Shown in pieces: positions 1-64,000 of a stretch of DNA of 64,000 bases. Under the pieces are notes generated by a model. The model made no database searches, was not told where the DNA came from, and worked only from the letters and a program-made list of their open reading frames with translations. The translations under genes were made by a program, and so were the position numbers. Positions within the stretch are counted from its first letter, which is position 1, and every line of letters begins with the position of its first letter. Origin of the DNA: a virus; IMG/VR virus record IMGVR_UViG_3300005264_000008, positions 1 to 64,000 of that record. The stretch is one strand, 5' to 3'.

Positions 1-1241
1 ATTTTTTTACCATTAGCCCAAAAATAAAAATTAGGTTGTCCGCTTTTAACTGCAATACTTATTGTTCTAGTTGCAATAGAAATGTCACCAAGACTATTAG
101 GTGTTTGTAAGTCAAATCCATTTGTAAACTTTGTATCACCAAGTTCAACTAATGCATCTTCAACATTATCTTCAATATAATAACTGGCTGTATCTGTTAG
201 TTTTATGGCATTAGCTGGTATATTATGAACATCGTTTTCAGGGTTAGAGTCAATAACAATGATACCTTCGGTTGCATGACTACGAAGAACAACACCAACT
301 CTTACAACATAATTTGGATATACTGGTTTTGTAGTTGTTAGTTCGCCAGGTGTTGTTGACAAATACAACTTATCACCTTCTGAAAAGGATGATGTATCTA
401 GTCCATGTCTTTTCCCTGCTAGACATACATATCCTGTTTCATTATTATTAATACTATCACTAATAATAATTCCTACAGGTCTTGAGTTATCGATATGTGT
501 AGCATCTGCAAGGTCTACAGTTGGGTTGTTATCTGTAGCTCCTGTTGGACGCACTACCGCCAATTTAGTTATTGTACCACCACTTGTATTTTTTACTTTG
601 AATACATTTTCAGCTAATTGTGCCGAAATTCCATCAAGGTCTACAATAGGTTTTCCTGTTGTAGTGCACCACTTAATACGTCCTTCTTGATGTGGGTATT
701 CCGTTGATGTGTCTATGTCAAAATAGCCTTGTAGACTATTATCAATTTTTGCCCAACCTGTTTCAGTTTTTATAGCCCAATCATTAATTTCCCAATCAGT
801 GATACCATCTAAAGATGTTGTACCAGCTCCATTTACTAACCAATAATGTCCTATTGTAGTTGTACCTGTAATATCAGGAGTATTTGTATCAGCATCCCAG
901 TTTCCTTGTGGTATAAGAGAACCTTGTAATGATTGTATTAAGTCGTATAATATTTTACCTTGATATGCTGATAGAGGTTTATCAATATCAGTCGAAACGA
1001 GTGTATTAATAATATCTGATATATTAACTTTTAAATTAGTATCTTCTATTGTACTGTATTCTTGCCAAGATGAACTATCAAATTTATTAAATGCATTTGT
1101 TGTAGTATTCCATATAATATATCCTTTAATTACATCTGTCAACGCATCACGTTCAATAGTAGTATATTCTGGATATGGTTTTGGTTGCACATATTTATCA
1201 TCTATATAAATATCACCTTGAAATTTATTTATTTCTCCCAT
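1..1241 (-). CDS. Tail fibre/virion structural protein (runs off the window edge; not in the ORF track)
   Basis: ATG at 1241 and open frame to position 1 (MGEINKFQGDIYIDD...). Contains the PLSAYQGKIL tail-fibre repeat and QGNWDADTNTP / GDKLYLSTTPGELTTTKP fibre-type segments. Confidence 0.7.
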   Translation of the reverse strand, partial: MGEINKFQGDIYIDDKYVQPKPYPEYTTIERDALTDVIKGYIIWNTTTNAFNKFDSSSWQEYSTIEDTNLKVNISDIINTLVSTDIDKPLSAYQGKILYDLIQSLQGSLIPQGNWDADTNTPDITGTTTIGHYWLVNGAGTTSLDGITDWEINDWAIKTETGWAKIDNSLQGYFDIDTSTEYPHQEGRIKWCTTTGKPIVDLDGISAQLAENVFKVKNTSGGTITKLAVVRPTGATDNNPTVDLADATHIDNSRPVGIIISDSINNNETGYVCLAGKRHGLDTSSFSEGDKLYLSTTPGELTTTKPVYPNYVVRVGVVLRSHATEGIIVIDSNPENDVHNIPANAIKLTDTASYYIEDNVEDALVELGDTKFTNGFDLQTPNSLGDISIATRTISIAVKSGQPNFYFWANGKK

Positions 1242-1243
1242 TA

Positions 1244-1768
1244 TTAATTTTTTTTAGCTTCAATAAACATGGTTGTTCCTAAATATGGTGTTATTGTTGG
1301 TGTATCATCTGTATCAATTGAATTTACATATAGTATTGACACAACGTCTTCAGGATTATCAATATAAAATCCGAAATTTTTAATCTTTTCGTTTTCTATT
1401 AGTGCACCTATATCAGTTAATAAACCAGTACTATCAATTGGTTGTAATTGTTTTAAGATGAAAGATGAAATTATAATAATTCTGTAAGGTCTATCATCAA
1501 ATAACCAATTTTGTAAATCATCCGAAATCTCAAATTCATCTAACTCTCTTTCAGATTTTAAATTTGTATAACATAATTCCATATAATTTGTTGTTTGTGA
1601 TAAAAAATCACTTAAAACAACATCAGTAAATACATGAGCAGATTGATGGCTTATATATTCCATTTCATTATTTTTATATTCATATTCAGTATATACCACT
1701 CTATTTTGATTAATATCTATTTTATTTATTATAATTGTATGTCCGTTAGTTATATTATTTAATTGCAT
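1244..1768 (-). CDS. Hypothetical protein in the tail-fibre cluster
   Basis: 174-aa ORF tightly packed between structural genes. Confidence 0.6.
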   Translation of the reverse strand: MQLNNITNGHTIIINKIDINQNRVVYTEYEYKNNEMEYISHQSAHVFTDVVLSDFLSQTTNYMELCYTNLKSERELDEFEISDDLQNWLFDDRPYRIIIISSFILKQLQPIDSTGLLTDIGALIENEKIKNFGFYIDNPEDVVSILYVNSIDTDDTPTITPYLGTTMFIEAKKN

Positions 1769-1778
1769 ATTTTTATTT

Positions 1779-2873
1779 TTAAATTAGTTGATTGTTTGAA
1801 AGTATCGTATTTGTACCATTGTCTATAATTGATGTTGATGTTCGGCAGTTTGAAATATTTGTTTTATCTGCCGTTGGATTTACTGTTATAGTATAATCTG
1901 TCCAACAATCACTCAATGTAACATTACTATCTTCAACCACAATTCCGTCTTGAATATATATTCGCATACAATGACCTGTAATACCATTAGAGTATATTGA
2001 TTTTGCTGAAATATCTACGTATACTCCGTTATATTGTAAATTAACCATTAAAGTTTTTGTAGTTGCAATATCATAAATATTATGACCATTGCATAGATTT
2101 ATCCTTCCATTTGTGGTTGTAATATTGAAAGTTGTGTTTTTTAAATTTTTAATGTATGCAATAAGATTGTTGCTGGCGAATGTTCCAGTAAATTTTAAAT
2201 TATCAAGCCAATTCAAATTAGTATTCGCAGATATTGCCATTGTACAAATTGCACCACCACCAATAATCTCTGAATCAGATATGTTACCTAAAAATGTATA
2301 TCCACCTGTTAAGCCAAATCCACCATATGCCGTATTAGGTAATTGTGCTATTATATTTTTAAAATTACCATATGTGGATGTGATAGGGCAATTTGCAACT
2401 GTTGAATTGTTATCAATTATTATGTTATTAACATTTATAAATTTATTTGATAATGTGTTAAATAATTGTTTTGCAACTGTATAAGCAAATGTTATTTTTC
2501 CAATACCTCTAATTCCAGTAATATCTAAGCTTCCACTTGTCGTAAATGTAAAATTGTAAACACCCAAGTTTAAATTAAATTCTTGAACATTTATGCTAAT
2601 ATTATTATTCACACTAATATTATTAGTTTCAATAACATCACTTACTAATAATAAATTATATTTTCCGTCTGTAATTGCATCGTATATTGTAACATAATTT
2701 CCACCAGTACCTACTGTTGTTGTAAATTGTTCATCTTGTAGAACGACACTGTCAATTATATCTCGAAGGTGTTCTTGTAATATATCTCCTGTAACACCTT
2801 GTTCTTCATTTTGATATATTCTATTTGTATTTGATGTTGTTAGTTCACCTCTTGTTTTAATCATTATGTTCAA
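1779..2873 (-). CDS. Putative virion structural/fibre protein, beta-helix-like
   Basis: N/T/I/G-rich; TVGTGGNYVTIYDAI resembles a beta-helix N-cap; structural gene context. Confidence 0.5.
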   Translation of the reverse strand: MNIMIKTRGELTTSNTNRIYQNEEQGVTGDILQEHLRDIIDSVVLQDEQFTTTVGTGGNYVTIYDAITDGKYNLLLVSDVIETNNISVNNNISINVQEFNLNLGVYNFTFTTSGSLDITGIRGIGKITFAYTVAKQLFNTLSNKFINVNNIIIDNNSTVANCPITSTYGNFKNIIAQLPNTAYGGFGLTGGYTFLGNISDSEIIGGGAICTMAISANTNLNWLDNLKFTGTFASNNLIAYIKNLKNTTFNITTTNGRINLCNGHNIYDIATTKTLMVNLQYNGVYVDISAKSIYSNGITGHCMRIYIQDGIVVEDSNVTLSDCWTDYTITVNPTADKTNISNCRTSTSIIDNGTNTILSNNQLI

Positions 2874-3342
2874 TATTTAATAGATTCCTTTTTGTTAAAT
2901 GCCCTGTAAATATTATACTAACATTCCATCCGTATAATTTACTTAAATCTTTATTTGTATTTGGATTTCGTTTCATAAACAATTGATTTTCAATTTTGTG
3001 TGTTAATTCCCAAAAATTATTATTCCAATGTATGATATCACCAACATCAATATACACATCTTTATCTACAACTTCATCACGAGAAAACGATATTCGTATT
3101 GTCTGCATAATATCATATCCAAAGTCTTCATAATTACTTGACTGCTCATCAACACTAATCAATGCATTAAGCCTAATTGGTGTTTTGTATATTTTTTTCT
3201 CGCTTTCACCATATATATTATCTTTCGTGGCAATAATATCAAACCGAAACACATCAATTTTAGTATCAATCACATTATTCAATAATTCTTTATTTATCGC
3301 TTTGAATAATCGAATATCTCTTATTTTACCATATAAAGCCAT
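2857..3342 (-). CDS. Neck/head-closure protein (T4 gp14-like)
   Basis: NIYGESEKK..., IDVGDIIHWNNNFWEL pattern typical of gp14-like neck proteins. Confidence 0.6.
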   Translation of the reverse strand: MALYGKIRDIRLFKAINKELLNNVIDTKIDVFRFDIIATKDNIYGESEKKIYKTPIRLNALISVDEQSSNYEDFGYDIMQTIRISFSRDEVVDKDVYIDVGDIIHWNNNFWELTHKIENQLFMKRNPNTNKDLSKLYGWNVSIIFTGHLTKRNLLNIEHND

Positions 3343-3749
3343 TAGAATAATTCATAATCATAATCTATATCATTTTTCTTTAATAACGATGTGATTGATT
3401 TCATATCAGCTCGACCTTTCAAATATACTGTTATTGAACCATCTGGTTGTGCGATTATATTTTTTTTATTTGGTTCTAAAATTATACCAAACGATTCATC
3501 AGATGATTTTTTTGATTCTTGTAGTTTCCGTATATCTTTAGCAGTATATCCAAATTTATATTTTAATAATTTGACTGCATCTTTTTTTTCTGATGCTGTT
3601 TTAGTTGAACTTTGTATTGTTTTAATTGCCAATTTATGTTCGCTATGACTGACATAATTATAGTCAGTTGGAATTGTTTTTGCTTCTTTAAGTTGTTCAC
3701 TAATAATATTTGTTATTAGTGTGTTTAATTGTTTTTTTGTCATTTTCAT
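3342..3749 (-). CDS. Leader-family protein (putative internal head protein)
   Basis: Begins MKMTKKQLNTLITNIISEQLKE, shared with many ORFs here. Confidence 0.6.
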   Translation of the reverse strand: MKMTKKQLNTLITNIISEQLKEAKTIPTDYNYVSHSEHKLAIKTIQSSTKTASEKKDAVKLLKYKFGYTAKDIRKLQESKKSSDESFGIILEPNKKNIIAQPDGSITVYLKGRADMKSITSLLKKNDIDYDYELF

Positions 3750-3767
3750 ATTTTTATATAAATAGTA

Positions 3768-6257
3768 TTAAATTCCATTTACTTTCATTTTATTCATTTT
3801 TAATCCCAAATATCTACCAACTTCTCTATCGTTAATATAAACACCTCCACCTTTGTTTAGAGTAGAAACTAAATTATCAACACTAGAAATTAATTTATCC
3901 ATTTTACTATCTTTTGATTCATCGCTTTTGCCACTTCCACCTGTCATAATAGGCTTTAATTTCGTTGTTAGCGTTGTTAATGTTGCTAGTATAGGTATCA
4001 TAGGTGTGATTGCCAATAAAGACCCTGCAAACGATAAAATACCCACTCCCATCAATGCAAACCCTTCACCTATCGAAGATAAACTTCCGCTTATAGAAGA
4101 AAGTTGCATTATGAGTGGTATGAATGCTGTAATTGGATTTACTATCATTTGCAATCCAAGTCCTAACATAGAAAGTGCACCACCCAAAGCAAGGAAACCA
4201 AGTACACCAGCTCCAAATAATATTGCACCTGGTCCAGTTAATAACGCACCCAATCCAAACATTGCAAGTGTTAGCCCTACAAGTGCAGTACCAGCAATAC
4301 CAAGTGTTTTCCAATCAATATCAGTAAATTGTTGCAATGCATAACCTAATGGTATTAAAGAAGCACTCATAATTGCCAATGCAATTGAACCCTTTAGTAT
4401 ACCACCACCCATTTTACTAATTACTTTCATAATTCCTGCCATTGCAAGCATAGAACCCATACCCATTAAGGCAGATTCAAATGGAACATCAGCAAATTGT
4501 TTTAATGCTATTGCTAACAATGGTATTGTGACAATGATTACACCGATTGCAAGACTAAATTTCGCAAGGGCTTTCAAATCTAACTTTTTCCAGCCATTAA
4601 TCCAATTGACAATTGGATTTCCTTTCATTTTTGAAATGCCATCTTTTCCGATTGCACCTGTTGTTTTTGATAAATCTTTACCTTTTGATGCTGATGATAA
4701 TAATTTAGAAGATGTACCACCTGTTTCTGTTGCACTTTGAATTGCTTTTCCTTTAAGTAATCCAGAAATCCATTGACCTACTCCTCTTACCATTTTACCC
4801 ATTCCTTTGAATATACCTGGCATTAGTGATTTCATTGATGATAATGCCATAACACTAGACATTAAAAGTTCTTTTTGTTCCCAAGCTCCTTTAACCATTC
4901 CCTGTACTTTAATTACATTATCTCCTAATGCACTACCATATACATCATGAATTTTACCTAATTTTTCTTGCTGTGAAATCATTGTTTGCATTTGGTCAGT
5001 TGACATTCCAAGTGACTCTGCTACTTTTTGTCGTTGTATCACATCCCATTCATTCCATTCCGAAATAGTGAATTGATTATTCAATATTTCTTTCATCATA
5101 CCTGCATGGTCACGTGCTAATGCTAATTCACGTGCTTTATTAAAATTCAATTGCTTTCCTGTTAATACACTTGCACTCATTTCTGCTTCAATACTACTAT
5201 CAATATCAAGTAAACTACTAGAAATTTGGTCAATTGTTCCAAGTGATAATCCTAATTGTTGAGCCGATACGGCCGCATTTATAATATTGTTAGTTCCAGC
5301 TTTAGAATATTTAGCGAAATATTCAGTATTTTGTGCAACTTCCCCCATCGTTTTACCAGTACTCACACCACCTGCTTTCGCAATATTTTCATATATTTTA
5401 AAACTATCTTCAGCAGATTGATTTGTTAGTGGTTGTATATCGGAGAACATTTTATACAATTTAGCACCATCATTTACTGCTAAACCATAATAAGTAGACA
5501 TTTTTCCAACTTGTACAATTGCTTCATCAGTAACATCGTTAATATCTTTAAATTCATCATATAATGCAGATGCTGATTCACCAGCTTTACCTAATCCAAC
5601 ACCAAATGCTAAACCTTTCACAGATGCAATTGACATGTTTTTTGCTAAAATCATACTATCACTGCCACTTAACCCCATTTCGACTCTAGTATCAAGCATA
5701 CTTTGTGCTAATTCACCACCACTTTTTGCCAATGATGCCATGAATACTCCACCTGCAACTTTTGGATTTTTTGCCATTGTAGTTAATGTTTTAGTAAACC
5801 CATCCACCCTTTTTCCAATGTTCATCAACTTTTCACGTTGTTCTTCTAAAATGTCATTTTCTTCATTTAAAATATCGATTTGAGTTTTACCTTTATCATT
5901 CACAAGAGTTTTAGAATCAATCATATCTTGTAGCATTTGCAATTGAATTGTCATTGCTTTTTGTTGATTCTCATTCATATCATCACCTAATAGTTTCATT
6001 GCTTTTGTAACTGAGAACTTTTTTAATTCTAATGTGTTACCGTCTTTTAGATTTTGCAATTGGTCTTTGACTATATCTGCTAATCCCATATTAAGAGATG
6101 CACGACCTTTATCAATATTAAATAATACCTTTGATTGTTTTGTTAATTTCACAGCCATATCAGTAACATCAGCAAAATGATTCTGCTGAATATTACTCAT
6201 TTCTTTAATTTGATTTTGTAAGTCTAATCCAAAATCACGAATGTCATCGAATTCCAT
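3768..6257 (-). CDS. Tail tape measure protein
   Basis: 829 aa, Ala/Gly/Leu-rich and helical; LLDIDSSIEAEMSASVLTGKQLNFNKARELAL motif; hydrophobic C-terminal third; ends VYINDREVG. Confidence 0.8.
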   Translation of the reverse strand: MEFDDIRDFGLDLQNQIKEMSNIQQNHFADVTDMAVKLTKQSKVLFNIDKGRASLNMGLADIVKDQLQNLKDGNTLELKKFSVTKAMKLLGDDMNENQQKAMTIQLQMLQDMIDSKTLVNDKGKTQIDILNEENDILEEQREKLMNIGKRVDGFTKTLTTMAKNPKVAGGVFMASLAKSGGELAQSMLDTRVEMGLSGSDSMILAKNMSIASVKGLAFGVGLGKAGESASALYDEFKDINDVTDEAIVQVGKMSTYYGLAVNDGAKLYKMFSDIQPLTNQSAEDSFKIYENIAKAGGVSTGKTMGEVAQNTEYFAKYSKAGTNNIINAAVSAQQLGLSLGTIDQISSSLLDIDSSIEAEMSASVLTGKQLNFNKARELALARDHAGMMKEILNNQFTISEWNEWDVIQRQKVAESLGMSTDQMQTMISQQEKLGKIHDVYGSALGDNVIKVQGMVKGAWEQKELLMSSVMALSSMKSLMPGIFKGMGKMVRGVGQWISGLLKGKAIQSATETGGTSSKLLSSASKGKDLSKTTGAIGKDGISKMKGNPIVNWINGWKKLDLKALAKFSLAIGVIIVTIPLLAIALKQFADVPFESALMGMGSMLAMAGIMKVISKMGGGILKGSIALAIMSASLIPLGYALQQFTDIDWKTLGIAGTALVGLTLAMFGLGALLTGPGAILFGAGVLGFLALGGALSMLGLGLQMIVNPITAFIPLIMQLSSISGSLSSIGEGFALMGVGILSFAGSLLAITPMIPILATLTTLTTKLKPIMTGGSGKSDESKDSKMDKLISSVDNLVSTLNKGGGVYINDREVGRYLGLKMNKMKVNGI

Positions 6258-6259
6258 TA

Positions 6260-6802
6260 TTAGTCAAGTTTAGTGTTATTCATCAAGTCTTCAAATTCTT
6301 CTGGACTAAGTCCATATTCATTTGCTAAGTCATGCTCATATTTTTTCATTATAGTATCCACCTTTTTTTTATTTTTCTTCACTGATTGCATCATTTCGGG
6401 ATGGTCATTATTGAATTTTTTAATGGCATCTCGTTCAATTGTTTTATGAATACTTTTAAAAAAATTTGTGAAGAATCCTTCGTCTATATTAGATTTTTCT
6501 GATAATATTTTCGGTGTATTAACATATTTCATCAATCTAATTCTTATTGTATTATCTTCGTTCATATATTCAGATGTCAATCTTATTAAATCTGATAATA
6601 TGTTGTTATAATTCTCAGAAATGAAAAACGTTTCATCGAACATTAAATCTATCATTGAAGTGTCGTATTTTTTAGTATCTACTCTTACTTGTTTGATTGT
6701 TTTTTCTCCAATGATATTAATATTATGTTTTTCTAATATTTCATCATATCTTTTTAATAATTCATATGTAACTTTTTTTAATTTTCGTTGCTTTATATTC
6801 AT
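6260..6802 (-). CDS. Hypothetical protein
   Basis: 180-aa ORF directly upstream of the tape measure gene. Confidence 0.6.
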   Translation of the reverse strand: MNIKQRKLKKVTYELLKRYDEILEKHNINIIGEKTIKQVRVDTKKYDTSMIDLMFDETFFISENYNNILSDLIRLTSEYMNEDNTIRIRLMKYVNTPKILSEKSNIDEGFFTNFFKSIHKTIERDAIKKFNNDHPEMMQSVKKNKKKVDTIMKKYEHDLANEYGLSPEEFEDLMNNTKLD

Positions 6803-6808
6803 GAGTTT

Positions 6809-7159
6809 TCAGTTTATTTTCAATATGTGTTTAGGAATTTGTTCAATTGTATATAATTCATATAATTTATGAATTGCTTTGTGTTTATTATTGACAATAT
6901 AATAAATCATAAAATTATCTAAATTTATTAATACCGAATCTATTTTATCAATATATGGTTGAATTCGTTTTGTTATAATATTATGCATCAATTTTATTGA
7001 TTTTATTTTTAAATCATCTCCAAAAGCATCATCAATATAATATGAAATTACATTATTAGTATCAACACTTGCATTTGAAAATGTCAATGTTTCATCATTT
7101 TGAAATGTGTATTTATAATTGTATATCGCATATGTACATATTATATTTAAGTAATCCAT
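6809..7159 (-). CDS. Hypothetical protein
   Basis: 116-aa ORF preceded by an ACTATTTATA motif. Confidence 0.55.
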   Translation of the reverse strand: MDYLNIICTYAIYNYKYTFQNDETLTFSNASVDTNNVISYYIDDAFGDDLKIKSIKLMHNIITKRIQPYIDKIDSVLINLDNFMIYYIVNNKHKAIHKLYELYTIEQIPKHILKIN

Positions 7160-7160
7160 T

Positions 7161-7181
7161 TACTATTTATTATAAATAGTA
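7161..7181. promoter_or_regulatory. Palindromic divergent candidate late promoter
   Basis: TACTATTTA-TTA-TAAATAGTA inverted repeat between divergent ATGs at 7159 and 7189; each strand reads ACTATTTAT. Confidence 0.5.
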
Positions 7182-7188
7182 TAATATA

Positions 7189-7488
7189 ATGAATAATGTA
7201 CAAGAACTAATATTAGAAATAAAATATTTAATAGCTGAATTGCGGTTGACCGAAGTTGAAACAAAACGTGTCATACGGAATAAAAAAGTAGTAAAAAAGA
7301 AAGAATGTAAAAAGGGTTACAAATGGAATGCATCTAATAAAAAATGTATAAAAATGTCACCAACTGAAATTCTCAATCGAAGACGTGCACAAAAAAAGGC
7401 ATCATTTAAACGAAAAAGTAAAAAGACACAAACAACTAGAAAACGTAACCAAAGTTTATCAAAAAGAAAATCGAGTGGAATAAAATAA
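7189..7488 (+). CDS. Basic prohead-core-like protein (T4 gp68-like domain)
   Basis: K/R-rich; KKECKKGYKW...KKCIKMSPTEILNRRRAQKK. A related domain ends ORF 54984-55718. Confidence 0.45.
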   Translation: MNNVQELILEIKYLIAELRLTEVETKRVIRNKKVVKKKECKKGYKWNASNKKCIKMSPTEILNRRRAQKKASFKRKSKKTQTTRKRNQSLSKRKSSGIK

Positions 7489-7541
7489 AATATATTTAAC
7501 ATTTTTAATATAAATAATTTTCATATTAAAGTTATATAACT

Positions 7542-7549
7542 TATATTTG
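7542..7549 (+). promoter_or_regulatory. Bacteroidota-type -7 promoter box TAnnTTTG
   Basis: TATATTTG. The flanking TTATATTTGCACTATAACTA is identical to the promoter at 45319-45326. Confidence 0.6.
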
Positions 7550-7623
7550 CACTATAACTAATAAAACAAACTATTATGGCGGAAGCACTCAAACAATATG
7601 AACTCACCTAGAAATTATTAAAC

Positions 7624-7654
7624 AAAAAGGGACTTCAATTTGAAGTCCCTTTTT
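7624..7654. terminator. Bidirectional intrinsic terminator
   Basis: AAAAGGGACTTCA-ATT-TGAAGTCCCTTTT between convergent units. Confidence 0.75.
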
Positions 7655-7655
7655 G

Positions 7656-8072
7656 TTACCGTATACTCTTTTTCCATTTACATTTAGAGTGTATCATTTC
7701 AGTATCTGCATGATGTATGGTTTCAATTAAATTATTATCATATATACTCATACCAACTGAAAATATATCATTTGTAATAATTTTGTTTCTTGTATTTGAT
7801 AATAAAATGAATTCATCACCACCATATCGAATTAGTATATCTGTTTTATCGAGTTTAATTGTATTGATACAGTCTTTAATATATTCATCACCAATTGAAT
7901 GTCCTTTTTTATTTATAACATGTAAATTGTTAATATCAATATAGTATACATATTTAGCACTAATATTATCAATATTTTGGTGTAACCAATTTCGATTTAA
8001 CAATCCTGTTAATAAATCATGGTATGCAATATACTTTAACTTTCTGTATTCTTTTATTAATTTAATTATCAT
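7656..8072 (-). CDS. Stand-alone GGDEF-domain protein (diguanylate-cyclase family)
   Basis: HDLLTGLLNR, YIDINNLHVIN..GHSIGD and RYGGDEF motifs. Confidence 0.85.
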   Translation of the reverse strand: MIIKLIKEYRKLKYIAYHDLLTGLLNRNWLHQNIDNISAKYVYYIDINNLHVINKKGHSIGDEYIKDCINTIKLDKTDILIRYGGDEFILLSNTRNKIITNDIFSVGMSIYDNNLIETIHHADTEMIHSKCKWKKSIR

Positions 8073-9058
8073 TTGAATTGATTGTATTGTTTATATTTAT
8101 TATTGTAATCAATACATACATCAAGACAATTATTCCTACAAATGTCATCTATAAATGTATTGTGTTCGGCAAACCAATTGAATCGTTCTTCTCGCATTTT
8201 ATTAGACACTTTTCCAATAGCTTTTCCTTTTTCTCGCATATATATTACACATGGATAATGATAATCACCAGCTATCACCGAATCATCTAATACTAATGCA
8301 CATTTGGTTGTGTCTGTGTTTTGAATCCCCCGAACATTCCTACCAATTGCAAAATGTTTAATTCTATAATCTAATATCGGATGTGCCTTTCTAATATCAA
8401 TTTCAATTTCGTTTAATCTTGGGATTGGTTCGTTCCATTGTGCGGATGATATAATCCGAATATCATTAACACCAAGTAAATGTGCAAACCGAATAGTTTC
8501 AAGAGTATTGTCAATATTAGTTGGTGTTAGAACTACACCTACAGTAACATATGTTAATTTAGATAATATTCTTATATTATTAACCACAATATCCCATGAA
8601 CCACTGATGTTTCCTGCCATTTTATCACCATCTATAGCACAACACGCATCTAATGATATTGAAAAATCATTCACACCAGCGTTAATCAATTGTTTATATA
8701 AATCTGTTTTATTAGACCCATTTGTCGATAATGCAATTCGTGATATTCCTTTCTGTTTGGAATATCGCACAATTTCAATTATATCTTTATGTAAGGTTGG
8801 TTCTCCACCCGAAAAACGAATGTTTTCAAGTGGACTATTTTCACACCATAAATCAATATTATGCTTTATTTCACCTAAACTCAATTGTTTAAATTTACGA
8901 TTTCCATATACTTCATCACCAAGACCTCTGCAATAAGGACAGCTAAAATTACAATATTCAGTAATTATCATTTCACAACGTTTCATTTGTGAATATTGAC
9001 TTGTGTTTTTTACTCGATTGTCGTATAAACTATAAAATCCAATTTCTTCTAATTTCAT
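8069..9058 (-). CDS. Radical SAM protein with Cys-rich C-terminus
   Basis: CNFSCPYC (CxxxCxxC), FSGGEPTL, STNG; several additional C-terminal cysteines. Confidence 0.85.
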   Translation of the reverse strand: MKLEEIGFYSLYDNRVKNTSQYSQMKRCEMIITEYCNFSCPYCRGLGDEVYGNRKFKQLSLGEIKHNIDLWCENSPLENIRFSGGEPTLHKDIIEIVRYSKQKGISRIALSTNGSNKTDLYKQLINAGVNDFSISLDACCAIDGDKMAGNISGSWDIVVNNIRILSKLTYVTVGVVLTPTNIDNTLETIRFAHLLGVNDIRIISSAQWNEPIPRLNEIEIDIRKAHPILDYRIKHFAIGRNVRGIQNTDTTKCALVLDDSVIAGDYHYPCVIYMREKGKAIGKVSNKMREERFNWFAEHNTFIDDICRNNCLDVCIDYNNKYKQYNQFK

Positions 9059-9067
9059 GATTATCGT

Positions 9068-9673
9068 TTATTTTTTATTTTCTGTTTTTAATAGTTTTAT
9101 GATTGTATACACCTTTTGTGTATATTTAGGGTCAGTTGCATATCCACATGCAGATATTTCAATACATAATTCAGCAATAGTTGTTGCTTCCATTAATGGT
9201 TTATAACGAAGTTTTCCTTTATTTTCGGTGGTTTTTATGATAGTAAAAAAATTATGAAAACAATCACTAAATGAATAGAATACAGCAAATTCACCCGATA
9301 CTTGTTTTAATTCTTTATTTATATATTCATTTGTGCCATATAAAACTGAAGGTCGTAGCTTTAATTTCTTAATTCCTAATAAATTATTATGAAATGTCAA
9401 TTGACTTTTTAAATTACCTGATTCGAGTAACACCATTGCTCCAATAAAATATATCAAATCTTCACTATCACATGCAAAGTATTCTATGTTTGAATCTACC
9501 TGTATTTTAATGACAGGTTTTATTAAGTTAAACACTTCAAGTTGCGATAAGTCATTTTCAAATACTTGTTTAATTATATGACTATCATTATTTGTATATA
9601 TTTCATCTGATGTTGTGCACGATGTCAATGCTAATGATACTAATACTAGTGTAAATAATGTTAATTTTTTCAT
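9068..9673 (-). CDS. Lipoprotein, GH73 glucosaminidase (peptidoglycan hydrolase)
   Basis: Signal peptide with lipobox LTSC; LESG, NNLLGIK and GYATDPKY motifs. Confidence 0.8.
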   Translation of the reverse strand: MKKLTLFTLVLVSLALTSCTTSDEIYTNNDSHIIKQVFENDLSQLEVFNLIKPVIKIQVDSNIEYFACDSEDLIYFIGAMVLLESGNLKSQLTFHNNLLGIKKLKLRPSVLYGTNEYINKELKQVSGEFAVFYSFSDCFHNFFTIIKTTENKGKLRYKPLMEATTIAELCIEISACGYATDPKYTQKVYTIIKLLKTENKK

Positions 9674-9700
9674 GTTTTTATCCTTTTATGTTTAATATTG

Positions 9701-9708
9701 CAAATATA
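9701..9708 (-). promoter_or_regulatory. Bacteroidota-type -7 promoter box
   Basis: TATATTTG on the minus strand about 28 nt upstream of the GH73 start. Confidence 0.55.
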
Positions 9709-9740
9709 AGATATACAATTTTAATATGTAAATTATTTTT

Positions 9741-10515
9741 TTAATTGAACAATTCTATTATTTTTTCATAACCGTATTGACCTTCAGTGATTTTCATCAC
9801 TTCGGTTAATGGTAATTCATCTACTTTTATATTATTTCCATCAAGAAAATTTTGTACCCCTGTTAAACAAGCTCCTGTCAATAATCTATATTCAGTAACA
9901 TTTACAGTTTGTTTTTCTTTGATTTTATTTACTATGTCATCTAAATCAAAAGTTTCTTGTAAGAACTTGAAATTAACATCAGCAATTGCTTGCTTTATTG
10001 TTTTTCCATGAGCATAGTATTTACCTTTTTCAGCAACAAAAACTTGTTTAAGTTTATCAATATCACCACCTCCAAAATATCTAGCATTGTAGATGATGTA
10101 ATCGTCAATTTTATGTTCATTTTCAATTAACATTGTGAAACCATCAACATGAATCAATCGTATCTGCTTACCTTTATAAGTTTGAGTTTCTGATTTTAGA
10201 TTTTCTAAATAAACACGACCGTTATTATTAAACGATGTTTTTGCAGAAATCTTTATAAGATTTTCTAAATCAGCATAACCTTTTCGTAAGATTTTCTAAA
10301 TAAACATCACCACTGTTATTAAAAATAACATTAGTAGTAATTTCTCTGAGATTTCGCAAATCAACACCACCATTATTTTCAAATTTAACATTAGTAGTTA
10401 TTTCAGTTAGATTCGATAAATAAACATGACCATTATTTTCAGTAATAATAACAGTATTATTTTCAACCACATAATTAATTTCTTCTTCTATCAAAACATT
10501 TATTAAGTCTTTCAT
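9741..10515 (-). pseudogene. Frameshifted LRR-like repeat protein (joins track ORFs 10270-10515 and 9741-10157)
   Basis: 22-aa repeats NNGxVxLxNLxxI continue in another frame after about 10284 (GYADLENLIKISAKTSFNNNGRVYLENLKSE) and read into the 138-aa ORF. Confidence 0.7.
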
Positions 10516-10589
10516 ATTTTTATTTTTGTTGTTTATATAAATAAACGAATCTTTTTTTTAATTTAGTTCATTTTATAAAAATAATTATT

Positions 10590-11972
10590 ATGATTGAAAT
10601 ACATACATTGACTGATTTTTTCAATAAAGATTATATACAATATCCAAATTATGTATTAACTCAACGTGCAATACCATCTGTTATTGATGGGATGAAAATA
10701 GTACAGCGTAAAATTATAGCAGAGGCAAGGAATAGTGTCACAACTGATTTTATAAAAGCATTTCAATTAGTTGGGCGTGCTTCTGATAAAATGTATTATC
10801 ATCATGGTGATAAATCAATGGCGGATGCTATAATTGGATTAGCACAAACATTTTATTCAAATGTACCATTACTTGATAAAGATGGTCAGTTCGGAGGAAT
10901 AAGACATCAAGTTGCAGGTGAAAGTCGATATATTAGTGTTAAATTACATAGCAATTTCAATAAATTTTTCAAAGATGTGGATTTATTAGAATATAAATAT
11001 GATAATGAAAATCGCATTGAACCAAACACATTTTATCCAGTTATACCGACTATCTTATGTAATAAAAGTGAAGGTATAGCAGTAGGTTTCAATTCGTATA
11101 TATTACCACGTAAAGTAAGTAATATTGTTAATTTGGTGAAAATGTGTATAAATAATGATATAAATGACAAGACTAATTTATTTACTAAACGTTTTATAAA
11201 ATTAATAACACCACATTTCCCAGAAAATTACAATGGTAAGGTTGAATTTGATATGCATTATCATATTCATAAGAAAGACTTCACTGATAAATGGATTTTA
11301 TATGGGAATATCATACATGTGAATAAAAATATATATGTTATAAATGAATTACCACCATTTACTACATTTGATGATGTGAATAATACGTTAACTGAATTAT
11401 TAAATAATAAAATAATACATGATTACACAAACAATTCAAGTGGTAATATTATTGAAATAGAAATTGAATTTAATAGTGATATAGTTAATAACTATAATTT
11501 AATAACAGATATATATGATAAAAAGTATAAATTTTCATTGTATAAATTATTGCGATTAATTGAAACACGTGTTGAATATTATAATCTAATCGATGAAAAT
11601 AATGAATTTATCCAATTTAATGATGTATTTAGTATTATGAGATACTTTGTTAATTTTAGACTTGGGATATATGATAAAAGGAAAGAATTTAATATTACTA
11701 AATTATCTGATAAAATAAATAATAATAATAATTTGATGCGATTTATTAAACTAGTAAAATCAAATAAAATTGACTTAAATAGTGGTGAGCAAAGTATTAT
11801 AAAAAAATTAGATGAAAATAAACTCAACCACTCACTACTAGATATGCCAATCCGTAAGTTAACATTGGATAATTATAAACGAATGGAGCAAACTAATAAA
11901 GATTATAAATCCGAAATTAAAACAATGAAAAATACACCTGTTAAACAGATGTATTTAGAAGATTTAAAATAA
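10590..11972 (+). CDS. DNA topoisomerase II, GyrA/ParC-like subunit (T4 gp52-like)
   Basis: RAIPSVIDGMKIVQRKI, YHHGD, catalytic SRY, EGIAVGF. Confidence 0.92.
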   Translation: MIEIHTLTDFFNKDYIQYPNYVLTQRAIPSVIDGMKIVQRKIIAEARNSVTTDFIKAFQLVGRASDKMYYHHGDKSMADAIIGLAQTFYSNVPLLDKDGQFGGIRHQVAGESRYISVKLHSNFNKFFKDVDLLEYKYDNENRIEPNTFYPVIPTILCNKSEGIAVGFNSYILPRKVSNIVNLVKMCINNDINDKTNLFTKRFIKLITPHFPENYNGKVEFDMHYHIHKKDFTDKWILYGNIIHVNKNIYVINELPPFTTFDDVNNTLTELLNNKIIHDYTNNSSGNIIEIEIEFNSDIVNNYNLITDIYDKKYKFSLYKLLRLIETRVEYYNLIDENNEFIQFNDVFSIMRYFVNFRLGIYDKRKEFNITKLSDKINNNNNLMRFIKLVKSNKIDLNSGEQSIIKKLDENKLNHSLLDMPIRKLTLDNYKRMEQTNKDYKSEIKTMKNTPVKQMYLEDLK

Positions 11973-12050
11973 TCACATAAAAAGTGATTATCTTTTATAC
12001 GTTTTTGCCAATTGAGTTGCATTATAACCTATCAAAGCAAACATTTTATC

Positions 12051-12455
12051 TTATAATTTTGGTTTTATTATCATATCATCTACATAAACCCAATTACCAT
12101 ACCGAGTACATACACGTCTATTAAGTATAATTGTATTTTTGTATTTATTGTTGAACTTTTTAAGTGCTAATCTAACATCTTTATCAGACGGTTCTTCTTT
12201 ATTACGTCCATGTATAATAACATTAACCGTTTCAGTGTTACCTTTATAAAATTTACCTTTATAATGATATGTGATAGGGCTATTTATAAAAGCAGTTTTA
12301 TCTATAATCAGTATGGGTCTTTTAAAGGATTCTTTCTTATTTTTATTCAAAACAAATTCAAACTCTTCCATTGTTTTTTCTTTGGATGACTCATTCAAAT
12401 AGTTGTGAACTACTTTACTAATGGTATTTGTTAATTATTTTTTTGTTATTTTCAT
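12051..12455 (-). pseudogene. Leader-family protein with an in-frame TAA at codon 7
   Basis: ATG at 12455 gives MKITKK*LTNTISKVVHNYLNE, in frame with the track ORF; paralogues have Q or E at the stop position (12435-12437). Confidence 0.7.
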
Positions 12456-12459
12456 TTTA

Positions 12460-13473
12460 TTATTTGATTTTAATTAAGCAATCATATACTACTTTAGGAA
12501 CTTCAATATATGAGTTGTTTTTGAAATATAGTATATATATCTTTTTAGCTTTCAATCTTTTTTCATATTCTATTTGTTTGGACATATCTAGTTTATGATG
12601 ATATAATCTATTAAATGCTGTTTCTCCACTTAATATTTTTTTATTGACAATTAAACCATTATTAATAATTGTTTCTAATGTCATTGTATCATTATCACCT
12701 AAAATATATTGTTTTTTTAATATTTTCGGTAATCGACCTTTAATAGTTGGTGACAAACTATCCCAATTAATATCATATGTTTTTTTAACATTTCGAGGAC
12801 GATATTCAAAATCGGGTCGGAATGATGAATTAATAGGGCAATTTATAAATATGTCCATTGAACTTTTTACATTACTAACATTCCATTTGGATATATTTTT
12901 ATTAAACATAGAATTAGAAAACATAAAATTCATATTTTTTACATTACTAACATTCCATTTGGATATATCACCGTTGAATAAACTTTCTTCAAACATACTT
13001 TCCGTATTAGTTACATTACTAACATTCCATTTGGATATATTTTTATTAAACATAGAATTAGAAAACATACCTTCCATGCTTTTTACATTACTAACATTCC
13101 ATTTGGATATATCACTATTGAAAACGGATTTGTCAAATACATGTTGCATATTAGTTACATTGCTAACATTCCATTTAGAAATATCACCATTAAATTTAGA
13201 CCTTGAAAACATACGTTGTATATTTTTTACATTGCTAACATCCCATTTAGAAATATTACCATTGAATGCACTATTCCGAAACAATTTAGACATATCAGTA
13301 ACACGACCAGTATCAATGAAATTTAAATCTACATTATTACCATGTTTTTTAATCGTTGATTCTACTAATTGCTTTAAATGTTTTGAATCTTTTGCTATTA
13401 TTTCGATGAAGTCACCATTCAAATATTTTTGAATCGAATCATTGATTATTTCTGTTAATTGTTTTTTTGTCAT
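12460..13473 (-). CDS. DUF285/BspA-type repeat protein with N-terminal leader
   Basis: About seven 22-aa FNxxISKWNVSNVxxM repeats; likely start ATG 13473 (MTKKQLTEIINDSIQKYL). Confidence 0.8.
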   Translation of the reverse strand: MTKKQLTEIINDSIQKYLNGDFIEIIAKDSKHLKQLVESTIKKHGNNVDLNFIDTGRVTDMSKLFRNSAFNGNISKWDVSNVKNIQRMFSRSKFNGDISKWNVSNVTNMQHVFDKSVFNSDISKWNVSNVKSMEGMFSNSMFNKNISKWNVSNVTNTESMFEESLFNGDISKWNVSNVKNMNFMFSNSMFNKNISKWNVSNVKSSMDIFINCPINSSFRPDFEYRPRNVKKTYDINWDSLSPTIKGRLPKILKKQYILGDNDTMTLETIINNGLIVNKKILSGETAFNRLYHHKLDMSKQIEYEKRLKAKKIYILYFKNNSYIEVPKVVYDCLIKIK

Positions 13474-13526
13474 ATTTATATTTATATTTATATTTATATT
13501 ATTATATTTATAATAAATAGTATGCA

Positions 13527-14288
13527 ATGAAACAAAATATAAACGAAGTATCACATTTATTTGGAAAGGGTGATGTTGATGACGGACCTAAAATGTTTGA
13601 TGTAACATTAAAAAGTTATGAACGGAGAATTAACAGTATTGCCAAAATGCAAGGATTATCAGTAATTGATAATATGATTGGTAATAAAACAATAACAAAC
13701 TTTGACCCACAAGAATACAATCCAATTACGGATGTAACACAGTTTCCAAGTGGAATTGATACAGGTATTATTATGTCTACATTAGAAAATACGAAATCTT
13801 ATAAAGAATGGTTGAAGATTATAAAATTAATATTACAGCCATCTGATTTAGTAATGATTGATGATTTGGATGCTAATATGAGTATTGGTAATAATTTAAT
13901 TGAATCATATATTGAAAATATGTCTGATAAAATTTTCATTGATGAATTATATGATAAAAATAGTGGTATAATGTACGATGATGAGCAATCATTATCAATG
14001 TTATCGAATGTCATTAAACAAAAATATGATTTGGTACTAACATTCAATTCAAATAATGGGTATAAGTATAAAACACTAATTAATGATAAATCACATAAAA
14101 TAATTCGCAAAATGTTTGGTGAGTTTCCTAAAAATAGTGATGTTTATTTATGTATGAATTTTAATGAAGAGCGAAACGAAGTACAATTATTATTAGTAGA
14201 CGAAAACAAAAAAATTGTTAATAATTCACGAATAATTAAATTTGTACAATATAAAATGAGATGGACAGAAGATACAAATCTTTCATAA
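13527..14288 (+). CDS. Hypothetical protein
   Basis: 253-aa ORF, divergent from the DUF285 gene. Confidence 0.6.
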   Translation: MKQNINEVSHLFGKGDVDDGPKMFDVTLKSYERRINSIAKMQGLSVIDNMIGNKTITNFDPQEYNPITDVTQFPSGIDTGIIMSTLENTKSYKEWLKIIKLILQPSDLVMIDDLDANMSIGNNLIESYIENMSDKIFIDELYDKNSGIMYDDEQSLSMLSNVIKQKYDLVLTFNSNNGYKYKTLINDKSHKIIRKMFGEFPKNSDVYLCMNFNEERNEVQLLLVDENKKIVNNSRIIKFVQYKMRWTEDTNLS

Positions 14289-14293
14289 AGCAT

Positions 14294-14322
14294 AAAAATA
14301 ACGTCATATGGACGTTATTTTT
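14294..14322. terminator. Bidirectional terminator
   Basis: AAAAATAACGTC-ATATG-GACGTTATTTTT between convergent genes. Confidence 0.7.
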
Positions 14323-14383
14323 ATTTAATGGTTGTTCGTACCATTTAAACATTGAATGCTCTTATAATTGAAATTTCGATGTG

Positions 14384-14749
14384 TTATGATAATATAAATT
14401 CAATATAATCTTCAATATTATTATTAGTAGAATATTCAATTCGTAAATTAATAGAATGTTCATTACTATTAACAATTATATTATTTACTGATATATATGG
14501 CATATTATCTAGAAAGCAACGTTCAATTTCATCAGTGATATTTGATATTAATACATCATCACTTGTTTCAAAAATCATTTTTAATAAATCACATCCAAAA
14601 TTAGGATTCATTATTCGTTCTCCTTTATTTGTAAATAGTAGATTACGAATATTATCTTTAATTAAACTATCAGTTGTGTAATTTAATGCAAAAAATGTTT
14701 TATTATCAGTTGTAAGTGGAAGATTTAGCCCCAAACCTTTTTTTATCAT
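14384..14749 (-). CDS. Baseplate wedge protein gp25-like
   Basis: IRNLLFTNKGERIMNPNFGCDL motif. Confidence 0.9.
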   Translation of the reverse strand: MIKKGLGLNLPLTTDNKTFFALNYTTDSLIKDNIRNLLFTNKGERIMNPNFGCDLLKMIFETSDDVLISNITDEIERCFLDNMPYISVNNIIVNSNEHSINLRIEYSTNNNIEDYIEFILS

Positions 14750-15470
14750 GGTTTTTTAATATATATCTCTTTTCAATCGAAAAATAATAGTTTTTATAAA
14801 ATTTTGACCATGTAATATACCATGTTGGATGTGTATAATATCCACAATGTTTCATTTGTTTGAAAAAATCTTGATAACTTTTACAATTATGTAAACTTTG
14901 ATAACGAGGTCTTTCAAACATTGTCAATATATACTCAAAACTTTCAGCAACAGAATTAAATGATTTGAATTCATCATATAATACTACACGCACATCATCA
15001 ATATATTCTACAGTTGATAATGTTATTCCACGTCCTTTTATACCTGATACATTATTTGCTTTTAAAAATAATGTATTTGAAAATGGCACTCCTTTACTTG
15101 TAGATGTTTCTGTTTGTGCTAATGTTAACAGAATACCTGTTAATGTTATATCACTTACTTCATAATTACTTTTGTCAAACGATTTGACAATATCAAGTAC
15201 ACCTCTGTATAATAATTCATTTATAATCAATCTATCAGCATGTTTCCACTTAGTTGTTTTAATATGTTTAACAACCACAGTATCAAAAAATGCTTGCCTA
15301 TTGAAATGACTACTATAATGTTTTGGTGTTTTTAACTTGGTTGGTGGTGTGCTAATCGTATTACGACTAGAACTAATTAGAATAATAAATATAGCAGGAA
15401 TTAGTATAAATATACTTTTGAAGTATAAATTTACATTGCTAAATTTTATTCTATTGAATTTTAAATTCAT
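14706..15470 (-). CDS. GH73 glucosaminidase-like hydrolase with N-terminal TM segment
   Basis: AQTETS, ANNVSGIK, GYYTHPTW motifs; hydrophobic residues ~20-33. Confidence 0.65.
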   Translation of the reverse strand: MNLKFNRIKFSNVNLYFKSIFILIPAIFIILISSSRNTISTPPTKLKTPKHYSSHFNRQAFFDTVVVKHIKTTKWKHADRLIINELLYRGVLDIVKSFDKSNYEVSDITLTGILLTLAQTETSTSKGVPFSNTLFLKANNVSGIKGRGITLSTVEYIDDVRVVLYDEFKSFNSVAESFEYILTMFERPRYQSLHNCKSYQDFFKQMKHCGYYTHPTWYITWSKFYKNYYFSIEKRYILKNHDKKRFGAKSSTYN

Positions 15471-15526
15471 AAATATAATTTAGTGTTCTATAATAAATAT
15501 AATTTCGTTAATTTAAAATAAACAAA

Positions 15527-15793
15527 ATGAACGAAATTAAATTAAACAAAGACAAACTTGATAAATTAAAATCACTTCAGCGTGAAATAGATGTAAAAAT
15601 TTATACACTTGGTATAAAAAAATACGAAAAAGATGCAATAAATGTTCAATTTGACAATGAAATACAGAATATTACAAGTGTTATTAAGGCAAAAACTCGT
15701 GAGTATGAAACTGTAATTAAAGTCGAGCGTGATAAATATGGTGATTTTGATTTAGACTTACAAAATGGTACAATAAAATTAATAAAAAAATAA
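15527..15793 (+). CDS. Small coiled-coil hypothetical protein
   Basis: 88 aa ending KYGDFDLDLQNGTI. Confidence 0.55.
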   Translation: MNEIKLNKDKLDKLKSLQREIDVKIYTLGIKKYEKDAINVQFDNEIQNITSVIKAKTREYETVIKVERDKYGDFDLDLQNGTIKLIKK

Positions 15794-15794
15794 T

Positions 15795-16838
15795 ATGGGA
15801 TTGAATTTCGATGATATATTCAAGAAAATATCAGAAACAAATATTGGTATTAAAAAACGAATATTATTAATTGATGGTCATAATACATTTATGAGGGCAA
15901 TGTCAATGCAAAATATTGTGAATGATAATGGTGTTCATATAGGAGGATTGTCTGGATTTTTACTTAGTATAGGAAGTACATTAAAAAAGTTGAAACCTAT
16001 CCATGAAATTGTTATTGTCTTTGACGGAAAAGACACAATTAAATCAAGAAGAGAAATTTATGAAAATTATAAATTAAAAAAGAAAGATATTTCTCGATTT
16101 GGATTTTATAATGTGAAACAGGAACAAAATGCAATCAAATTTCAAATGGAACGTTTGTTTAAATATTTTGAATTTTTGCCTGTTCGTGTTATAATTGCAG
16201 ACTATGCCGAAGCAGATGATGTAATTGGATATATGGCATCAAATTATAAAGATTTTTTTGAAGATGTTAATCAGATATATATAATGTCAACTGATAAAGA
16301 TTATAAACAAAATTTAGTAAAAAATGATGATATTGAAATTAGTATTTTTGAACCATCAAAAAAGATTATAATTGATAAGGATACTTTCAAAACACAGTAT
16401 AATATGATACCTGAAAATTATACATTATTGAAGTGTTTTATTCGAGATGACGGTGATAATATACCAGGTGTATATGGCATTGGCGAAAAAACATTTGCTA
16501 AGTTATTTCCATTTGTATTGAATACGGATACAGTATTTGATATTAGCAGTTTTTTTGATGTAATAACACATGATGACATTTATACAAAAAGCAAATCAAA
16601 GAAAATACAAAGTGTATTACAACAACAGGACTTATTGAATATTTTTTATAAACTTGTAGATTTACGGAATAATAGTTTAAAAAATATTACATCTGATATG
16701 ATTGGTGATATTAAAATGATATTAAAAAAACCAGTTCCAATTACGAATAAATACTCAATATTACAATTAGCTACACAAGATGGTGTAATAAATTTTATTA
16801 AAAATCCTATTAAATGGGTGGAACAGGTATTTATATAA
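15795..16838 (+). CDS. 5'-3' exonuclease/flap endonuclease (T4 RNase H-like)
   Basis: LLIDGHN, VFDG, EADDVIG, STDKD and DNIPGVYGIGEKT motifs. Confidence 0.9.
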   Translation: MGLNFDDIFKKISETNIGIKKRILLIDGHNTFMRAMSMQNIVNDNGVHIGGLSGFLLSIGSTLKKLKPIHEIVIVFDGKDTIKSRREIYENYKLKKKDISRFGFYNVKQEQNAIKFQMERLFKYFEFLPVRVIIADYAEADDVIGYMASNYKDFFEDVNQIYIMSTDKDYKQNLVKNDDIEISIFEPSKKIIIDKDTFKTQYNMIPENYTLLKCFIRDDGDNIPGVYGIGEKTFAKLFPFVLNTDTVFDISSFFDVITHDDIYTKSKSKKIQSVLQQQDLLNIFYKLVDLRNNSLKNITSDMIGDIKMILKKPVPITNKYSILQLATQDGVINFIKNPIKWVEQVFI

Positions 16839-16874
16839 GAATGATTTAATTTACTTAATTAAAATAAAAACAAA

Positions 16875-17405
16875 ATGAAAATAGATATTGTTAATAAGTC
16901 GCTATTTGACCTTCCAAAATTTGCGATTAAGGGAGATGTAGGAATGGATTTATATGCAAATATAACTGATGAATGGTTAGATTTACAAAATATATCTGAT
17001 AATAATATTAGTTATATATCATTGAATAATAAACATAATGTAGCTGTTGACTTTTATAAGAAAAGTATATGGTTAGAACCTCGTGATAGAGTATTAATAC
17101 CAACTGGTATTCATATAGGACTGCCAACTGGATATGAAGCCCAAATACGAAGTAGGAGTGGGTTAGCATTGAAGTATGGTGTATGTGTATTAAATAGTCC
17201 TGGTACTATAGACAATGAATATACAGGAGAAATACAAATAATTATATATAATTCATCTAACCAACGATATGAAGTTCAATATGGTGATAAAATAGCACAA
17301 ATGGTTATTAAAAAATATGAAGATAATATTGAATGGGATTTAAAATCCACACTCACATCTTCAATACGTGATACTAATGGATTTGGACATACTGGTGATA
17401 AATAA
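16875..17405 (+). CDS. dut: Trimeric dUTPase
   Basis: GMDL, RSRSGLA, PGTIDNEYTGEI, GDKIAQ and GFGHTG motifs. Confidence 0.92.
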   Translation: MKIDIVNKSLFDLPKFAIKGDVGMDLYANITDEWLDLQNISDNNISYISLNNKHNVAVDFYKKSIWLEPRDRVLIPTGIHIGLPTGYEAQIRSRSGLALKYGVCVLNSPGTIDNEYTGEIQIIIYNSSNQRYEVQYGDKIAQMVIKKYEDNIEWDLKSTLTSSIRDTNGFGHTGDK

Positions 17406-17416
17406 AAAAATAAATT

Positions 17417-18067
17417 ATGATAAGTGAGAAACAAATTGTAGAAAATTACAATATTTATATTCAATTGTTAAAAAAAGTTACAACTGAAGAGCGTTATAAT
17501 AATATAATTAAATTATTAACATCTTTGAATGAAGAGCATGTTGCAACAGCACCTGCATCGGCAAAAAAACATTATCATGGTGCATATCATGGTGGATTGA
17601 TAGTACATTTGTTAAATGTATACACATTCGCAAATCAAATATATGAAATGTGGAAAATAAATGGCAGTGATTTGAGTGGTTATGATAAGAATGAATTATT
17701 ATTCACTGCATTAACACATGATATTGGAAAGCTTGGTACAGTTGGACAGCCGTTCTATATTTTACAAACAGATAATTGGAGACGTGATAAGTTGGGTGAA
17801 TTATATACATATAATCCTGACATAGCATTCTTACGACATAGTGATAGAACATTATACTTATTCCAAGAATTTAATATAAAATTAACTGAGAATGAATATA
17901 TTGGTATATACACACATGATGGATTGTTTGATGTTAAAAATGAAATTCATTTTAAATCATCGAATCCAAATCAATTATTCAAAACTAATTTACCATTTAT
18001 ATTACATCAAGCTGATTATATGGCTTATAGAATAGAAACAGAAAATGAACGAGATACTACAAAATAA
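17417..18067 (+). CDS. HD-domain phosphohydrolase (YhaM-like HD domain)
   Basis: APAS..HYHGAYHGGLIVH, HDIGK, HDG, LHQAD. Confidence 0.85.
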   Translation: MISEKQIVENYNIYIQLLKKVTTEERYNNIIKLLTSLNEEHVATAPASAKKHYHGAYHGGLIVHLLNVYTFANQIYEMWKINGSDLSGYDKNELLFTALTHDIGKLGTVGQPFYILQTDNWRRDKLGELYTYNPDIAFLRHSDRTLYLFQEFNIKLTENEYIGIYTHDGLFDVKNEIHFKSSNPNQLFKTNLPFILHQADYMAYRIETENERDTTK

Positions 18068-18356
18068 TATAACCATTTATATTTTAATTGGTGTGATAGT
18101 AATTCTAATGATTATTATTATAAATTTGATGCGTAATTATTTACATATTAATAGAATTAATGATACATTAATATCATCATTTAATAATATTAAAGACATC
18201 ATTACAACTGCAACTAATAGATTACTTGAAATCGATAGGAAGGGTACATTTAGTAGTGATGATGAAAGTGGATTTATATTTACTCAAATGAAAAATATAC
18301 AATTAATATTGCAATCACTATTTGATAACACTAATACTAACACTAACAATGATTAA
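18045..18356 (+). CDS. Small membrane-anchored protein
   Basis: N-terminal TM segment; IDRKGTFSSDDESGFIF. Confidence 0.55.
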   Translation: MNEILQNNITIYILIGVIVILMIIIINLMRNYLHINRINDTLISSFNNIKDIITTATNRLLEIDRKGTFSSDDESGFIFTQMKNIQLILQSLFDNTNTNTNND

Positions 18357-18774
18357 ACCAATTTTAAATATTACGGTTGATAATAAGTTATTTGTGCGAA
18401 AAGATACATTTTATTGTAATAATAACACAGAATTTACAATTAATATAACTAATACATATAATTATATTATAATGTGTAGTATTATAAGTGATGATAATTT
18501 AGAACCATTTATAACAGCACCGTTAAAACCAATGCAAGATTATAGCATAACATCAGTATTCAAATCTGATGAATATAATAGTATTGATTATAAAGTTAGT
18601 GTACTATTATCATTATCAAATGAAAAACCGATTTTTTATAAGGATTTTTTCTTTTTTAATAAACATATGAAAAAGTATATTAATTTAATAAACAAAACAT
18701 CAATATGTACATCATGTAATAGTCAATTAGAATTTGGTTGGGACTACTGCCCAACTTGCGGATTAAAAAAATAA
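18349..18774 (+). CDS. Hypothetical protein with C-terminal zinc ribbon
   Basis: CTSC...CPTCG; ATG at 18349 preferred over the TTG start. Confidence 0.6.
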   Translation: MIKPILNITVDNKLFVRKDTFYCNNNTEFTINITNTYNYIIMCSIISDDNLEPFITAPLKPMQDYSITSVFKSDEYNSIDYKVSVLLSLSNEKPIFYKDFFFFNKHMKKYINLINKTSICTSCNSQLEFGWDYCPTCGLKK

Positions 18775-18784
18775 ATAATAGAGT

Positions 18785-19543
18785 ATGTCACGAAAGAAAA
18801 CAAAAAAAGTACCATATTTTAATGATGGAACTGAAAAAGCAATTCAGATATATAATAATGAATCTGATGTAGATAAACGAAATTTATTATTTGAACAAGA
18901 AATATTATATCCGATATTGAAATTATCCGAGTACCTGATAAATTCAATGCATATGTATAATATTATGGATGATGGTAATATAAAAAACTTACAATTTGAA
19001 ATTGTAAACGATGTATTAACTAAGTTAGATAAAATCAATACTGATAAAGGGAAAGCATTTTCATATTTACATATTGTTATACGGAATTTTTTAATCGGTA
19101 AATCAAAAAAAGTACATAATAAAAAGATTAATAAAATTGAATTGGAATACTTTGATACGTTTTCTTTTTTCGATGAGAATCATTATTATATAGATGGCGA
19201 TAGTAAAAATGATATTAGTAAATTTGTCACACAATTTACTACAATTATTAAAGATAATATTAATTTAATATATGATAGTGAACAAGAGCGTAATATTATA
19301 ATTGACATTTTAGATTTATTTTATGACAGTTCCCATCTCAATAAAATAAATAAACGTGAACTGTATGCATATATTAAAAATAAATATAATATTGAAAGTA
19401 AATTTTTGACGAGTGTTTTAAAAGATTTAAAGATTATATATATTAAAGCATATGCCGAATTTAATGATATTGGTATGATAAATGTCGATTCACTATTGCG
19501 AAAATATAAAGAATCGAATATAAATAAACTTTTTAAATTTTAA
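18785..19543 (+). CDS. Putative phage sigma-like factor (gp55-like late sigma)
   Basis: PYFNDGTEKAIQIYN...KLDKINTDKGKAFSYLHIVIRN resembles sigma region 2 of gp55-like proteins. Confidence 0.5.
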   Translation: MSRKKTKKVPYFNDGTEKAIQIYNNESDVDKRNLLFEQEILYPILKLSEYLINSMHMYNIMDDGNIKNLQFEIVNDVLTKLDKINTDKGKAFSYLHIVIRNFLIGKSKKVHNKKINKIELEYFDTFSFFDENHYYIDGDSKNDISKFVTQFTTIIKDNINLIYDSEQERNIIIDILDLFYDSSHLNKINKRELYAYIKNKYNIESKFLTSVLKDLKIIYIKAYAEFNDIGMINVDSLLRKYKESNINKLFKF

Positions 19544-19548
19544 CATAT

Positions 19549-19950
19549 ATGATAAACACAAACGAAATAAAAGTATTTGATGGTGTTAACTTATCAGACA
19601 TATTCAAAAATGTTTTTGTAAACAATAGCTTTACAAAAACAAATATAGATAGTGTTATTACTAATTTAATGGAAAAAATTAAATCAGTTAATGACTCTAT
19701 CATAATAGCACCAGTTGTAAAAGATTATTTAAATACTGCAATTGCTAATGATAAAGTATTATTGGAAATGGCTAAAATAGTCGAAAGATTGAATAATTCG
19801 GGTGATGGGCAATTAGGTGTAAATGGTATGAGTGATTTGATGATGACAGCGGAAGATTTGCAGAGTTTAGATGAACACGTTACTAAACATTTTGATGATA
19901 TTACCGAAAAAACATCGAAAAAATTGGTGAAAATGAAAAAAAACACATGA
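19549..19950 (+). CDS. Hypothetical helical protein
   Basis: 133 aa; stop overlaps the next start (ATGA). Confidence 0.6.
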   Translation: MINTNEIKVFDGVNLSDIFKNVFVNNSFTKTNIDSVITNLMEKIKSVNDSIIIAPVVKDYLNTAIANDKVLLEMAKIVERLNNSGDGQLGVNGMSDLMMTAEDLQSLDEHVTKHFDDITEKTSKKLVKMKKNT

Positions 19951-21131
19951 AATTAGAATATAACAATACAATATCATATGATAAAAAGGATATAAAAGTA
20001 CAAACACAGCTGAAGGAATATGAACCTGCTGAAATTGTTGATGTTATATACGATGATTCACATCCTCGTTATAGTACTGATATGGATATTGGTTCTGTTA
20101 TTATTAGACGTTTATTCACTGATTATAATAAAAAATACACAGCACTACCAATAGCAAAACCAGCAAACGGAAATAATCAATTATATCCATTGCGATATGA
20201 AATTGTTATGGTATATAAATCGATTGGTCCACATACAGGAACAACTAATCAATCTACTACTTATTACTATGACAATCCAATTAGTGTATGGAATTTAGCA
20301 AATCATAATGCGTTACCATTTTCAACTATTAGTACAAATCGAGAAAAACAGAATGATTATACTAATTTTACTGGTGTGAACAGTAAAAAGAATCAAAATA
20401 TAATATTAGGGGAATATTTTACTGAACAACCATCTGTTAATAAATTAAAGCCATTTGAAGGTGACTATATATTACAGGGTCGTTATAATAATAGTATTCG
20501 ATTCACCAATACAACATTACCAAATAAAGATAATCAATGGTCTAAACAAGGTAAAGCAGGTGACCCACTAATTATAATAAATAATACACGTAATACTGAA
20601 AAATCATTTGGTTTTAGATTAGAGGATATAAACCGTGATGATAGTAATATTTGGCTAACATCTACACAGACAATTCCAATCGAACTCGTTGCTAAGGAAC
20701 AAAAAGGATTCGTAGCAAATTATAAACCTGAATTAGTAAATAAATATAATCAACCACAACTTATTTTTAATAGTGGAAGACTGATATTCAATGCTAAAAC
20801 TGATAGTGTTGTTGTAAGTGCAAATAAAAGTATAAATTTAATATCTAATGACAATATAGTTATTAATAGCGATAAATATATAAATCTAAATAGTAATAAA
20901 ATATATATAGGAGGAGTAAGTGCGAGTAAAGAAAAAGAACCAATTGTACTTGGTCAGCAAATATTAAATACGCTTGATGAAATTATTAATATCATAACAA
21001 CATTAACAGTTGGTACTGCGGTCGGACCATCAACACCACCATTACCAACTACATTGACAAAATTATTAAATCTACAAATTAAATTAAAAACATCTAAATA
21101 TATTTTAAGTAAAAAAATATTCACAGAATAA
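19947..21131 (+). CDS. Baseplate hub/central spike protein (gp5-like, no lysozyme domain)
   Basis: FEGDYILQGRYNNSIRF, beta-repeat segment, EPIVLG and TAVGPSTPP C-terminus. Confidence 0.6.
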   Translation: MKLEYNNTISYDKKDIKVQTQLKEYEPAEIVDVIYDDSHPRYSTDMDIGSVIIRRLFTDYNKKYTALPIAKPANGNNQLYPLRYEIVMVYKSIGPHTGTTNQSTTYYYDNPISVWNLANHNALPFSTISTNREKQNDYTNFTGVNSKKNQNIILGEYFTEQPSVNKLKPFEGDYILQGRYNNSIRFTNTTLPNKDNQWSKQGKAGDPLIIINNTRNTEKSFGFRLEDINRDDSNIWLTSTQTIPIELVAKEQKGFVANYKPELVNKYNQPQLIFNSGRLIFNAKTDSVVVSANKSINLISNDNIVINSDKYINLNSNKIYIGGVSASKEKEPIVLGQQILNTLDEIINIITTLTVGTAVGPSTPPLPTTLTKLLNLQIKLKTSKYILSKKIFTE

Positions 21132-21142
21132 ACACAAAAATT

Positions 21143-21505
21143 ATGACAAAGAAAGAATTAAATCAAATTGTAACTCAAATTGTAAATGTAAAAGTTCAAC
21201 AACTGGTTAGTCCATTAATAACTGAATTGAAAAAACAACGTGAGCAAATTAGAAAATTAACAGAACATGTTCAACGTGGTAACAATAACCAACAACCACA
21301 GCAATTAAACGCTTCATATCAACAACCAGCAGTGAATCAAGTTCCACAAAGTGGGATTATGGCACAAAGTAATGATATGATGGGCAATGGAGAATATGAA
21401 AATAGTCCACTATTACAAGAAATGTTAAATAAAAATTACAAACCATTACTTGATAAAACTAAAAAAGCAGTAGATAGAATTAGAACTAATACACCTATTA
21501 AATAA
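21143..21505 (+). CDS. Leader-family protein, Q/N-rich
   Basis: Begins MTKKELNQIVTQIV. Confidence 0.6.
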   Translation: MTKKELNQIVTQIVNVKVQQLVSPLITELKKQREQIRKLTEHVQRGNNNQQPQQLNASYQQPAVNQVPQSGIMAQSNDMMGNGEYENSPLLQEMLNKNYKPLLDKTKKAVDRIRTNTPIK

Positions 21506-21535
21506 AAAAAAAGCAAGTATAACTTGCTTTTTTTT
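21504..21535. terminator. Bidirectional terminator
   Basis: A-run, GCAAGT-ATA-ACTTGC, T-run. Confidence 0.7.
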
Positions 21536-21552
21536 ATTTACCATTGTACAAT

Positions 21553-21660
21553 TTATGATTTTATTACCCATTCACCATTTGGTTCGAGATTTTCAATTGC
21601 ATCAGCAATTTCTTCAGCACACGTTGCAACTGTTCCTAAATCATCTAATAATTCACTCAT
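21553..21660 (-). CDS. 35-aa acidic small ORF
   Basis: MSELLDDLGTVATCAEEIADAIENLEPNGEWVIKS; A-rich leader and TATATTTATA upstream, terminator downstream. Confidence 0.45.
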   Translation of the reverse strand: MSELLDDLGTVATCAEEIADAIENLEPNGEWVIKS

Positions 21661-21689
21661 ATTTTTTTGTTTGTTTGTTTGTTTATAAA

Positions 21690-22304
21690 TATAGTTTCTT
21701 TTTTGTATTTTTTAATTTTTTCTAAATTCATACTACAGATATACATTAATTATTGTTAATAAATGCTAATTCTTTAGTTTGTATATATTAAGGATGATTT
21801 ACAACTCTCATATTATGAAAGTTTGTACCATCTTCATATTTTTCCATATTTTTGAAAATTTCGTCAGTTAACACAAAATCAATGGTTTTACCATTCTTAA
21901 TATATTTATAATTGATATCGTATCAAATAATACCACCAATTTTAAAATTATTATACCACATAAATAAGTTTTTTATAACCCCCCCCTTTCCAAGAGTGAT
22001 TTTCAATTTATTTTTTATTACAACAACACATCCGATATTTTAGATTGTTCCAATTCGATAAATATATTGAAGTATTCTAATAATGCAGGTTCGTAACCAT
22101 TTATTTTTAAAGGGTGTCCTTGTTTTTTTTTATAACTTCGGTAGGATTATTATTCGAAATCTCATTCAGTAGTTTTTGGTTATGACACAATTTTTTTTCA
22201 AGATACGACTTAAACACACAACCTATTTCAATTGCAACAGTGTCTTCAATTTTAGCGTTTGTATAATTTGTTCGTATGAAATGTGGAAAATACTGTATAT
22301 CCAT
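21690..22304 (-). pseudogene. Decayed gene(s)
   Basis: The 65-aa ORF continues in a shifted frame after an A-run (QGHPLKINGYEPALLEYF...), followed by coding-like sequence with several stops. Confidence 0.45.
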
Positions 22305-22417
22305 AATTGCTATTTTGTTGATTAAAAATTTACTATGTATTATGTTTTTATAAATAAAATAACTTTTTTATTAATATTGGTGTAATTTTCGATTTTTTAA
22401 TTGATTTTATTTTAAAT

Positions 22418-23398
22418 ATGAGTCATAACATAAAACTATTGCAATATATAAAACCATTTCTTGGAGATTACAAAAAGACAAGTGATTCAAATGTAGCATT
22501 TATATGTCCATTTTGTAACCATCCTAAGAAGAAATTAGAAGTGAATATTAGTAAAAACGATACTAAAATGGGATATTGGCATTGTTGGGTTTGTGGTGAA
22601 GGTGGGCATCATTTGGCAAATTTGTTTAAAAAACTAGATTACAATCAAAACATAATATCAGATTTATATAAACTAGTATCAAATAACAAATCAAATGCAA
22701 TATATGTAAAGTCAGATATAGATAGTATTTTTACTAATAATCATAAAACATTAGTATTTAATCGAGATTTTAAACCATTGTATAATAATATAAATGATAG
22801 TATAGAATATAAACGTGCAATTAAATATTTGGAAAATAGAAATGTAACTAAATATGAGATAGAGCGATATAAAATTCATTACTTTGAACATACAATTATA
22901 AATGATAAACAATTGTATAATAGAATTGTGATACCAACATATAATGATGAATTTAAATTTATATCGTATATTACACGAGACTACACAGACAATCAATATA
23001 TTCCATATATTAAACCAAAAATATCTCATACTGATATTATATTTTTTGAACATTTAATTAATTGGAATTTACCCATATTTTTAGTTGAAGGAGTATTTGA
23101 TGCGATAGCGTTACGATACAATGCTATTCCATTATTAGGCAAAAATATCAATACTAAGCTATTAAATAAGCTACAGCAACATCAACCACCTGTATATGTA
23201 GTTTTCGACCCTGATGCGAAATTTGACTCGATTTTGAAAGCTAAATATTTGTATGAAAAAGGTATTAGTAATGTTAATGTAGTATTACTAGATTCAGATG
23301 GAGATATTGCTGATATGGGATATGAAATGAGTATGGAATATATTTTACGAAATAATGTGAATATAAATTTAGAAACTATAATGAAATTATTATTATGA
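22418..23398 (+). CDS. DNA primase (Zn finger + TOPRIM)
   Basis: CPFC...[24 protein letters not shown]. Confidence 0.9.
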
Positions 23399-24171
23399 TA
23401 CAACTAATAAAAGGTGATTGTCTTATTGAAATGCAAAACATACCAGATAAAAGCATTGATGCTATTATTTGTGATTTACCTTATGGGGTATTAAATAAAG
23501 GCAATAAATCAGCAAAATGGGATTCCGTAATTCCTTTTGATATGTTGTGGAACGAATATAATAGAATAATTAAACTTAATGGTGCGATTGTATTATTTGG
23601 ACAAGGTATGTTTTCAGCACAATTAATGATAAGCAATAAAAAATATTGGCGATATAATTTAATTTGGGACAAAGTTGCTAAAACTGGGTTCTTAAATTCA
23701 AAGCGAATGCAACTCAGACAGCATGAGGATATATGTGTATTCTATAAAAAATTACCAACATACAACCCTCAAATGACAAAATGTGAACCACACAAAAGAA
23801 ACCATAGCAAGGGAAATATGGAAACGCCACAAAAGAATAGTTGTTATGGTAATTTTGTTGAAACACCAACTATAATATCTGATGAGAAATTTCCAACATC
23901 AATAATTACTATATCAAAAGAGCATAAGAAAGGGAAGTTTTACCACCCTACACAAAAACCAGTTGCATTATTAGAATATTTAGTAAAAACTTACACAAAC
24001 GAAAATGATACAATTTTAGATAATACAATGGGAAGTGGAACAACTGGTATAGCCTGTCAAAATCTAAATAGAAATTTTATAGGTATCGAATTAGATAAAA
24101 AATATTTTGATATTGCTGTTAAACGAGTAGAAGAAAACAAATCTAAAGTAAATAATTTATTTAATTTCTAA
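23395..24171 (+). CDS. Beta-class amino DNA methyltransferase (probably N6-adenine)
   Basis: [27 protein letters not shown]; ends KVNNLFNF. Confidence 0.92.
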
Positions 24172-24173
24172 TA

Positions 24174-25181
24174 ATGAAAAAATACCCAACTGAAAATAAA
24201 TATTTTGAAACTGAAAGTGGAATTTTATATGTTAATGATACATTGTCACAATTAAAAAATATTCCGAATGAAAGTATTGATAGTGTCATTACAAGTCCAC
24301 CTTATTGGGCAATGCGTGATTACGGTGTAGATGGTCAATTAGGACAGGAAGAAACACCCGAATTGTACATTGCTAAATTGATTGATATATATGACGAAAT
24401 ATATAGAGTATTAAAATCAGATGGTACATGTTTTATAAATTTAGGTGATACGTATGCAGGAAGTGGAGCAGGGACAACAACAAAAGTAGATACAGAAAAG
24501 TATATTAAAAATTCAAAGCAAGTTTATGTAATGCCAAATGGAAGTAATAAATCTGCACAATACCGAAAAACACGCATGAATAAAAGTCTTTTGATGATTC
24601 CATATAAATTTTCAATTGAAATGATTGAGCGTGGTTGGATTACGGTTGATTTTGAACCTATTTTCTTCTTTGTTAAAAACAAAAAATATCAATTTGAACA
24701 GCAATTTGAAATTGCAACTGGTTATGATGGAAGAAAAGATATAAAATATAAAGGTGGTAATAAAGATGTAAGTATTGGTAAGCATAATAGATGGTCTTTT
24801 AAAAATTTACAAGATAAAGGGCAAAAAACACATAGTATGCATGAAAATAGAGCAAAAGGAATACCAGACAAAATATATCCAATGCGAAATATGAGAACAA
24901 CTTGGAATATCCCTACAAAACCATTCTCAGAAGCACATTTTGCAGTATATCCCGATACATTAGTTGAAAGAATGATTGAAGCAGGATGTCCAATTGACGG
25001 TGTTGTTTTGGACCCATTTATGGGTTCAGGTACAACTGGGATGGTTGCAGAACGTTTGAACCGCAAATGGATTGGAATTGATATAAATCCTGATTATTGT
25101 AAAATTGCAGAAAAACGTATAATGCAAACTAATATTATAAAAAAACAAGAAAACAAAATGAATAATTTATTTAATTTTTAA
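24174..25181 (+). CDS. Beta-class DNA methyltransferase (SPPY, probably N4-cytosine); apparent internal deletion
   Basis: [22 protein letters not shown]; ends KMNNLFNF. Confidence 0.88.
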
Positions 25182-25185
25182 TATT

Positions 25186-28100
25186 ATGAGACTAGAAAAC
25201 ATAACAATTCCAATTGAAGATATTGATAATATCTTCCATATTTCGGATATACATATACGAAATACCAAACGTCATGATGAATATTTATCTGTATTTGACA
25301 AGTTGTATTCGGAGATTAAACACACTAATTCAATAAATTGTGTATGTGGTGATATAGTACATACGAAGACACAAATGTCACCCGAACTAATACAAATAAC
25401 GAGTGATTTTTTTATAAATTTATCTAGGATAAATCCTACATTTGTAATAACTGGTAATCACGATACTAATTTAAGTAATAGAAATAGATTGGATGCATTA
25501 GAGCCAATTATAAATAATATACAATTAGATTCCGAAGTTAAATCTAATTTATATTATCTTAAAGAAAGTGGAATATACACTATTAATAATTCTATTGATT
25601 TAGTGGTTTTTTCTGTATTAGATGGGATTGAAAAATATAATGAAATGATTGATTATTATAAAGAATATTATTCAGATAATAATAGAAAATCATATGCAAT
25701 GTATCATGGGACAGTAAAAGGTGCTGTTACTGATTTAGGTTATAAATTAGCTGAAGAAAAAATAACAACTAATATGTTTATGCATTTCGACCATACATTA
25801 TTAGGAGACATTCATTTACAACAAACTTTAAAATAGATAATTATGATTTCATATAGTGGAAGTTTAGTACAGCAAAATTTTGGTGAGAGTAATACACATG
25901 GTATTCTCAAATGGGATGTAAAAAACAATACAAATAAATTCATACCAATTGAAAGTGATTATGGTTTTAGAACTGTTTATTATATTGATAATATACTAAT
26001 AACAGTTTCAGATGATAAATTTATTGAATTGTCATTTGATGATATGATTTCACAGTTTCCGAAAAACTTATCATTACGAATAAAAAATGATAATAGTGAT
26101 AGATTAGTCATTGATGATTTTATTTCAAAGGTAGAATTACATTTTAATTTACAAAGTTTAATTATACTTGATATTGATAGTAAAGATAGTGAAATATCTA
26201 ATTTAAAAGCTGAAAATGATATACTAGATACACAATCTAATATAACACAAGTATCATATCAAAATGAGTTAATTAAAAATATGCATTCACAAATATTAGG
26301 ATATGATTTAGAAGATGATATATTGCAAAAGATATTTAAGTTGAATGATAATTTAAATAAAACATTTCTACAACAACCAGATACAAATTACGGTAGTTTG
26401 ATAAAACTAAAAGAAATGACATTCAATAATATGTTTAGTTATGGAACAGGTAATTATATTAACTTCGATTCTATGAATGGTATAGTTGGATTGTTTGCTC
26501 CAAATAGACAGGGGAAAAGTAGTATTATGCAGATACTATTATTTTTATTATATGATAAATCAAGTAAAACTAATAAAACACTAGATTATCTAAATATAAA
26601 CACTCGGTTCTTTGATGCTAAATTAACATTTGAAGTTGATAATGAGACATATATAATTGAAAAAAATGGTAAATTAGATTCTAAAGATAAGTTACATTTT
26701 ACTGTTAATTTTTATAAATTAACTGATAAAAATGTACAAGTTAGTTTAAATGGTGAGCAAAGAAGAGAAACTGTTAAAAAAATTCGTGCAATAGTTGGTA
26801 CATATGAGAATATTGTAATGACTAATATAGTATTACAACAAGACGATTCGTTTAATTTTATACGCAAAACACAAACTGAAAGACGTGTATTATTAAATCA
26901 TTTTATTGGTTTAGACATTTTCCAGCAACTACATAAAAGTGTACAATCATTGGTAAAAGAAAGCAAAGTGAAATTTAATTTATTATTAAGTGAAAATATA
27001 ATCACCACTATTAATAAATACGAACAAGAACTCAAAGAATATAAATCTCAATTAATTGCTCTTGATAAAGATGTGAAACAATATGATTTGGATATAAAAT
27101 CATATGAAATATTAAAAACAGATATACAATCTAAAATAAAAAATATTGATGTTAAAGATATAAATGTTACTGCTATTAAACAAAATATTCAACAATATGA
27201 AACATTTATATCCGACAAAACTTTAGAGTGTGAAGAAGTTAATATATTAATTAGCCAATTAAAAAGTGATATTGATGATAAAAATAAATCCATAATTGAA
27301 TATGATGTCAATGAACTAACAAAGCAATTTAATACATATAATGATAATGTAAATAATATAAGTAAATTACAAACTAAATTAAGAACACTATCATTGAGAA
27401 ATGATACCATAACACAGTCACTCGGAATCATTTCTAAATTTGAATATGATACTGATAATTGTGATGTATGTTTAGCTAACAACAAAATACAATCGGATGG
27501 ATTATCACAATTTAATTCTGACTTTTCTGCCAATAAACAAACAATTATTCAATTGAACAATGATATTACTAAATTAGTAAATGAAAATGTTCAATTGGAA
27601 GAATCTGTGAAACGTCATAATAACTTAACTATAATCAGTCAAGATATTAATGAATTGAATAGTAAAGTTGTGAAATTGGAGAACCATATTAAATTAACGA
27701 CAAGTGAAATAAATACTAAAAATGAAAAACTATTAACAGCTAATACACAAATAAATCAATATAATACATCTAAAAATATAATTGAACAAAACCAAATACA
27801 TCAAACTAAACTGAATGATATTAATAGTGTATTATTTAACTTCAATAGTGAACGTAGAAATGTAGAACAACAGATAAATCAAATTGGTGTTAAAGCTGAT
27901 GTCATAGAAGAAAAACTCAAAGATTTATATGTGAAGCGTGTTAATTTGGAAGTGTTAGAACAGGATTTGAAAATATTAGAATATTATAGTAAATTATACC
28001 ATCATACAGGAATACCATTCCAATTATTGTCAAACGTAATATTGAAATTAAATACTGAAACTAATAAGATATTATCACAAATAACTAATTTTACATTGGA

Positions 28101-28446
28101 TTTTGAGATGTCAGATACAAATATAAATATTTACATTTGTTATGGAAATAAACGATGGTTATTAGAATTAAATAGTGGTATGGAAAATTTTATTAGTAAT
28201 ATTGCTGTGAGAATGGCACTGAGTAAAATTACAACCCTTCCTAAAACAGAGTTCATGTTTGTTGATGAAGGATGGGCATCACTTGATAAGGACAATATAA
28301 CAAAAGTATCAAATTTATTTGATTATTTAAAACAAGTATATAAATATGTTATAATTGTTTCACATATTGATACAATGAAAGATGATATTGATATGCCAAT
28401 TGACATAACAAAAGAAAATGAATTTAGTAAAATTATTGTCAAATAA
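25186..28446 (+). CDS. SbcD-SbcC (Mre11-Rad50, gp47-gp46) fusion interrupted by one in-frame TAG at 25834-25836
   Basis: SDIH, GDIVH, GNHD and GDIH precede the stop; YSGSLVQQNFGE follows it in frame; then Walker A APNRQGKS, coiled coil with CDVC hook, NSGME signature, FVDEG, IVSH. Confidence 0.85.
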
Positions 28447-28484
28447 AATTACTTAGTTTATAATAATAATAAAAAAAATAAAAA

Positions 28485-28709
28485 ATGAAACATTTTGAAT
28501 ACGTACATAATTTTTTACGAGAATTAAACAAACTTGTTCCAAATGAAGGTGAAATTAGACATAATATTATATTATGTTAAGACACAGGTAAATTAATGAT
28601 TTCTATATTTAATGATGGTAAGTGGAATGGTGTTGATATGGATAAAATGTATGAAGATAAAGCAACATATCAAGAATTGGTAAATGGTATATGTGAATTA
28701 TTGAAGTAA
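28485..28709 (+). pseudogene. Small gene with an in-frame TAA at 28578-28580
   Basis: MKHFEYVHNFLRELNKLVPNEGEIRHNYILC*DTGKLMISIFNDGKWNG...ELLK; A-rich leader. Confidence 0.55.
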
Positions 28710-28735
28710 TCATGTTTAAATAAAAATATATTAAA

Positions 28736-28942
28736 ATGGGAAAAGTAAATAGTACAAAAAGGGAGAAAATATCAGAATTGAAAAGGTGGATAAATGACGA
28801 AGAAGTTTTTGAATGGTGGTCGGGCGGAAATGATACATTTGAATTATATGCTGAAAAATTGGTTAATAAAGGTATTGATATTGAATTTATAAAAATGATG
28901 TTCAGTGGACTTTATCGGGCTGTTTTAGGTGAATATGAATAA
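28736..28942 (+). CDS. Hypothetical protein
   Basis: 68-aa ORF with A-rich leader. Confidence 0.55.
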   Translation: MGKVNSTKREKISELKRWINDEEVFEWWSGGNDTFELYAEKLVNKGIDIEFIKMMFSGLYRAVLGEYE

Positions 28943-28954
28943 ACATATTTTAAT

Positions 28955-29001
28955 TATAAGTAGCCAAATGTACATTAAATTGTATACATTTGGCTACTTA
29001 T
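28955..29001. terminator. Long hairpin (terminator or other structure)
   Basis: ATAAGTAGCCAAATGTA ... TACATTTGGCTACTTAT perfect 17-bp stem. Confidence 0.6.
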
Positions 29002-29062
29002 AAAAACTCAATTATTATCTATACATTTGCAACAAATTATTAATCTTATTAAATTTAGAATT

Positions 29063-29397
29063 ATGGAAAGTATTGATGAAAAATCACAAAATTATGCTTA
29101 TAAAAAGGTTAGAGAATCGTTTCCAACATTGCGTGGAAATGCATTTCAATTAATTAAGTTAATCGTAAAATCAGCATATATACAAGGTGCTGAATTTACA
29201 AGTAGTGAGAATATTGGGAAATCTGCAAAAGAATATGCAAACAATAGAGTCTCAGAAAATTTACTAAATATCCAGAAGCTACGAAAAATTTATTATCTCT
29301 AATGATGCAACAGGCATTTATTCAAGCATGTGATGATAATGGGAAAAATGTCAATGTCGAAAGAATTGACATAGCGTTTCAATTATGTAGTGTCTAA
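29063..29397 (+). pseudogene. Frameshifted two-repeat protein, probably a cassette gene
   Basis: The second repeat (LMMQQAFIQA, compare LIVKSAYIQG) lies in another frame after about 29262; the restored stop sits next to a degenerate attC-like site. Confidence 0.55.
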
Positions 29398-29402
29398 ATT
29401 AA

Positions 29403-29434
29403 CCATGACGAATACGTGTTTGACACTGTTATCT
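29403..29434 (+). mobile_element. Degenerate, shortened attC-like site
   Basis: Shares ACGAATACGTGTTTG and CTGTTAT with the intact site at 29744-29814. Confidence 0.5.
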
Positions 29435-29481
29435 ACTTTATTTTTAACATTTAAATTATTAACAATATAAAAAGTAATAGT

Positions 29482-29739
29482 ATGGAATATAAAACCGTAG
29501 AAAATTGGACAAGTGGTAGTGGTAATATATTAGTCACAAAACAGGAAGTGAAATTAGAAGCTGGTGACCAATATATAGGAGAAGGGTTGTCTGGAAGAAA
29601 TATATTTTCATGGTCTAAAAATCAAAAAAAAGAATATCCACAAAAAAAAGCTATTAAAGTAATTGCTCGTAGTTTTAATTTAGTTTGGTGTTTTTCTGGT
29701 AACAATAACATTTCAGATTTACCAGTAGTAGATATTTAG
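29482..29739 (+). CDS. Cassette-borne hypothetical protein
   Basis: 85 aa, bounded by GTTATC (29428) and GATAAC (29745-29750). Confidence 0.6.
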   Translation: MEYKTVENWTSGSGNILVTKQEVKLEAGDQYIGEGLSGRNIFSWSKNQKKEYPQKKAIKVIARSFNLVWCFSGNNNISDLPVVDI

Positions 29740-29743
29740 TTGC

Positions 29744-29814
29744 TGATAACGAATACGTGTTTGTGATGTTTTGGGAGTTTTTAGAACCAAATAACATCAA
29801 AAACGCTGTTATAG
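29744..29814 (+). mobile_element. attC-like recombination site
   Basis: TGATAAC...CGTGTTTGTGATGTT-TTGG / CCAA-AT-AACATCAAAAACG...GTTATAG imperfect hairpin, 71 nt. Confidence 0.65.
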
Positions 29815-29875
29815 TTACCTTATTGAAACATTTCAGCATCGAATAAATGAAATATTAATCTTAAAATATTGAATT

Positions 29876-30073
29876 ATGAATGGAAGAAAGTTATATAGAG
29901 AATATACACAAAGTAAGGGCAAAGAAGCAAAAGAGTTTATCAAGATTGAAGAAGACTGGTATAATTTAGACATGTTAATAACAAAAGATAATAAGGGTCA
30001 TGAAGAAAAAACAAGTATTAATTATAAGGATTTAGTTAATTGGATAATCCGAAATAGGCCTGATTACTCATAA
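29876..30073 (+). CDS. Cassette-borne hypothetical protein
   Basis: 65 aa; the stop codon lies inside TCATAAC, as is typical of cassette R'' sites. Confidence 0.55.
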   Translation: MNGRKLYREYTQSKGKEAKEFIKIEEDWYNLDMLITKDNKGHEEKTSINYKDLVNWIIRNRPDYS

Positions 30074-30162
30074 CAAAACGCTTGATGTATCTTTCATATA
30101 ATAATTAAATTATAAGATGTTAAAAATGTATGTAATATTTAATTTTCATATTAGATTTATAT

Positions 30163-30194
30163 AAAAATCCATGTTTAATAAACATGGATTTTTT
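30163..30194. terminator. Intrinsic terminator
   Basis: AAAAATCCATGTTT-AAT-AAACATGGATTTTT. Confidence 0.7.
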
Positions 30195-30241
30195 AATTTA
30201 TTTAATTTATATAATAATAACAAAAAAATAATAACAAAGAA

Positions 30242-31942
30242 ATGAATACAAAAAAAATTGTATATGAAAGTGATGCATTATCACAAATGAAAAAAGGAAT
30301 TGATAAGGTGTATGGAGCAGTTAGTTCAACATTAGGACCGAATGGTCATAATGTACTAATTGAAACTGAAAATGGAAAAATAATTTCAACTAAAGATGGT
30401 GTAACAGTAGCAAAATCAATAAAGTTAGAAGATAGTGTTGAAAACATGGGTGCACAATTCATAATCAACAGTTCAATTCATACAAATAAAATTGCTGGTG
30501 ATGGAACAACAACTGCAACTGTATTGACACATTCTATTATTACAGAAGGATTAAAACGACTTGACACTAATATCAATGTGTTTGATTTAAAACGTGGCTT
30601 AGAACAAACAAAAGACGTGATTATTGATGAACTTGATAATATGAAGAAAGATATTGTTGATGAAAATGATTATGAAAATGTTGCAACTATATCTGCAAAT
30701 GGTGATGATAAAATTGGAAGACTTATTTCAGAAGCATTTAAATCAGTTGGGACAGATGGTGTAATTACTGTTGAAAAAAGTAATACTGGATTAGATGAAT
30801 TGGAAATTGTGGATGGATTGCAATTTAATAGTGGGTATTTATCACCATTGTTTATTAATAATGAACAATCATTACAAGTTGAATTTGATAATCCTCGTTA
30901 TATATTTTTCGATGGTAAATTACAAACAGTTACTCAAATATTAAAATTACTTGAATATTCAGCTACTCATAATATACCACTTGTCATTGTAGCAGATGAT
31001 ATTAGTAATGAAGCATTGTCAATATTGATTGTTAATAAAGTTAGAGGTATTGCAAATGTATGTGCAGTTAAAGCACCTGGATATGGTGATTTACGAAAAG
31101 AAATGTTACAAGATATGGCAACATTGACAAATGGTATTGTTGTAAGTGCTGACCGTGGCATGGAGATTGAAAATATTACTGATGATGTGTTTAATGATGA
31201 TGGAGAACTAATTCAGACTATAAATAATGTATTTGGGACTAGCCGTTCATTCACAAGTACTAACAAACAAAGTACTATAATTGATGGGAATGGTGAATTG
31301 GAGAAAATCGAGTTGAGAATAGACCAATTACAATCACAAATAGAAAAATCAGTATCTGATTATGAAAAACAACGTTATAGAGAACGTTTAGGTAAAATGT
31401 CAGGTGGTGTAGCAATCATAAATGTAGGTGGTGAAAGTGATGTGGAAATTGAAGATAAAAAGTTTAGAATAGAAGATGCGTTAAATGCAACTAAATCAGC
31501 TATTGAAGACGGTGTGTTACCAGGTGGAGGAATTGCATTGATGAAAATCTGGGATAAACTTGAAAATGAAACAGAATATTCAAGTGATATTCTTGAAAAT
31601 GTTATCTCACGAAATATTATGTTAAAAGCAATTAAACAACCATTTATGAAAATCATCGATAATGCTGGATTGAATGGTGATGTTATTTGGAGTGAACTAC
31701 ATACATCGAATGATTTATTAACAGCAATTGAAAATAAAAATAATCCAATTGAATTAAACGATGGATTCAATGTTAAAACTAAAAAATATGTTAATATGAT
31801 TACAGATGGTGTCATTGACCCAACCAAAGTTGTAAAAACAGCATTACAAAAAGCAACATCACTAGCATCAACATTTTTGATGACTAATGCAATAATTGTG
31901 GATATTCCTACTGAAACAAAACCCGAAGAAATGCAATATTAA
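30242..31942 (+). CDS. groL: Phage chaperonin GroEL
   Basis: TLGPNG, TKDGVTVA, AGDGTTTATVL, VKAPGYGD, GVLPGGG, GVIDPTKV. Confidence 0.95.
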   Translation: MNTKKIVYESDALSQMKKGIDKVYGAVSSTLGPNGHNVLIETENGKIISTKDGVTVAKSIKLEDSVENMGAQFIINSSIHTNKIAGDGTTTATVLTHSIITEGLKRLDTNINVFDLKRGLEQTKDVIIDELDNMKKDIVDENDYENVATISANGDDKIGRLISEAFKSVGTDGVITVEKSNTGLDELEIVDGLQFNSGYLSPLFINNEQSLQVEFDNPRYIFFDGKLQTVTQILKLLEYSATHNIPLVIVADDISNEALSILIVNKVRGIANVCAVKAPGYGDLRKEMLQDMATLTNGIVVSADRGMEIENITDDVFNDDGELIQTINNVFGTSRSFTSTNKQSTIIDGNGELEKIELRIDQLQSQIEKSVSDYEKQRYRERLGKMSGGVAIINVGGESDVEIEDKKFRIEDALNATKSAIEDGVLPGGGIALMKIWDKLENETEYSSDILENVISRNIMLKAIKQPFMKIIDNAGLNGDVIWSELHTSNDLLTAIENKNNPIELNDGFNVKTKKYVNMITDGVIDPTKVVKTALQKATSLASTFLMTNAIIVDIPTETKPEEMQY

Positions 31943-31959
31943 TAAAAATATAAAAAAAA

Positions 31960-32208
31960 ATGAATCAACAACAACAACAACAACAAATCGATTTAAGTCT
32001 TACTGGTGAAATTATATGTGAAAATTGCAGTAATACATTATTCAAACAAGTTTATTATCTAAGAACAGTACCCAAAACCATATCTAAAAGTGGTCGAGAA
32101 GAAGTATTTCCAATTGTAACATTTGCTTGTGAAGAATGTGGACACATCAATAAAAATTTTGAAGTTAATATTAAACCAAAAATTAAAGAAAACAAAATTA
32201 TCAAATAA
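31960..32208 (+). CDS. Small Zn-ribbon protein
   Basis: CENC...CEECGH; poly-Q N-terminus. Confidence 0.65.
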   Translation: MNQQQQQQQIDLSLTGEIICENCSNTLFKQVYYLRTVPKTISKSGREEVFPIVTFACEECGHINKNFEVNIKPKIKENKIIK

Positions 32209-32210
32209 TA

Positions 32211-33054
32211 ATGCGTAAACAAGTATCATATTCACAATACATGCAATATGTCAATTGTAAAAAACAATATGAACTAACATACATAGAAGGGCTGTCGATT
32301 AGGCAACCCTCTATTTATACTTTAATTGGAACATCTATTCATGAAACTATTCAACAGTATTATGACGAACAATTTCCAATTAAATACAATTACAGTGATA
32401 TATTATTTTCATATATTGAAAAAAACATTAAAATTCAATCTGATAAATTTCAAGAAACATTTGTCAATTCAACAGAGTTGAATGATTTTTTCGTACAAAG
32501 TCAAGTGGTATTACAAAAATTCGTTAGCAACCGAACTGAACTTATTAGCCCCGAACTGCAATATATTAAATCAGAATACGAATTAAAATGTGATTTATCA
32601 TTTCTTGGTGCAGATGCTCGGTTTAGGTATATTAATATAATTGGATTCATCGACATGTTATTCAAAACAATTGATGGTAAATACATAATATTTGATATAA
32701 AATCTAGTAATAAAGGATGGACTATTATTGATAAGAAAAACAAATATAAATTATTCCAACTAATATTATATAAAAAATTACTATCACTAATATCAAATAT
32801 TGATGAAAATGATATTGAAATTAAATATTTGTTTTTAGAATATGGGACTGGTGAAGTTAATGTATTCACACCAAATTTGTCCAAAATAAATGAAAACGAA
32901 TTATTCAATGAATTCAGAGATTTCATATTTGATGTGTTTGATGAAAACGGTATGTATATACAAAGATTTTAATAATACTGATAATAGTGACAATTGTTTT
33001 TTCTGCGAATATAAAGGGACACCATACTGTAATAAATTTAAATTGACTATATGA
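32211..33054 (+). CDS. PD-(D/E)XK RecB/Cas4-like exonuclease, frameshifted near 32961
   Basis: SYSQ..C, GTSIHE, GFID, DIKS, QLILY. The C-terminal CFFC...YC lies in the +1 frame and ends at a TGA overlapping the next ATG. Confidence 0.75.
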
Positions 33055-33485
33055 TTAAAGTGTTAATAACTGGATATCGAGAAACAAATAACCCAATATA
33101 TATAAAGGATTTCATATTTAATATAAAACAATCATATAAAGATGATAATATCACGATATTTGGTAGAGGTGAATATAATAATGATAATTATAAATCAAAT
33201 ATAGATTTTCTTATTCGTAAATATTGTAGGGAATTTGATGTTTCATTTTGCGAATATACACCTTATTATAAACAGAGAAACCCATTTACAATTAATATTT
33301 ATGATATATATACACAAACAGTTAAAAAACGATTTATACGGTTAATACATATGTTTGAACATGTTAATTATATTGTATATTTCATTGATAAAACACTATA
33401 TCCGACTGTGGACGATATCAAGGATACATCATTTTTTAATGAATTGAAAAAACATAAAACGCAATTTAAAATTAAAATAATATAA
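33051..33485 (+). CDS. SLOG/DUF2493-like protein (divergent)
   Basis: KVLITGYR...IFGRG...IDFLIRKYC pattern. Confidence 0.45.
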   Translation: MIKVLITGYRETNNPIYIKDFIFNIKQSYKDDNITIFGRGEYNNDNYKSNIDFLIRKYCREFDVSFCEYTPYYKQRNPFTINIYDIYTQTVKKRFIRLIHMFEHVNYIVYFIDKTLYPTVDDIKDTSFFNELKKHKTQFKIKII

Positions 33486-33516
33486 TAGTTATAAAAAAAG
33501 TTGTAGTTTAAATTAG

Positions 33517-33670
33517 CTATAACGGATAACTTCTTGATTTTCATTTACAAATACTAACAATTTAATAAATTAAAAAACATCATCCAAATTCAATTAAATA
33601 TTGGTAAATGAGTCTTGTCTTCTTATTAAATAGCAGAAAAAAATAAATGACTTCAAACGCAATGTTAGCA
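33517..33670 (+). mobile_element. attC-like site
   Basis: CTATAAC-GG...TTGA..TCATTTA / TAAATGA..TCAA...AT-GTTAGCA. Confidence 0.65.
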
Positions 33671-33704
33671 ACTTTATTTATTAATAACTTTAAAATTAAA
33701 AAAA

Positions 33705-34010
33705 ATGGATATTCAAATTTTTATCGATGAACAAGTCGAAATGTTAAACAATGATTTTGGTACAGACCAAATTCAATGGAATATATACAGACTATTTTTC
33801 AAAGAATATATGCCAGACTTACCCCTTAATACAATAATTTCGAGATGTATGGAAGTTTATGCACAAATTATTAAAATCCATTCGGCTCAACCTTTATTTA
33901 AAGCTCTTGAAAAAGTTCAATTGCAAGTTGGTCAAATCGAACATAACTGGGATTATCAACAGAAAGAATATATGCCGTTTGTTATAAAAGCACTTACAGC
34001 TAACTTTTAA
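33705..34010 (+). CDS. Cassette-borne hypothetical protein
   Basis: Bounded by GTTAGCAAC (33664-33672) and its exact reverse complement GTTGCTAAC (34013-34021). Confidence 0.7.
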   Translation: MDIQIFIDEQVEMLNNDFGTDQIQWNIYRLFFKEYMPDLPLNTIISRCMEVYAQIIKIHSAQPLFKALEKVQLQVGQIEHNWDYQQKEYMPFVIKALTANF

Positions 34011-34014
34011 TTGT

Positions 34015-34146
34015 TGCTAACGGCTAACTTAATTGAACTGTTGCGACTTAACGCACAACGTAAATTAAAAGTAGTAAGTCCAAAAATAACACAGATGTAA
34101 ATTAACAGCATAATGTAAGCCTGTGAAATTCAAGCAAATGTTATGT
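34015..34146 (+). mobile_element. attC-like site
   Basis: TGCTAAC-GG...TTGAA...CTTA / TAAG...TTCAA...AT-GTTATGT; ends resemble the site at 33517. Confidence 0.7.
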
Positions 34147-34163
34147 GCTTAAATTTAAAAATT

Positions 34164-34721
34164 ATGATTAAAGTATTAAATTTATACGCAGGTATTGGAG
34201 GTAATCGAAAGTTTTGGAATAACTGTAATATCACTGCAGTAGAAAATGATAACCAAATTGCAGATAAATATAAACAGCAATTTCCAAATGATAAAATAAT
34301 TATTGATGACGCTCATCAATTTTTATTGGAAAATTATAAAGAGTTTGATTTTATTTGGTCAAGCCCCCCATGCCCAACTCATTCTCGAACTAATTATTTT
34401 CTAAATCCAAAAGGAATAATTCGATACCCGGATATGAAATTATGGCAAGAAATAATCTTTTTATCTGCATTTTTTAAAGGTTATTTCGTTGTTGAAAATG
34501 TAATAAGCTATTATAAACCTATTCTTAATCCGCAACAAATAGGAAGACATTATTTTTGGTCAAACTTCAATATCCCAAAAATAAAACAACCAACAAATGA
34601 CATTGGTAGAATGAATGGGAAAAATCAACCAGCATGTAAAAAACATAAAACTGAAAGAAATGCTGTCAATTCTGAATTAGGTTTACACATTTTTAATCAA
34701 TTTTTGGAAGTTAAAAAATAA
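34164..34721 (+). CDS. Short C5-cytosine DNA methyltransferase, cassette-borne
   Basis: LNLYAGIGG (motif I), SPPC (IV), ENV (VI); bounded by GTTATGTGC (34140-34148) and GCACATAAC (34754-34762). Confidence 0.8.
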   Translation: MIKVLNLYAGIGGNRKFWNNCNITAVENDNQIADKYKQQFPNDKIIIDDAHQFLLENYKEFDFIWSSPPCPTHSRTNYFLNPKGIIRYPDMKLWQEIIFLSAFFKGYFVVENVISYYKPILNPQQIGRHYFWSNFNIPKIKQPTNDIGRMNGKNQPACKKHKTERNAVNSELGLHIFNQFLEVKK

Positions 34722-34755
34722 AACAATCCAGCTATGCTGTCGCTATTTTAGTTGC

Positions 34756-34823
34756 ACATAACGAAAATGTATTTAAACTGAAAAATCTTTTTTGATTTTT
34801 TTGTTTTAAATACAATGTTAGGA
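34756..34823 (+). mobile_element. attC-like site
   Basis: ACATAAC-GAAAA-TGTATTTAAAC..AAAAATC / GATTTTT..GTTTTAAATACA-AT-GTTAGGA, 68 nt. Confidence 0.7.
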
Positions 34824-34909
34824 GCTTTATTTTTAGGCTTTTATCATTGTATCGGAAAATAAATAAAAGAAACTTGAAAAAAAAATTTTTTTATTCAAAA
34901 TAAGTTTTG

Positions 34910-34917
34910 TATCTTTG
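34910..34917 (+). promoter_or_regulatory. Bacteroidota-type -7 promoter box
   Basis: TATCTTTG upstream of ORF 34944. Confidence 0.55.
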
Positions 34918-34943
34918 TCATACTAAAAAGCAATAAAGCTGAG

Positions 34944-35540
34944 GTGAAAAAGGAAATTATGAGAAAGGAAATAAAATATAAAAATTATACAATCCTTTTA
35001 ATTAAAAATAAATACGGAAGCGGTCAAGTTCATTTTGATTATAATGGAACTAATTCAGCTACAAATTTTGGATTAAAAACTGCTTTTGAATTGTTTTCTT
35101 TTATTCACAATGAAGTTTTGAAATTTGCAAAGGAAAATCAAATTAATAGATTTTATACACAAGGAGCTACAGATGATGAAATAATAATAGCTCAAATTAA
35201 GGATATAAAAGATAATAATTTATTTGAATATCCTGAATATTTTTATTCAAATTATATTGATTTTGAATATTTAGGAAATGGGAAATATGAAGGATATGAT
35301 AAAGATGAAGATGAATTAATTACTTTAGATTGTGAAAGTAATATGTTTGATTTTGAGAATATGATAATGAATACGTTTAATGCTTATGAAAAAGTAGGAT
35401 TTGAATTATCAAACATCAAAACGAAAGCTGACCAAAGATTAAAATTATATGCTCGAATGATTTTAAAATATGATGGAGAAATAGAAGAGTTAAACATTCA
35501 AAATAATTATTTAAGTTTTTACATTAATAAAAAAAAATAA
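34944..35540 (+). CDS. Hypothetical protein
   Basis: 198-aa ORF. Confidence 0.6.
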   Translation: MKKEIMRKEIKYKNYTILLIKNKYGSGQVHFDYNGTNSATNFGLKTAFELFSFIHNEVLKFAKENQINRFYTQGATDDEIIIAQIKDIKDNNLFEYPEYFYSNYIDFEYLGNGKYEGYDKDEDELITLDCESNMFDFENMIMNTFNAYEKVGFELSNIKTKADQRLKLYARMILKYDGEIEELNIQNNYLSFYINKKK

Positions 35541-35544
35541 TATT

Positions 35545-35754
35545 ATGAAAAAATTAACAATAAAAGAATGTAATAATTTTATCACTTATATTCATAAAAA
35601 TGAAGAAAGTGTAATCTTAAGCATTGAAGAAAAAGATAATGCAATCGTAATAGTAATTAGTTGTGTTGATTTTTCAAATTTAACAACACACGAAAAAGAA
35701 TTAACTTTTACAGAAAAAGAGTTTAAAAATATTATTAAACAAATAAAACAATGA
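35545..35754 (+). CDS. Hypothetical protein
   Basis: 69 aa; ATGA overlap with the next gene. Confidence 0.55.
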   Translation: MKKLTIKECNNFITYIHKNEESVILSIEEKDNAIVIVISCVDFSNLTTHEKELTFTEKEFKNIIKQIKQ

Positions 35755-35934
35755 AAACATTAATCGTATTACCAGATACATTAGCAGTAGTAGCTAAAAA
35801 AACAAGGATTTACACCAAAAGGCTATTATTCTCAATCAGAAAAAGGTGCAAACGAAAATAAATACATTCTTTTGTTTTATGAAGGCGATGAATATTTACA
35901 GGAAATCCCAGACTTTTGTTATCTTTTATATTAG
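35751..35934 (+). pseudogene. Small gene frameshifted in an A7 run (35796-35802)
   Basis: MKTLIVLPDTLAVVAKK continues as QGFTPKGYYSQSEKG...LLY if one A is removed. Confidence 0.45.
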
Positions 35935-36058
35935 TATTATATATTGTTATATTAGTATCACATAAAAATTTAATATTTTTTAACAATTATTATATTAACT
36001 TTAATTTTTAAATTATGTTATTTATAGAATGGTAAAAAATAATACTACAATCGTTAAT

Positions 36059-36092
36059 GCGTGTCGTGAGTTCGAATCTCACGACACGCTCA
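36059..36092 (+). ncRNA. tRNA minihelix (acceptor stem + T arm only), Gly-like
   Basis: GCGTGTC-GTGAG-TTCGAAT-CTCAC-GACACGC-T-CA: perfect 7+5 bp stem with a canonical T loop. Confidence 0.65.
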
Positions 36093-36114
36093 GATTTTAA
36101 AATAAAACAAAAAC

Positions 36115-36185
36115 CCTACTGTAGTGTAATGGTAGCATCCATGTTTGTGGAACATGTAGTCCCAGTTCGAACCTGGTCAGTAGGA
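36115..36185 (+). tRNA. tRNA-His (GTG)
   Basis: Acceptor CCTACTG/CAGTAGG; anticodon arm CATGT-TTGTGGA-ACATG; T loop TTCGAAC; no encoded CCA. Confidence 0.85.
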
Positions 36186-36198
36186 CAAATATAATTAA

Positions 36199-36288
36199 GG
36201 AAGATTGACAGAGTTGGTAATGTGCCTGATTGCTAATCAGAGTCTTCGGTTAATAGCTGATGCGTAGGTTCGAATCCTACATCTTCCG
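36199..36288 (+). tRNA. tRNA-Ser (GCT)
   Basis: Acceptor GGAAGAT/ATCTTCC, G73; anticodon loop TTGCTAA; long variable arm; GTAGG-TTCGAAT-CCTAC. Confidence 0.92.
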
Positions 36289-36290
36289 CA

Positions 36291-36320
36291 AAAAAATCCC
36301 AAATAATTGGGATTTTTTTT
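36291..36320. terminator. Terminator after the tRNA cluster
   Basis: AAAAAATCCCAA-ATAA-TTGGGATTTTTT. Confidence 0.75.
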
Positions 36321-36398
36321 ATTATCTTGATGTTTAAAATGTTTTTTTAATTACGTTTATTATTATAAAAATCTAATTTATTAAACACTTTATAACAT

Positions 36399-39300
36399 AT
36401 GAAAAAATATTCGCACTCCACTGTACATGATGAAACAATGAAATATTTTGATAATGATGTATTAGCAACCGATGTATGGATGAAGAAATACGCATTGAAA
36501 GATTCCGATGATAATTATTACGAATTAACACCTGATGACATGCATCATCGAATAGCAAGTGAACTTGCACGTGTTGAAAAAAAATATCCTAACCCTATGG
36601 GCGAAGATGAAATATTTGAATTATTAAAAGACTTTAAATATGTCATACCTGCTGGTTCTAATTTATTTGGTATTGGCAATGATAAATATTTAACAAGTCT
36701 TAGTAATTGCTTTTATATACATCATGATAACAATGATAGTTATGGAGGGATAATGAAATTAGATGAAGAATTAGTTCACCTTTTCAAAAGAAGATGTGTC
36801 GAAGAAAATTCACATGTGATGACTTTAAATAATGGATTATTAAGAATAAAAAATATTACTAAAGGTGATATGGTGTTATCTTATAATACTAAAACCCAAA
36901 AATCCGAATATAAAAAGGTAATTGATAAATTTGATACTTTTGTTGATAAAGATGATAGAATAATAATAAAACTATCAAATGGAAGCCAATTAAAAACATC
37001 AAAAAAACATCCAGTTTTGACATTTTCTGAAATTGGAGAATATGTTTATAAAAATGCAGGAGATATACAAAAAGGTGATATTTGTATATCATCTTTGACT
37101 AAAAATAATTATAATGTTTATAATTTTGATAAAAAATTATCTGATATTGCATGGTTCACAGGACATCATCTGGGAGATGGTACATGTGGTAAAAATAAGT
37201 TACGTTTTAGAATATTAGGGGATAATGAAAAATGTATTGCAGAGTATGCATCTATTTTGAATGACATAACAGGCTCAACTGCAAAATATGGGTTATCTAA
37301 AAAGAAAGGTTATTTAGTTGATGTATGGGACTATACTAATAATAAAAAATCTTTAAACGATGTATTAGTTAGATATTTGGATAACCAGCGTGGAAAAAAA
37401 ACATATTCAATGTTTACTCCAAATTTTATAAAAAATAATAATTTATGGATACCTTTCATAGCAGGTTTAATAGATGCAGATGGAACAGTAACAGCAGATG
37501 GTAGATTATCGTTAACACTAACATCAAAAACAATGATAGATGAAATAAATTCTTATCTGTTATATAATGGTATCAGTTGTCATGTGAGTGTTAAGATTGA
37601 CAAACGCAATTCAAAATGGAAACCGCTTTATACATTACGATTTCATAAAGATGTTGAATTTTATTCTAATATATTAAAATATCTTATTCATGATAAAAAA
37701 AGACAACGTCTTATTGAAAATAAAATAACGGTTCATTCGTATAAAAGATTTATAACTGAAGAAGAACATAATGAAATGTTGAATAATTATAGTTCTAAAG
37801 GATTTTATAAATATAATAGAAACAACAAAGCACCAAAAGAATTTAATATTAAACGGAAACAATTGCAAAGTGCTATTGATACTGTGAAAGGTAATAATGG
37901 ATTAGGTATAAGTGCTTTAAATATACTGTTAAAACATGATATTATAAATAATGATAAGTATAATGAGATTAATCAACGTGTTTTTGTTACGAATGTAAGT
38001 ATAGATAATGATAGTTCTAAATATATTGATATTGAAGTCGATGGTAATCATAATTTTTATGCAGGTAATTTTGGCGGAATCGTAACTCATAATTGTGGAG
38101 TCGGAATTGATGTGTCATTTTTAAGACCCAAAAATTCTAAAGTTAATAATGCGGCCTTAACAACAACTGGTGCAGTGAGTTTTATGAATAGATTTAGTCA
38201 TACAACTGAAGAAGTTTCTCTTTTAGGTCGTAGGGCCGCACTAATGATTACAATGGATGTTAGTCATCCTGAAATTGAAGATTTTATTTCAATAAAACAA
38301 GATTTAACAAAAGTAACAGGGGCAAATGTATCAATTAAAATAACAGATGATTTTATGTTAGCTGTTAAAGAAAATAATGAATTTGAATTGAAATTTCAAA
38401 TGGCAGATAAGTCTTGGATAAGAAAAAAGGTAAACGCTAAACAGATATGGGACAAATTTATAAATGCAAGCTGGAATTCAGCCGAACCTGGATTGTTATA
38501 TTGGGATAAAATAAAAAGAGAATCACCTTCCGATGGTTACGAAGGGTTTGATTTACAGGGGGTTAATCCATGTTCTGAATTAACGCTATCAGATTCAGAG
38601 AGTTGTAGATTAACATCTATTAATTTAACTGCTTTTGTTAAAAATAGTTTCACTGAAAAAAGTATGTTTGATTTTGAACAATTCAAAAATGTAGCGATTA
38701 AAGCTCAGAGATTGATGGACGATATAACTGATTTAGAAATAGAAAAAATAAATTCGATTTTACAAAAAATTGAACAAGACCCTGAGAATGCCGATGTGAA
38801 ATTTAGAGAAATTTCCTTATGGAAAAAAATATTAGATAAAGCAACTGATGGTAGACGTTCAGGATTAGGTATAACTGGATTGGCTGACATGTTAGCAATG
38901 CTCGGATATACATATGGAACACACGAAGCAACTTCATTTTCAGAAAAAATATTTATAGATTTAGCAAAATCGTCATATGAATCTTCAATAAACATGGCTA
39001 AAGAAAGAGGAGCTTTTAAAAATTGGTCAATTGATAAAGATAAAAAAAGTGATTTTATAAATAGATTATTATATGAAACCATAGACTCAGACGTTTTTGA
39101 ATTATATAAAAAATATGGTCGTAGAAATATCGCAAATTTAACAATTGCACCAAATGGGTCATTGAGTTTATTGAGTAAAACATCATCAGGTGTTGAACCT
39201 GTTTTCATGGTTAAACATAAAAGACGAAGAAGAGCAACAGAAACAGATTCAGTTGATTTCATTGATGATGTTGGTAATAAATGGAAAGAATATCTTGTAT

Positions 39301-40139
39301 TTCATCCTAAGTTCGAAGAATGGTTTAATAAAAATAATACTAATAAAAAACTAAAAGATTTAACAGAAAGTGAAATAGATGATATTATAACAAAATCTCC
39401 ATACTATAATGCAACAGCACAAACGATAGATTACATAGAAAAAATTAGGATGCAAGGAATCATTAATAAATGGATAGACCATAGCATTTCAATGACTGTT
39501 AATTTACCAAATAATATAACCAAAAAACAAGTGTCAGATTTATATATGAAAGGTTGGGAATATGGTTTAAAAGGAATGACTATTTATAGAGATGGTTCAC
39601 GTTCGGGTGTATTAGTTGCAACTGATTCTAAAAAAGAAGTAACACCAGATAGACCAAAAGAAATACCATGTGATATACATTATATTCAAGCAAATAAGAT
39701 AAAATATTATGTTATAGTTGGTTTAGTTAATGACAAACCATATGAAATATTTGCATTTGAAAAGAAACATATTTCAATACCGCAAATTAGAAAAGATGGT
39801 AAATTAATAAAAGTTAAATCAGGTATGTATAATTTAAAATATAATGGTACTGAAATTGAAAATATTGCTCAACATTTTCAATCACCACAAGAAGATGGTT
39901 TTACTCGAATGGTATCATTATTATTAAGACGTGGAAATTCAGTAGCAGATATAACAGAACAAATTGATAAATCATATAGTGCTATATCAGGATTTTATAA
40001 AGCAATTTCACGAGTATTACGTAAAAATTATACTTCAGATGGTAAAATAGACGAAAAATGTCCGCAATGTAATGCTAATTTAGTAATGAAAGAAGGATGT
40101 AAATCATGTCCTGCATGTGGATTTGAATTTTGTGGTTAA
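36399..40139 (+). CDS. nrdJ: Class II (AdoCbl-dependent) ribonucleotide reductase with intein
   Basis: SLSNCF, NPCSE, GLGITGLAD, TIAPNGS, GMTIYRDGSR; C-terminal TSCPD-like region and Zn ribbon. Confidence 0.9.
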   Translation: MKKYSHSTVHDETMKYFDNDVLATDVWMKKYALKDSDDNYYELTPDDMHHRIASELARVEKKYPNPMGEDEIFELLKDFKYVIPAGSNLFGIGNDKYLTSLSNCFYIHHDNNDSYGGIMKLDEELVHLFKRRCVEENSHVMTLNNGLLRIKNITKGDMVLSYNTKTQKSEYKKVIDKFDTFVDKDDRIIIKLSNGSQLKTSKKHPVLTFSEIGEYVYKNAGDIQKGDICISSLTKNNYNVYNFDKKLSDIAWFTGHHLGDGTCGKNKLRFRILGDNEKCIAEYASILNDITGSTAKYGLSKKKGYLVDVWDYTNNKKSLNDVLVRYLDNQRGKKTYSMFTPNFIKNNNLWIPFIAGLIDADGTVTADGRLSLTLTSKTMIDEINSYLLYNGISCHVSVKIDKRNSKWKPLYTLRFHKDVEFYSNILKYLIHDKKRQRLIENKITVHSYKRFITEEEHNEMLNNYSSKGFYKYNRNNKAPKEFNIKRKQLQSAIDTVKGNNGLGISALNILLKHDIINNDKYNEINQRVFVTNVSIDNDSSKYIDIEVDGNHNFYAGNFGGIVTHNCGVGIDVSFLRPKNSKVNNAALTTTGAVSFMNRFSHTTEEVSLLGRRAALMITMDVSHPEIEDFISIKQDLTKVTGANVSIKITDDFMLAVKENNEFELKFQMADKSWIRKKVNAKQIWDKFINASWNSAEPGLLYWDKIKRESPSDGYEGFDLQGVNPCSELTLSDSESCRLTSINLTAFVKNSFTEKSMFDFEQFKNVAIKAQRLMDDITDLEIEKINSILQKIEQDPENADVKFREISLWKKILDKATDGRRSGLGITGLADMLAMLGYTYGTHEATSFSEKIFIDLAKSSYESSINMAKERGAFKNWSIDKDKKSDFINRLLYETIDSDVFELYKKYGRRNIANLTIAPNGSLSLLSKTSSGVEPVFMVKHKRRRRATETDSVDFIDDVGNKWKEYLVFHPKFEEWFNKNNTNKKLKDLTESEIDDIITKSPYYNATAQTIDYIEKIRMQGIINKWIDHSISMTVNLPNNITKKQVSDLYMKGWEYGLKGMTIYRDGSRSGVLVATDSKKEVTPDRPKEIPCDIHYIQANKIKYYVIVGLVNDKPYEIFAFEKKHISIPQIRKDGKLIKVKSGMYNLKYNGTEIENIAQHFQSPQEDGFTRMVSLLLRRGNSVADITEQIDKSYSAISGFYKAISRVLRKNYTSDGKIDEKCPQCNANLVMKEGCKSCPACGFEFCG
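36795..38093 (+). mobile_element. Intein with LAGLIDADG homing endonuclease (433 aa)
   Basis: Starts CVEENS after FKRR; TSKKHP block B; FTGHHLGDG and FIAGLIDADG; ends IVTHN before C(+1)GVGID. Confidence 0.92.
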
Positions 40140-40144
40140 TACAC

Positions 40145-40249
40145 ACACAACACAGACAAATCTCAATTGTAAGAGTTTTTAATTTAATGTGGACTGAAAC
40201 ATTTACTTTCATAAACAAACACATTACAATTGGAATTTGGGTGTTATAA
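40145..40249. repeat. Intergenic imperfect inverted repeat with AAC/GTT ends
   Basis: AACAC..CAAAT..CAATTGTAA / TTACAATTG..ATTTG.GTGTT. Confidence 0.5.
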
Positions 40250-40281
40250 CACTAATATTTTTAATTTATATAATTATAATA

Positions 40282-41217
40282 ATGGAAAAGATAATAAATA
40301 ACATTTGGGTTGAAAAATATCGCCCACACGATTTAACTGAATTAGTTGGTAATGAACATTTAAAAAATAAGTTATCATCGTTTATTACTAAACAAGAAAT
40401 ACCTAATATCTTATTATATGGTGTATTTGGAACAGGTAAAACATCGATTGGTAATATTCTTATAAATAATATTGCATGTGACCCATTATACATAAATGCA
40501 GTTGATGAAAATGATGTTGATGTAGTTAGAACCAAAATTAAAAGTTTCGTACAAACAGTTTCTATGCACAAATGGAAAATTGTTTTCTTGGACGAATTCC
40601 ATAGATTTTCAATGCCAGCTCAACAAATATTACGAAATATAGTTGAAACATATAGTTTAAAAACTAGATTTGTAATTACTACTAATTATATTGAAAAAAT
40701 CGATGGTGCTATGAGAAGTAGATTTCAAGAATTTGAAGTTGTTCCTCCATCTAAATTAGAAGTTTTGAAACGGCTGTTACATATATTAGCAGTAGAAAAA
40801 GTTAAATATGTAGATGAAGATGTTGCCAACATATTAAATCAATATTATCCAGATATTCGGAAAATAACAAATACACTGCAAATGTGTGTAATTGATAATG
40901 AACTTATACTTGATAATTCAGCATTAGCAGTTACAGATTTTATGGATGATATTATGAAAATATTAGTAGATGGTACAAATCAAACTACTATGTTTCGACA
41001 AATAAGACAAATAATTGCCGATAATAAGGTAAGAGATTTTCAACCAATGTATAAATACATCTATGATAAGATGGATAAAATAACAACTGATATAAATAAA
41101 CAATCATTACTTATATTAGCATTAGCAGACGCACAATATCAAGAAACATTTGTGGTGAATAAAGAAATAACATTTATGAGCAGTATAGTTCAACTAATTA
41201 ATACAAAACTAAATTAA
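40282..41217 (+). CDS. Clamp loader AAA+ subunit (RFC/gp44-like)
   Basis: WVEKYRP, GVFGTGKT, FLDE, RSRF; ATG at 40282 preferred. Confidence 0.92.
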   Translation: MEKIINNIWVEKYRPHDLTELVGNEHLKNKLSSFITKQEIPNILLYGVFGTGKTSIGNILINNIACDPLYINAVDENDVDVVRTKIKSFVQTVSMHKWKIVFLDEFHRFSMPAQQILRNIVETYSLKTRFVITTNYIEKIDGAMRSRFQEFEVVPPSKLEVLKRLLHILAVEKVKYVDEDVANILNQYYPDIRKITNTLQMCVIDNELILDNSALAVTDFMDDIMKILVDGTNQTTMFRQIRQIIADNKVRDFQPMYKYIYDKMDKITTDINKQSLLILALADAQYQETFVVNKEITFMSSIVQLINTKLN

Positions 41218-41227
41218 AATAAATAAT

Positions 41228-41491
41228 ATGGACAATGTAATATCAATTAATTTTAACATATCTAAATTTAATATAACAAATATTGAATGTGATGATATAA
41301 CACCAATATCTACCACAATTGGCATACCAATTGGACATGCAATTATTAGTAATACAAATGATGAGTATAATATTGTTATTGTGTTGACTGAAAGATATTT
41401 TTTCAATGATTTTAGATTCATTGGTGAATTATTTTCAAAAAATGATAAACATATATTCAAAATAAATGAAATACGACTTATATGCAAATAA
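41228..41491 (+). CDS. Hypothetical protein
   Basis: 87-aa ORF in the operon. Confidence 0.5.
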   Translation: MDNVISINFNISKFNITNIECDDITPISTTIGIPIGHAIISNTNDEYNIVIVLTERYFFNDFRFIGELFSKNDKHIFKINEIRLICK

Positions 41492-42705
41492 ATACATTAT
41501 ATAATGAAAATTGTTTAGTTACAATGAAGAGAATGGATGATAACTCAATTGATTCTATTGTGACTGACCCACCATATGGGATACGATTTATGAATAAAAA
41601 ATGGGATTATGACATACCATCTGTTGATATATGGAAAGAATGTTTACGAGTATTAAAACCATGTGGACATTTATTATCATTCGCAGGAACTCGTACACAG
41701 CATCGAATGGTAACTAATATTGAAGATGCTGGATTTGAAATTAGAGATATGATTGCATATGTCTACGCAAGTGGATTTCCAAAGTCACTTAATATTAGTA
41801 AGGCAATTGATAAACAACTCGGTGCGAAACGAAAGGTAGTTGGGGTAGCAGGCAAATCAGGGTCAAAACGAAATTGTATGATGTCAGACTTTAAAGGTGG
41901 TACATATATGACTACATTACCATCTACAGATGAAGCAATTCAGTTTGAGAAGTTTGGTACAGCTCTTAAACCGTCATTAGAACCAATTACACTTGCACGA
42001 AAACCGTTATCGGAACAAACAATAGCAAGTAATGTTTTAAAATGGGGTACAGGTGGAATTAATATTGATGGGTGTCGTGTTCCATATACAAAAGACAATC
42101 CACCAATTCCACAGTTAGCACAAAATAAGATAAATGTAGATAGTAAAAAAACAATGTATGATGGTCAATCATTTAATAAATCAGTAACAAAGGCAATTAT
42201 AGGTGGTTCTTTGGATGGTAGATTTCCAGCTAATTTAATTCATGATGGTAGTGATGAAGTAAAAAATATGTTTCCTGACACTAAAAGTGGTAAAGTAATA
42301 AATGATAAAACAGCATATAATAATAGTAAATCTAATACTAGTTTTATAAAGGGAGAAACAAATCAATTTAATCAATATGGTGATAACGGCAATGCTTCAC
42401 GCTTTTTTTATTGTGCAAAACCATCTAAAAAAGAACGTGGTAAAAATAATACGCATCCAACTGTAAAACCAATTGCATTAATGAAATATTTGGTCACATT
42501 AGTAACACCTCCAAATGGTATTGTTTATGACCCATTTATGGGAAGTGGTTCTACTTTAATTGCATGTAAATTATTAGATTTTGATTATATCGGGAGTGAA
42601 TTGGATAAAAGTTCATGTGACATTGCAAATGAACGGCTAATATCAAATGAAGATATAATAAAAAAAGAAAAAGAAGATAAAATAAATAATCTATTTAATT
42701 TTTAA
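41482..42705 (+). CDS. Beta-class amino DNA methyltransferase (DPPY)
   Basis: TDPPYG, SGFPKS, GRFPAN, HPTVKP, DPFMGSGST; ends KINNLFNF. Confidence 0.92.
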   Translation: MQINTLYNENCLVTMKRMDDNSIDSIVTDPPYGIRFMNKKWDYDIPSVDIWKECLRVLKPCGHLLSFAGTRTQHRMVTNIEDAGFEIRDMIAYVYASGFPKSLNISKAIDKQLGAKRKVVGVAGKSGSKRNCMMSDFKGGTYMTTLPSTDEAIQFEKFGTALKPSLEPITLARKPLSEQTIASNVLKWGTGGINIDGCRVPYTKDNPPIPQLAQNKINVDSKKTMYDGQSFNKSVTKAIIGGSLDGRFPANLIHDGSDEVKNMFPDTKSGKVINDKTAYNNSKSNTSFIKGETNQFNQYGDNGNASRFFYCAKPSKKERGKNNTHPTVKPIALMKYLVTLVTPPNGIVYDPFMGSGSTLIACKLLDFDYIGSELDKSSCDIANERLISNEDIIKKEKEDKINNLFNF

Positions 42706-42716
42706 AATGAAAACAT

Positions 42717-43226
42717 ATGGATAAAATATATTTAAATGATGATAAAGGGAATGTAATTATAGAAACAGATATTACTAATTTTCACATATACTGTCAGGAT
42801 TTACAACCGAAAATGCTAGAATTTAAAACTACATTTGATATGCCGAACTTAAATGTATATTCAGTTACAATTGTATCGACAAATTTATTAGAGACTATTA
42901 TTTTAGGTAAAATCATTACACATGAAAATGATAAGTTTGTTTACTGTATAAAGAATACAAACATAGAATTTAAAGTACTGAATATTAAAGCTGTGTATAA
43001 TGATGAAATATCAATATTACCTAATCTAATAAAACATATCAATATAACTAATATGAAAAGTAAATTTAGTATACTGTTCGAAAGATTTGATAACTTGAAT
43101 GAACATCAGATAAAATCATTAACAATCGAAATGAAAAATGATGTGGTGTATAAAATAATATTACGAACTGCTGATATATCTGATAGTAGTATAGTATCAA
43201 CCAATTTTAAAATAACTAAACAATGA
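42717..43226 (+). CDS. Hypothetical protein
   Basis: 169 aa; ATGA overlap with the next gene. Confidence 0.55.
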   Translation: MDKIYLNDDKGNVIIETDITNFHIYCQDLQPKMLEFKTTFDMPNLNVYSVTIVSTNLLETIILGKIITHENDKFVYCIKNTNIEFKVLNIKAVYNDEISILPNLIKHINITNMKSKFSILFERFDNLNEHQIKSLTIEMKNDVVYKIILRTADISDSSIVSTNFKITKQ

Positions 43227-43813
43227 TTAATTGGTCACACGTTCAAACATCTTTATACGGTGCGTTTATAACAAATATGCCATCTTCAATTGAAGAAAGT
43301 GCAAATATACACGCAGGAATATTTGTAAACGATGTATTATTAAAAGCAACACTATCAACAGGTAATAAATGTTCGTTTCGAAATACGAAAACAGTAATAG
43401 AAGATATATCAATAATGTTTCAAACATTATTTAATACTAATATAAAATCAATAGTAGATTTACACAGTGTTCCATATATAGTATTAGCGACATCTTTAAG
43501 TGGTTATATTTATACGAATATGAATATCACAACATTACCACCAATACCACCTACAACCACTCCACAGCCAATTGCAAAACCAATTATAATGACAACAGCA
43601 GGAAATCCACTTGTATTTGGTAAATTATTGTATGAAGCATTTACATCAGGTAAAAAAGCTAATACAACTGAAGAAGGTGGGAATATAGTATCAAAAAGTT
43701 TAAGTCTCGCATATAAAACATATTTATCAACTATAACAGGACAATATTTTGGTTTAGTACCAAATCCAAATGGAGCAATACCAACTACTATTACGTGGGT
43801 TGGATTGGTGTAG
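43223..43813 (+). CDS. Hypothetical protein, possibly structural
   Basis: 196 aa with a Pro/Thr-rich segment. Confidence 0.55.
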   Translation: MINWSHVQTSLYGAFITNMPSSIEESANIHAGIFVNDVLLKATLSTGNKCSFRNTKTVIEDISIMFQTLFNTNIKSIVDLHSVPYIVLATSLSGYIYTNMNITTLPPIPPTTTPQPIAKPIIMTTAGNPLVFGKLLYEAFTSGKKANTTEEGGNIVSKSLSLAYKTYLSTITGQYFGLVPNPNGAIPTTITWVGLV

Positions 43814-43841
43814 GGATAAATAGAATTATTAAAATAGAATA

Positions 43842-43967
43842 TTATTAAATGGCAAAAAACTTTATGCAATGATAATAATCAAAAACAAACAATTATGAAT
43901 ATAGAATTTAAAGAAATTACTGTTCGAATTAACCAACGGATATGAAGATAACGAAGAAGGTGGTGTT
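43842..43967 (+). pseudogene. Relic of an EcoRI-family MTase C-terminus joined to a DUF262(-HNH) N-terminus
   Basis: LLNGKKLYAMIIIKNKQL* overlaps by ATGA with MNIEFKEITVR/LTNGYEDNEEGGV (frameshifted). Recognised from memory of such gene pairs. Confidence 0.45.
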
Positions 43968-43987
43968 TTATTATCTTGTATGATATG

Positions 43988-44248
43988 TTAAAATTCATAA
44001 TCACTTACACCTGATGCTAAGTGTCTCAAATCAATATATGCTGATTTTATAGAACAAGCTGAAAATCCAATTAAAGATAATGTTTCGTTGACAAACACAT
44101 ATTTACCAGCATCATTACCGCATGCAATACCGTCTCGGTTATCATATAATACGATAATATGTCCTTTGTATTTACCTTTTAATACTTTGCGACTAGTTAT
44201 ATATCCGTGATTACTATTATATTTTTCTCTATATGTTTTTCTTGGCAT
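43988..44248 (-). CDS. Hypothetical protein
   Basis: 86-aa ORF. Confidence 0.55.
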   Translation of the reverse strand: MPRKTYREKYNSNHGYITSRKVLKGKYKGHIIVLYDNRDGIACGNDAGKYVFVNETLSLIGFSACSIKSAYIDLRHLASGVSDYEF

Positions 44249-44250
44249 TT

Positions 44251-45291
44251 TTATTTTTTATTTATTAACGTTAATACATCATTAAATAAGACATCACTAT
44301 CAGTTTCTAATAAATATTTAATTGTTTTGGTTTTTCTATATTCATTGATAATTTCACTGATAATTTTTCCATGTTTAACTGGATTTAACTCTAATTTTGA
44401 TAGAAACAATCTGACATTTAATTTTTTCTTAATTGCTAAATTATTACTAATAGTATTACAACTGTCATTAATTCTAGTTGATAATGTATGTGGCGGAAAG
44501 AAATCATTTACATATGATTCTTTTTCTCTATATGAGTAAGAAGGAAACTCATTTTTTAAGTTATGTTTATTATCTGAAATCCATTTCTCAAATTCTTTAA
44601 AGGAACTTCGTTTGTCATTACGTTTCCTGTCTATATGTCGTCTATTTTCAGGAGAAAATAATTCAGTGAAAAATAATGAACTTTTGGAAATATACTCATA
44701 TAATTCAACATAAGTATCGAATCCTTTATTGAAAATATTTTTATCTAATCCAATATATTTAAATAGCATATTAGAATCATCTGTTATATGTAAATTTTCA
44801 ATTTTACCATTTTCATGCTTATGAATATAATATAACCCATTATATCCAAATTTAATATTGAATAGTCTAGTCATCTTACCAAGAAGATTTCCAAATGGGT
44901 CATTACTATAAAAAGTAGTAGCAATATCCCATTTACTTTTCTTAATAAAAATTAAATCAATTTCAATGATTTTATCATTATATTCGTATGCGAACGCCTT
45001 TACAGTACCGTTGTGAACGATTATAGGTTCATCGTTCTTATCACGTACTGCAATGTCATTATATAGGACATGTAAATCAATATCAAACATATAACTATCA
45101 TCAACGTTTAATAATAAATCAATATCACCAAAATCCCTTTTTTCACCAATAACAGACGGTTCAATTACCGTATTTACATTGATGTGTTTTTTTATTATTG
45201 GTGTGATTTCTGATAGGATGTCTGCCTTTTCAGATATGGAAATCCTATCAGCTTTGAAATTGTATTTTTTGTTAAAGATGTTACCACCCAT
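44251..45291 (-). CDS. Pol-beta-superfamily nucleotidyltransferase-like protein
   Basis: MGGN start, KRDFGDIDLL (GDxD), EIDLI third acidic residue. Confidence 0.65.
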   Translation of the reverse strand: MGGNIFNKKYNFKADRISISEKADILSEITPIIKKHINVNTVIEPSVIGEKRDFGDIDLLLNVDDSYMFDIDLHVLYNDIAVRDKNDEPIIVHNGTVKAFAYEYNDKIIEIDLIFIKKSKWDIATTFYSNDPFGNLLGKMTRLFNIKFGYNGLYYIHKHENGKIENLHITDDSNMLFKYIGLDKNIFNKGFDTYVELYEYISKSSLFFTELFSPENRRHIDRKRNDKRSSFKEFEKWISDNKHNLKNEFPSYSYREKESYVNDFFPPHTLSTRINDSCNTISNNLAIKKKLNVRLFLSKLELNPVKHGKIISEIINEYRKTKTIKYLLETDSDVLFNDVLTLINKK

Positions 45292-45318
45292 TTTTGTTTA
45301 TTTTTAATAGTTATAGTG

Positions 45319-45326
45319 CAAATATA
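45319..45326 (-). promoter_or_regulatory. Bacteroidota-type -7 promoter box
   Basis: TATATTTG about 28 nt upstream of the NTase start. Confidence 0.6.
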
Positions 45327-45426
45327 ATCTATATAATTTAATATAAAAATAATAATTGTTAAAAAATGTTAAAATGTCACACAAAAACATCAAAGACACA
45401 CACTATGTGTTTTATTATGGTTAATT

Positions 45427-45741
45427 TTAACGATGGCGAATATAGTTATCAAAAGCCCTTTTATCATTTTCGGAATTATCTTCTTTGCATTTTGAACATA
45501 CATGAACACCTTGCGAATATGACATTCCGTAAATGTCGAAATTTAAACATTGCTTACATAAAATATTACTATTTTCTTTTATTTTCTCAAATAGATAACT
45601 TGCAACTTCGTAACCTAATTCAAATTTTATTTGAATTTGACTAACTGATAATTTCCATTTCATACTTGTAAATTTCTTTTCTATTTTTGGAATAAGGTGA
45701 TTATGCTTTTCGTTCCTTTCTTTAATTAGTTGTGTTATCAT
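45427..45741 (-). CDS. Hypothetical protein with CxxC pairs
   Basis: CKQC...CSKC. Confidence 0.55.
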   Translation of the reverse strand: MITQLIKERNEKHNHLIPKIEKKFTSMKWKLSVSQIQIKFELGYEVASYLFEKIKENSNILCKQCLNFDIYGMSYSQGVHVCSKCKEDNSENDKRAFDNYIRHR

Positions 45742-45885
45742 AATTTAATATTTATTTGAGATTAGTATTTTGATAATCGGTTGGTAATGTTAAGAGTTTG
45801 GGAGTTTAAATTTAAACTTTTTGGATAACTCTTTTAATTTTAAAATGCTATAACACACTTTACATCAAATTCATGTTTATTATGA

Positions 45886-46662
45886 CTAATGAGAATCAGT
45901 AACCCGACATTCAGACAACTTACAATATTCTTCTGAAATGTCCATTCCGATAAATCTTCTTTTATTTAATTTTGCCGATTTTAAAACTGTTCCACTTCCA
46001 CACATTGGGTCTAAAATTATATCATTTTCATTTGACCAACTTAATATGTGGTCGGTTGCTAAATCGAATGGAAAAGGAGCAGGATGTTTTTTCGACTCAT
46101 GGTCAATTTTTTTCTTACCAACAACATAAGACCATATATTCCCTTTTATCTTTTGTTTCTTTACTTGAGTTGCTTTCTTTTTTCTTGTTTGCTTTCCTTT
46201 TGAAAAGTTTTTATATGTAGTTCCTTTTAGTTCTAACCCGGCATGAATACAATCTATTTTAATAGGATTATGAGTTTTAATTTTACCTTTTGAAAAAACA
46301 AACATATATTCAAATACATTATTGTATCTTTGTCTGTAAATTTGTGGAATTGGATTAGTTTTCTGAAATATCATTGTATCATGTAGATTAAATCCTATTT
46401 CTTTGAAATATAACGCTTGTTTAAAACTTGTACCTGTTTCACTTCTGTTTATCGTAGCATCAGCAACAACCCAAACCACAACACCACCAGTTTTTGTAAC
46501 TCTATACAATTCACGTGCAATCAATTCAAACGGAAAGGAAAATCCATTATAATTTCGTAAATTATCATAAGGCGGTGAAGTAACTGTTAAATCAATACTA
46601 TTGTCAGATAATAATTTTAAACCGTCCTGAGCAGGTTTATTGTAAATTATATTAGTTTTCAT
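45886..46662 (-). CDS. Beta-class DNA methyltransferase (SPPY)
   Basis: TSPPYD, HPAPFP, DPMCGSGT; lacks the NNLFNF tail. Confidence 0.9.
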   Translation of the reverse strand: MKTNIIYNKPAQDGLKLLSDNSIDLTVTSPPYDNLRNYNGFSFPFELIARELYRVTKTGGVVVWVVADATINRSETGTSFKQALYFKEIGFNLHDTMIFQKTNPIPQIYRQRYNNVFEYMFVFSKGKIKTHNPIKIDCIHAGLELKGTTYKNFSKGKQTRKKKATQVKKQKIKGNIWSYVVGKKKIDHESKKHPAPFPFDLATDHILSWSNENDIILDPMCGSGTVLKSAKLNKRRFIGMDISEEYCKLSECRVTDSH

Positions 46663-46691
46663 ATATTTTGTTTAAAAATTTGATATGATAA

Positions 46692-47138
46692 TCAAATAAG
46701 ATTCATATATTGTTTAATAATTGATTTCATCTTGTTATTATCAACCCCGATTTTTGTTAATGTATATATAATATCATTTTTTGAGAAAAATAATTGTATA
46801 TATTCGGACATTTCAATTATAGAAACAGATAAATCAGTCTTCAAATTTATCAATGTTGCTATTTCATCATATACATTATTATTTGATTTACATTTAACAT
46901 ATTTCAAAAACAGCTTTTTTTGTGGTAAAATTCCTAAATATAATTTATAAGCATCACGTTTATTTAATAACCCAACTGTATATTTTTGAAACATGTCAAT
47001 ATATTCAATTAAACTTTTGTCCATGCTTAACCATATATTAATCATATATGGATTGAAACTTTTCATGTCTTCATCTGAATAAGTGTTCACTGGTTTTTTA
47101 TCAACAGTTAGATTTCTAATGTGGTCAAATATTGTCAT
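46692..47138 (-). CDS. Clamp loader small subunit (gp62-like)
   Basis: FNPYMINIWLSMD...YKLYLGILPQKKLFLKYVK. Confidence 0.65.
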   Translation of the reverse strand: MTIFDHIRNLTVDKKPVNTYSDEDMKSFNPYMINIWLSMDKSLIEYIDMFQKYTVGLLNKRDAYKLYLGILPQKKLFLKYVKCKSNNNVYDEIATLINLKTDLSVSIIEMSEYIQLFFSKNDIIYTLTKIGVDNNKMKSIIKQYMNLI

Positions 47139-47359
47139 TTTGATATTATTTTTATGATTAAATACATAAATATTATGATTATTGTATTTATTATTGGTGT
47201 GAATATTAATATATATAATAATACTTTAGTATGTATTTTGTAATTATAATATGGTGTTTTTATAATACCATTATACAAGAATTGTACAGTTGGAATGTAT
47301 GATGTGATAGTTATTAATAATATAAATAGTACCATTATAAAAAATATCATTTTTATCAT
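47135..47359 (-). CDS. Small two-TM membrane protein
   Basis: Two hydrophobic stretches; ATGA overlap with the next gene. Confidence 0.45.
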   Translation of the reverse strand: MIKMIFFIMVLFILLITITSYIPTVQFLYNGIIKTPYYNYKIHTKVLLYILIFTPIINTIIIIFMYLIIKIISK

Positions 47360-47418
47360 AAGATTAATATATTTTAATTGAATTAATTTATTATATTATA
47401 AATAAAGTAATAATAATT

Positions 47419-47670
47419 TTAATCAAATGGAATCCTAATACTAGAACCAGGTTCAATGAAAAATGTAATTGGTGTTATATTATTTGCCAATGCTATAATA
47501 TACCACATAGTAGCATCATTATAATATTTATTGGCAAGTAAATCTAATCTATCGTTTTTTTTAGTAATAATATATTCATCATTTGGTGATTCGGGTATAT
47601 TAGCTAATGTATTAGATGTGTAATGTTTCTTATTTCCTGTTAAAATTATATTTGATGTGATTCTTTCCAT
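47419..47670 (-). CDS. LysM-like baseplate/tail protein (gp53 or gpX-like)
   Basis: DRLDLLANKYYNDATMWYIIALANNI...IRIP. Confidence 0.8.
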   Translation of the reverse strand: MERITSNIILTGNKKHYTSNTLANIPESPNDEYIITKKNDRLDLLANKYYNDATMWYIIALANNITPITFFIEPGSSIRIPFD

Positions 47671-47715
47671 TTTTAATTTATTTTATTTTATATAAATATA
47701 AAAAAATAATTTAAT

Positions 47716-49056
47716 ATGGTTGATAAATTCAGGTATGGAACAACATTTCAGACTAAAATAATATCATCAATGATGTCGGATAGTATATTTATGAAACGAA
47801 TAATCGATATTATTGATGTTAAGTATTTCGAGAATGATATTATACAAAATATAATACATGAAATTATAGAGTATTTTCATAAATATAAAATGAAACCCAC
47901 ATTTGATAGTTTGAAAACAATTTTTATTCAGCCAAAATATTCACAAATAAGTAATTCAAGTATTCAAATTATAATTGATGCACAAAGTTATTTAGATAGT
48001 TCGGACTTAGATTATGTAAAGGATAGTGTCATACAATTCTGTAGACACCAAGAAATAAAACGAGCAATTTTACAAAGTGTCGATTTATTAAACAATGATA
48101 AATTTGACATTATCGAAAAAATGATGAATGACAGTTTTAAAATTGGATTAGATATAAACACAGGTATCAATATTAAAAGAGATGTCGATTTAGTATTCAC
48201 TGATGACAAACGCAATCCAGTTGCAACACCGTGGGAACAAATAAATAATATAACTGAAGGTGGTCTTGGATTAGGTGAGTTAGGTGTGATTGCGGCCCCA
48301 CCTGGAATTGGTAAAAGTTGGGCGTTAGTTTCGTTGGCTTCACATGCAATTAAACAAGGAAAAAAAGTTGTATTTTTTACTCTTGAATTATATGAAAATT
48401 ATGTTGCAAAACGATTCTATTCTAATCTCACACATACAAAATTAAATAATCTAAAATATGAAGTTGATGCAATTAAAACATATCTAAACCATTTGAAGGG
48501 AGAATTGATAATACAATACTACCCAACTAAATCAGTTTCAGTTAATTCATTGAAAGGATTTGTTGAACGAAGTATAACAGAAGAATTCAAACCTGATTTA
48601 ATTATAGTTGATTATGCTGATTTATTGAAAGCACCATATGTAAATAGTACAAAAAGGGATGACCAAATACTAGGTGATATTTATGCTGAATTACGTGGTA
48701 TGGCTGGTGAATTTGAAATACCTGTGTGGACAGCTTCTCAAATTAATAGAAGTGGAGCAAAATCACAAGTTATTGAAAGTGATAGTATTGCAGGGAGTTT
48801 TGAAAAAATTATGATTGCTGATATTGTTGTGTCTATTAGTCGTCAACTTGAAGATAAAATTGCCAATACAAGTAGGTGGCATATATTAAAAAATAGATTT
48901 GGTAGGGACGGTGTTACATTCCCAGCCCAAAATGATTTATCAATGGGTAAAATACAACTATTTGAACCGACTACTGAAAAGGGTAAGGAAGTATCGAATA
49001 GTACTGAAATGGCTTCTAAAAAATTTATGAGAAACAAATATAAACAATTTTTATAA
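47716..49056 (+). CDS. Replicative DnaB-family helicase (gp41-like)
   Basis: APPGIGKS, FTLEL, IIVDYADL, WTASQINR, LKNRFG. Confidence 0.92.
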   Translation: MVDKFRYGTTFQTKIISSMMSDSIFMKRIIDIIDVKYFENDIIQNIIHEIIEYFHKYKMKPTFDSLKTIFIQPKYSQISNSSIQIIIDAQSYLDSSDLDYVKDSVIQFCRHQEIKRAILQSVDLLNNDKFDIIEKMMNDSFKIGLDINTGINIKRDVDLVFTDDKRNPVATPWEQINNITEGGLGLGELGVIAAPPGIGKSWALVSLASHAIKQGKKVVFFTLELYENYVAKRFYSNLTHTKLNNLKYEVDAIKTYLNHLKGELIIQYYPTKSVSVNSLKGFVERSITEEFKPDLIIVDYADLLKAPYVNSTKRDDQILGDIYAELRGMAGEFEIPVWTASQINRSGAKSQVIESDSIAGSFEKIMIADIVVSISRQLEDKIANTSRWHILKNRFGRDGVTFPAQNDLSMGKIQLFEPTTEKGKEVSNSTEMASKKFMRNKYKQFL

Positions 49057-49280
49057 TGGTAATACTAACTATACTACTGAGTTTATTTATTTTAGTAACA
49101 ATATACCAACAGTATATATTATATAAAATAGGCAAAATAATTAAAACACATGGTCTGTTAATTGACAATCTTAAAGAACTTATAATACAAAATATTAAGA
49201 TAACAAAAAATAATACATCACTAATTAATAATATGCAAAATATAATAAAATCACTGTTGAAAAAACATAAAAATAAATAA
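49056..49280 (+). CDS. Small membrane-anchored protein
   Basis: N-terminal TM segment plus coiled coil. Confidence 0.5.
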   Translation: MVILTILLSLFILVTIYQQYILYKIGKIIKTHGLLIDNLKELIIQNIKITKNNTSLINNMQNIIKSLLKKHKNK

Positions 49281-49291
49281 TGTATTCAAAT

Positions 49292-49322
49292 AAAAATCCA
49301 AATATATAATTTGGATTTTTTT
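49292..49322. terminator. Intrinsic terminator
   Basis: AAAAATCCAAAT-ATATA-ATTTGGATTTTT. Confidence 0.65.
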
Positions 49323-49355
49323 GTTATTATAACACTATTTATATAAAAATTGATT

Positions 49356-49676
49356 ATGACAAAAAAAGAATTGGAAAATATCATTAGAGAAGTGATATAT
49401 GAAAATATTAATAATATCATATTATCACCTAAAGACAAATTTACATTTAAAGAAACGTTTAATGCATTTGATGAACCTGATTATTTATTTATTTATAAAG
49501 ATGGAAAAAAACTCACTGAATTTTATTATAATATGAGAGGATTCATTCCAAATTTCACATTAACAAATGGTAATGGTGTGCAAGCATCATTTGGCGAACT
49601 ATCAAAATCAAAAAGTCTTAGGTTATTTAAAAATAATATAAAGCAAGGTTTTGTAAACTTACATAAATTTAATTAA
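49356..49676 (+). CDS. Leader-family protein
   Basis: MTKKELENIIREVIYE; ACTATTTATA at 49334-49343. Confidence 0.6.
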   Translation: MTKKELENIIREVIYENINNIILSPKDKFTFKETFNAFDEPDYLFIYKDGKKLTEFYYNMRGFIPNFTLTNGNGVQASFGELSKSKSLRLFKNNIKQGFVNLHKFN

Positions 49677-49704
49677 AAGGATAATTAAAATAAAAATAAT
49701 ACAT

Positions 49705-50811
49705 ATGTCAAAAGAATACACAAATATTAAAAAGATTATTACAAGTGGATTGGAAGTTGAAAAACAGTTTGCTGATAAAACTCCTACATTGAATTTATTA
49801 TCTGAAATTATGTTTAATAACACAGGATTAAATACAAATGAAATGGACACAATTAAACAAATCCAATTTATCAATACAGTAATAACGGAATTATATAATG
49901 GAGATATAATAAAACCATATCAATCACTCACATTAAAATCAACTATAAATTCAATATTACCCGAAAATATTCCTGTTGATTCTTTAAATGAATTACAAAT
50001 TGAAAATTTATATAATAATTTAGTTGGTAAGGTTAAAACAATGGGGCTATTTGAGCTGTTTAAGGTATGGAATGATAAATATAAATATGTTACTACTGAA
50101 AGCAAAAACAATTCAAAATTATATAATATTATAAGTGAAACAATTGATAAATATATAAACGAAGAAATAGAATCCGATGAATCAAAATTAAAAAAAACAT
50201 ATTACTTACAATATGGAATTGGTAGGTCGAAATATGTTGTGAATTATTATTCTGGTAAAAAAACACATCCAGATGGTAGTAAATTTTATGATATTTCTAT
50301 TTTTAAAAATAAATCTAAATTAAAAGCATTTATAGATAGTTTAAAAAAAGATGGATATATAACAGAATCGCATAATATAAACGAAGAATCGAAATTAAAA
50401 AAGGCATATAATGCATTTTTTGAAAAGGCAATGAAAATAGCTAAAATTAAATCACCTGATGATTTAGACGAAAAAGAACAAAAGAAATTCTTTAATGCTA
50501 TATCGAAAAATTGGAAAAATGGAGTTGGTGCTGTTGACGGTTGGGAAGATACCTTTGAAAAGGCGTTGAATGAAAATTCACAATCAACGTCATCTAATAT
50601 TGATAGTTTGTTAAAATATTATTATTTCAGACCAACTAATATTCCAAATGAATATGAAAATATAAATAGAAGCACTAAAATTATTCATATAAAAAATAAA
50701 CTATTAATTACAGATTACACACCTAAATATAACAGATTTTTAAATAGCACTACAATAAAAGTAACAGATTTAGATAAATATGCGAAACGTAATAATTGGC
50801 AACATGAATAA
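49705..50811 (+). CDS. Modular protein with an internal leader copy
   Basis: Internal KLYNIISETIDKYINE; the frame stays open 42 codons past the TAA, to 50940. Confidence 0.6.
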   Translation: MSKEYTNIKKIITSGLEVEKQFADKTPTLNLLSEIMFNNTGLNTNEMDTIKQIQFINTVITELYNGDIIKPYQSLTLKSTINSILPENIPVDSLNELQIENLYNNLVGKVKTMGLFELFKVWNDKYKYVTTESKNNSKLYNIISETIDKYINEEIESDESKLKKTYYLQYGIGRSKYVVNYYSGKKTHPDGSKFYDISIFKNKSKLKAFIDSLKKDGYITESHNINEESKLKKAYNAFFEKAMKIAKIKSPDDLDEKEQKKFFNAISKNWKNGVGAVDGWEDTFEKALNENSQSTSSNIDSLLKYYYFRPTNIPNEYENINRSTKIIHIKNKLLITDYTPKYNRFLNSTTIKVTDLDKYAKRNNWQHE

Positions 50812-51004
50812 AACAAAAATTCAGACGATACTTTTTATGCTTTTCACTATGAAAAGAAAGACACAGTTTCAGTAGGTGATATTCAGCAAAAAGACGATGG
50901 TTCAGTTAGACGAATTGAACATATTATTAATAACGATTAATATCTTTTTGATGTTGAGTTATAACAGGTTAAAAAATAAAATAAAATAAAAAAAAATAAA
51001 CAAA

Positions 51005-51877
51005 ATGGATAATAATTACTTAGTAGAAAGAAATGGTCACATCATACATTTGAATGATGAAGTGATTATCGAAAATAAAAATAAACGTTTTCTAGCAACA
51101 TTCATACAAATGGATGATTCTGATAATGCAATATTAAAAATGAATGAAAGCGGAAAGCATATTAAAATAAACAGAGTACAAGCACAACAATATTTAAAAC
51201 TAAATGAATCAAATCAAACTAAAAATGATTTGACATTAGTTGATAGTAAAATGTTCTTCGGTGAAATAGCTAATGATATTATTAGTGAAGAAACATCATC
51301 ATTAAAACCGATTGTTGATATAGATGACATATCAAAATATGGTATTAATATAACAGAAAATTTTAATAATTCTGGAAGACGTATTGCGGATATTAAAAAA
51401 TTAGAATCTATATTGTATAATGCTAAAATAATAGCAGAGAAATATAATTTGGACTTACATAGATTAATTACAGAAGGTAAAGATGTATTAGGTGTAGTCG
51501 GGTATGGTATCGAAACATCTTCGGAGTATGAAATTGAAGAATATGCGAATGAAGATGGAATTGAAACCGATAGTGAATTTTGGTCAAAAATTAATAATGA
51601 TATAAGTATAATTGAAAGAAATGTTCTTAAATATCTAAATAAAACTGATTCTGCACGTGATGAAGGTCACAATTCAAATGATGAATTAGTTGGAACATTA
51701 TATATATCAAATAATAAGACATTAGAAATGGTTGAAGATTCTATTGATGATGAACCACGAATGACATCAAAAGGTGATTTTCCACTGGATGATAGTGAGC
51801 TATACAAAGGTGTATCAGATGTTGGTGGCTTGATTGAAGTTTCACTTAACTTTTATAATTTAGAATTAGAAAAATAA
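51005..51877 (+). CDS. Acidic hypothetical protein
   Basis: 290 aa; several LxE/IxE sites; D/E-rich C-terminal half. Confidence 0.6.
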   Translation: MDNNYLVERNGHIIHLNDEVIIENKNKRFLATFIQMDDSDNAILKMNESGKHIKINRVQAQQYLKLNESNQTKNDLTLVDSKMFFGEIANDIISEETSSLKPIVDIDDISKYGINITENFNNSGRRIADIKKLESILYNAKIIAEKYNLDLHRLITEGKDVLGVVGYGIETSSEYEIEEYANEDGIETDSEFWSKINNDISIIERNVLKYLNKTDSARDEGHNSNDELVGTLYISNNKTLEMVEDSIDDEPRMTSKGDFPLDDSELYKGVSDVGGLIEVSLNFYNLELEK

Positions 51878-51896
51878 TAAAATAAAATAAAATAAA

Positions 51897-52208
51897 ATGA
51901 AAATAACAAAGAAACAATTAACAGAAATCATAACTGAGTCAGTACAAAAATATTTGAATGAAAATAAATATAAATCAAACAGTAAAGAATCAAATATTGT
52001 AGATATGTTTTATGATACATGGGCAAAAAATAAACAATTTCCACAACTAAAACAAAAATCAATTGACCCAATTGAAGTGGATTCTACAAATGGAATTATT
52101 AAATTGAAATTTACTATTGATGAGATTTTTAATAACAAAGGTAAAATAGAAAAAATAAAGCCAGAAAAGTACAATATTGATTTGAAATTTGAAATTACGA
52201 AAATATAA
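51897..52208 (+). CDS. Leader-family protein
   Basis: MKITKKQLTEIITESVQKYLNE. Confidence 0.65.
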   Translation: MKITKKQLTEIITESVQKYLNENKYKSNSKESNIVDMFYDTWAKNKQFPQLKQKSIDPIEVDSTNGIIKLKFTIDEIFNNKGKIEKIKPEKYNIDLKFEITKI

Positions 52209-52282
52209 ATAATAAAATGAAAATAACAAAGAAACAATTAACAGAAATCATAACTGAGTCAGTACAAAAGTATTTGAATGAA
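51897..52282 (+). repeat. 66-nt direct repeat (51897-51962 and 52217-52282) encoding the leader
   Basis: One synonymous mismatch; identity stops right after the Glu codon of LNE. Confidence 0.9.
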
Positions 52283-52552
52283 GTTATGGGTTATAATATG
52301 AAAGCAAGTGATAAAAAATTCATATCAAGTTGGATTAATGGTAATCTAAAAGAAGGAGATAATAACCAGCGTTTATCAATAGAAAAAGGTAATATACTAT
52401 CTGGTGTAATGTCTAATTTGGCAAGGATTAAAGATATGGTACTATATTATGGTTATGCATATGGTAATGTATCACAAACATATATTAATTATATTAAAAA
52501 AACAGCAAAACAAAACGGACTTACGTTAAAATACTCTGAAAAAATTTATTAA
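52217..52552 (+). CDS. Leader-family protein
   Basis: Same 22-aa leader as 51897 with an unrelated body. Confidence 0.65.
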   Translation: MKITKKQLTEIITESVQKYLNEVMGYNMKASDKKFISSWINGNLKEGDNNQRLSIEKGNILSGVMSNLARIKDMVLYYGYAYGNVSQTYINYIKKTAKQNGLTLKYSEKIY

Positions 52553-52553
52553 A

Positions 52554-52940
52554 ATGAATATAGTACCATTTCCACATAATAAAACCAATGTATTAAATAT
52601 ACTTGAAGATATAGATGGTAATAAGTTAAATTTGGCAGATAAATTATCTAAGATAAAAACATTACCAACTTATGCAAAAGATTTAAATGATATTGAAATA
52701 AATAAATCATTAGATGAAATAGTTAATATAATCAATCTTGCTGAAAAAGTAATTACTGATAATCGTAAAGAAGATTGGGATAATATGATTGTAAATAAAG
52801 ATGTTAAGCAAATTGAAGAGACAAAGAAAGCATTCCAAAAAAATGTAATCGAATTTAAATTATTACAACAACGTTTATTTGGATTGTACGATGACTTGAT
52901 GTTTAAACTTAATAGATATTTTAACTTTAATGATGAATAA
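52554..52940 (+). CDS. Helical hypothetical protein
   Basis: 128 aa; LQQRLFGLYDDLMFKLNRYF. Confidence 0.6.
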   Translation: MNIVPFPHNKTNVLNILEDIDGNKLNLADKLSKIKTLPTYAKDLNDIEINKSLDEIVNIINLAEKVITDNRKEDWDNMIVNKDVKQIEETKKAFQKNVIEFKLLQQRLFGLYDDLMFKLNRYFNFNDE

Positions 52941-52960
52941 AACGAAAATAATAAAATAAC

Positions 52961-53809
52961 ATGAAACTATCTAAGAAAAAACTAACAACTTTAATTTTAA
53001 ACGAAATTAAAAAGCAAACTGGAAAAAGTTCGGTTAATGAAAATATTGAACAATTGCAAATGCGTAAAGAAATTTCTGAAAATTATGATAAACTAAATAA
53101 CGAAGCATTAGAAGTGAAACCGACTAAAAGAATAGGACGTGGTACATTTAATGTTGTAAGTTTAAGTGGCGGTGAAAGTGGTGAATACACAAAAGTAGCA
53201 CAAAGATTTATTGATATGAATAACCATCTATCTAAAACAGAAACACAATTAAAAGATGTTAATAAAATTTTAGATAAAAAAATAATCGAATTTAAAAACG
53301 AACTAAAAAAATCGAGTGGATTGGATATTGATAGTATTGAAGATAAAGTCAAAACTCTAAAATCACAAGTGAAAATAAAACAAAAAGAACTATTCGACTA
53401 TTCAATAAATAATATATTTGGAAAACTTCGTGATGAAATAGACAGTACAATTGGAATAATAGTTGAAACAAAAAGCTTAACATCACAATTTAATGCACCT
53501 GCTAAAAAAATTGATTATATTAAAATATTAAATGAATTAGTTAAAATAAACGCAGTTAGTCAAGATGTAATAGACAATATTACACAGCAATTTACAACTT
53601 TTGATGATACGAAGCGAAAATTGAAAGAAATCGTCCCTAATATCAATGAAAATAATTTACGAGAAGGGTTATTTAATAAAGTTAAAATGTTATTCGTAAA
53701 CATATGGATTAAAATGAAAAATTCATTTACTTCATTACTTGCATCTACACATTTAAAAAATAAGCAATTGAATAAATCTTTAAAACATATTAACAGACAA
53801 ATAAACTAA
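52961..53809 (+). CDS. Leader-family coiled-coil protein
   Basis: MKLSKKKLTTLILNEIKKQ. Confidence 0.6.
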   Translation: MKLSKKKLTTLILNEIKKQTGKSSVNENIEQLQMRKEISENYDKLNNEALEVKPTKRIGRGTFNVVSLSGGESGEYTKVAQRFIDMNNHLSKTETQLKDVNKILDKKIIEFKNELKKSSGLDIDSIEDKVKTLKSQVKIKQKELFDYSINNIFGKLRDEIDSTIGIIVETKSLTSQFNAPAKKIDYIKILNELVKINAVSQDVIDNITQQFTTFDDTKRKLKEIVPNINENNLREGLFNKVKMLFVNIWIKMKNSFTSLLASTHLKNKQLNKSLKHINRQIN

Positions 53810-53814
53810 ATAAC

Positions 53815-54711
53815 ATGAAATTAACAAAGAAAACTTTAACAACTTTAATTTTAAAAGAAATTAAAAAGCAAACTAAAAAAAGTTTAGTAGTAACTGAATC
53901 AATTCGTGATAAAGTATTAATTGAAAATACAATTAGTAAAATTAAAAATAGTAAATTAACATATTTAAAAAAGAAAAAATATATTAATGCTATTACTGAG
54001 AACATTGGCAATGCAAAGAAAGTAAGTAAATATTTAACAGAAGGCATTGATAAAAAGTTGTTAACATTACAAAAATATCTTACAAAAGAATATGGTAAAC
54101 AATATGAAGATGTGATTGAACATGAATATGATAATACTTATTCATATAATGATGAAGAATATATTGTATTAACCGATAAAGAAGCTGATGAACTTGCAGT
54201 TGAGTACATGAAAGATTTATTAGATGATATTGGAATTGAAGGTACAAATCTAAATCAAGAAGACTATATCAATAATACAGACTGGTTTGATACTGCTATG
54301 CAAGAATCATATGAAAGTTATGTAAAAGAAATTGAAAATGAAAGTGATAATACATACGATAATAGATTAATTGCAGAATTAGTTGAAACTGGTTTGTTAG
54401 ATGATGATGATTTTGAAACTGATGAAGATGGTGATATTGATTATTATAATTTAAACGATGATGTTAATTTAGATGATAAAAGGGAAAAATATATTGAAGT
54501 GTTAATGGATAATTATTCAGATAGTGTCGAATGGTTTAAAAGTAATTTTGGTGATGACGAATTTAATGATATATTAAAAGATAAAGATTTAATAGATATT
54601 GATAGAGTTGTTGACGATATAATCCGCATTGACGGTAGAGGTAGTGTAATATCATCATATGATGGAGCAGAAAACAAATTAAATAACTTTTATATATATC
54701 GAACGAGTTAA
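53815..54711 (+). CDS. Leader-family protein with very acidic C-terminal domain
   Basis: MKLTKKTLTTLILKEIKKQ; ...LLDDDDFETDEDGDIDY...IDGRGSVISSYDGAE. Confidence 0.65.
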   Translation: MKLTKKTLTTLILKEIKKQTKKSLVVTESIRDKVLIENTISKIKNSKLTYLKKKKYINAITENIGNAKKVSKYLTEGIDKKLLTLQKYLTKEYGKQYEDVIEHEYDNTYSYNDEEYIVLTDKEADELAVEYMKDLLDDIGIEGTNLNQEDYINNTDWFDTAMQESYESYVKEIENESDNTYDNRLIAELVETGLLDDDDFETDEDGDIDYYNLNDDVNLDDKREKYIEVLMDNYSDSVEWFKSNFGDDEFNDILKDKDLIDIDRVVDDIIRIDGRGSVISSYDGAENKLNNFYIYRTS

Positions 54712-54732
54712 CAAACAAATAAACTAAATAAC

Positions 54733-54978
54733 ATGAAATTAACAAAAAAAGAATTAACAAAAATCATTTCAGAAGTAATAGACAATCATATCAATGAAGA
54801 TTATGGATGGGATATTAAACGTGGTAAAGAACAGGATGCACTTGAAGATGCAATTGAAATGTTTGGTGAAAAATCAATATTACAACAATTAGTACAAGCA
54901 ATGGGTACAAGTGCATTATCTGATAATCTTTCTTATATTTTTAGAATGAATGATTATGAATCACCATATTTAAAATAA
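54733..54978 (+). CDS. Leader-family protein
   Basis: MKLTKKELTKIISEVIDNHINE. Confidence 0.65.
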   Translation: MKLTKKELTKIISEVIDNHINEDYGWDIKRGKEQDALEDAIEMFGEKSILQQLVQAMGTSALSDNLSYIFRMNDYESPYLK

Positions 54979-54983
54979 CATAA

Positions 54984-55718
54984 TTGAAATCTTCATTGAC
55001 TAAAATACAAAAACATGTCAATATAATATTTGATATTATATTGACACATCATGCACAGGGTCAACAATTACGACACGTTGATAAAGATAATATAATAATT
55101 ACTAAACAAATTATATTGGATACATTGAAATGTTGTTTGGATGATATTATTTCTGATTTATTATTAGATAGAATTGATATTTCTGATTTTATTCGTGTCT
55201 TTAATAAAACGAATGATTTAAATATCATAATAAAGATTGAAAATAATAATGATGATATAATGTTACGTATAATAACGGTAATAATCAAGCGAAATTTCAA
55301 AGATAAGGACATTAAACATGTTTATAATGTCATGTGTAAGACTAATGATTACTCTCGTCTAAGAGAAGATTTAATGCTATTACAGCCGACCTTTAAACGT
55401 ATAGATGAAACTTTTAAAAGAATACGAAACCAAAAATTGCAAAGAATAAAAGGTAAACCGTGTGAAAAAGGCAAGCGTAAAGATTCTGAGACTGGTAAAT
55501 GTATTAAGATGAGTTCGCAGGATAAAAGACGTTATTCAATACAGAATAAGAAAAGTGCTTTGAAATCACGTGGTAAACGAGCATTAACATCAAAGAAAAG
55601 AAAGAAGAGTATGAGTTTACATAAAAAACACATTGGAAACCCATATGAAACTGATGTAGATAAAAGTGAATTAGAATCAGATTATAAGTTTAAAAATTTT
55701 AAACCTTATTCTGATTAA
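54984..55718 (+). CDS. Hypothetical protein with basic gp68-like C-terminal domain
   Basis: PCEKGKRKDSETGKCIKMSSQDKRR resembles ORF 7189-7488. Confidence 0.55.
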   Translation: MKSSLTKIQKHVNIIFDIILTHHAQGQQLRHVDKDNIIITKQIILDTLKCCLDDIISDLLLDRIDISDFIRVFNKTNDLNIIIKIENNNDDIMLRIITVIIKRNFKDKDIKHVYNVMCKTNDYSRLREDLMLLQPTFKRIDETFKRIRNQKLQRIKGKPCEKGKRKDSETGKCIKMSSQDKRRYSIQNKKSALKSRGKRALTSKKRKKSMSLHKKHIGNPYETDVDKSELESDYKFKNFKPYSD

Positions 55719-55720
55719 AT

Positions 55721-55750
55721 AAAAAAATCCCACATAATGTGGGATTTTTT
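55721..55750. terminator. Bidirectional terminator
   Basis: AAAAAATCCCACAT-A-ATGTGGGATTTTTT. Confidence 0.75.
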
Positions 55751-55815
55751 GTTTCGAATAATTATTTTTATATGTAAATTATTAGTAATTTATATATATA
55801 TATATATTCATTTTT

Positions 55816-55983
55816 TTATTCTTTATGTACATATACAATAGTTTCATTTCGAATTGAGTCAGTTATTTCGAATTGTTCATCTTCTGATAAATCTTCCCAA
55901 CAAGTTGATTCATCATACCCCAAATCAACTAAATCTATTGTAGCTTCATTTGTTGAGAGTGTTATACTAAATTGTATTTCCAT
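55816..55983 (-). CDS. 55-aa acidic small protein
   Basis: MEIQFSITLSTNEATIDLVDLGYDESTCWEDLSEDEQFEITDSIRNETIVYVHKE; A-rich leader. Confidence 0.55.
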   Translation of the reverse strand: MEIQFSITLSTNEATIDLVDLGYDESTCWEDLSEDEQFEITDSIRNETIVYVHKE

Positions 55984-56098
55984 GTTATTTTATTTATGTG
56001 TTTATTTTTATTTTTACTTTTTAATATTGGTGTTCCATTCTTTTTTACAAATAACTGAATATTTTCCACATATTACAGATAATATATCTTAAAAAAAG

Positions 56099-58063
56099 TT
56101 AAATTCCAAACATTTTTTCAAAGAATGAGTCTTTCATGTTTATTTTAGTTACTTTCATTTTCGATATTTCTCCTTGATTAACTGCACTTGTAATCATTTG
56201 TTTATAATTAATAGTTTTATAAATATAATAATCAATTGTATCACGAGCTAACATATTATATATATTAACACTATCATTTGTTTGACCAATTCTATGTATT
56301 CTATCAGATGCTTGGTCACGTTTACCAGGTGTCCACGGTTGTTCAATCATTAATAAATCACTTGAACTTGTTAGTGTTAATCCAGTTCCACCAGCTTCTA
56401 TATTAAGAAATATTAAATTTACACTATCATCATTTTGAAATGATTCTACATATTTATGTCGCTGTTCAATATCAATATCACCTACAACAATAGGAACATC
56501 ATAATTAAATTTAGTTGAATAATATTTTTGTAACTTAACTAACGAATCCTTACGAATACCGAATACAACTAATTTTTTAGTTGGATTGTTTATGAAAAAA
56601 TCATTTATCCAATTTCTAATACTATTATACTTTTGTTCTATTGTTATTGTTTGGTATTTTGTCATAAGCATTATACCAATTGCATTTGCAAGATTACTGT
56701 CAATAATATGATTTTCAATTAAAGTATGTATAATATTTTGTAATTTAGAAACACTGTTTTCTTTTGTTTTTTCTTCAGTGGCGGTTTCAATTATTTGTTG
56801 TAATAATATTTTTTCTGCATTATTATATTCTTTATAATTATCTAATTCAGTTTCTATAATTATATGATTTTTAAGTGGTAATTCAGGTAATACATCTTTT
56901 TTTAATCGTCTCATATAACATATTTTCCGTAATTCAGTATTCAATTTTAATAATTTATTAGGATTTTCTTCAATTACATAATTATTCCAAAAATACCAAA
57001 ACCCACCAAATTCATCTAATCGACCAAGCACTGTAAGTTGAGAAATTATTTCAGATGGTGTGCTAAGAATTGGTGTCCCACTTAATAGTAATCTCACATC
57101 AATATTTTTAACTAATTTTTTAATAATTTTAGTTCGTTTTGCTTTGTAATTTTTAATATAATGACTCTCATCAATTATTACTGATTGTATATTAAGTGCT
57201 TTTAGTTTATCAAACATTTTCTCAACTATATCATAATTAATTATATACACATCGGCATCATAATTATTTTCATCTACTTTATACTTGACTTTATTTTTGG
57301 TACGTATTTTTATATTATTGCTATCTAAAATAGAAATTATTTTTTCTTCTTTACTCCATATGTCCCACTCTGTTTTCCAATTATATTTCAATCCATTTGG
57401 GCATATTACTAACACAGGATATGAATCCATTTGAATGATACTTGCAATAGATTCGACTGTTTTACCAAGTCCCTGTTCATCACCGATTAAAATTCGTTTT
57501 TTATTACATATGTATTCAACACCAGCAATTTGAAATGGTCGTAGTGTTCCGTTTAAACCATTTATTTTATATTCTGATTCTTGAGAACTTGATTTTTTGA
57601 ATGACTCATCATATTCAAGAAGTAACATATCAATATATGTTGTGACGGATTCATCAACATCAAATATATCAAATAATTTAGATTTTATAATTGGAATTGT
57701 GATGTTATTAATATTGATTGTCCAATGTTTGTGAGTTGGATTAAATTTTCTAGTTGGAACTTCTTTTATCAGATTGACTAATGCTTGGTCATATGGAAAT
57801 GATGCTACTAATTCATTTTTAGCATTCATATATAATTTATTATTTGTAATATTTTTTTCTTTCGTAGAAACTAAATTCAATGATTTGAATTTAATGTTGA
57901 TTAAATCTTGTTTATGTCGTCTTAATATATGATATAATTGAATTCTATGTGTTAATAATAACAGATTATATTTATTATAATATGATAATATATCATTAAT
58001 AATAGGCTGTTCATATTTAGAATTGAAGTCTATATATTTTATTTCATTGATTATAGTTTGCAT
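56099..58063 (-). CDS. SNF2-family helicase (SMARCAL1/HARP-like)
   Basis: DEQGLGKT, IIDESH, LSGTP, GGTGLTLT, QASDRIHRIGQ; HARP-like SFPYD...RKFNPTHKHW. Confidence 0.9.
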   Translation of the reverse strand: MQTIINEIKYIDFNSKYEQPIINDILSYYNKYNLLLLTHRIQLYHILRRHKQDLINIKFKSLNLVSTKEKNITNNKLYMNAKNELVASFPYDQALVNLIKEVPTRKFNPTHKHWTININNITIPIIKSKLFDIFDVDESVTTYIDMLLLEYDESFKKSSSQESEYKINGLNGTLRPFQIAGVEYICNKKRILIGDEQGLGKTVESIASIIQMDSYPVLVICPNGLKYNWKTEWDIWSKEEKIISILDSNNIKIRTKNKVKYKVDENNYDADVYIINYDIVEKMFDKLKALNIQSVIIDESHYIKNYKAKRTKIIKKLVKNIDVRLLLSGTPILSTPSEIISQLTVLGRLDEFGGFWYFWNNYVIEENPNKLLKLNTELRKICYMRRLKKDVLPELPLKNHIIIETELDNYKEYNNAEKILLQQIIETATEEKTKENSVSKLQNIIHTLIENHIIDSNLANAIGIMLMTKYQTITIEQKYNSIRNWINDFFINNPTKKLVVFGIRKDSLVKLQKYYSTKFNYDVPIVVGDIDIEQRHKYVESFQNDDSVNLIFLNIEAGGTGLTLTSSSDLLMIEQPWTPGKRDQASDRIHRIGQTNDSVNIYNMLARDTIDYYIYKTINYKQMITSAVNQGEISKMKVTKINMKDSFFEKMFGI

Positions 58064-58109
58064 TTTTTTTTAAATTATGTTATTTACAATATTAAATTAA
58101 ATAAATTAA

Positions 58110-59960
58110 ATGCATATGAAATATAAATGGATTGATAATGATGTCGATTATATACTATTACGACCAGATAATTATATTGGGTCTTTAGTTCGTAAGGATA
58201 TAGAAGATGTTATATTCGATAAAGAAACTCATAAATTTAAACCATACACATACAACATATCAGATGGATTAATACATTTGTTTAACGAAATAGTATCAAA
58301 TTCGATTGATGAATTCAATAATAATAAAAAGGTAAAAAATATAAAGATAAATATAAATACAGATGTTGGTAGTATTACTATATCAGATGATGGGAGTGGT
58401 ATAGATGTAAAGAAGTATGAAAATACTGATATTTATATTCCTGAAATATTAACTACTAAATTACATTCTGGTAGTAATTTTGATGATACACAGAAACGCT
58501 CTACAATTGGTAGGAATGGCGTTGGATTGACAATTGTTAATATATTTTCCAAATTATTTGAAATAGAAACTTCAGATGGGAAAAATAAATTCCATATGAG
58601 ATTTGAACAAAATAGTCGATTAAAAGGTGCGTGTAAAATTACTAAAAATAAAAAGCATTATACATCTATAACATATATACCCGACTATAAACGGTTTAAC
58701 TACAAATCAATAACTGATGATATAATTAATTATATGAGAAAAAAAATAATTGATTTGGCTGGGTTATTTTCAGGTATACGATTCACATTTAAAGTAGATG
58801 ACATTGTAAATATTTACCAATTTAATAATATAAAAGATTACTTTAAAATGTTTATAAGTGATACAAGTGATTTTATTTATTATTCCGATGAAAATTGGAA
58901 TATTGGTGTTAGTTACAGCAAAAACACATTTAAACAAATCAGTTTTGCAAATGGAATACGAACTGCAATGGGTGGTTCGCATGTTGAAAAAGTTTTAGAT
59001 AATATATTACCAGTTATTAAACAAAATATAGAAAAGAAACACAAAATACAATTAAGTAATTACTTATTAAAACAAAATCTAAAATTACATGTCAATGTTA
59101 ATGTTATAAATCCAACATATGATACTCAAACTAAAATTAGATTAGATATAAAAGAACTACCCGAACTAAACATTCCAACTACGACATTTAACCAAATTAT
59201 TAATAGCGATTTATTTGAAAATCTTTCTAAATACGCAATTCAAAAACAAAATGAAAAGGAACAACAAGAGTTAAAACGAATTAATAAAAAGTTAAATAAA
59301 GTTAGAATAGATAATTTTATTGATGCAACTAATCGTAAGCGTTTAAATAATACATTATACTTATTTGAAGGTAACTCTGCACAATCAGGATTTTACAAAT
59401 ATCGAAATAATAAACAGGGAGCATTATCATTAAAAGGTAAACCAAATAATATATACAAAATGACTGATTTGGCAATTGCTAAAAAAGAAAAAATTCAAAA
59501 TATATTATCTGCAATTGGATTACAACTTGGTGTTCCTTATAATAATAAAAAATTAAGGTATGGTAAAATTATAATTGGCACTGATGCTGATGTTGATGGG
59601 TATCATATCACAGGGTTATTATTGTCGATGTTTTATCGGAATTGGAAGGAGCTGTTCAATGATGGGCGTATATATAGACTACTAACACCAATTATGGTTG
59701 TTACACATAAAAAAACAAAAAAAATATTTTATACTGAACAGGATTATAAAAAATGGACAAATACAATTAACGATATATCTAAATATAAAGTATCATATAA
59801 AAAGGGATTAGCAAGTCTATCAGATGCAGAATATCAAGATATTATACAGAATCCCAAACTCATACAATACAAAATAGACGATAAATCAGATAATATTATT
59901 GAAACTTGGTTTGGGTTAGATGCTGAATTACGAAAAAAACAAATTATATTACATCATTAA
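58110..59960 (+). CDS. DNA topoisomerase II, GyrB/ParE-like subunit (gp39+60-like)
   Basis: LLRPDNYIGS, EIVSNSIDE, DDGSGI, GRNGVG, FEGNSA, TDADVDGYHI, YKKGLASL. Confidence 0.92.
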   Translation: MHMKYKWIDNDVDYILLRPDNYIGSLVRKDIEDVIFDKETHKFKPYTYNISDGLIHLFNEIVSNSIDEFNNNKKVKNIKININTDVGSITISDDGSGIDVKKYENTDIYIPEILTTKLHSGSNFDDTQKRSTIGRNGVGLTIVNIFSKLFEIETSDGKNKFHMRFEQNSRLKGACKITKNKKHYTSITYIPDYKRFNYKSITDDIINYMRKKIIDLAGLFSGIRFTFKVDDIVNIYQFNNIKDYFKMFISDTSDFIYYSDENWNIGVSYSKNTFKQISFANGIRTAMGGSHVEKVLDNILPVIKQNIEKKHKIQLSNYLLKQNLKLHVNVNVINPTYDTQTKIRLDIKELPELNIPTTTFNQIINSDLFENLSKYAIQKQNEKEQQELKRINKKLNKVRIDNFIDATNRKRLNNTLYLFEGNSAQSGFYKYRNNKQGALSLKGKPNNIYKMTDLAIAKKEKIQNILSAIGLQLGVPYNNKKLRYGKIIIGTDADVDGYHITGLLLSMFYRNWKELFNDGRIYRLLTPIMVVTHKKTKKIFYTEQDYKKWTNTINDISKYKVSYKKGLASLSDAEYQDIIQNPKLIQYKIDDKSDNIIETWFGLDAELRKKQIILHH

Positions 59961-59968
59961 AATAAAAA

Positions 59969-60391
59969 TTGAATATGGAATCTCTAGTACAGACAAAAAA
60001 TGACTTTTTTGAACAAGTTAAATTAAATGTAATAACAGAAATATCATCACAAGTCTATAACAATACAGTAATTTTATCATCACCATCTAAAATTAAAAAA
60101 GTAATTGAACAATATTTGTTAGACAAAAATTTAGTAACATTACAAAATAAATTCATTGGTGCACGTGTTGTATTAGATGCAATTCTCGATGATGTTAATT
60201 TAGTAATTGACAGTGAAATTCGTGTTATTCGTGTACGTAAAATATTTGCATCAGCATTGATGGAATTGAAAGGTTATGTCAATGAATACACTAATACAAT
60301 GAAAAGATTTTCAAGTGGGAATCCAATTATAATATCAGATATAACATTGTTAACTTTTTTATTAAAAGACTTAATTCAACTATATTTATAA
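59969..60391 (+). CDS. Hypothetical protein
   Basis: 140-aa ORF. Confidence 0.55.
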   Translation: MNMESLVQTKNDFFEQVKLNVITEISSQVYNNTVILSSPSKIKKVIEQYLLDKNLVTLQNKFIGARVVLDAILDDVNLVIDSEIRVIRVRKIFASALMELKGYVNEYTNTMKRFSSGNPIIISDITLLTFLLKDLIQLYL

Positions 60392-60404
60392 ATAAAAACA
60401 ACAA

Positions 60405-61517
60405 ATGAGAAAAACTAAATACATCATACTAATATCAGCAATATTATTAGCTATGACAGCAGGATATATGTCAATATTTGGATTGACAACTTTACTTAAA
60501 GGTAATATATATGTAATTGGAATTATGGCTATATTATTAGAAATCGCAAAAATATTAAATATTACTTATTTGCACAATGAATGGAAGAGAATTAAAATAT
60601 TACATAAAATTTTTATTTTCTTAACAACAATTATATTATTAGTTATTACCAGTAGTGGTGTATTTGGATTCTTAAAAAATTCTAGTATAGAAACAATTGG
60701 TAAAGTTAAACAAATTGAGCTATTGGTTTCACAGGTTGATAGAAAGATTAATTTTCTAACAGAAGATGAAATCAAACTAGAAAATAAAATCAAAGAACAC
60801 CAATTACAATTAGCTGATGACCAAAAATTATTGAACGATATTACTTCTAACCAAACTAATATGTCGGTGTTAAATGATACAACTTCAAAATTTTGGGCTA
60901 AATATAGTTTTGTAAACAAAGCATCAGAATTAAAAGATAAAGTAACAGAACAAATTGATATACATCGAGAAAATATTGCTAAAGAAGAACAAAAACATAA
61001 TGTATTGCGAAATGATATTGACTCACTTGAATCATATATGCTAGACTTACAAAATAATAATATAGGTGTTAAACAAGAACTTGGTCCTTTTTATTCATTT
61101 TCACAGTTGATATTTAATAAAGAAGTATTATCGACTAAGGAACTTGAAACAACAGTCAATTGGTATATATTCATATTGATATTTGTTTTTGACCCTACTG
61201 CTGTTAGTTTAATATTAATATATCTAAATATAAATAAACGTCAAAATATCGATTCTAACGGTGATTCTTCAACAAGTGATAACAACACACCAATTAAAAA
61301 AGATAATACATTAGAAGCAGAATTACACCATGACAAAGACATAAATAAACAATCAATTAAAGAAGGTGTTGAACATGTGCCAAAAAAAGATGTGATTACC
61401 GATGACTTCACTTTCAAAGATGCTCCAATTAAAAAAACAGATAATGCAAAAATAAAACCCAAAAAAATGACTACTTGGTATGATGTTGATTCGGCTGGTG
61501 GAATGAAAAAACGGTAA
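60405..61517 (+). CDS. Membrane protein with three N-terminal TMs, coiled coil and a fourth TM
   Basis: LEIAK, TSSGVFGFL, LIFVFDP motifs. Confidence 0.65.
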   Translation: MRKTKYIILISAILLAMTAGYMSIFGLTTLLKGNIYVIGIMAILLEIAKILNITYLHNEWKRIKILHKIFIFLTTIILLVITSSGVFGFLKNSSIETIGKVKQIELLVSQVDRKINFLTEDEIKLENKIKEHQLQLADDQKLLNDITSNQTNMSVLNDTTSKFWAKYSFVNKASELKDKVTEQIDIHRENIAKEEQKHNVLRNDIDSLESYMLDLQNNNIGVKQELGPFYSFSQLIFNKEVLSTKELETTVNWYIFILIFVFDPTAVSLILIYLNINKRQNIDSNGDSSTSDNNTPIKKDNTLEAELHHDKDINKQSIKEGVEHVPKKDVITDDFTFKDAPIKKTDNAKIKPKKMTTWYDVDSAGGMKKR

Positions 61518-61542
61518 TTTAAAATAAATATGTTACAAATAT

Positions 61543-61575
61543 AAAAAATAGTGGAATTTAATTCCACTATTTTTT
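61543..61575. terminator. Bidirectional terminator
   Basis: AAAAAATAGTGGAATT-T-AATTCCACTATTTTTT between convergent genes. Confidence 0.75.
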
Positions 61576-61579
61576 ATAT

Positions 61580-62152
61580 TTAGGATTGAGTATTATCATA
61601 AAATCCATTGCGATTAAGATATTGTTTCATCTTACTAAATGAATACTTATTATAATCTGTATAATGTACAAAAACTGGATTACGACCTTTAACCCATTTG
61701 GTGAATTTCGGTAATGATTCAACTATACCATCAACATCTTCTTTATAAGTGTACATACCTATAATTTTATCCCTTTGATTATGAATCATAATTTCTTCAT
61801 ATCCATTTGAAAACGTGTGTTCTGCAAATCCTTCATTTAATTTCTTATTATTCATATATTTTTTAAAAAATGATTTTAATTCACCGATACTACCAGTGTT
61901 ATTTTTTATATCATCTATATAATTAAACTCATAATCAAAATCTAGCTGGTCACATAATTTCTTATATTCACCGAGCACATACTGATATGCTTTAGATGTA
62001 TTTGATACGTTTGTTTTTGTGTTTGTTTTTGTTTGTATATATTTAGCTAAATCCACTATATTTAATTCAATGGATTCGTCCAAATGTACATTTATTTTTT
62101 TTCTAACAACTGTTTCAATTATGTTAGTTAATTCTTGTTTTGTTATTTTCAT
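61580..62152 (-). CDS. Leader-family protein
   Basis: MKITKQELTNIIETVVRKKINVHLDE. Confidence 0.6.
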   Translation of the reverse strand: MKITKQELTNIIETVVRKKINVHLDESIELNIVDLAKYIQTKTNTKTNVSNTSKAYQYVLGEYKKLCDQLDFDYEFNYIDDIKNNTGSIGELKSFFKKYMNNKKLNEGFAEHTFSNGYEEIMIHNQRDKIIGMYTYKEDVDGIVESLPKFTKWVKGRNPVFVHYTDYNKYSFSKMKQYLNRNGFYDNTQS

Positions 62153-62180
62153 ATTTTTGTTTTTAATATTTTTAGTTTTA

Positions 62181-62996
62181 TTATTCCATAATTTTTATAA
62201 ATTCATCTAATATTTTTTTATATTTTGATTTATATTTATTATACCAATGTGATATAGCAAATAATTCTGCAAATTGTTCTCCTTTCCACGAATTAGGTGT
62301 TTTTGAATATGGAGTTGTATACCATTCATCTGTATAAAAATCAGTTGGTAATTTATTATATTTTTCAAACCGATGTCCAAGTTCATGTAAAATTATATAT
62401 GATATTGAAGCATATTCATCATTAAATGCTTTTATTTTATCAGGGCGAATCAATATAATATCTTGTTCTGATTTATATGTTGCGGTTGCTTTTGTTTTAG
62501 CTTTTTTTACAAAATATATTTTCAATGATGGTTTTAAAATTTTTTTATGAAATCCTTTTAATGATGAAAGAAATTTATCAATTTCATTACTTAATAATCT
62601 AAATCGTTTTTCACTTATAATAGATTCATTTATATATGTACCATTATTTAATTTTAATATTCTAAATTTATTTACATTTGAAAATTTTTTATTTATTGTA
62701 TCTATATCTGATATTTTATACCAACTGAACATTGCATCAATATATCTCATTGCATCTGGATTTGCTTCTACATCATTATTATAATATTTGGTAATATCTT
62801 TAAGTCTACTATCCAATGCATTTAAGTCTGTATGAAATTTTTTCATTCCCTTTGGTGCACGTCCTTTATAATCTAATGTTTTAAGCCAATTGCGTAATAA
62901 AGTAATATATTCATTAGTATTTTGTACATTTAATATATTATTTGATGTATATTTATCAATAGTTTCAGATATTATTTGATATAAATTTCCTTTCAT
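62181..62996 (-). CDS. Zincin-like HEXXH metallopeptidase domain protein with leader
   Basis: ILHELGHR...TPYS...EQFAELF; N-terminus MKGNLYQIISETIDKY. Confidence 0.65.
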   Translation of the reverse strand: MKGNLYQIISETIDKYTSNNILNVQNTNEYITLLRNWLKTLDYKGRAPKGMKKFHTDLNALDSRLKDITKYYNNDVEANPDAMRYIDAMFSWYKISDIDTINKKFSNVNKFRILKLNNGTYINESIISEKRFRLLSNEIDKFLSSLKGFHKKILKPSLKIYFVKKAKTKATATYKSEQDIILIRPDKIKAFNDEYASISYIILHELGHRFEKYNKLPTDFYTDEWYTTPYSKTPNSWKGEQFAELFAISHWYNKYKSKYKKILDEFIKIME

Positions 62997-62997
62997 A

Positions 62998-63861
62998 TTA
63001 TTTCTTTAATTTTCGCTTGATACTATATCTATTATCACTTATTTTTATCCATGTACCTTTAATTGGGCTATCTCCACTTGGTTTCCATTTGAAATGTAGT
63101 ATTCTATCAACAATACTATCTTGTTTTTCAGCATTTTGTTTATATGTCGAAATCGCATTATCTAACCTTTCGGTATATGCGAAAATAACTTCTTCACCAA
63201 CACCTCTGCCTTCCGTTTCTTCACGATACCTATCTCTTACAATACACAATTCAGGGTCAATTTCTAAATAAATTATAGTGTTATTATAATCATTATCATG
63301 TAATTTTTGTAAACGTGCCAGTAAAGTATCAGGACTAGCACCAACTGTATCAATTACTAGTATATTACCTGCTTTTTTAATTTTGGTATTAAACAATTGT
63401 TTATCAATTTCTTTTGCCAAAGAACGAATATCAAAATATGTTGCATAATATGGTTTATAAAAATCCATCCAAAATTTTTTAAATCCATTATTTTTATTTT
63501 CATTCCACCAATCAAGTGTGATTGGATGTATTATTTGGGTTTTTCTATTACTAACATAAGATGATTTAGATTTAAATACTGATATTACTTTTTGTAAATT
63601 TTTTTTCGTATTATGTAAATTTGATGATAGTGTTTTGTAATGATTTTGTGCAGTAATATACTGTAATGCTTTTACTTGACTATCACTGTTAGATACTTTA
63701 TAACCTTTAAATCCGTGAATGTATTTGTTTATTTCTTTATTTATAAATGTACTTTTTCCAGAAGCAGGTAATCCAGTTATAACAACTGTACGTTTCCCTA
63801 AGTCTTCTAAGAATTCAGTAACTAGTTGTTCTATTAATATTTTTAAATTTGTTTGTTTCAT
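62998..63861 (-). CDS. P-loop kinase (AAA_33/zeta-toxin-like) with leader
   Basis: VVITGLPASGKST, NSD, LVIDTVG, RDRYRE; N-terminus MKQTNLKILIEQLVTEFLE. Confidence 0.7.
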   Translation of the reverse strand: MKQTNLKILIEQLVTEFLEDLGKRTVVITGLPASGKSTFINKEINKYIHGFKGYKVSNSDSQVKALQYITAQNHYKTLSSNLHNTKKNLQKVISVFKSKSSYVSNRKTQIIHPITLDWWNENKNNGFKKFWMDFYKPYYATYFDIRSLAKEIDKQLFNTKIKKAGNILVIDTVGASPDTLLARLQKLHDNDYNNTIIYLEIDPELCIVRDRYREETEGRGVGEEVIFAYTERLDNAISTYKQNAEKQDSIVDRILHFKWKPSGDSPIKGTWIKISDNRYSIKRKLKK

Positions 63862-63885
63862 GTTATTATTATTGTTATTATTATT

Positions 63886-64000
63886 TTAATCTAAACTATA
63901 TTCACGCTTTTTGGTAGTATCAAATGGTTTAGCCAAAAAAACATTCAGTTTTAAATTGCTGTTTGTTATGGTCTCATAACGTCTACCTATACACAATTCA
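63886..64000 (-). CDS. 3' end of a gene starting beyond the window
   Basis: Open frame ...ELCIGRRYETITNSNLKLNVFLAKPFDTTKKREYSLD*. Confidence 0.45.
   Translation of the reverse strand, partial: ELCIGRRYETITNSNLKLNVFLAKPFDTTKKREYSLD

Follow-up and report, generated by a model that had tools for sequence, protein, structure and literature searches.

In the T4 superfamily of phages, the gp45 sliding clamp is bound by gp43 (polymerase), gp55 (late sigma factor) and gp33 (co-activator), each through a hydrophobic peptide at its C-terminus; the peptides sit on flexible linkers and can be swapped for one another. In T4 gp55, this clamp-binding epitope is well established and follows a variable linker (PMC2988020). 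T4 gp43 ends in ...ASLDFLFG and gp55 in ...SLDFLYEAND, whereas T4 Dam ends in ...DEVYIFN, which is not the T4 motif, and DNA methyltransferases (MTases) are not among the gp45 ligands listed for T4 (PMC2988020). The bacterial beta-clamp motif is QL[SD]LF, and in eukaryotes the PIP-box-mediated interaction of DNMT1 with PCNA supports replication-coupled maintenance methylation (PMC9690074). A literature search returned DNMT1-PCNA, T4 gp55/gp33-gp45 and MuC-beta clamp interactions, but clamp-binding tails were described for no phage MTase.

Clients of the beta clamp that carry its motif include Pol II, Pol IV, MutS and Hda, and also MuC of phage Mu. Phage orphan MTases are usually regarded as free-diffusing, and phage MTases race host restriction enzymes on each newly replicated genome.

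We analyzed a stretch of 64,000 nucleotides (hereafter, the window), i.e., positions 1 to 64,000 of the IMG/VR record IMGVR_UViG_3300005264_000008, which is an uncultured jumbo phage fragment (82,228 bp, 39% complete; genome G+C of 25%). Two relatives were used for comparison, the 174-kb phage G002, whose clamp loader is 42% identical to that of the window, and L113. The terminal motif N[NK]LF[NK]F, found on MTases and a sigma factor of this phage, is quite probably a lineage-matched candidate tail for clamp docking, one that would couple methylation to replication.

As in the gp45 clients of T4 and RB69, the peptide is short, hydrophobic and at the extreme C-terminus behind an unstructured linker; it is found on the late sigma factor (window) and on the polymerase (G002), and a gp44/62-type loader is encoded. 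The sequences differ, as SLDFL[FY] of T4 has acidic residues and the N[NK]LF[NK]F or ΦF-x-F tail has none. Bacterial beta-clamp clients follow the same docking logic, and the QLxLF tails of MTase homologues sit at the same position after a similar linker, but the window tails are off-consensus, with no Gln and another spacing, and their partner is likely a trimeric gp45/PCNA-type clamp rather than the dimeric DnaN. The arrangement proposed here resembles DNMT1-PCNA in that an MTase would be tethered to a sliding clamp by a short linear motif and new DNA methylated. However, DNMT1 is a C5 enzyme with an internal PIP box (Qxx[IL]xxFF), whereas the window enzymes are N6/N4 beta-class MTases of an unrelated family with a terminal tail, and methylation would serve to shield the phage's own DNA from restriction rather than to pass on epigenetic marks. 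The PIP-box pattern Qxx[ILM]xx[FY][FY] is not matched by K[VMI]NNLFNF, which lacks Gln and has its aromatics one residue apart.

The tail and its carriers

The first-pass annotation of the window had claimed a shared terminal peptide on three divergent MTases and a sigma-like protein, and the peptide was confirmed at all four ORFs (Table 1). When all C-termini of the 82,228-bp record were scanned, exactly these four ORFs ended in N[NK]LF[NK]F, far above the background frequency (4 observed vs 6e-5 expected among 104 ORFs, given the amino-acid composition); a looser pattern, [LIMF]F.[FY]$, was observed 4 times vs 0.12 expected. The MTase tails fit K[VMI]NNLFNF (KINNLFNF in MTase 3), and tails are separated from the last core helix by 5-12 charged residues. 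All three MTases are full-length matches to PF01555 N6_N4_Mtase (E of 2e-32 to 1e-41; 121.7, 143.8 and 113.4 bits for MTases 1 to 3 vs a gathering cut-off of 26.7). Homologues of MTase 1 are annotated as DpnIIB or site-specific DNA-methyltransferase, and MTase 2 is only 39-42% identical to MTase 1 where the two align, in a 76-residue and a 26-residue block. Two further MTase ORFs, placed by the annotation at 34164 and 45886 and said to lack the tag, are indeed untailed.

Table 1 Features discussed in the text, with positions in the window.
Feature	Coordinates	Strand	Family matches and C-terminus	Tail codons
gp55-like late sigma factor, 252 aa	18785..19543	+	ends ...SNINKLFKF	19523-19540
DNA primase	22418..23398	+	phrog_47 at 1.8e-38	
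MTase 1, 258 aa	23395..24171	+	DpnIIB-like adenine methyltransferase, PF01555	24151-24168
MTase 2, 335 aa	24174..25181	+	PF01555	25161-25178
SbcD-like gene	25186-25836		PF00149	
SbcC-like gene	25843-28446		AAA_23/SMC_N	
C5-cytosine MTase fragment, 192 aa	34143..34721	+	model positions 1-111 of 324 only; without tail	
Clamp-loader large subunit, T4 gp44-like AAA+	40237..41217	+	phrog_168 at 6e-67; PF00004	
MTase 3, 407 aa	41482..42705	+	PF01555; ends ...EKEDKINNLFNF	42685-42702
Fourth MTase, full enzyme, 258 aa	45886..46662	-	PF01555; ends ...CRVTDSH, without tail	
Clamp-loader small subunit, T4 gp62-like	46692..47138	-	phrog_225 at 1.2e-7	
128-aa protein	52554..52940	+	ends ...NRYFNFNDE	

The 128-aa protein, for which a family search found none, may carry a fifth, variant tag, with three polar or acidic residues appended to the motif, an arrangement also found in T4 gp55. 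An internal NKLFKF in the tail sheath is probably a coincidental part of the sheath protein itself and not a tag, because the stretch aligns with IN-LFRF of the G002 homologue. An SNF2 helicase ending in ...DSFFEKMFGI was left out of the count, as its ending is not conserved in the G002 homologue.

The 252-aa carrier belongs to a family with 544 homologues, whose profile has T4 gp55 as its sole PDB match (7d7c_F, E of 0.097), and PF04542 Sigma70_r2 matches were found in 12 of 60 members. In its AF2 model (pLDDT of 87; below 50 for tail residues 247-252), residues 13-117 can be superimposed on region 2 of sigma-E (Z of 9.5, rmsd of 2.5 Å, 93/94 residues). With the sigma region-2 fold in its N-terminal domain, the protein is identified as a gp55-type sigma factor, and the earlier label of "sigma-like" holds on these three lines of evidence. 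A recognizable tail was detected in 15 of 150 members of the gp55-like family (vs 7 of 150 in the control), and the majority are without one.

The tagged MTase genes lie in replication operons, next to the primase and next to the clamp loader. The stop of the primase gene and the start of MTase 1 overlap, which places MTases 1 and 2 within a replication/recombination operon with the SbcD-like and SbcC-like genes. MTase 3 is an insertion directly 3' of the clamp loader, and L113 has no such gene at that position. The presence of clamp-loader subunits had been claimed previously, and both were recovered: T4 gp44 matches the large subunit at 6e-22 (phmmer), and the small subunit shares 37% identity with the product of G002 60911-61387, itself matched by T4 gp62 at 2e-5. 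No match to PF00136 (replicative B-family polymerase) and none to PF02916 or phrog_223 (sliding clamp) was found in the 82-kb record. An ORF at 44251-45291 (- strand) with the PHROG label "DNA polymerase" is a homologue of Pol-beta-family nucleotidyltransferases, not a replicase, and has no tail.

C-termini of the methyltransferase homologues

Comparison with the closest homologues indicates that the tail is a phage-lineage-specific graft onto the MTases, as it is absent in 119/119 close homologues of MTase 1 and in 70/70 viral relatives of MTase 3. MTase 1 and its closest homologues (68-84% identical) can be aligned as far as the final helix of the core, beyond which the homologues either stop or carry QLxLF. 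The order in MTase 1 is core, charged linker and tail, and the QLxLF of homologues likewise follows a similar linker. QLSLF, QLTLF or QLKLF occur at this position in homologues of both MTases 1 and 3, and the clamp reading is strengthened by finding a beta-clamp motif in the same place in many homologues.

A pattern search of IMG/VR returned no relatives of MTase 2. When NN[LF]FNF-stop was searched at the DNA level with a degenerate pattern, IMG/VR yielded nothing but short antisense or spurious ORFs, which were of no use in tracing relatives. None of four homologues from cultured phages (Salmonella S102, E. coli mEp515, Lactobacillus Silenus and Bacillus PK-3) is tailed, so they offer no ready laboratory model.

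Polymerase tails and the partner of the tail

In G002, 11 ORFs end in the pattern (vs 0.48 expected), and eight MTase-like proteins have ΦF-x-[FY] or a close variant of it at the C-terminus, i.e., LFEF (twice), LFQF, IFKF, YFNF, HFEF, IFNY and YFNFK. The B-family polymerase of G002, which is split by an intein, ends in ...HNQNFFGF, and a ΦF-type tail was present in 49 of 58 homologues of its C-terminal part, compared with 3 of 58 at a mock terminus. The prediction that the polymerase should carry a similar tail is thus borne out in these relatives; the polymerase gene of the window's phage is not on the 82-kb fragment. G002 also has a gp45/PCNA-type clamp gene (phrog_223 at 1e-7), which adjoins a tagged MTase and the loader, and the ESM Atlas model of the clamp has TM scores of 0.81-0.84 to PCNA clusters and 0.95 to a gp45 cluster. 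An IMG/VR search with this clamp returned only the clamp itself.

Because the same kind of peptide is found on the polymerase of related phages, the tailed MTases most likely ride the phage sliding clamp and methylate DNA as it is copied. Several points count against clamp docking: one full-length MTase is untailed, as are most members of the gp55-like family and the four homologues from cultured phages; the tail differs from the T4 motif; and the 82-kb fragment, with neither polymerase nor clamp, offers no in-genome control.

We infer clamp binding, and the carriers include a sigma factor, i.e., an RNA polymerase binder, so the tail might instead bind another shared partner (SSB, helicase loader or RNA polymerase) or be a tag for multimerization or localization. 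We consider this unlikely, as the only well-documented role of a hydrophobic C-terminal peptide shared by polymerase and late sigma factor in this phage superfamily is clamp binding (PMC2988020), and its parallel replacement by the beta-clamp motif in MTase homologues points specifically to clamps.

Docking on the host beta clamp (DnaN) rather than on the phage clamp appears slightly less likely again. It would fit the canonical QLxLF on homologous MTases of other phages, the aromatic-rich LF that ends both motifs, and the lack of the phage's own clamp gene among the genes of the 82-kb fragment. However, the tail has neither the Gln nor the spacing of QLxLF and resembles the ends of T4-type PolB polymerases, whose clamp is that of a phage; moreover, the phage encodes its own gp44/62-like loader, and its relative G002 a PCNA/gp45-type clamp.

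Short hydrophobic C-termini can act as protease tags, and the tail is disordered in the sigma factor model, yet a C-terminal degron or packaging signal that sets protein abundance or fate is very unlikely: the replicative polymerase is tailed in most of the homologues counted above (49/58), and neither in the window's record nor in G002 was the tail found on structural proteins or other classes, the sole internal match, that in the sheath, probably being the sheath's own sequence.

At the codon level, the four carriers use TTA/TTA/CTA/CTT for Leu and TTC/TTT/TTT/TTT for the final Phe. The first-pass annotation had taken these synonymous differences, which are real, as a sign of selection on the peptide, but they are weak evidence by themselves because they are few and codon choice is narrow at 25% GC. 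The tails of G002 vary in codons and in non-anchor residues but retain ΦF-x-[FY]-stop, which argues for constraint on the peptide. That the ending is a DNA-level feature with no peptide function (a junction or translation-initiation element, or gene conversion) is barely credible, even though the three MTase tails are identical at 21-22 of 24 nt and each lies 2-11 nt ahead of the next start codon, given this conservation in G002, the confinement of the 21-nt motif to the ends of these four genes, always in frame (a single other match with 3 mismatches is within chance), the ...EIFNFI ending of the L113 sigma ortholog, and the same peptide pattern in polymerase homologues from unrelated contigs.

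Proposed action of the tail and its possible generality

Under clamp docking, the tail behind its short charged and unstructured linker would be the docking device of this phage lineage, present on the gp55-like sigma factor and also added to three separately acquired DNA MTases. The gp44/62-like loader would put the clamp on replicating DNA, where a tailed MTase would bind the hydrophobic pocket of the clamp and be held on the newly made duplex. With the enzyme held there, phage DNA would be methylated as fast as it is synthesized, and the benefit would be protection against host restriction. We infer all three elements: that the tail binds the clamp, that the MTases work at the fork or behind it, and that the gain is protection from restriction.

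Other viral records with MTase homologues were profiled for their tails and clamps. An own DnaN is encoded in 13 of 21 records with a beta-type MTase tail vs 5 of 29 others, and in 8 of 10 vs 3 of 15 among records at least 90% complete, although the association loses significance after collapse to 28 lineages (7/12 vs 4/16, p = 0.12). Further MTase tail types in other records were ...NQLW and ...GPFHIFGNIGV; a search for PolB detected no replicase in the records that carry ...NQLW or ...GNIGV, and these types are therefore not tied to a polymerase.

Judging from these termini, the chances seem about even that clamp-docking tails are a general, exchangeable module of phage MTases, in which an acquired MTase is fitted with a peptide matching the clamp that replicates the phage. 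The pairing may be ΦF-x-F with gp45/PCNA-type clamps and QLxLF with DnaN, and ...NQLW and ...GPFHIFGNIGV may be lineage-specific.

If clamp docking is true, it would explain how phages with multiple MTases match fast replication, and DNA-modification enzymes would join the clamp "tool-belt" of phages. The terminal peptide, being matched to the clamp type, would also serve as a simple sequence rule to predict which clamp is used and which enzymes act on nascent DNA. If the module is general, replication-coupled anti-restriction methylation would span many lineages of phages, and DNMT1-PCNA would have a counterpart in the viruses of prokaryotes.

C-terminal tails and clamp machinery in the window phage

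The 82,228-bp IMG/VR record (25% G+C) was estimated by CheckV to be 39% complete. Two of its proteins are also carried by a 235,805-bp contig, so the window phage is a jumbo phage, and the record covers about one-third of its genome. Across the C-termini of the whole record, exactly four ORFs end in N[NK]LF[NK]F, against 6e-5 expected in 104 ORFs from amino-acid composition. These are a sigma-like protein and three N6/N4 DNA methyltransferases (MTases 1, 2 and 3), as the first-pass annotation had claimed, and the two methyltransferases it had listed as untagged, a fourth PF01555 MTase and a C5-MTase fragment, indeed end without the tail. MTases 1–3 are alike only in conserved motif blocks (37–45% identity over 76–93 residues) and are thus not recent duplicates.

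The clamp-loader subunits that had been attributed to this phage were recovered as gp44-like and gp62-like genes; neither a clamp nor a B-family polymerase was found on the 82-kb fragment. Relatives were reached via the clamp loader, which is 66% identical to that of the window in locus L113 and 42% identical in G002, a 174-kb viral record. MTases 1 and 2 are located between primase and SbcD/SbcC-like genes, and MTase 3 comes immediately behind the clamp-loader gene, where L113 lacks a gene. This gene context fits a reading in which the tails are clamp-docking peptides; the one full PF01555 MTase without a tail is a point against it.

Features discussed in the text (window coordinates unless another record is named)
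Feature	Coordinates	Strand	Length	Assignment	C-terminus
Sigma-like ORF	18785-19543		252 aa		...NINKLFKF
MTase 1	23395-24171		258 aa	PF01555	...KVNNLFNF
MTase 2	24174-25181		335 aa	PF01555	...KMNNLFNF
C5-MTase fragment	34143-34721				without tail
Ribonucleotide reductase	36399-40139	+	1246 aa	class II (B12-dependent)	
gp44-like clamp-loader subunit	40237-41217			phrog_168 6e-67; T4 gp44 6e-22	
MTase 3	41482-42705		407 aa	PF01555	...KINNLFNF
Nucleotidyltransferase homologue	44251-45291	-	346 aa	Pol-beta family	
Fourth MTase	45886-46662	-		PF01555	without tail
gp62-like clamp-loader subunit	46692-47138	-		phrog_225 1e-7	
Small protein	52554-52940	+	128 aa		...KLNRYFNFNDE
SNF2-type helicase	56099-58063	-			...MKDSFFEKMFGI
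Tail sheath (beyond window)	G000 (whole record) 76609-78981; L302:12609-14981				
G002 polymerase	G002 47195-51666; L132:9195-13666			B family	...HNQNFFGF
G038 MTase (example)	L309:10370-11056	-		PF01555	
T4 Dam	T4 NC_000866 16846-17625; L304				...GTDEVYIFN

Several other ORFs were inspected. The window protein labeled DNA polymerase by PHROG proved to be a homologue of Pol-beta-family nucleotidyltransferases, not a replicase, with its best annotated match in Acinetobacter phage ME3. An NKLFKF at residue 246 of the tail sheath protein lines up with IN-LFRF of the G002 homologue and is thus probably sheath sequence that resembles the tail by coincidence. In the 128-aa small protein, three polar or acidic residues come after a near-terminal YFNF, an ending reminiscent of the ...LDFLYEAND of T4 gp55. 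The protein may be one more clamp client, the fifth, such as a gp33-like co-activator; searches for family and fold matches returned none. The aromatic-rich terminus of the SNF2-type helicase is not kept in its G002 homologue (...FMELLNKFILT). Alignments of the ribonucleotide reductase to phage homologues cover only 64–67% of it and break into two or three pieces, so the protein probably contains one or more inteins or inserts.

The sigma-like tail carrier

The sigma-like protein had no match in Pfam or PHROGs, and an exhaustive HMMER search returned 544 relatives. A profile of 60 of these had T4 gp55 as its sole PDB match (7d7c chain F, E 0.097; profile 13–153 aligned to gp55 13–158), and 12 of the 60 matched Sigma70_r2. 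In an AlphaFold2 model built from the alignment of relatives (pLDDT 87), two helical domains are followed by six disordered final residues; residues 13–117 superpose on sigma-E region 2 (Z 9.5, rmsd 2.5 Å, 93/94 residues), and nearly all other chains listed are sigma factors too. Taken together, the profile, domain and structural matches bear out the earlier sigma-like label.

The C-terminus of T4 gp55 is an established clamp-binding epitope, with a variable linker, that is swappable with the gp43 and gp33 tails (PMC2988020). The T4 epitopes (gp43 ...SLDFLFG, gp55 ...SLDFLYEAND) differ from the window's N[NK]LF[NK]F. The L113 sigma ortholog ends ...NNPEIFNFI, and the majority of gp55-like proteins elsewhere show no recognisable tail.

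Tails in relatives and homologues

The G002 record was tiled, its ORFs were called and their C-termini read. A ΦF-x-[FY] ending, or a close variant of it, is carried by eight MTase-like proteins (QQNKLFEF, KQSKHFEF, HKNRLFEF, KKDDIFNY, NNNYFNFK, KESSIFKF, KESKYFNF and KSQNLFQF), four of them assigned by direct PF01555 matches, one solely by BLAST to MTase 1 and three as MTase-like phrog_799. In total, the terminal pattern [LIMFYH]F.[FY] is present in 11 ORFs of G002, versus 0.48 expected. In the window record, a 21-nt tail DNA motif is confined to the four gene ends, in frame and with the stop codon immediately after, an arrangement for which a DNA-level junction element is an improbable explanation: tail codons and non-anchor residues vary across G002, pointing to a constraint that acts on the peptide and not on the DNA.

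The G002 polymerase is intein-split, with an inserted ORF, and its C-terminal part is tailed. Its N part closes with an intein N-splicing domain, its C part opens with an intein C-terminal motif, and the separate 366-aa ORF between them is phrog_22677. Among homologues of the C part from many contigs, 49/58 have a ΦF-type tail (e.g., KFFSF, KFFEF, SLFSF, ELFTF, ...NFF), versus 3/58 when a mock terminus is set 15 residues before the true end. Between polymerase and loader, G002 encodes, at 55614-56312, a 232-aa protein that matches phrog_223 ('DNA polymerase processivity factor', 1e-7); in the ESM Atlas, its model (pTM 0.87) matches PCNA clusters (TM 0.81–0.84) and, by features, a gp45 sliding-clamp cluster (0.95).

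MTase 1 has very many close, DpnIIB-like homologues. None of the best 119 (68–84% identity) ends in NNLFNF, so the tail is specific to the phage lineage and not already present on these homologues. Instead, 59 end directly after the last core helix, 24 in Q..L[FL] or QxLx[FL] (e.g., QQLSLF, SQLTLF, KQLSLF), 20 in [LIMF]F or LL, and 16 in LF plus 1–4 more residues. C-terminal QL[S/D]LF is a bacterial beta-clamp-binding motif (PMC9690074). The alignment has an identical core, a charged linker of 5–12 residues and then the tail; on this layout, the tail is an addition to the MTase core, with another predicted clamp motif borne by some homologues. Beta-type tails (QLxLF) occur in 24 of 79 IMG/VR loci of the family, and several further endings (QLSLDL.., QLTLDF..) are similar to the QLxLxL hexapeptide variant. 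The window's tail is absent from all 70 relatives of MTase 3 that were compared, eight of which have the beta type; among the MTase 3 relatives L222–L301, most end in a different, conserved motif, ...ARINxYExY+KF+KK.

Tail type, clamp type and the proposed docking reading

In 50 records of the MTase 1 family, an own DnaN (beta clamp) accompanied 13/21 beta-type tails versus 5/29 others (Fisher p 0.002), and 8/10 versus 3/15 in records at least 90% complete (p 0.005); across 28 lineages (80% identity) the counts were 7/12 versus 4/16 (p 0.12, underpowered). The association is only suggestive; phages without an own DnaN could use that of the host. No strong gp44-type loader was found in beta-tail records (best E-values 4e-7 and 3e-6). 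In G013, a complete DnaN-encoding phage, three PF01555 MTases end QQLSLF, KQLTLF and SQLSLF.

Other endings were also observed. Six PF01555 MTases of the jumbo phage G038 (IMG/VR 3300028914_000054, 215 kb; L309–L311) end ...LTGPF[HR][IL][FY]GN[IL]G..., possibly a third kind of tail peculiar to that lineage; they cluster near a gp44-like loader, one adjoins a distant DnaN-like gene, and no replicase was found in G038 for tail comparison. The MTase 1 homologue of G029 (L154/L155; 217-kb record, strong gp44-like loader) ends ...HDKGNQLW. T4 Dam has an acidic then hydrophobic terminus, not the SLDFL[FY] clamp epitope.

Docking of the window's tails on the host beta clamp has a low probability, the beta-type ending being absent from all four. 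Binding to another partner shared by the MTases and the sigma factor is likewise unlikely, and a degron or packaging tag can be given little weight. Full-text literature searches turned up T4 gp55/gp33-gp45, DNMT1-PCNA and the pairing of MuC with the beta clamp as related systems, and nothing on phage methyltransferases that bear clamp-binding tails.

Most simply, the docking peptide acquired by a phage MTase would match whichever clamp replicates that phage. In the window phage, ΦF-x-F would be the predicted docking peptide for a gp45/PCNA-type clamp, common to the MTases, the late sigma factor and, in G002, the polymerase. Tethering would hold the MTases on freshly made duplex and would make such a clamp-tethered MTase the viral equivalent of PCNA-bound DNMT1 (PMC9690074).

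Follow-up and report, generated by a model that had tools for sequence, protein, structure and literature searches.

A short, partly decayed cassette array in a marine-sediment phage that probably belongs to an integron-like system of Flavobacteriia

The segment at 33.5 to 34.8 kb of the window (the whole 64,000-nucleotide stretch of phage DNA analysed here) is most probably a short, partly decayed, recombinase-less array of two cassettes belonging to an integron-like system specific to Flavobacteriia/Bacteroidota and the phages that infect them. It comes from a large marine-sediment phage record of 82,228 bp, 39% complete according to CheckV, and holds two cassette genes, a 101-aa ORF and a C5-methyltransferase, each edged by integron-like sites. 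The grounds for regarding these as units of the mobile-cassette type are their covarying end boxes, their strand-asymmetric folded sites, their mostly single genes, a methyltransferase as cargo, and the recurrence of the 101-aa unit in a different context on another metagenome contig. The original prediction had proposed that the phage captures cassettes through an IntI-type recombinase with exchange at G|TT; the mobile units of integron-like design were upheld, while the IntI route and the G|TT exchange point were not. The array is integron-like, not a classical integron. The following features of the window are referred to below.

29401 to 29436: truncated copy of site A2, in the second array
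29742 to 29816, plus strand: site A2 of the second array (29.3-30.2 kb; fold z = -3.26; 57 bits with covariance model R1)
33515 to 33672, plus strand: site S0, decayed (boxes read from the sequence; fold z = -0.10)
33515 to 33523, plus strand: AAC-type box of S0, AGCTATAAC
33664 to 33672, plus strand: GTTA-type box of S0, GTTAGCAAC, preceded by the 3' arm
33705 to 34010, plus strand: cassette gene 1, the 101-aa ORF (ORF call)
34013 to 34148, plus strand: site S1, decayed (boxes and arm remnants; fold z = -0.05)
34013 to 34021, plus strand: AAC-type box of S1, GTTGCTAAC, exact complement of 33664-33672
34140 to 34148, plus strand: GTTA-type box of S1, GTTATGTGC
34164 to 34721, plus strand: cassette gene 2, short (185 aa) and C5 cytosine DNA methyltransferase-like (PF00145)
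34754 to 34825, plus strand: site S2, well formed (fold of -10.2 kcal/mol, z = -3.15)
34754 to 34762, plus strand: first box of S2, GCACATAAC, exact complement of 34140-34148
34817 to 34825, plus strand: last box of S2, GTTAGGAGC
34910 to 34917, plus strand: TATCTTTG, putative Bacteroidota-type -7 promoter box (TAnnTTTG), ahead of a 193/198-aa ORF

Three imperfect hairpins had been described around these genes. The one at 34754-34825 stands (z = -3.15); shuffled sequences fold just as well as the stretches at 33520-33668 (z = -0.10) and 34013-34148 (z = -0.05), so that two of the three local sites are recognised by their boxes alone. S0 has a 5' arm, TAACGGATAACTT, that resembles S1, and its 3' arm is similar to site L18a of contig L018; its stem is undetectable, and R1 gives 13 bits only (33600-33672). 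S1 retains L-arm remnants (TTAATTGAA / TTCAAGCAA) and is undetected by R1, and contigs from the likely source run that span its interior at 34080-34111 differ there by about 8 letters. In S2, GCACATAAC is followed by a 5-nt spacer (GAAAA), a stem of 10-11 bp with one bulged T in the 3' arm, and a 2-nt spacer. Behind the ORFs downstream of S2 we sought a ..TCCTAAC box and found none; because GTTAGGAGC is without a downstream partner, S2 forms the right end of the array. The promoter role of TATCTTTG is one that we assume from established knowledge of Bacteroidota promoters (TAnnTTTG). The region comprising S2 and TATCTTTG is about 70% conserved in alignment with that behind site L14b of contig L014. 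S2 is followed by a 193-aa ORF and L14b by one of 141 aa; the two ORFs have no relationship, though their upstream regions are homologous.

The product of the 101-aa ORF matched no Pfam family; an identical copy of the protein is recorded on a 235,805-bp contig that is probably the full genome, and contig L018 holds an 88%-identical copy between two different hairpins. The match of cassette gene 2 to PF00145 (E = 1.1e-10) covers positions 1-111 of the 324 in the profile, and its product has 43-49% identity to methyltransferases of Vibrio, Gordonia, and Flavobacterium phages. An alternative ATG of this gene lies at 34143, within the GTTA box. The flanking protein encoded at 32211-32969 has no relatives in IMG/VR, and an Rfam scan of the sequence matched only tRNAs.

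That the 9-mers opening and closing each unit are exact reverse complements of each other, as the original prediction stated, was confirmed in both position and identity: around the 101-aa ORF GTTAGCAAC (33664-33672) pairs with GTTGCTAAC (34013-34021), and around the C5-methyltransferase GTTATGTGC (34140-34148) pairs with GCACATAAC (34754-34762), each over 9 of 9 bases. A bare 9-nt inverted match is unremarkable here, occurring in 11% of mismatched ORF flank pairs at 26% GC, and in such AT-rich DNA the signal escapes a search that simply takes the longest inverted match flanking each ORF. In the pattern, the two ends of a unit match, the N4 beside GTTA at its head complementing the N4 beside TAAC at its tail; anchored on the GTTA/TAAC cores, the chance of complementarity at five of five variable bases is 0.0054. 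Of the 36 ORF-end boxes in ten array regions, 13 are matched exactly over N4 by the box at the other end of their unit, where 2000 permutations gave 1.6 on average and never more than 6; pairing between the boxes of the same hairpin, at 1 of 36 against a null of 0.7, is not enriched. The offset pattern first noticed in the window is thus genuine, because the core-anchored pairing across units is enriched and that within hairpins is not.

Read on one strand, TTG-N4-TAAC-G is followed in each site, after 5-7 nt, by a stem of at least about 8 bp with its loop, and the 3' arm of the stem, which often carries one bulged base, is separated by 1-3 nt from TGTTA-N4-C. This strand-asymmetric form is seen in two sites of the window, S2 and A2, and in two elsewhere in the record, C2 and D1; S0 and S1 keep the boxes only. 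Together with five sites from other contigs, the four that fit make up nine well-formed sites that share a common structure, for which RNAalifold recovers the TAAC/GTTA box and an 8-bp stem, 7 of the pairs showing compensatory changes; a single-nucleotide bulge is present in 6 of the 9, always in the 3' arm (folds judged by reading), and R1 scores S2 at 68 bits on the plus strand versus 14 bits on the minus strand. The side of the bulge points to the coding strand as the active strand. The attC layout of AAC/GTT outer boxes with inner L boxes forming the stem is found in S2, A2, C2, D1, and the five sites from other contigs. The attC box consensus is RYYYAAC / GTTRRRY; the sites described here depart from it, with four variable bases that are unconstrained (e.g., TTGC, CACA, and CCGA) set in a conserved frame of TTG-N4-TAAC-G / TGTTA-N4-C. 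In the folding of re-circularised units, suggested as a check on the original prediction, the S2 interior joined to TTATGTGC closes in textbook attC-like fashion, and the methyltransferase unit closes better with S2 than with S1.

The record holds at least four separate arrays, at 29.3-30.2, 33.5-34.8, 66.6-68.5, and 71.2-72.1 kb. Site A2 runs in the order GCTGATAAC, spacer GAATAC, stem GTGTTTGTGATGTT, GTTATAGTT, and its module AACGAATACGTGTTTG is common to record position 67245 and to contigs L014 and L015. As a search probe this 16-mer was abandoned: it returned mostly chance matches, with only L014 and L015 genuine among 17 viral stretches, and none of the first 120 bacterial matches listed was site-like. 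GroEL relatives at about 40% identity (L148-L151) carried no strong sites.

The site family and its offset pairing also occur in contigs L014, L015, and L018, in the Polaribacter phage P12002L around four of the DNA-modification genes, with 8-9 of 9 bases matching, and in viral contig L180, where they lie directly upstream of a 267-aa Xer-like gene. Units are mostly single-gene, the exception being one two-ORF unit in L014. The 101-aa unit is shared between the window and L018 from about 16 nt ahead of GTTAGCAAC through GTTGCTAACG; the homology stops at the AAC box right behind the gene, and the hairpins flanking the shared unit are unrelated on both sides. Methyltransferases are the only proteins shared between the record and P12002L, and the same protein comparison yielded no common recombinase candidate. 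A methyltransferase shared by P12002L and Cellulophaga phage phi12:1 was considered as a clean cassette transfer and rejected because the mosaicism falls within the gene. Clusters of attC sites have already been reported in virulent phage P12002L, and that report describes two attC sites "in divergent directions," of which P12002L_attC2 was recombined by IntI1 and P12002L_attC1 gave 0 recombinants with the same enzyme (Qi et al. 2023, Front Microbiol 14:1091391, PMC9892861). P12002L_attC1 is a well-formed hairpin of the site family, and the sole such hairpin experimentally tested; P12002L_attC2 is the reverse strand of array-end sequence, with a crossover that is the complement of GCCTAA|C.

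Phages P12002L and P12002S are 99% identical elsewhere and differ by whole units, with 4 of the 5 breakpoints at the ...AAC|G position of the gene's 3'-end box, the remaining one within 14 nt, and none of the five at the GTTA box. The original prediction had placed the exchange at G|TT of the GTTA box, and both these breakpoints and the end of homology between the window and L018 locate it at the AAC box instead, where the AAC|G position equals G|TT of the opposite strand. With the breakpoints at the AAC box, the order found is not the classical one of gene then attC with exchange at the gene-distal box; the hairpin therefore appears to travel with the downstream gene, so that, judged from these sequence comparisons, each hairpin would move with the gene 3' of it. 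If exchange at the AAC box holds, the earlier attribution of hairpins to units is shifted by one unit. Two observations run against the pairing of hairpin and downstream gene: the upstream hairpin of the 101-aa ORF is homologous to L018 over its last 16-25 nt only, and the methyltransferase forms a better closed site with S2 than with S1. A P12002L/S unit composed of hairpin X, GTTACCTGG, a methyltransferase, and GTTGCTAAC has ends without complementarity. Among Logan contigs at 85% likeness there were many low-complexity joints and none, at the contig level, at the predicted excision or circle junctions; the likely source sample was the only run to hold most of the window stretch.

The statement that no integrase lies in the window was borne out and extends to the whole 82,228-bp record: the PF00589 domain is absent from the record and from the complete P12002L genome. 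Flavobacteriales chromosomes do carry arrays of these sites (e.g., 12 pattern matches in genome G401 versus 2 in the control), with genes on the opposite strand relative to the sites in 5 of 5 loci, and in every phage contig examined the orientation of genes to sites is reversed relative to these bacterial arrays. In six bacterial genomes a tyrosine recombinase lies 0.4-11 kb from the sites; two of the array-linked bacterial enzymes share 54% identity, and NF040815 (XerA/integron integrase) is the best family for the three that were scanned. Against TIGR02249 (IntI) the array-linked recombinases reach 200 bits, in two stretches, where the cut-off is 265, and a search of 401 Flavobacteriales genomes, run without a positive control, returned no IntI-level match. 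R1 detected nothing in 151 Flavobacteriales genomes, but this model misses nearly all confirmed bacterial sites. Published surveys report almost no integrons in Bacteroidetes, and we found no published name for Xer-like-linked cassette arrays of Flavobacteriia/Bacteroidota. Genomic proximity in bacteria and in viral contig L180 thus links a candidate Xer-like recombinase to the sites, and the window is an orphan array of this linked system because the record has no Xer-like recombinase beside its sites. The IntI-type enzyme of the original prediction is unlikely, given that attC1 was inactive with IntI1 and that the linked recombinases are Xer-like and below the IntI cut-off.

A different reading is that of a classical CALIN, in which the sites would be true attC, a host IntI would act at G|TT of the GTTA box, and each hairpin would belong to the upstream ORF. 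The AAC/GTT cores, the offset complementarity, and the R-L-L-R layout all match attC, some boxes equal the canonical GCCTAAC/GTTAGGC, the S2 interior joined to TTATGTGC closes as noted above, and two attC sites were called in P12002L, one of them recombined by IntI1 (Qi et al. 2023, PMC9892861). We nonetheless consider this reading unlikely: the natural breakpoints lie at the other box, the IntI1-active attC2 is the reverse strand of an array end with its crossover at the complement of GCCTAA|C, and the well-formed family hairpin attC1 gave no IntI1 recombinants in the same source. The N4 bases are moreover off RYYY/RRRY, spacers measure 5-7 versus 1-3 nt, the surveys report almost no Bacteroidetes integrons, the 401 Flavobacteriales genomes gave no IntI-level match in the search without a positive control, and the array-adjacent recombinases score 200 bits in two stretches versus the IntI cut-off of 265.

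Quite improbable in our judgement is that the hairpins are regulatory terminator and promoter modules, similar to the PeSL of T4-type phages, that are shuffled by homologous or microhomology recombination without a dedicated site-specific recombinase. S2 and a host-type promoter region are conserved with L014 ahead of unrelated ORFs, T runs lie within hairpin interiors, the phage records have no recombinase, and, of the five breakpoints between P12002L and P12002S, one is 11-14 nt into the conserved 5' arm, a position in keeping with exchange by homology; homologous exchange, however, leaves the head-to-tail N4 complementarity of units, the strand-specific bulge and spacer asymmetry, and the association of the sites with one orthologous recombinase in bacterial chromosomes unexplained. 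The array might also be a passive fossil, a piece of a host array gained by illegitimate recombination with no exchange ever taking place in the phage, a view with which the decay of S0 and S1, the mismatch between the outer half-sites AGCTATAAC and GTTAGGAGC, and the record's lack of a recombinase agree. At least four separate arrays in the record, a gene orientation opposite to bacterial arrays in every phage contig examined, phage-like composition and promoters, and near-identical phages that differ by whole units make it very improbable. Readings based on HUH/IS200-type elements or dif modules were considered less fitting, as each unit has a single hairpin instead of two and no 11-6-11 site was recognised.

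Under the preferred reading of an orphan integron-like array, the N4 pattern is the one to be expected if units pass through a circular form in which head and tail boxes pair. The coding strand, once folded, would be exchanged at TAA|C; each hairpin would therefore belong to the downstream gene, the reverse of bacterial cassettes, and the two units would span about 33523-34020 and 34021-34761. The enzyme may be a Xer-like tyrosine recombinase supplied in trans, from the host or from an unseen part of the genome, and would act in the manner of IntI on attC or of XerCD on folded CTX-phage DNA. Since S0 and S1, the hairpins of the two cassettes at 33.5-34.8 kb, have decayed, these cassettes have probably lost their mobility. 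The likely function of such an array is to stock and exchange accessory and anti-restriction genes, such as orphan methyltransferases.

Integrons are regarded as essentially proteobacterial and IntI-dependent, with phages as rare and passive carriers of attC. The present findings suggest that marine Flavobacteriia and their virulent phages have a parallel system, which carries DNA-modification genes and is marked by its own site consensus, a Xer-like recombinase, and a reversed polarity of phage genes; the window adds to it a further orphan array in partial decay. Should the recombinase activity prove real, it would explain how integrase-less lytic phages exchange accessory genes unit by unit, and it would extend the range over which single-strand hairpin recombination is known and provide a handle for mining phage anti-defence genes. 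As a more tentative proposal, flavobacterial phages and hosts may share a cassette network. In it, a Xer-like recombinase without IntI signature would act on single strands in folded form, phage cassettes would have turned to the opposite polarity, with an upstream hairpin and a promoter of their own, and recombinase-less lytic phages would draw on the enzyme of the infected host to trade methyltransferases and other anti-defence genes; such a network would constitute a second, independently organised integron lineage outside the IntI family.

Several known systems offer points of comparison. Sedentary chromosomal integrons combine IntI, attI, and species-specific attC repeats (e.g., the Vibrio cholerae repeats), and the arrays described here resemble them in their folded single-strand sites with AAC/GTT boxes, an unpaired spacer, and an L stem with an extrahelical base, in cassette ends that pair only after circularisation, and in bacterial versions that form long arrays beside a tyrosine recombinase. 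They differ in that this recombinase lacks an IntI-level match (200 versus 265 bits with TIGR02249, in two stretches), in a box consensus of G-N4-TAAC / GTTA-N4-C with an additional conserved TTTTARTTG, in strongly unequal spacers, and in phage genes that are reversed, with the hairpin upstream of the gene. The attP(+) site of CTX-phi, used by XerCD, is a Xer-dependent element that employs folded single-stranded DNA, and our predicted action of a Xer-family enzyme on a hairpin of phage or cassette DNA is similar; however, no dif-like 11-6-11 duplex site as in Xer-dependent elements was recognised here, and cassette arrays take the place of CTX-phi's single integrating genome, with Xer action being a prediction in our case. 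XerA-like integron integrases, which Ghaly and colleagues reportedly described in Archaea in 2022, provide a further parallel, as NF040815 is the best NCBIfam model for the array-linked recombinases. The PeSL of T4-type phages are said to be promoter-stem-loop regulatory cassettes (reportedly described by Arbiol and colleagues in 2010). Like the present arrays, they are intergenic stem-loop and promoter repeats that lie beside small accessory genes where the genomes of large lytic phages are plastic, and their modules are shuffled. In PeSL, however, shuffling is homology driven and goes without unit-specific complementary end boxes or an associated site-specific recombinase; here, such end boxes are present, including the N4 bases, and the homologous 101-aa unit is flanked by unrelated hairpin interiors. 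Close counterparts are the phage CALINs in the accessible part of Qi et al. 2023 (PMC9892861), which likewise involve a virulent-type phage with co-oriented small genes between attC-like sites, no integrase, and methyltransferase cargo, P12002L itself having the same site family. Beyond what is described in that part, the present analysis adds longer arrays, offset pairing, reversed polarity, host arrays, and a linked candidate recombinase of Xer-like type.

The array analyzed here consists of three sites and two genes, each unit being a gene between a GTTA box (GTTA-N4-C) and the following AAC box (G-N4-TAAC):

33515-33672: site S0
Between S0 and S1: 101-aa gene
34013-34148: site S1
Between S1 and S2: C5-methyltransferase-like gene, matching PF00145
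34754-34825: site S2

The four 9-mers at the unit ends are exactly as originally given. Because bare 9-nt inverted matches around an ORF are common in AT-rich DNA of this kind, we anchored the complementarity test on the conserved cores, GTTA ahead of the gene and TAAC behind it; all five bases adjoining these cores would be complementary by chance with P = 0.0054. We also examined ten array regions, drawn from this record and from five further phage or viral sequences. An exact four-base partner across the same unit was present for 13 of 36 boxes of the AAC type (mean of 1.6 and maximum of 6 in 2000 permutations), and the ends of the same hairpin paired in 1 of 36, which is the chance level. 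Since cross-unit pairing exceeds the permutations and same-hairpin pairing stays at chance, the offset complementarity described in the original prediction is real. The outer half-sites of the window array have no partners. The description of three hairpins holds for S2 (fold z = -3.15) but not for S0 (33520-33668) and S1 (34013-34148), which fold no better than shuffled sequence. Both internal hairpins of the window array have thus decayed, and S2 and the sites of other arrays are still well formed; because of this decay, both units are probably remnants, now fixed, of earlier insertions.

Similar sites occur elsewhere in the record at 29.3-30.2 kb, 66.6-68.5 kb, and 71.2-72.1 kb (the last on the minus strand), as well as in the viral contigs L014 and L015 and the metagenome contig L018. 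On alignment, nine well-formed sites share one architecture:

5' half: G-N4-TAAC; unpaired spacer of 5 to 7 nt; stem of at least 8 bp; variable loop
3' half: other stem arm; spacer of 1 to 3 nt; GTTA-N4-C

The nine sites have compensatory changes at 7 stem pairs, and six of them have a single bulged base, always in the 3' arm (folds read by eye). A further conserved TTTTA(A/G)TTG lies 5' of the AAC box in this family. A covariance model built from these sites scored S2 at 68 bits on the given strand versus 14 on the opposite strand. The other arrays of the record include the following:

Window 29303-30241: second cassette cluster, with a well-formed site (29742-29816), a truncated copy (29401-29436), and only partial end-box matches (GTTATC../..GATAAC; GTTATAGTT versus ACTCATAAC)
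Record 66.6-68.6 kb (2619-4525 of L147, the stretch beyond the window), plus strand: GTTAGGCAT/GTGCCTAAC flanking a 69-aa ORF
Record 71.2-72.1 kb (L147 7226-8070), minus strand: site with a 16-bp stem (71930-72070), and GTTAAAGTT/AACCTTAAC flanking a 191-aa ORF without a Pfam match

Conservation of ~70% between 34754-34957 of the window and 5200-5450 of L014 (reverse strand) covers hairpin S2 with its GTTA box, the promoter box TATCTTTG, and the leader AAAAGCAATAAAGCTGA. The ORFs behind them are unrelated to each other, so this leading module and the coding sequence have separate histories.

Qi et al. 2023 (PMC9892861) described integrase-less attC clusters in virulent phages; one of these phages is Polaribacter phage P12002L, whose cassettes include methyltransferases. 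The site family of the window, with the same offset pairing, is present on the minus strand of P12002L.

Units and end boxes on the P12002L minus strand
Methyltransferase gp35: GTTAGGCAC/GTGCCTAAC
Mom-like gene: GTTACCCAT/GTGGGTAAC
Methyltransferase gp54: GTTACCTAT/GTAGGTAAC
Methyltransferase gp38: GTTGTATGT/GCATACAAC

A family site (..GGTTTAACG.. stem ..TTGTTATGCATC) also lies 5' of methyltransferase gp6 in Cellulophaga phage phi12:1; stretches of gp6 are ~90% identical to P12002L gp36, and the homology inside the gene is mosaic.

Exchange had been placed at the G|TT of the GTTA box, a position that comparison of P12002L with P12002S (99% identity) speaks against. Insertions and replacements separate the two phages in the cassette region, and four of five breakpoints, read directly, fall at ...AAC|G(T) of the box 3' of a gene, the fifth lies 11 to 14 nt deeper in the 5' arm of the hairpin, and none is at a GTTA box. 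In the clearest case, P12002S has an insertion that starts directly behind GCAGGTAACGT and has GTTGCTAACGT as its last bases; beyond it, the sequence continues with the hairpin that stands behind GCAGGTAAC in P12002L. The insert is therefore made up of hairpin, GTTA box, gene, and AAC box, in that order. The 101-aa unit of the window recurs in L018 (88% protein identity), where homology runs from ~16 nt before GTTAGCAAC to GTTGCTAACG, with unrelated hairpins on either side. Together, these breakpoints, homology limits, and the side of the bulge indicate that, of the two strands, the coding one is active. Crossover would then occur at TAA|C, equivalent to G|TT of the opposite strand, and each hairpin would belong to its downstream gene. 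Against this assignment, homology between the window and L018 in the hairpin ahead of the 101-aa unit is limited to the last 16 to 25 nt, S2 gives the methyltransferase a better closed site than S1 does, and one P12002 unit lacks matching ends.

As originally stated, the window encodes no integrase; a PF00589 domain was found neither there nor anywhere in the record, nor in L014, L015, or the complete P12002L genome, and the only proteins common to the record and P12002L are methyltransferases. The original prediction named an IntI-type recombinase encoded elsewhere or by the host. A classical IntI is unlikely as the agent, because 401 sampled Flavobacteriales genomes gave no IntI-level match, in a search run without a positive control, and because integrons are almost absent from Bacteroidetes in published surveys. 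In the work of Qi et al. (PMC9892861), P12002L_attC1, which by the primer table is the well-formed hairpin of the window's family, gave no recombinants with IntI1. By the same table, the IntI1-active P12002L_attC2 corresponds to an array-end sequence read on the reverse strand; GCCTAA|C is the complement of its crossover, G|TTAGGC. This ~65-nt sequence (AACGGATAAAACAAGTTTTACC...) is common to both P12002L arrays, 3' of the last AAC box (29165-29248 and 37199-37305), and may be an array-end (attI-like) site of this system.

Flavobacteriales chromosomes contain clear family sites by site pattern (e.g., 12 hits versus 2 for the control in genome G401). At five bacterial loci these sites are arranged in arrays that show offset pairing. 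Relative to the polarity of the sites, the genes there are on the other strand, which gives the classical gene-then-site order. A tyrosine recombinase is encoded 0.4 to 11 kb from the sites in genomes G329, G401, G335, G377, G285, and G218, a spacing far closer than chance given ~6 such genes per 3- to 4-Mb genome. The G329 and G401 enzymes (382 and 383 aa) share 54% identity; the best match of three scanned recombinases was NF040815 (XerA/integron integrase; 214 to 231 bits), and TIGR02249 reached ~200 bits in two stretches, against a cutoff of 265. The viral contig L180 has two cassettes, their offset pairs matching at 10/10 and 9/9 positions, directly 5' of a gene for a 267-aa relative of the array-linked recombinase. 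This phage form and a shorter 280-aa form (L175 6006-6845) lack the extra ~100-residue N-terminal region that precedes the SAM-like and catalytic domains in the array-linked recombinases (L176 12608-13756 and L177 4330-5481). A host recombinase of this Xer-like type could act in trans on phage single strands.

The window covers positions 1 to 64,000 of an IMG/VR virus record of 82,228 bp (26% GC; 39% complete by CheckV). Genes of the record include those for a chaperonin of the GroEL type, a ribonucleotide reductase, tRNAs, and several DNA methyltransferases. Its GroEL is nearest to those of Flavobacterium myophages (42% identity), and TAnnTTTG promoter boxes of host type likewise point to a putative Bacteroidota host. 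Genes for tRNA-His and tRNA-Ser (36115-36289) lie just 3' of the array, the 1,246-aa reductase ORF (36399-40139) has an apparent intein-like insert from ~SNCFYIHHD to ~IVTHNCGVG, and intergenic sequence at the end of the record (80.6-81.6 kb, minus strand) resembles a tRNA gene cluster (both by eye). A single sequencing run, from a marine-sediment metagenome, contains most of the window (0.97 of sampled words) and is probably the source sample. Its Logan contigs differ from the window at ~8 letters within S1 (34080-34111), and its flanking-gene contigs match exactly; the variation is thus local, in a segment that is either hypervariable or exchanged.

The searched literature yielded no account of this specific site family, of the reversed polarity it shows in phages, of its lack of activity with IntI1, or of its link to a Xer-like recombinase in Flavobacteriales. 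Phage-borne attC clusters themselves are a known kind of element, already published (PMC9892861).

Follow-up and report, generated by a model that had tools for sequence, protein, structure and literature searches.

A minihelix-like hairpin at the head of a phage tRNA cluster is most likely a defective allele, or an artefact, of an ordinary tRNA gene

The tRNA cluster of a virus recovered from a marine-sediment metagenome opens with a hairpin that has the acceptor stem and T arm of a tRNA and no D or anticodon arm. We find that this hairpin most likely belongs to a known class of object: it goes back to a normal tRNA gene, of which it is either a defective allele or an artefact. The reading that we prefer, at a probability of roughly 0.55, is that it represents a real deletion allele, left over from an ordinary class-I tRNA gene whose acceptor end was glycine-like. 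That it derives from a full gene, and did not evolve as a minihelix gene, is in our judgment highly probable. The evidence that carries this conclusion is a second assembly of the same locus, in which additional bases separate the acceptor strand from the T stem. The record concerned (IMG/VR IMGVR_UViG_3300005264_000008) comprises 82,228 bases with a GC content of ~25% and is estimated to be 39% complete. Its first 64,000 nucleotides are the stretch of DNA that was analyzed, referred to here as the window, and positions are those of the window unless stated otherwise.

The hairpin and the tRNA cluster that it heads

Read directly, the letters of 36059-36092 are GCGTGTC-GTGAG-TTCGAAT-CTCAC-GACACGC-T-CA. 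They form 12 Watson-Crick pairs with no mismatch, 7 of them acceptor-like and stacked on 5 that are T-stem-like (Table 1), and the 7-nt loop, TTCGAAT, corresponds to the T-loop consensus; GTTCGAA is found at the corresponding place in both neighboring tRNAs (His and Ser). In the window allele, the 5' strand of the acceptor directly abuts the T stem, and the tRNA features that can be recognized are the 7-bp acceptor stem, the 5-bp T stem, which carries G53:C61, the T-loop TTCRANY, and an unpaired N73. Pairing stops exactly at 1:72 because the next facing letters are T36058 and T36090, so that N73 is unpaired and CA comes directly after it. In the MFE and the centroid structure of 35990-36115 alike, the hairpin is the dominant element (z = -4.28), and it occurs a single time in the 82,228-base record. 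When ~1.17 Mb of phage DNA was scanned on both strands for a perfect 12-bp stem with a TTCRANN loop, it was the only such case, all remaining candidates having one or two mismatches together with several G-T pairs. As a sequence feature of the record, the hairpin is thus confirmed and is not a product of chance. Its initial annotation as a 7-bp acceptor stem plus a 5-bp T stem, with neither D nor anticodon arm, is exact at the level of sequence, and neither of the two standard tRNA searches responds to it: ARAGORN makes no cloverleaf call at the hairpin, and RF00005 gives no match even at E up to 10. The sole Rfam score obtained there is that of a tmRNA T-arm fragment, at 12.9 bits.

Table 1. 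Elements of the hairpin and of the tRNA cluster downstream of it, in window positions
Feature	Position	Strand	Basis
Acceptor-stem 5' strand, tRNA positions 1-7, GCGTGTC	36059..36065	+	Read directly; pairs perfectly with 36083-36089
Deletion junction; 43 more bases here in the Logan contig of run X1	36065..36066	+	Contig alignment
T arm: stem GTGAG (36066-36070)/CTCAC (36078-36082), loop TTCGAAT (36071-36077)	36066..36082	+	Sequence and fold
Acceptor-stem 3' strand GACACGC (36083-36089), discriminator T36090, CA 36091-36092	36083..36092	+	Read directly
tRNA-His (GTG), next after the hairpin	36115..36186	+	ARAGORN; Rfam tRNA 51.4 bits
tRNA-Ser (GCT), last gene of the cluster	36199..36289	+	ARAGORN; Rfam tRNA 56.2 bits
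Intrinsic terminator closing the tRNA cluster	36290..36319	+	13-pair stem, then T run

The cluster runs from the hairpin through 25 nt to tRNA-His, and from there through 12 nt to tRNA-Ser and the terminator; the 25-nt spacing reported earlier for the interval upstream of tRNA-His agrees with this arrangement. Upstream of the cluster are small ORFs, a C5 methyltransferase, and a PD-(D/E)XK nuclease, and downstream is a class II ribonucleotide reductase (RNR) interrupted by a LAGLIDADG intein. The terminator that closes the cluster is the sole terminator-like site in 35500-36500, where 0.2 would be expected. The hairpin itself was also considered as an intrinsic terminator, and this was rejected, since its tail, TCAGATTTTAAAA, has no T run and the terminator scan is silent there.

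The ending N73-CA had been described as common to the hairpin and both full tRNAs. It is indeed present in tRNA-His and tRNA-Ser, and across the whole record in six of eight tRNAs (His, Ser, Val, Lys, Asn, and Glu), so that the 3' trailer of the hairpin is one that normal tRNA genes of this phage carry. Taken together, the canonical T-loop, the end of pairing at 1:72, and an N73-CA trailer like that of other tRNAs identify these as features of a tRNA gene. A hairpin with a role in termination or processing and no tRNA origin would fit a GC-rich stem that stands in an AT-rich spacer, ~300 nt past the preceding ORFs. Such a hairpin would, however, have to account for a loop that is exactly TTCGAAT and for pairing that halts at 1:72 with N73 and then CA as in real tRNAs, and the 43-nt difference in the second assembly fits a tRNA; we regard this explanation as extremely improbable.

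Several further observations concern the tRNA genes of the record. The presence of CA, not CCA, directly after N73 in the hairpin and in six of the eight tRNAs points to a common signal for 3' processing or repair. In tRNA-His (36114-36186), C stands at -1, residue 73 is A, and the acceptor starts with C1:G72, which leaves no encoded G-1:C73 pair. Bacterial tRNA-His normally encodes G-1, and the molecule specified here would need either post-transcriptional addition of G-1 or a G-1-independent HisRS. The six further tRNAs of the record, none of which is for glycine, lie at 80.6-81.8 kb. They make up a second cluster outside the window, on the minus strand at record positions 80624-81794, with Arg(ACG), Val(TAC), Arg(TCT), Lys(TTT), Asn(GTT), and Glu(TTC); the Arg(TCT) call, which is 88 nt long and whose acceptor starts with TATAATT, looks doubtful or contains an insertion.

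A second assembly of the locus

Sequencing runs were searched with 169 sampled 31-mers of window 35300-36900, and the Logan contigs of matching runs were aligned to window 34000-38000. Run X1, the best match, which was flagged as a possible source of the record, contains 0.98 of the 169 sampled words; if only the 30 of 1571 31-mers that span the junction were absent, the predicted share would be 0.981. The X1 contig that covers the locus is 17,847 nt long and has a depth of 26. It aligns to the window in two pieces, window 34117-36065 to contig 15899-17847 and window 36065-38000 to contig 13921-15856, both with 0 mismatches and 0 gaps. Between the pieces lie 42 unaligned letters and letter 36065 is counted twice, which gives 43 extra nucleotides. 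The comparison thus sets 3927 nt of the X1 contig against 3884 nt of the window, with no other difference over 3.9 kb, and the extra bases are located exactly at 36065/36066, between the 5' strand of the acceptor and the T stem. The k = 31 contig path connects phage-specific sequence on either side of the junction, which places the long form in this phage and not in another organism. The X1 contig therefore contains the ~40 nt that are missing from the record at this junction, a finding that the initial annotation had itself named as refuting a functional minihelix. The contig pieces listed for runs X2 and X3 lie outside 36059-36092, and the comparison of alleles is that with X1. Contigs drop rare variants and show presence, not absence, of a sequence, so X1 may hold both alleles. 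Among the runs listed, none that holds the locus is an RNA run.

The size and placement of the extra bases are those of the central part of a tRNA. Positions 8-48 of a tRNA are usually 43 nt long. Of 106 phage tRNAs that ARAGORN called, 65 have a body of 39-43 nt between positions 7 and 49, a range into which 43 fits, and the ends of the insert as aligned (first letter not G, last letter C) are compatible with U8 and C48. The X1 allele has a total length of 75 nt without CCA. Judged by length and position, the 43 nt would be a tRNA body between positions 7 and 49 of the full-length allele, and we infer that they would comprise the D arm, the anticodon arm, and the variable loop (positions 8-48). 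The full gene would accordingly be taken as the ancestral state, as judged from one alternative assembly. The opposite polarity, in which the minihelix is the older form and the 43 nt in X1 are an insertion that has nothing to do with a tRNA body, such as a small mobile element or hairpin element, draws what plausibility it has from the fact that length and position are what identify the 43 nt as a tRNA body. For an insertion to have hit precisely the point between helix positions 7 and 49, at precisely the length of a tRNA body, is nevertheless very unlikely by chance, and we consider this account very improbable.

The same contigs yielded two observations on other parts of the region. At the terminator (36303-36306), other contigs of X1 and X2, with depths of 10-14, match its hairpin with loop insertions of 2-4 nt, from which it follows that the terminator sequence recurs elsewhere, either in the phage or in co-occurring genomes. 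The X1 contig ends at 34117, within a region of repeated hairpins where several short, divergent contigs stack (34000-34150), as expected for a dispersed repeat.

Deletion and artefact as origins of the short form

The initial annotation had offered, as one of two possibilities, a precise deletion of a tRNA gene through GTC microhomology. The precise loss of a tRNA body is supported by the 43 nt found at 36065/36066 in X1. The microhomology is not: C36065 is the single letter that can be assigned to either side of the joint, and GTC was rejected as the agent of the deletion. A random deletion within the 75-nt gene would match positions 8-48 about once per few thousand events, and the exactness of the deletion, taken alone, might suggest selection. 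The structure of a tRNA gene offers another route to the same endpoints. Acceptor positions 1-7 together with T-stem positions 49-53 constitute the left arm of an inverted repeat, split in two by the tRNA body, and positions 61-72 constitute its right arm. Quasipalindrome template switching renders imperfect inverted repeats perfect and eliminates insertions in one arm: the nascent strand folds back on itself, uses its own arm as a template, and then resumes on the original one (PMC7202029).

Our best guess is that, before the loss, a tRNA gene headed a small cluster (X-His-Ser-terminator) in a large, AT-rich phage and that its body was lost in vivo by an intramolecular template switch of this type. 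The nascent minus strand, having copied positions 73 to 49, would fold on its own T hairpin, copy its own GCGTGTC into GACACGC, and then re-pair perfectly with positions 7-1 of the template. The product of such a switch would be exactly the sequence of the window, that is, an interrupted inverted repeat made perfect. As a template switch would account for the exact endpoints, there is no need to invoke function or selection. The resulting short allele could not decode and, if transcribed, would give at most an inert hairpin of ~35 nt processed by RNase P and CCA addition. The mutations described as quasipalindrome template switches (Ripley 1982; Lovett laboratory; PMC7202029) resemble the present case in the perfected repeat, the removal of an insertion from one arm, and the exact prediction of endpoints. 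In documented cases, however, few bases are removed, whereas 43 nt would be lost at this locus, which makes the comparison an extrapolation.

Whether the short form exists in the phage or only in the record is a separate matter. Because nothing else distinguishes it from the long form in 3.9 kb, the short form must be of very recent date or else have no biological existence. It is possible, although we hold it to be the less likely course of events, that the living phage has the full-length gene only and that the short form arose technically, through a switch during library amplification followed by a jackpot or through the building of the IMG/VR record; there would then be no natural minihelix gene. 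The Logan contigs of the possible-source run hold all but the junction words, and the same template switch is possible in vitro. In addition, the protein set, with an identical RNR, is present on a 235,805-nt contig of another assembly, which makes the 82-kb record one of several assemblies. Set against this is the shortness of the repeat: GCGTGTC-GTGAG and the reverse complement of CTCAC-GACACGC have 12 nt in common, too few to mislead a de Bruijn assembler at k of at least 21, which suggests that junction reads existed in the library of the record. On the same ground, the inverted repeat was rejected as the cause of a de Bruijn mis-join. Further, PCR chimeras normally occur at far too low a rate to end up as an assembled path, and the record may derive from another sample, one dominated by the short allele. 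A real deletion allele is therefore favored over a technical artefact, and we infer that the short allele exists in vivo rather than in the record only.

These results carry a caution for the interpretation of virus records derived from metagenomes, since an apparent "natural minihelix" vanishes as an evolved feature once it is set against a second assembly from the same sample. Indels at tRNA genes that are seen in a single record should be checked against reads before a function is proposed. Since every tRNA gene contains an interrupted inverted repeat in its acceptor and T arms, a single template switch can turn it into a perfect minihelix. Should alleles of this sort prove real and viable in phage populations, they would offer a ready supply of anticodon-less tRNA mimics, an idea that matters only if the short allele reaches appreciable frequency in read-level data.

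Glycine identity, relatives, and the functional reading

The hairpin carries G1:C72, C2:G71, G3:C70, and U73, and its position 4:69 is U:A. The identity set of bacterial tRNA-Gly consists of G1:C72, C2:G71, U73, C35, and C36, and one alpha2-beta2 GlyRS, that of L. plantarum, prefers a purine 4:pyrimidine 69 pair and depends on the arms and on a complete L-shape (PMC10464925). In the hairpin, the pair in question is U4:A69, and with neither D nor anticodon arm the L-shape is incomplete. The glycine identity assigned to the hairpin at the outset thus stands for the acceptor end (G1:C72, C2:G71, G3:C70, and U73) and lapses for the anticodon determinants C35 and C36, which the window allele does not contain. 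With a bacterial tRNA-Gly gene it has in common a 7-bp acceptor stem with G1:C72, C2:G71, and G3:C70, the residue U73, and the T-loop TTCGAAT; with an ordinary class-I tRNA gene it has in common its place in a tRNA cluster, an N73-CA trailer like that of its neighbors, and the length of the X1 allele. It differs from an ordinary tRNA-Gly in that the window allele is without positions 8-48 and has U:A at 4:69, and its likeness to tRNA-Gly is that of the acceptor end.

Searches for similar hairpins and for relatives of the phage covered viral, genome, and metagenome contigs. An exact search with the 3' half of the hairpin gave no match in viral (IMG/VR), genome (GTDB), or metagenome (JGI) contigs, the exact contig searches leaving out the record itself. 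No relatives were found with either a 198-aa neighboring protein or the C-extein of the RNR. An RNR alignment in viral contigs reached at best 48-49% identity, and a comparable hairpin was present in none of the 80 loci; in metagenome contigs, an RNR alignment of three sequences yielded six distant loci. When the 56%-identical RNR of the nearest relative, which comes from a 168-kb contig, served as query against viral contigs, two loci were obtained, neither with tRNAs, and blastn against phage records matched only generic tRNA-Ser and RNR sequence. A minihelix architecture with compensatory changes was thus found neither in the independent assembly, X1 having the long form, nor in relatives, no kin having been found. 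Finally, a scan of all of IMG/VR for GCG-N8-GTTCGAATC-N8-CGC returned 99 loci, nearly all of which are the 3' parts of ordinary tRNAs.

The only other perfect case of that scan, locus L173, was rejected as a minihelix, being an 18-bp palindrome after the end of an integrase-like gene. The palindrome (minus strand, 12705-12747) is perfect and reads GTTGGA-GCGAGCG-AAGGG-TTCGAAT-CCCTT-CGCTCGC-TCCAAC; in it, the 3' end of a tRNA (T arm, acceptor strand, U73, and CCA) is paired with an exact antisense copy of itself, which runs on beyond the CCA. Placed directly after the end of the integrase-like ORF, it looks like an att-type site.

These data also bear on the proposal that the short allele is a selected, functional minihelix, kept in part of the population and giving rise to an anticodon-less, CCA-tailed RNA. 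Such an RNA might act as a decoy for toxins that read the acceptor stem (toxSAS FaRel2/CapRel, GNAT, or MenT-type) or as a non-ribosomal carrier of glycine. The transcription unit with the tRNAs and the terminator appears intact, and G1-C72, C2-G71, and Pu5-Py68 are all present. FaRel2 pyrophosphorylates tRNA-Gly minihelix, of which a synthetic version is an efficient substrate, and reads G1-C72, C2-G71, G4-C69, and Pu5-Py68; toxSAS act in antiphage defence (10.1101/2024.07.05.602228). The hairpin, however, has three of these four FaRel2 determinants and thus an incomplete set, with U4-A69 in place of G4-C69, and one bacterial GlyRS favors Pu4:Py69 and requires a complete L-shape (PMC10464925). 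The full-length allele in the same strain makes the short form days to years old and leaves it with no record of conservation, no relatives carrying the hairpin were found, and the single other perfect case in the IMG/VR-wide GCG...GTTCGAATC...CGC scan is the att-like palindrome. The exact endpoints, moreover, are explained without selection. On balance, we judge a selected minihelix to be improbable.

The evolved anticodon-less mimic of the initial annotation, whether a decoy or a non-ribosomal Gly donor, is accordingly not sustained, given the full-length allele in the X1 contig and the lack of conservation. Equally doubtful is the more specific scenario in which the short allele would be a real variant, co-transcribed with tRNA-His and tRNA-Ser and matured to a CCA-tailed decoy of ~35 nt that is proof against anticodon nucleases; this, too, we think unlikely. 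A decoy role for the hairpin RNA is conceivable and at present unsupported. Were the short allele to act as a decoy, the template switch would provide a one-step route from a tRNA gene to such a molecule.

Acceptor-T minihelices are substrates of RNase P, of the CCA-adding enzyme, and of some synthetases, and synthetic ones were reportedly described by Francklyn and Schimmel in 1989. The hairpin is like synthetic acceptor-T minihelices, such as the tRNA-Gly1 minihelix (10.1101/2024.07.05.602228), in its 12-bp architecture and N73. Those molecules are laboratory constructs, whereas the hairpin is known from DNA alone, is without G4-C69, and has no encoded CCA. The tRNA-like domain of tmRNA is likewise an acceptor/T-arm mimic recognized by tRNA-processing enzymes, but it is conserved across lineages, whereas the hairpin differs from the full-length allele of its own strain. 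With tRNA pseudogenes and truncated remnants, the hairpin shares its descent from a tRNA gene, its inability to decode, and its lack of any sign of conservation; such remnants, however, are usually 5' or 3' fragments (for instance, att-site copies) or decayed, whereas the hairpin has an internal deletion and a perfect coaxial acceptor/T helix.

Two protein-coding regions on either side of the cluster deserve mention in their own right. The class II (B12-dependent) RNR occupies 36399-40139, and its intein, with the LAGLIDADG homing endonuclease, measures ~415 aa; identity of the RNR is 56-59% to its closest intein-free homologues and ~45% to cellular (Bacteroidota) ones. At 35751-35934, a small ORF begins in an ATGA overlap with the stop of a 69-aa ORF and is 37 codons long, and just past an A7 run at ~35796-35802 the next frame continues as a protein-like reading of 42 aa, GFTPKGYYSQSEKGANENKYILLFYEGDEYLQEIPDFCYLLY; this arrangement could reflect a frameshift, a sequencing slip, or programmed slippage.
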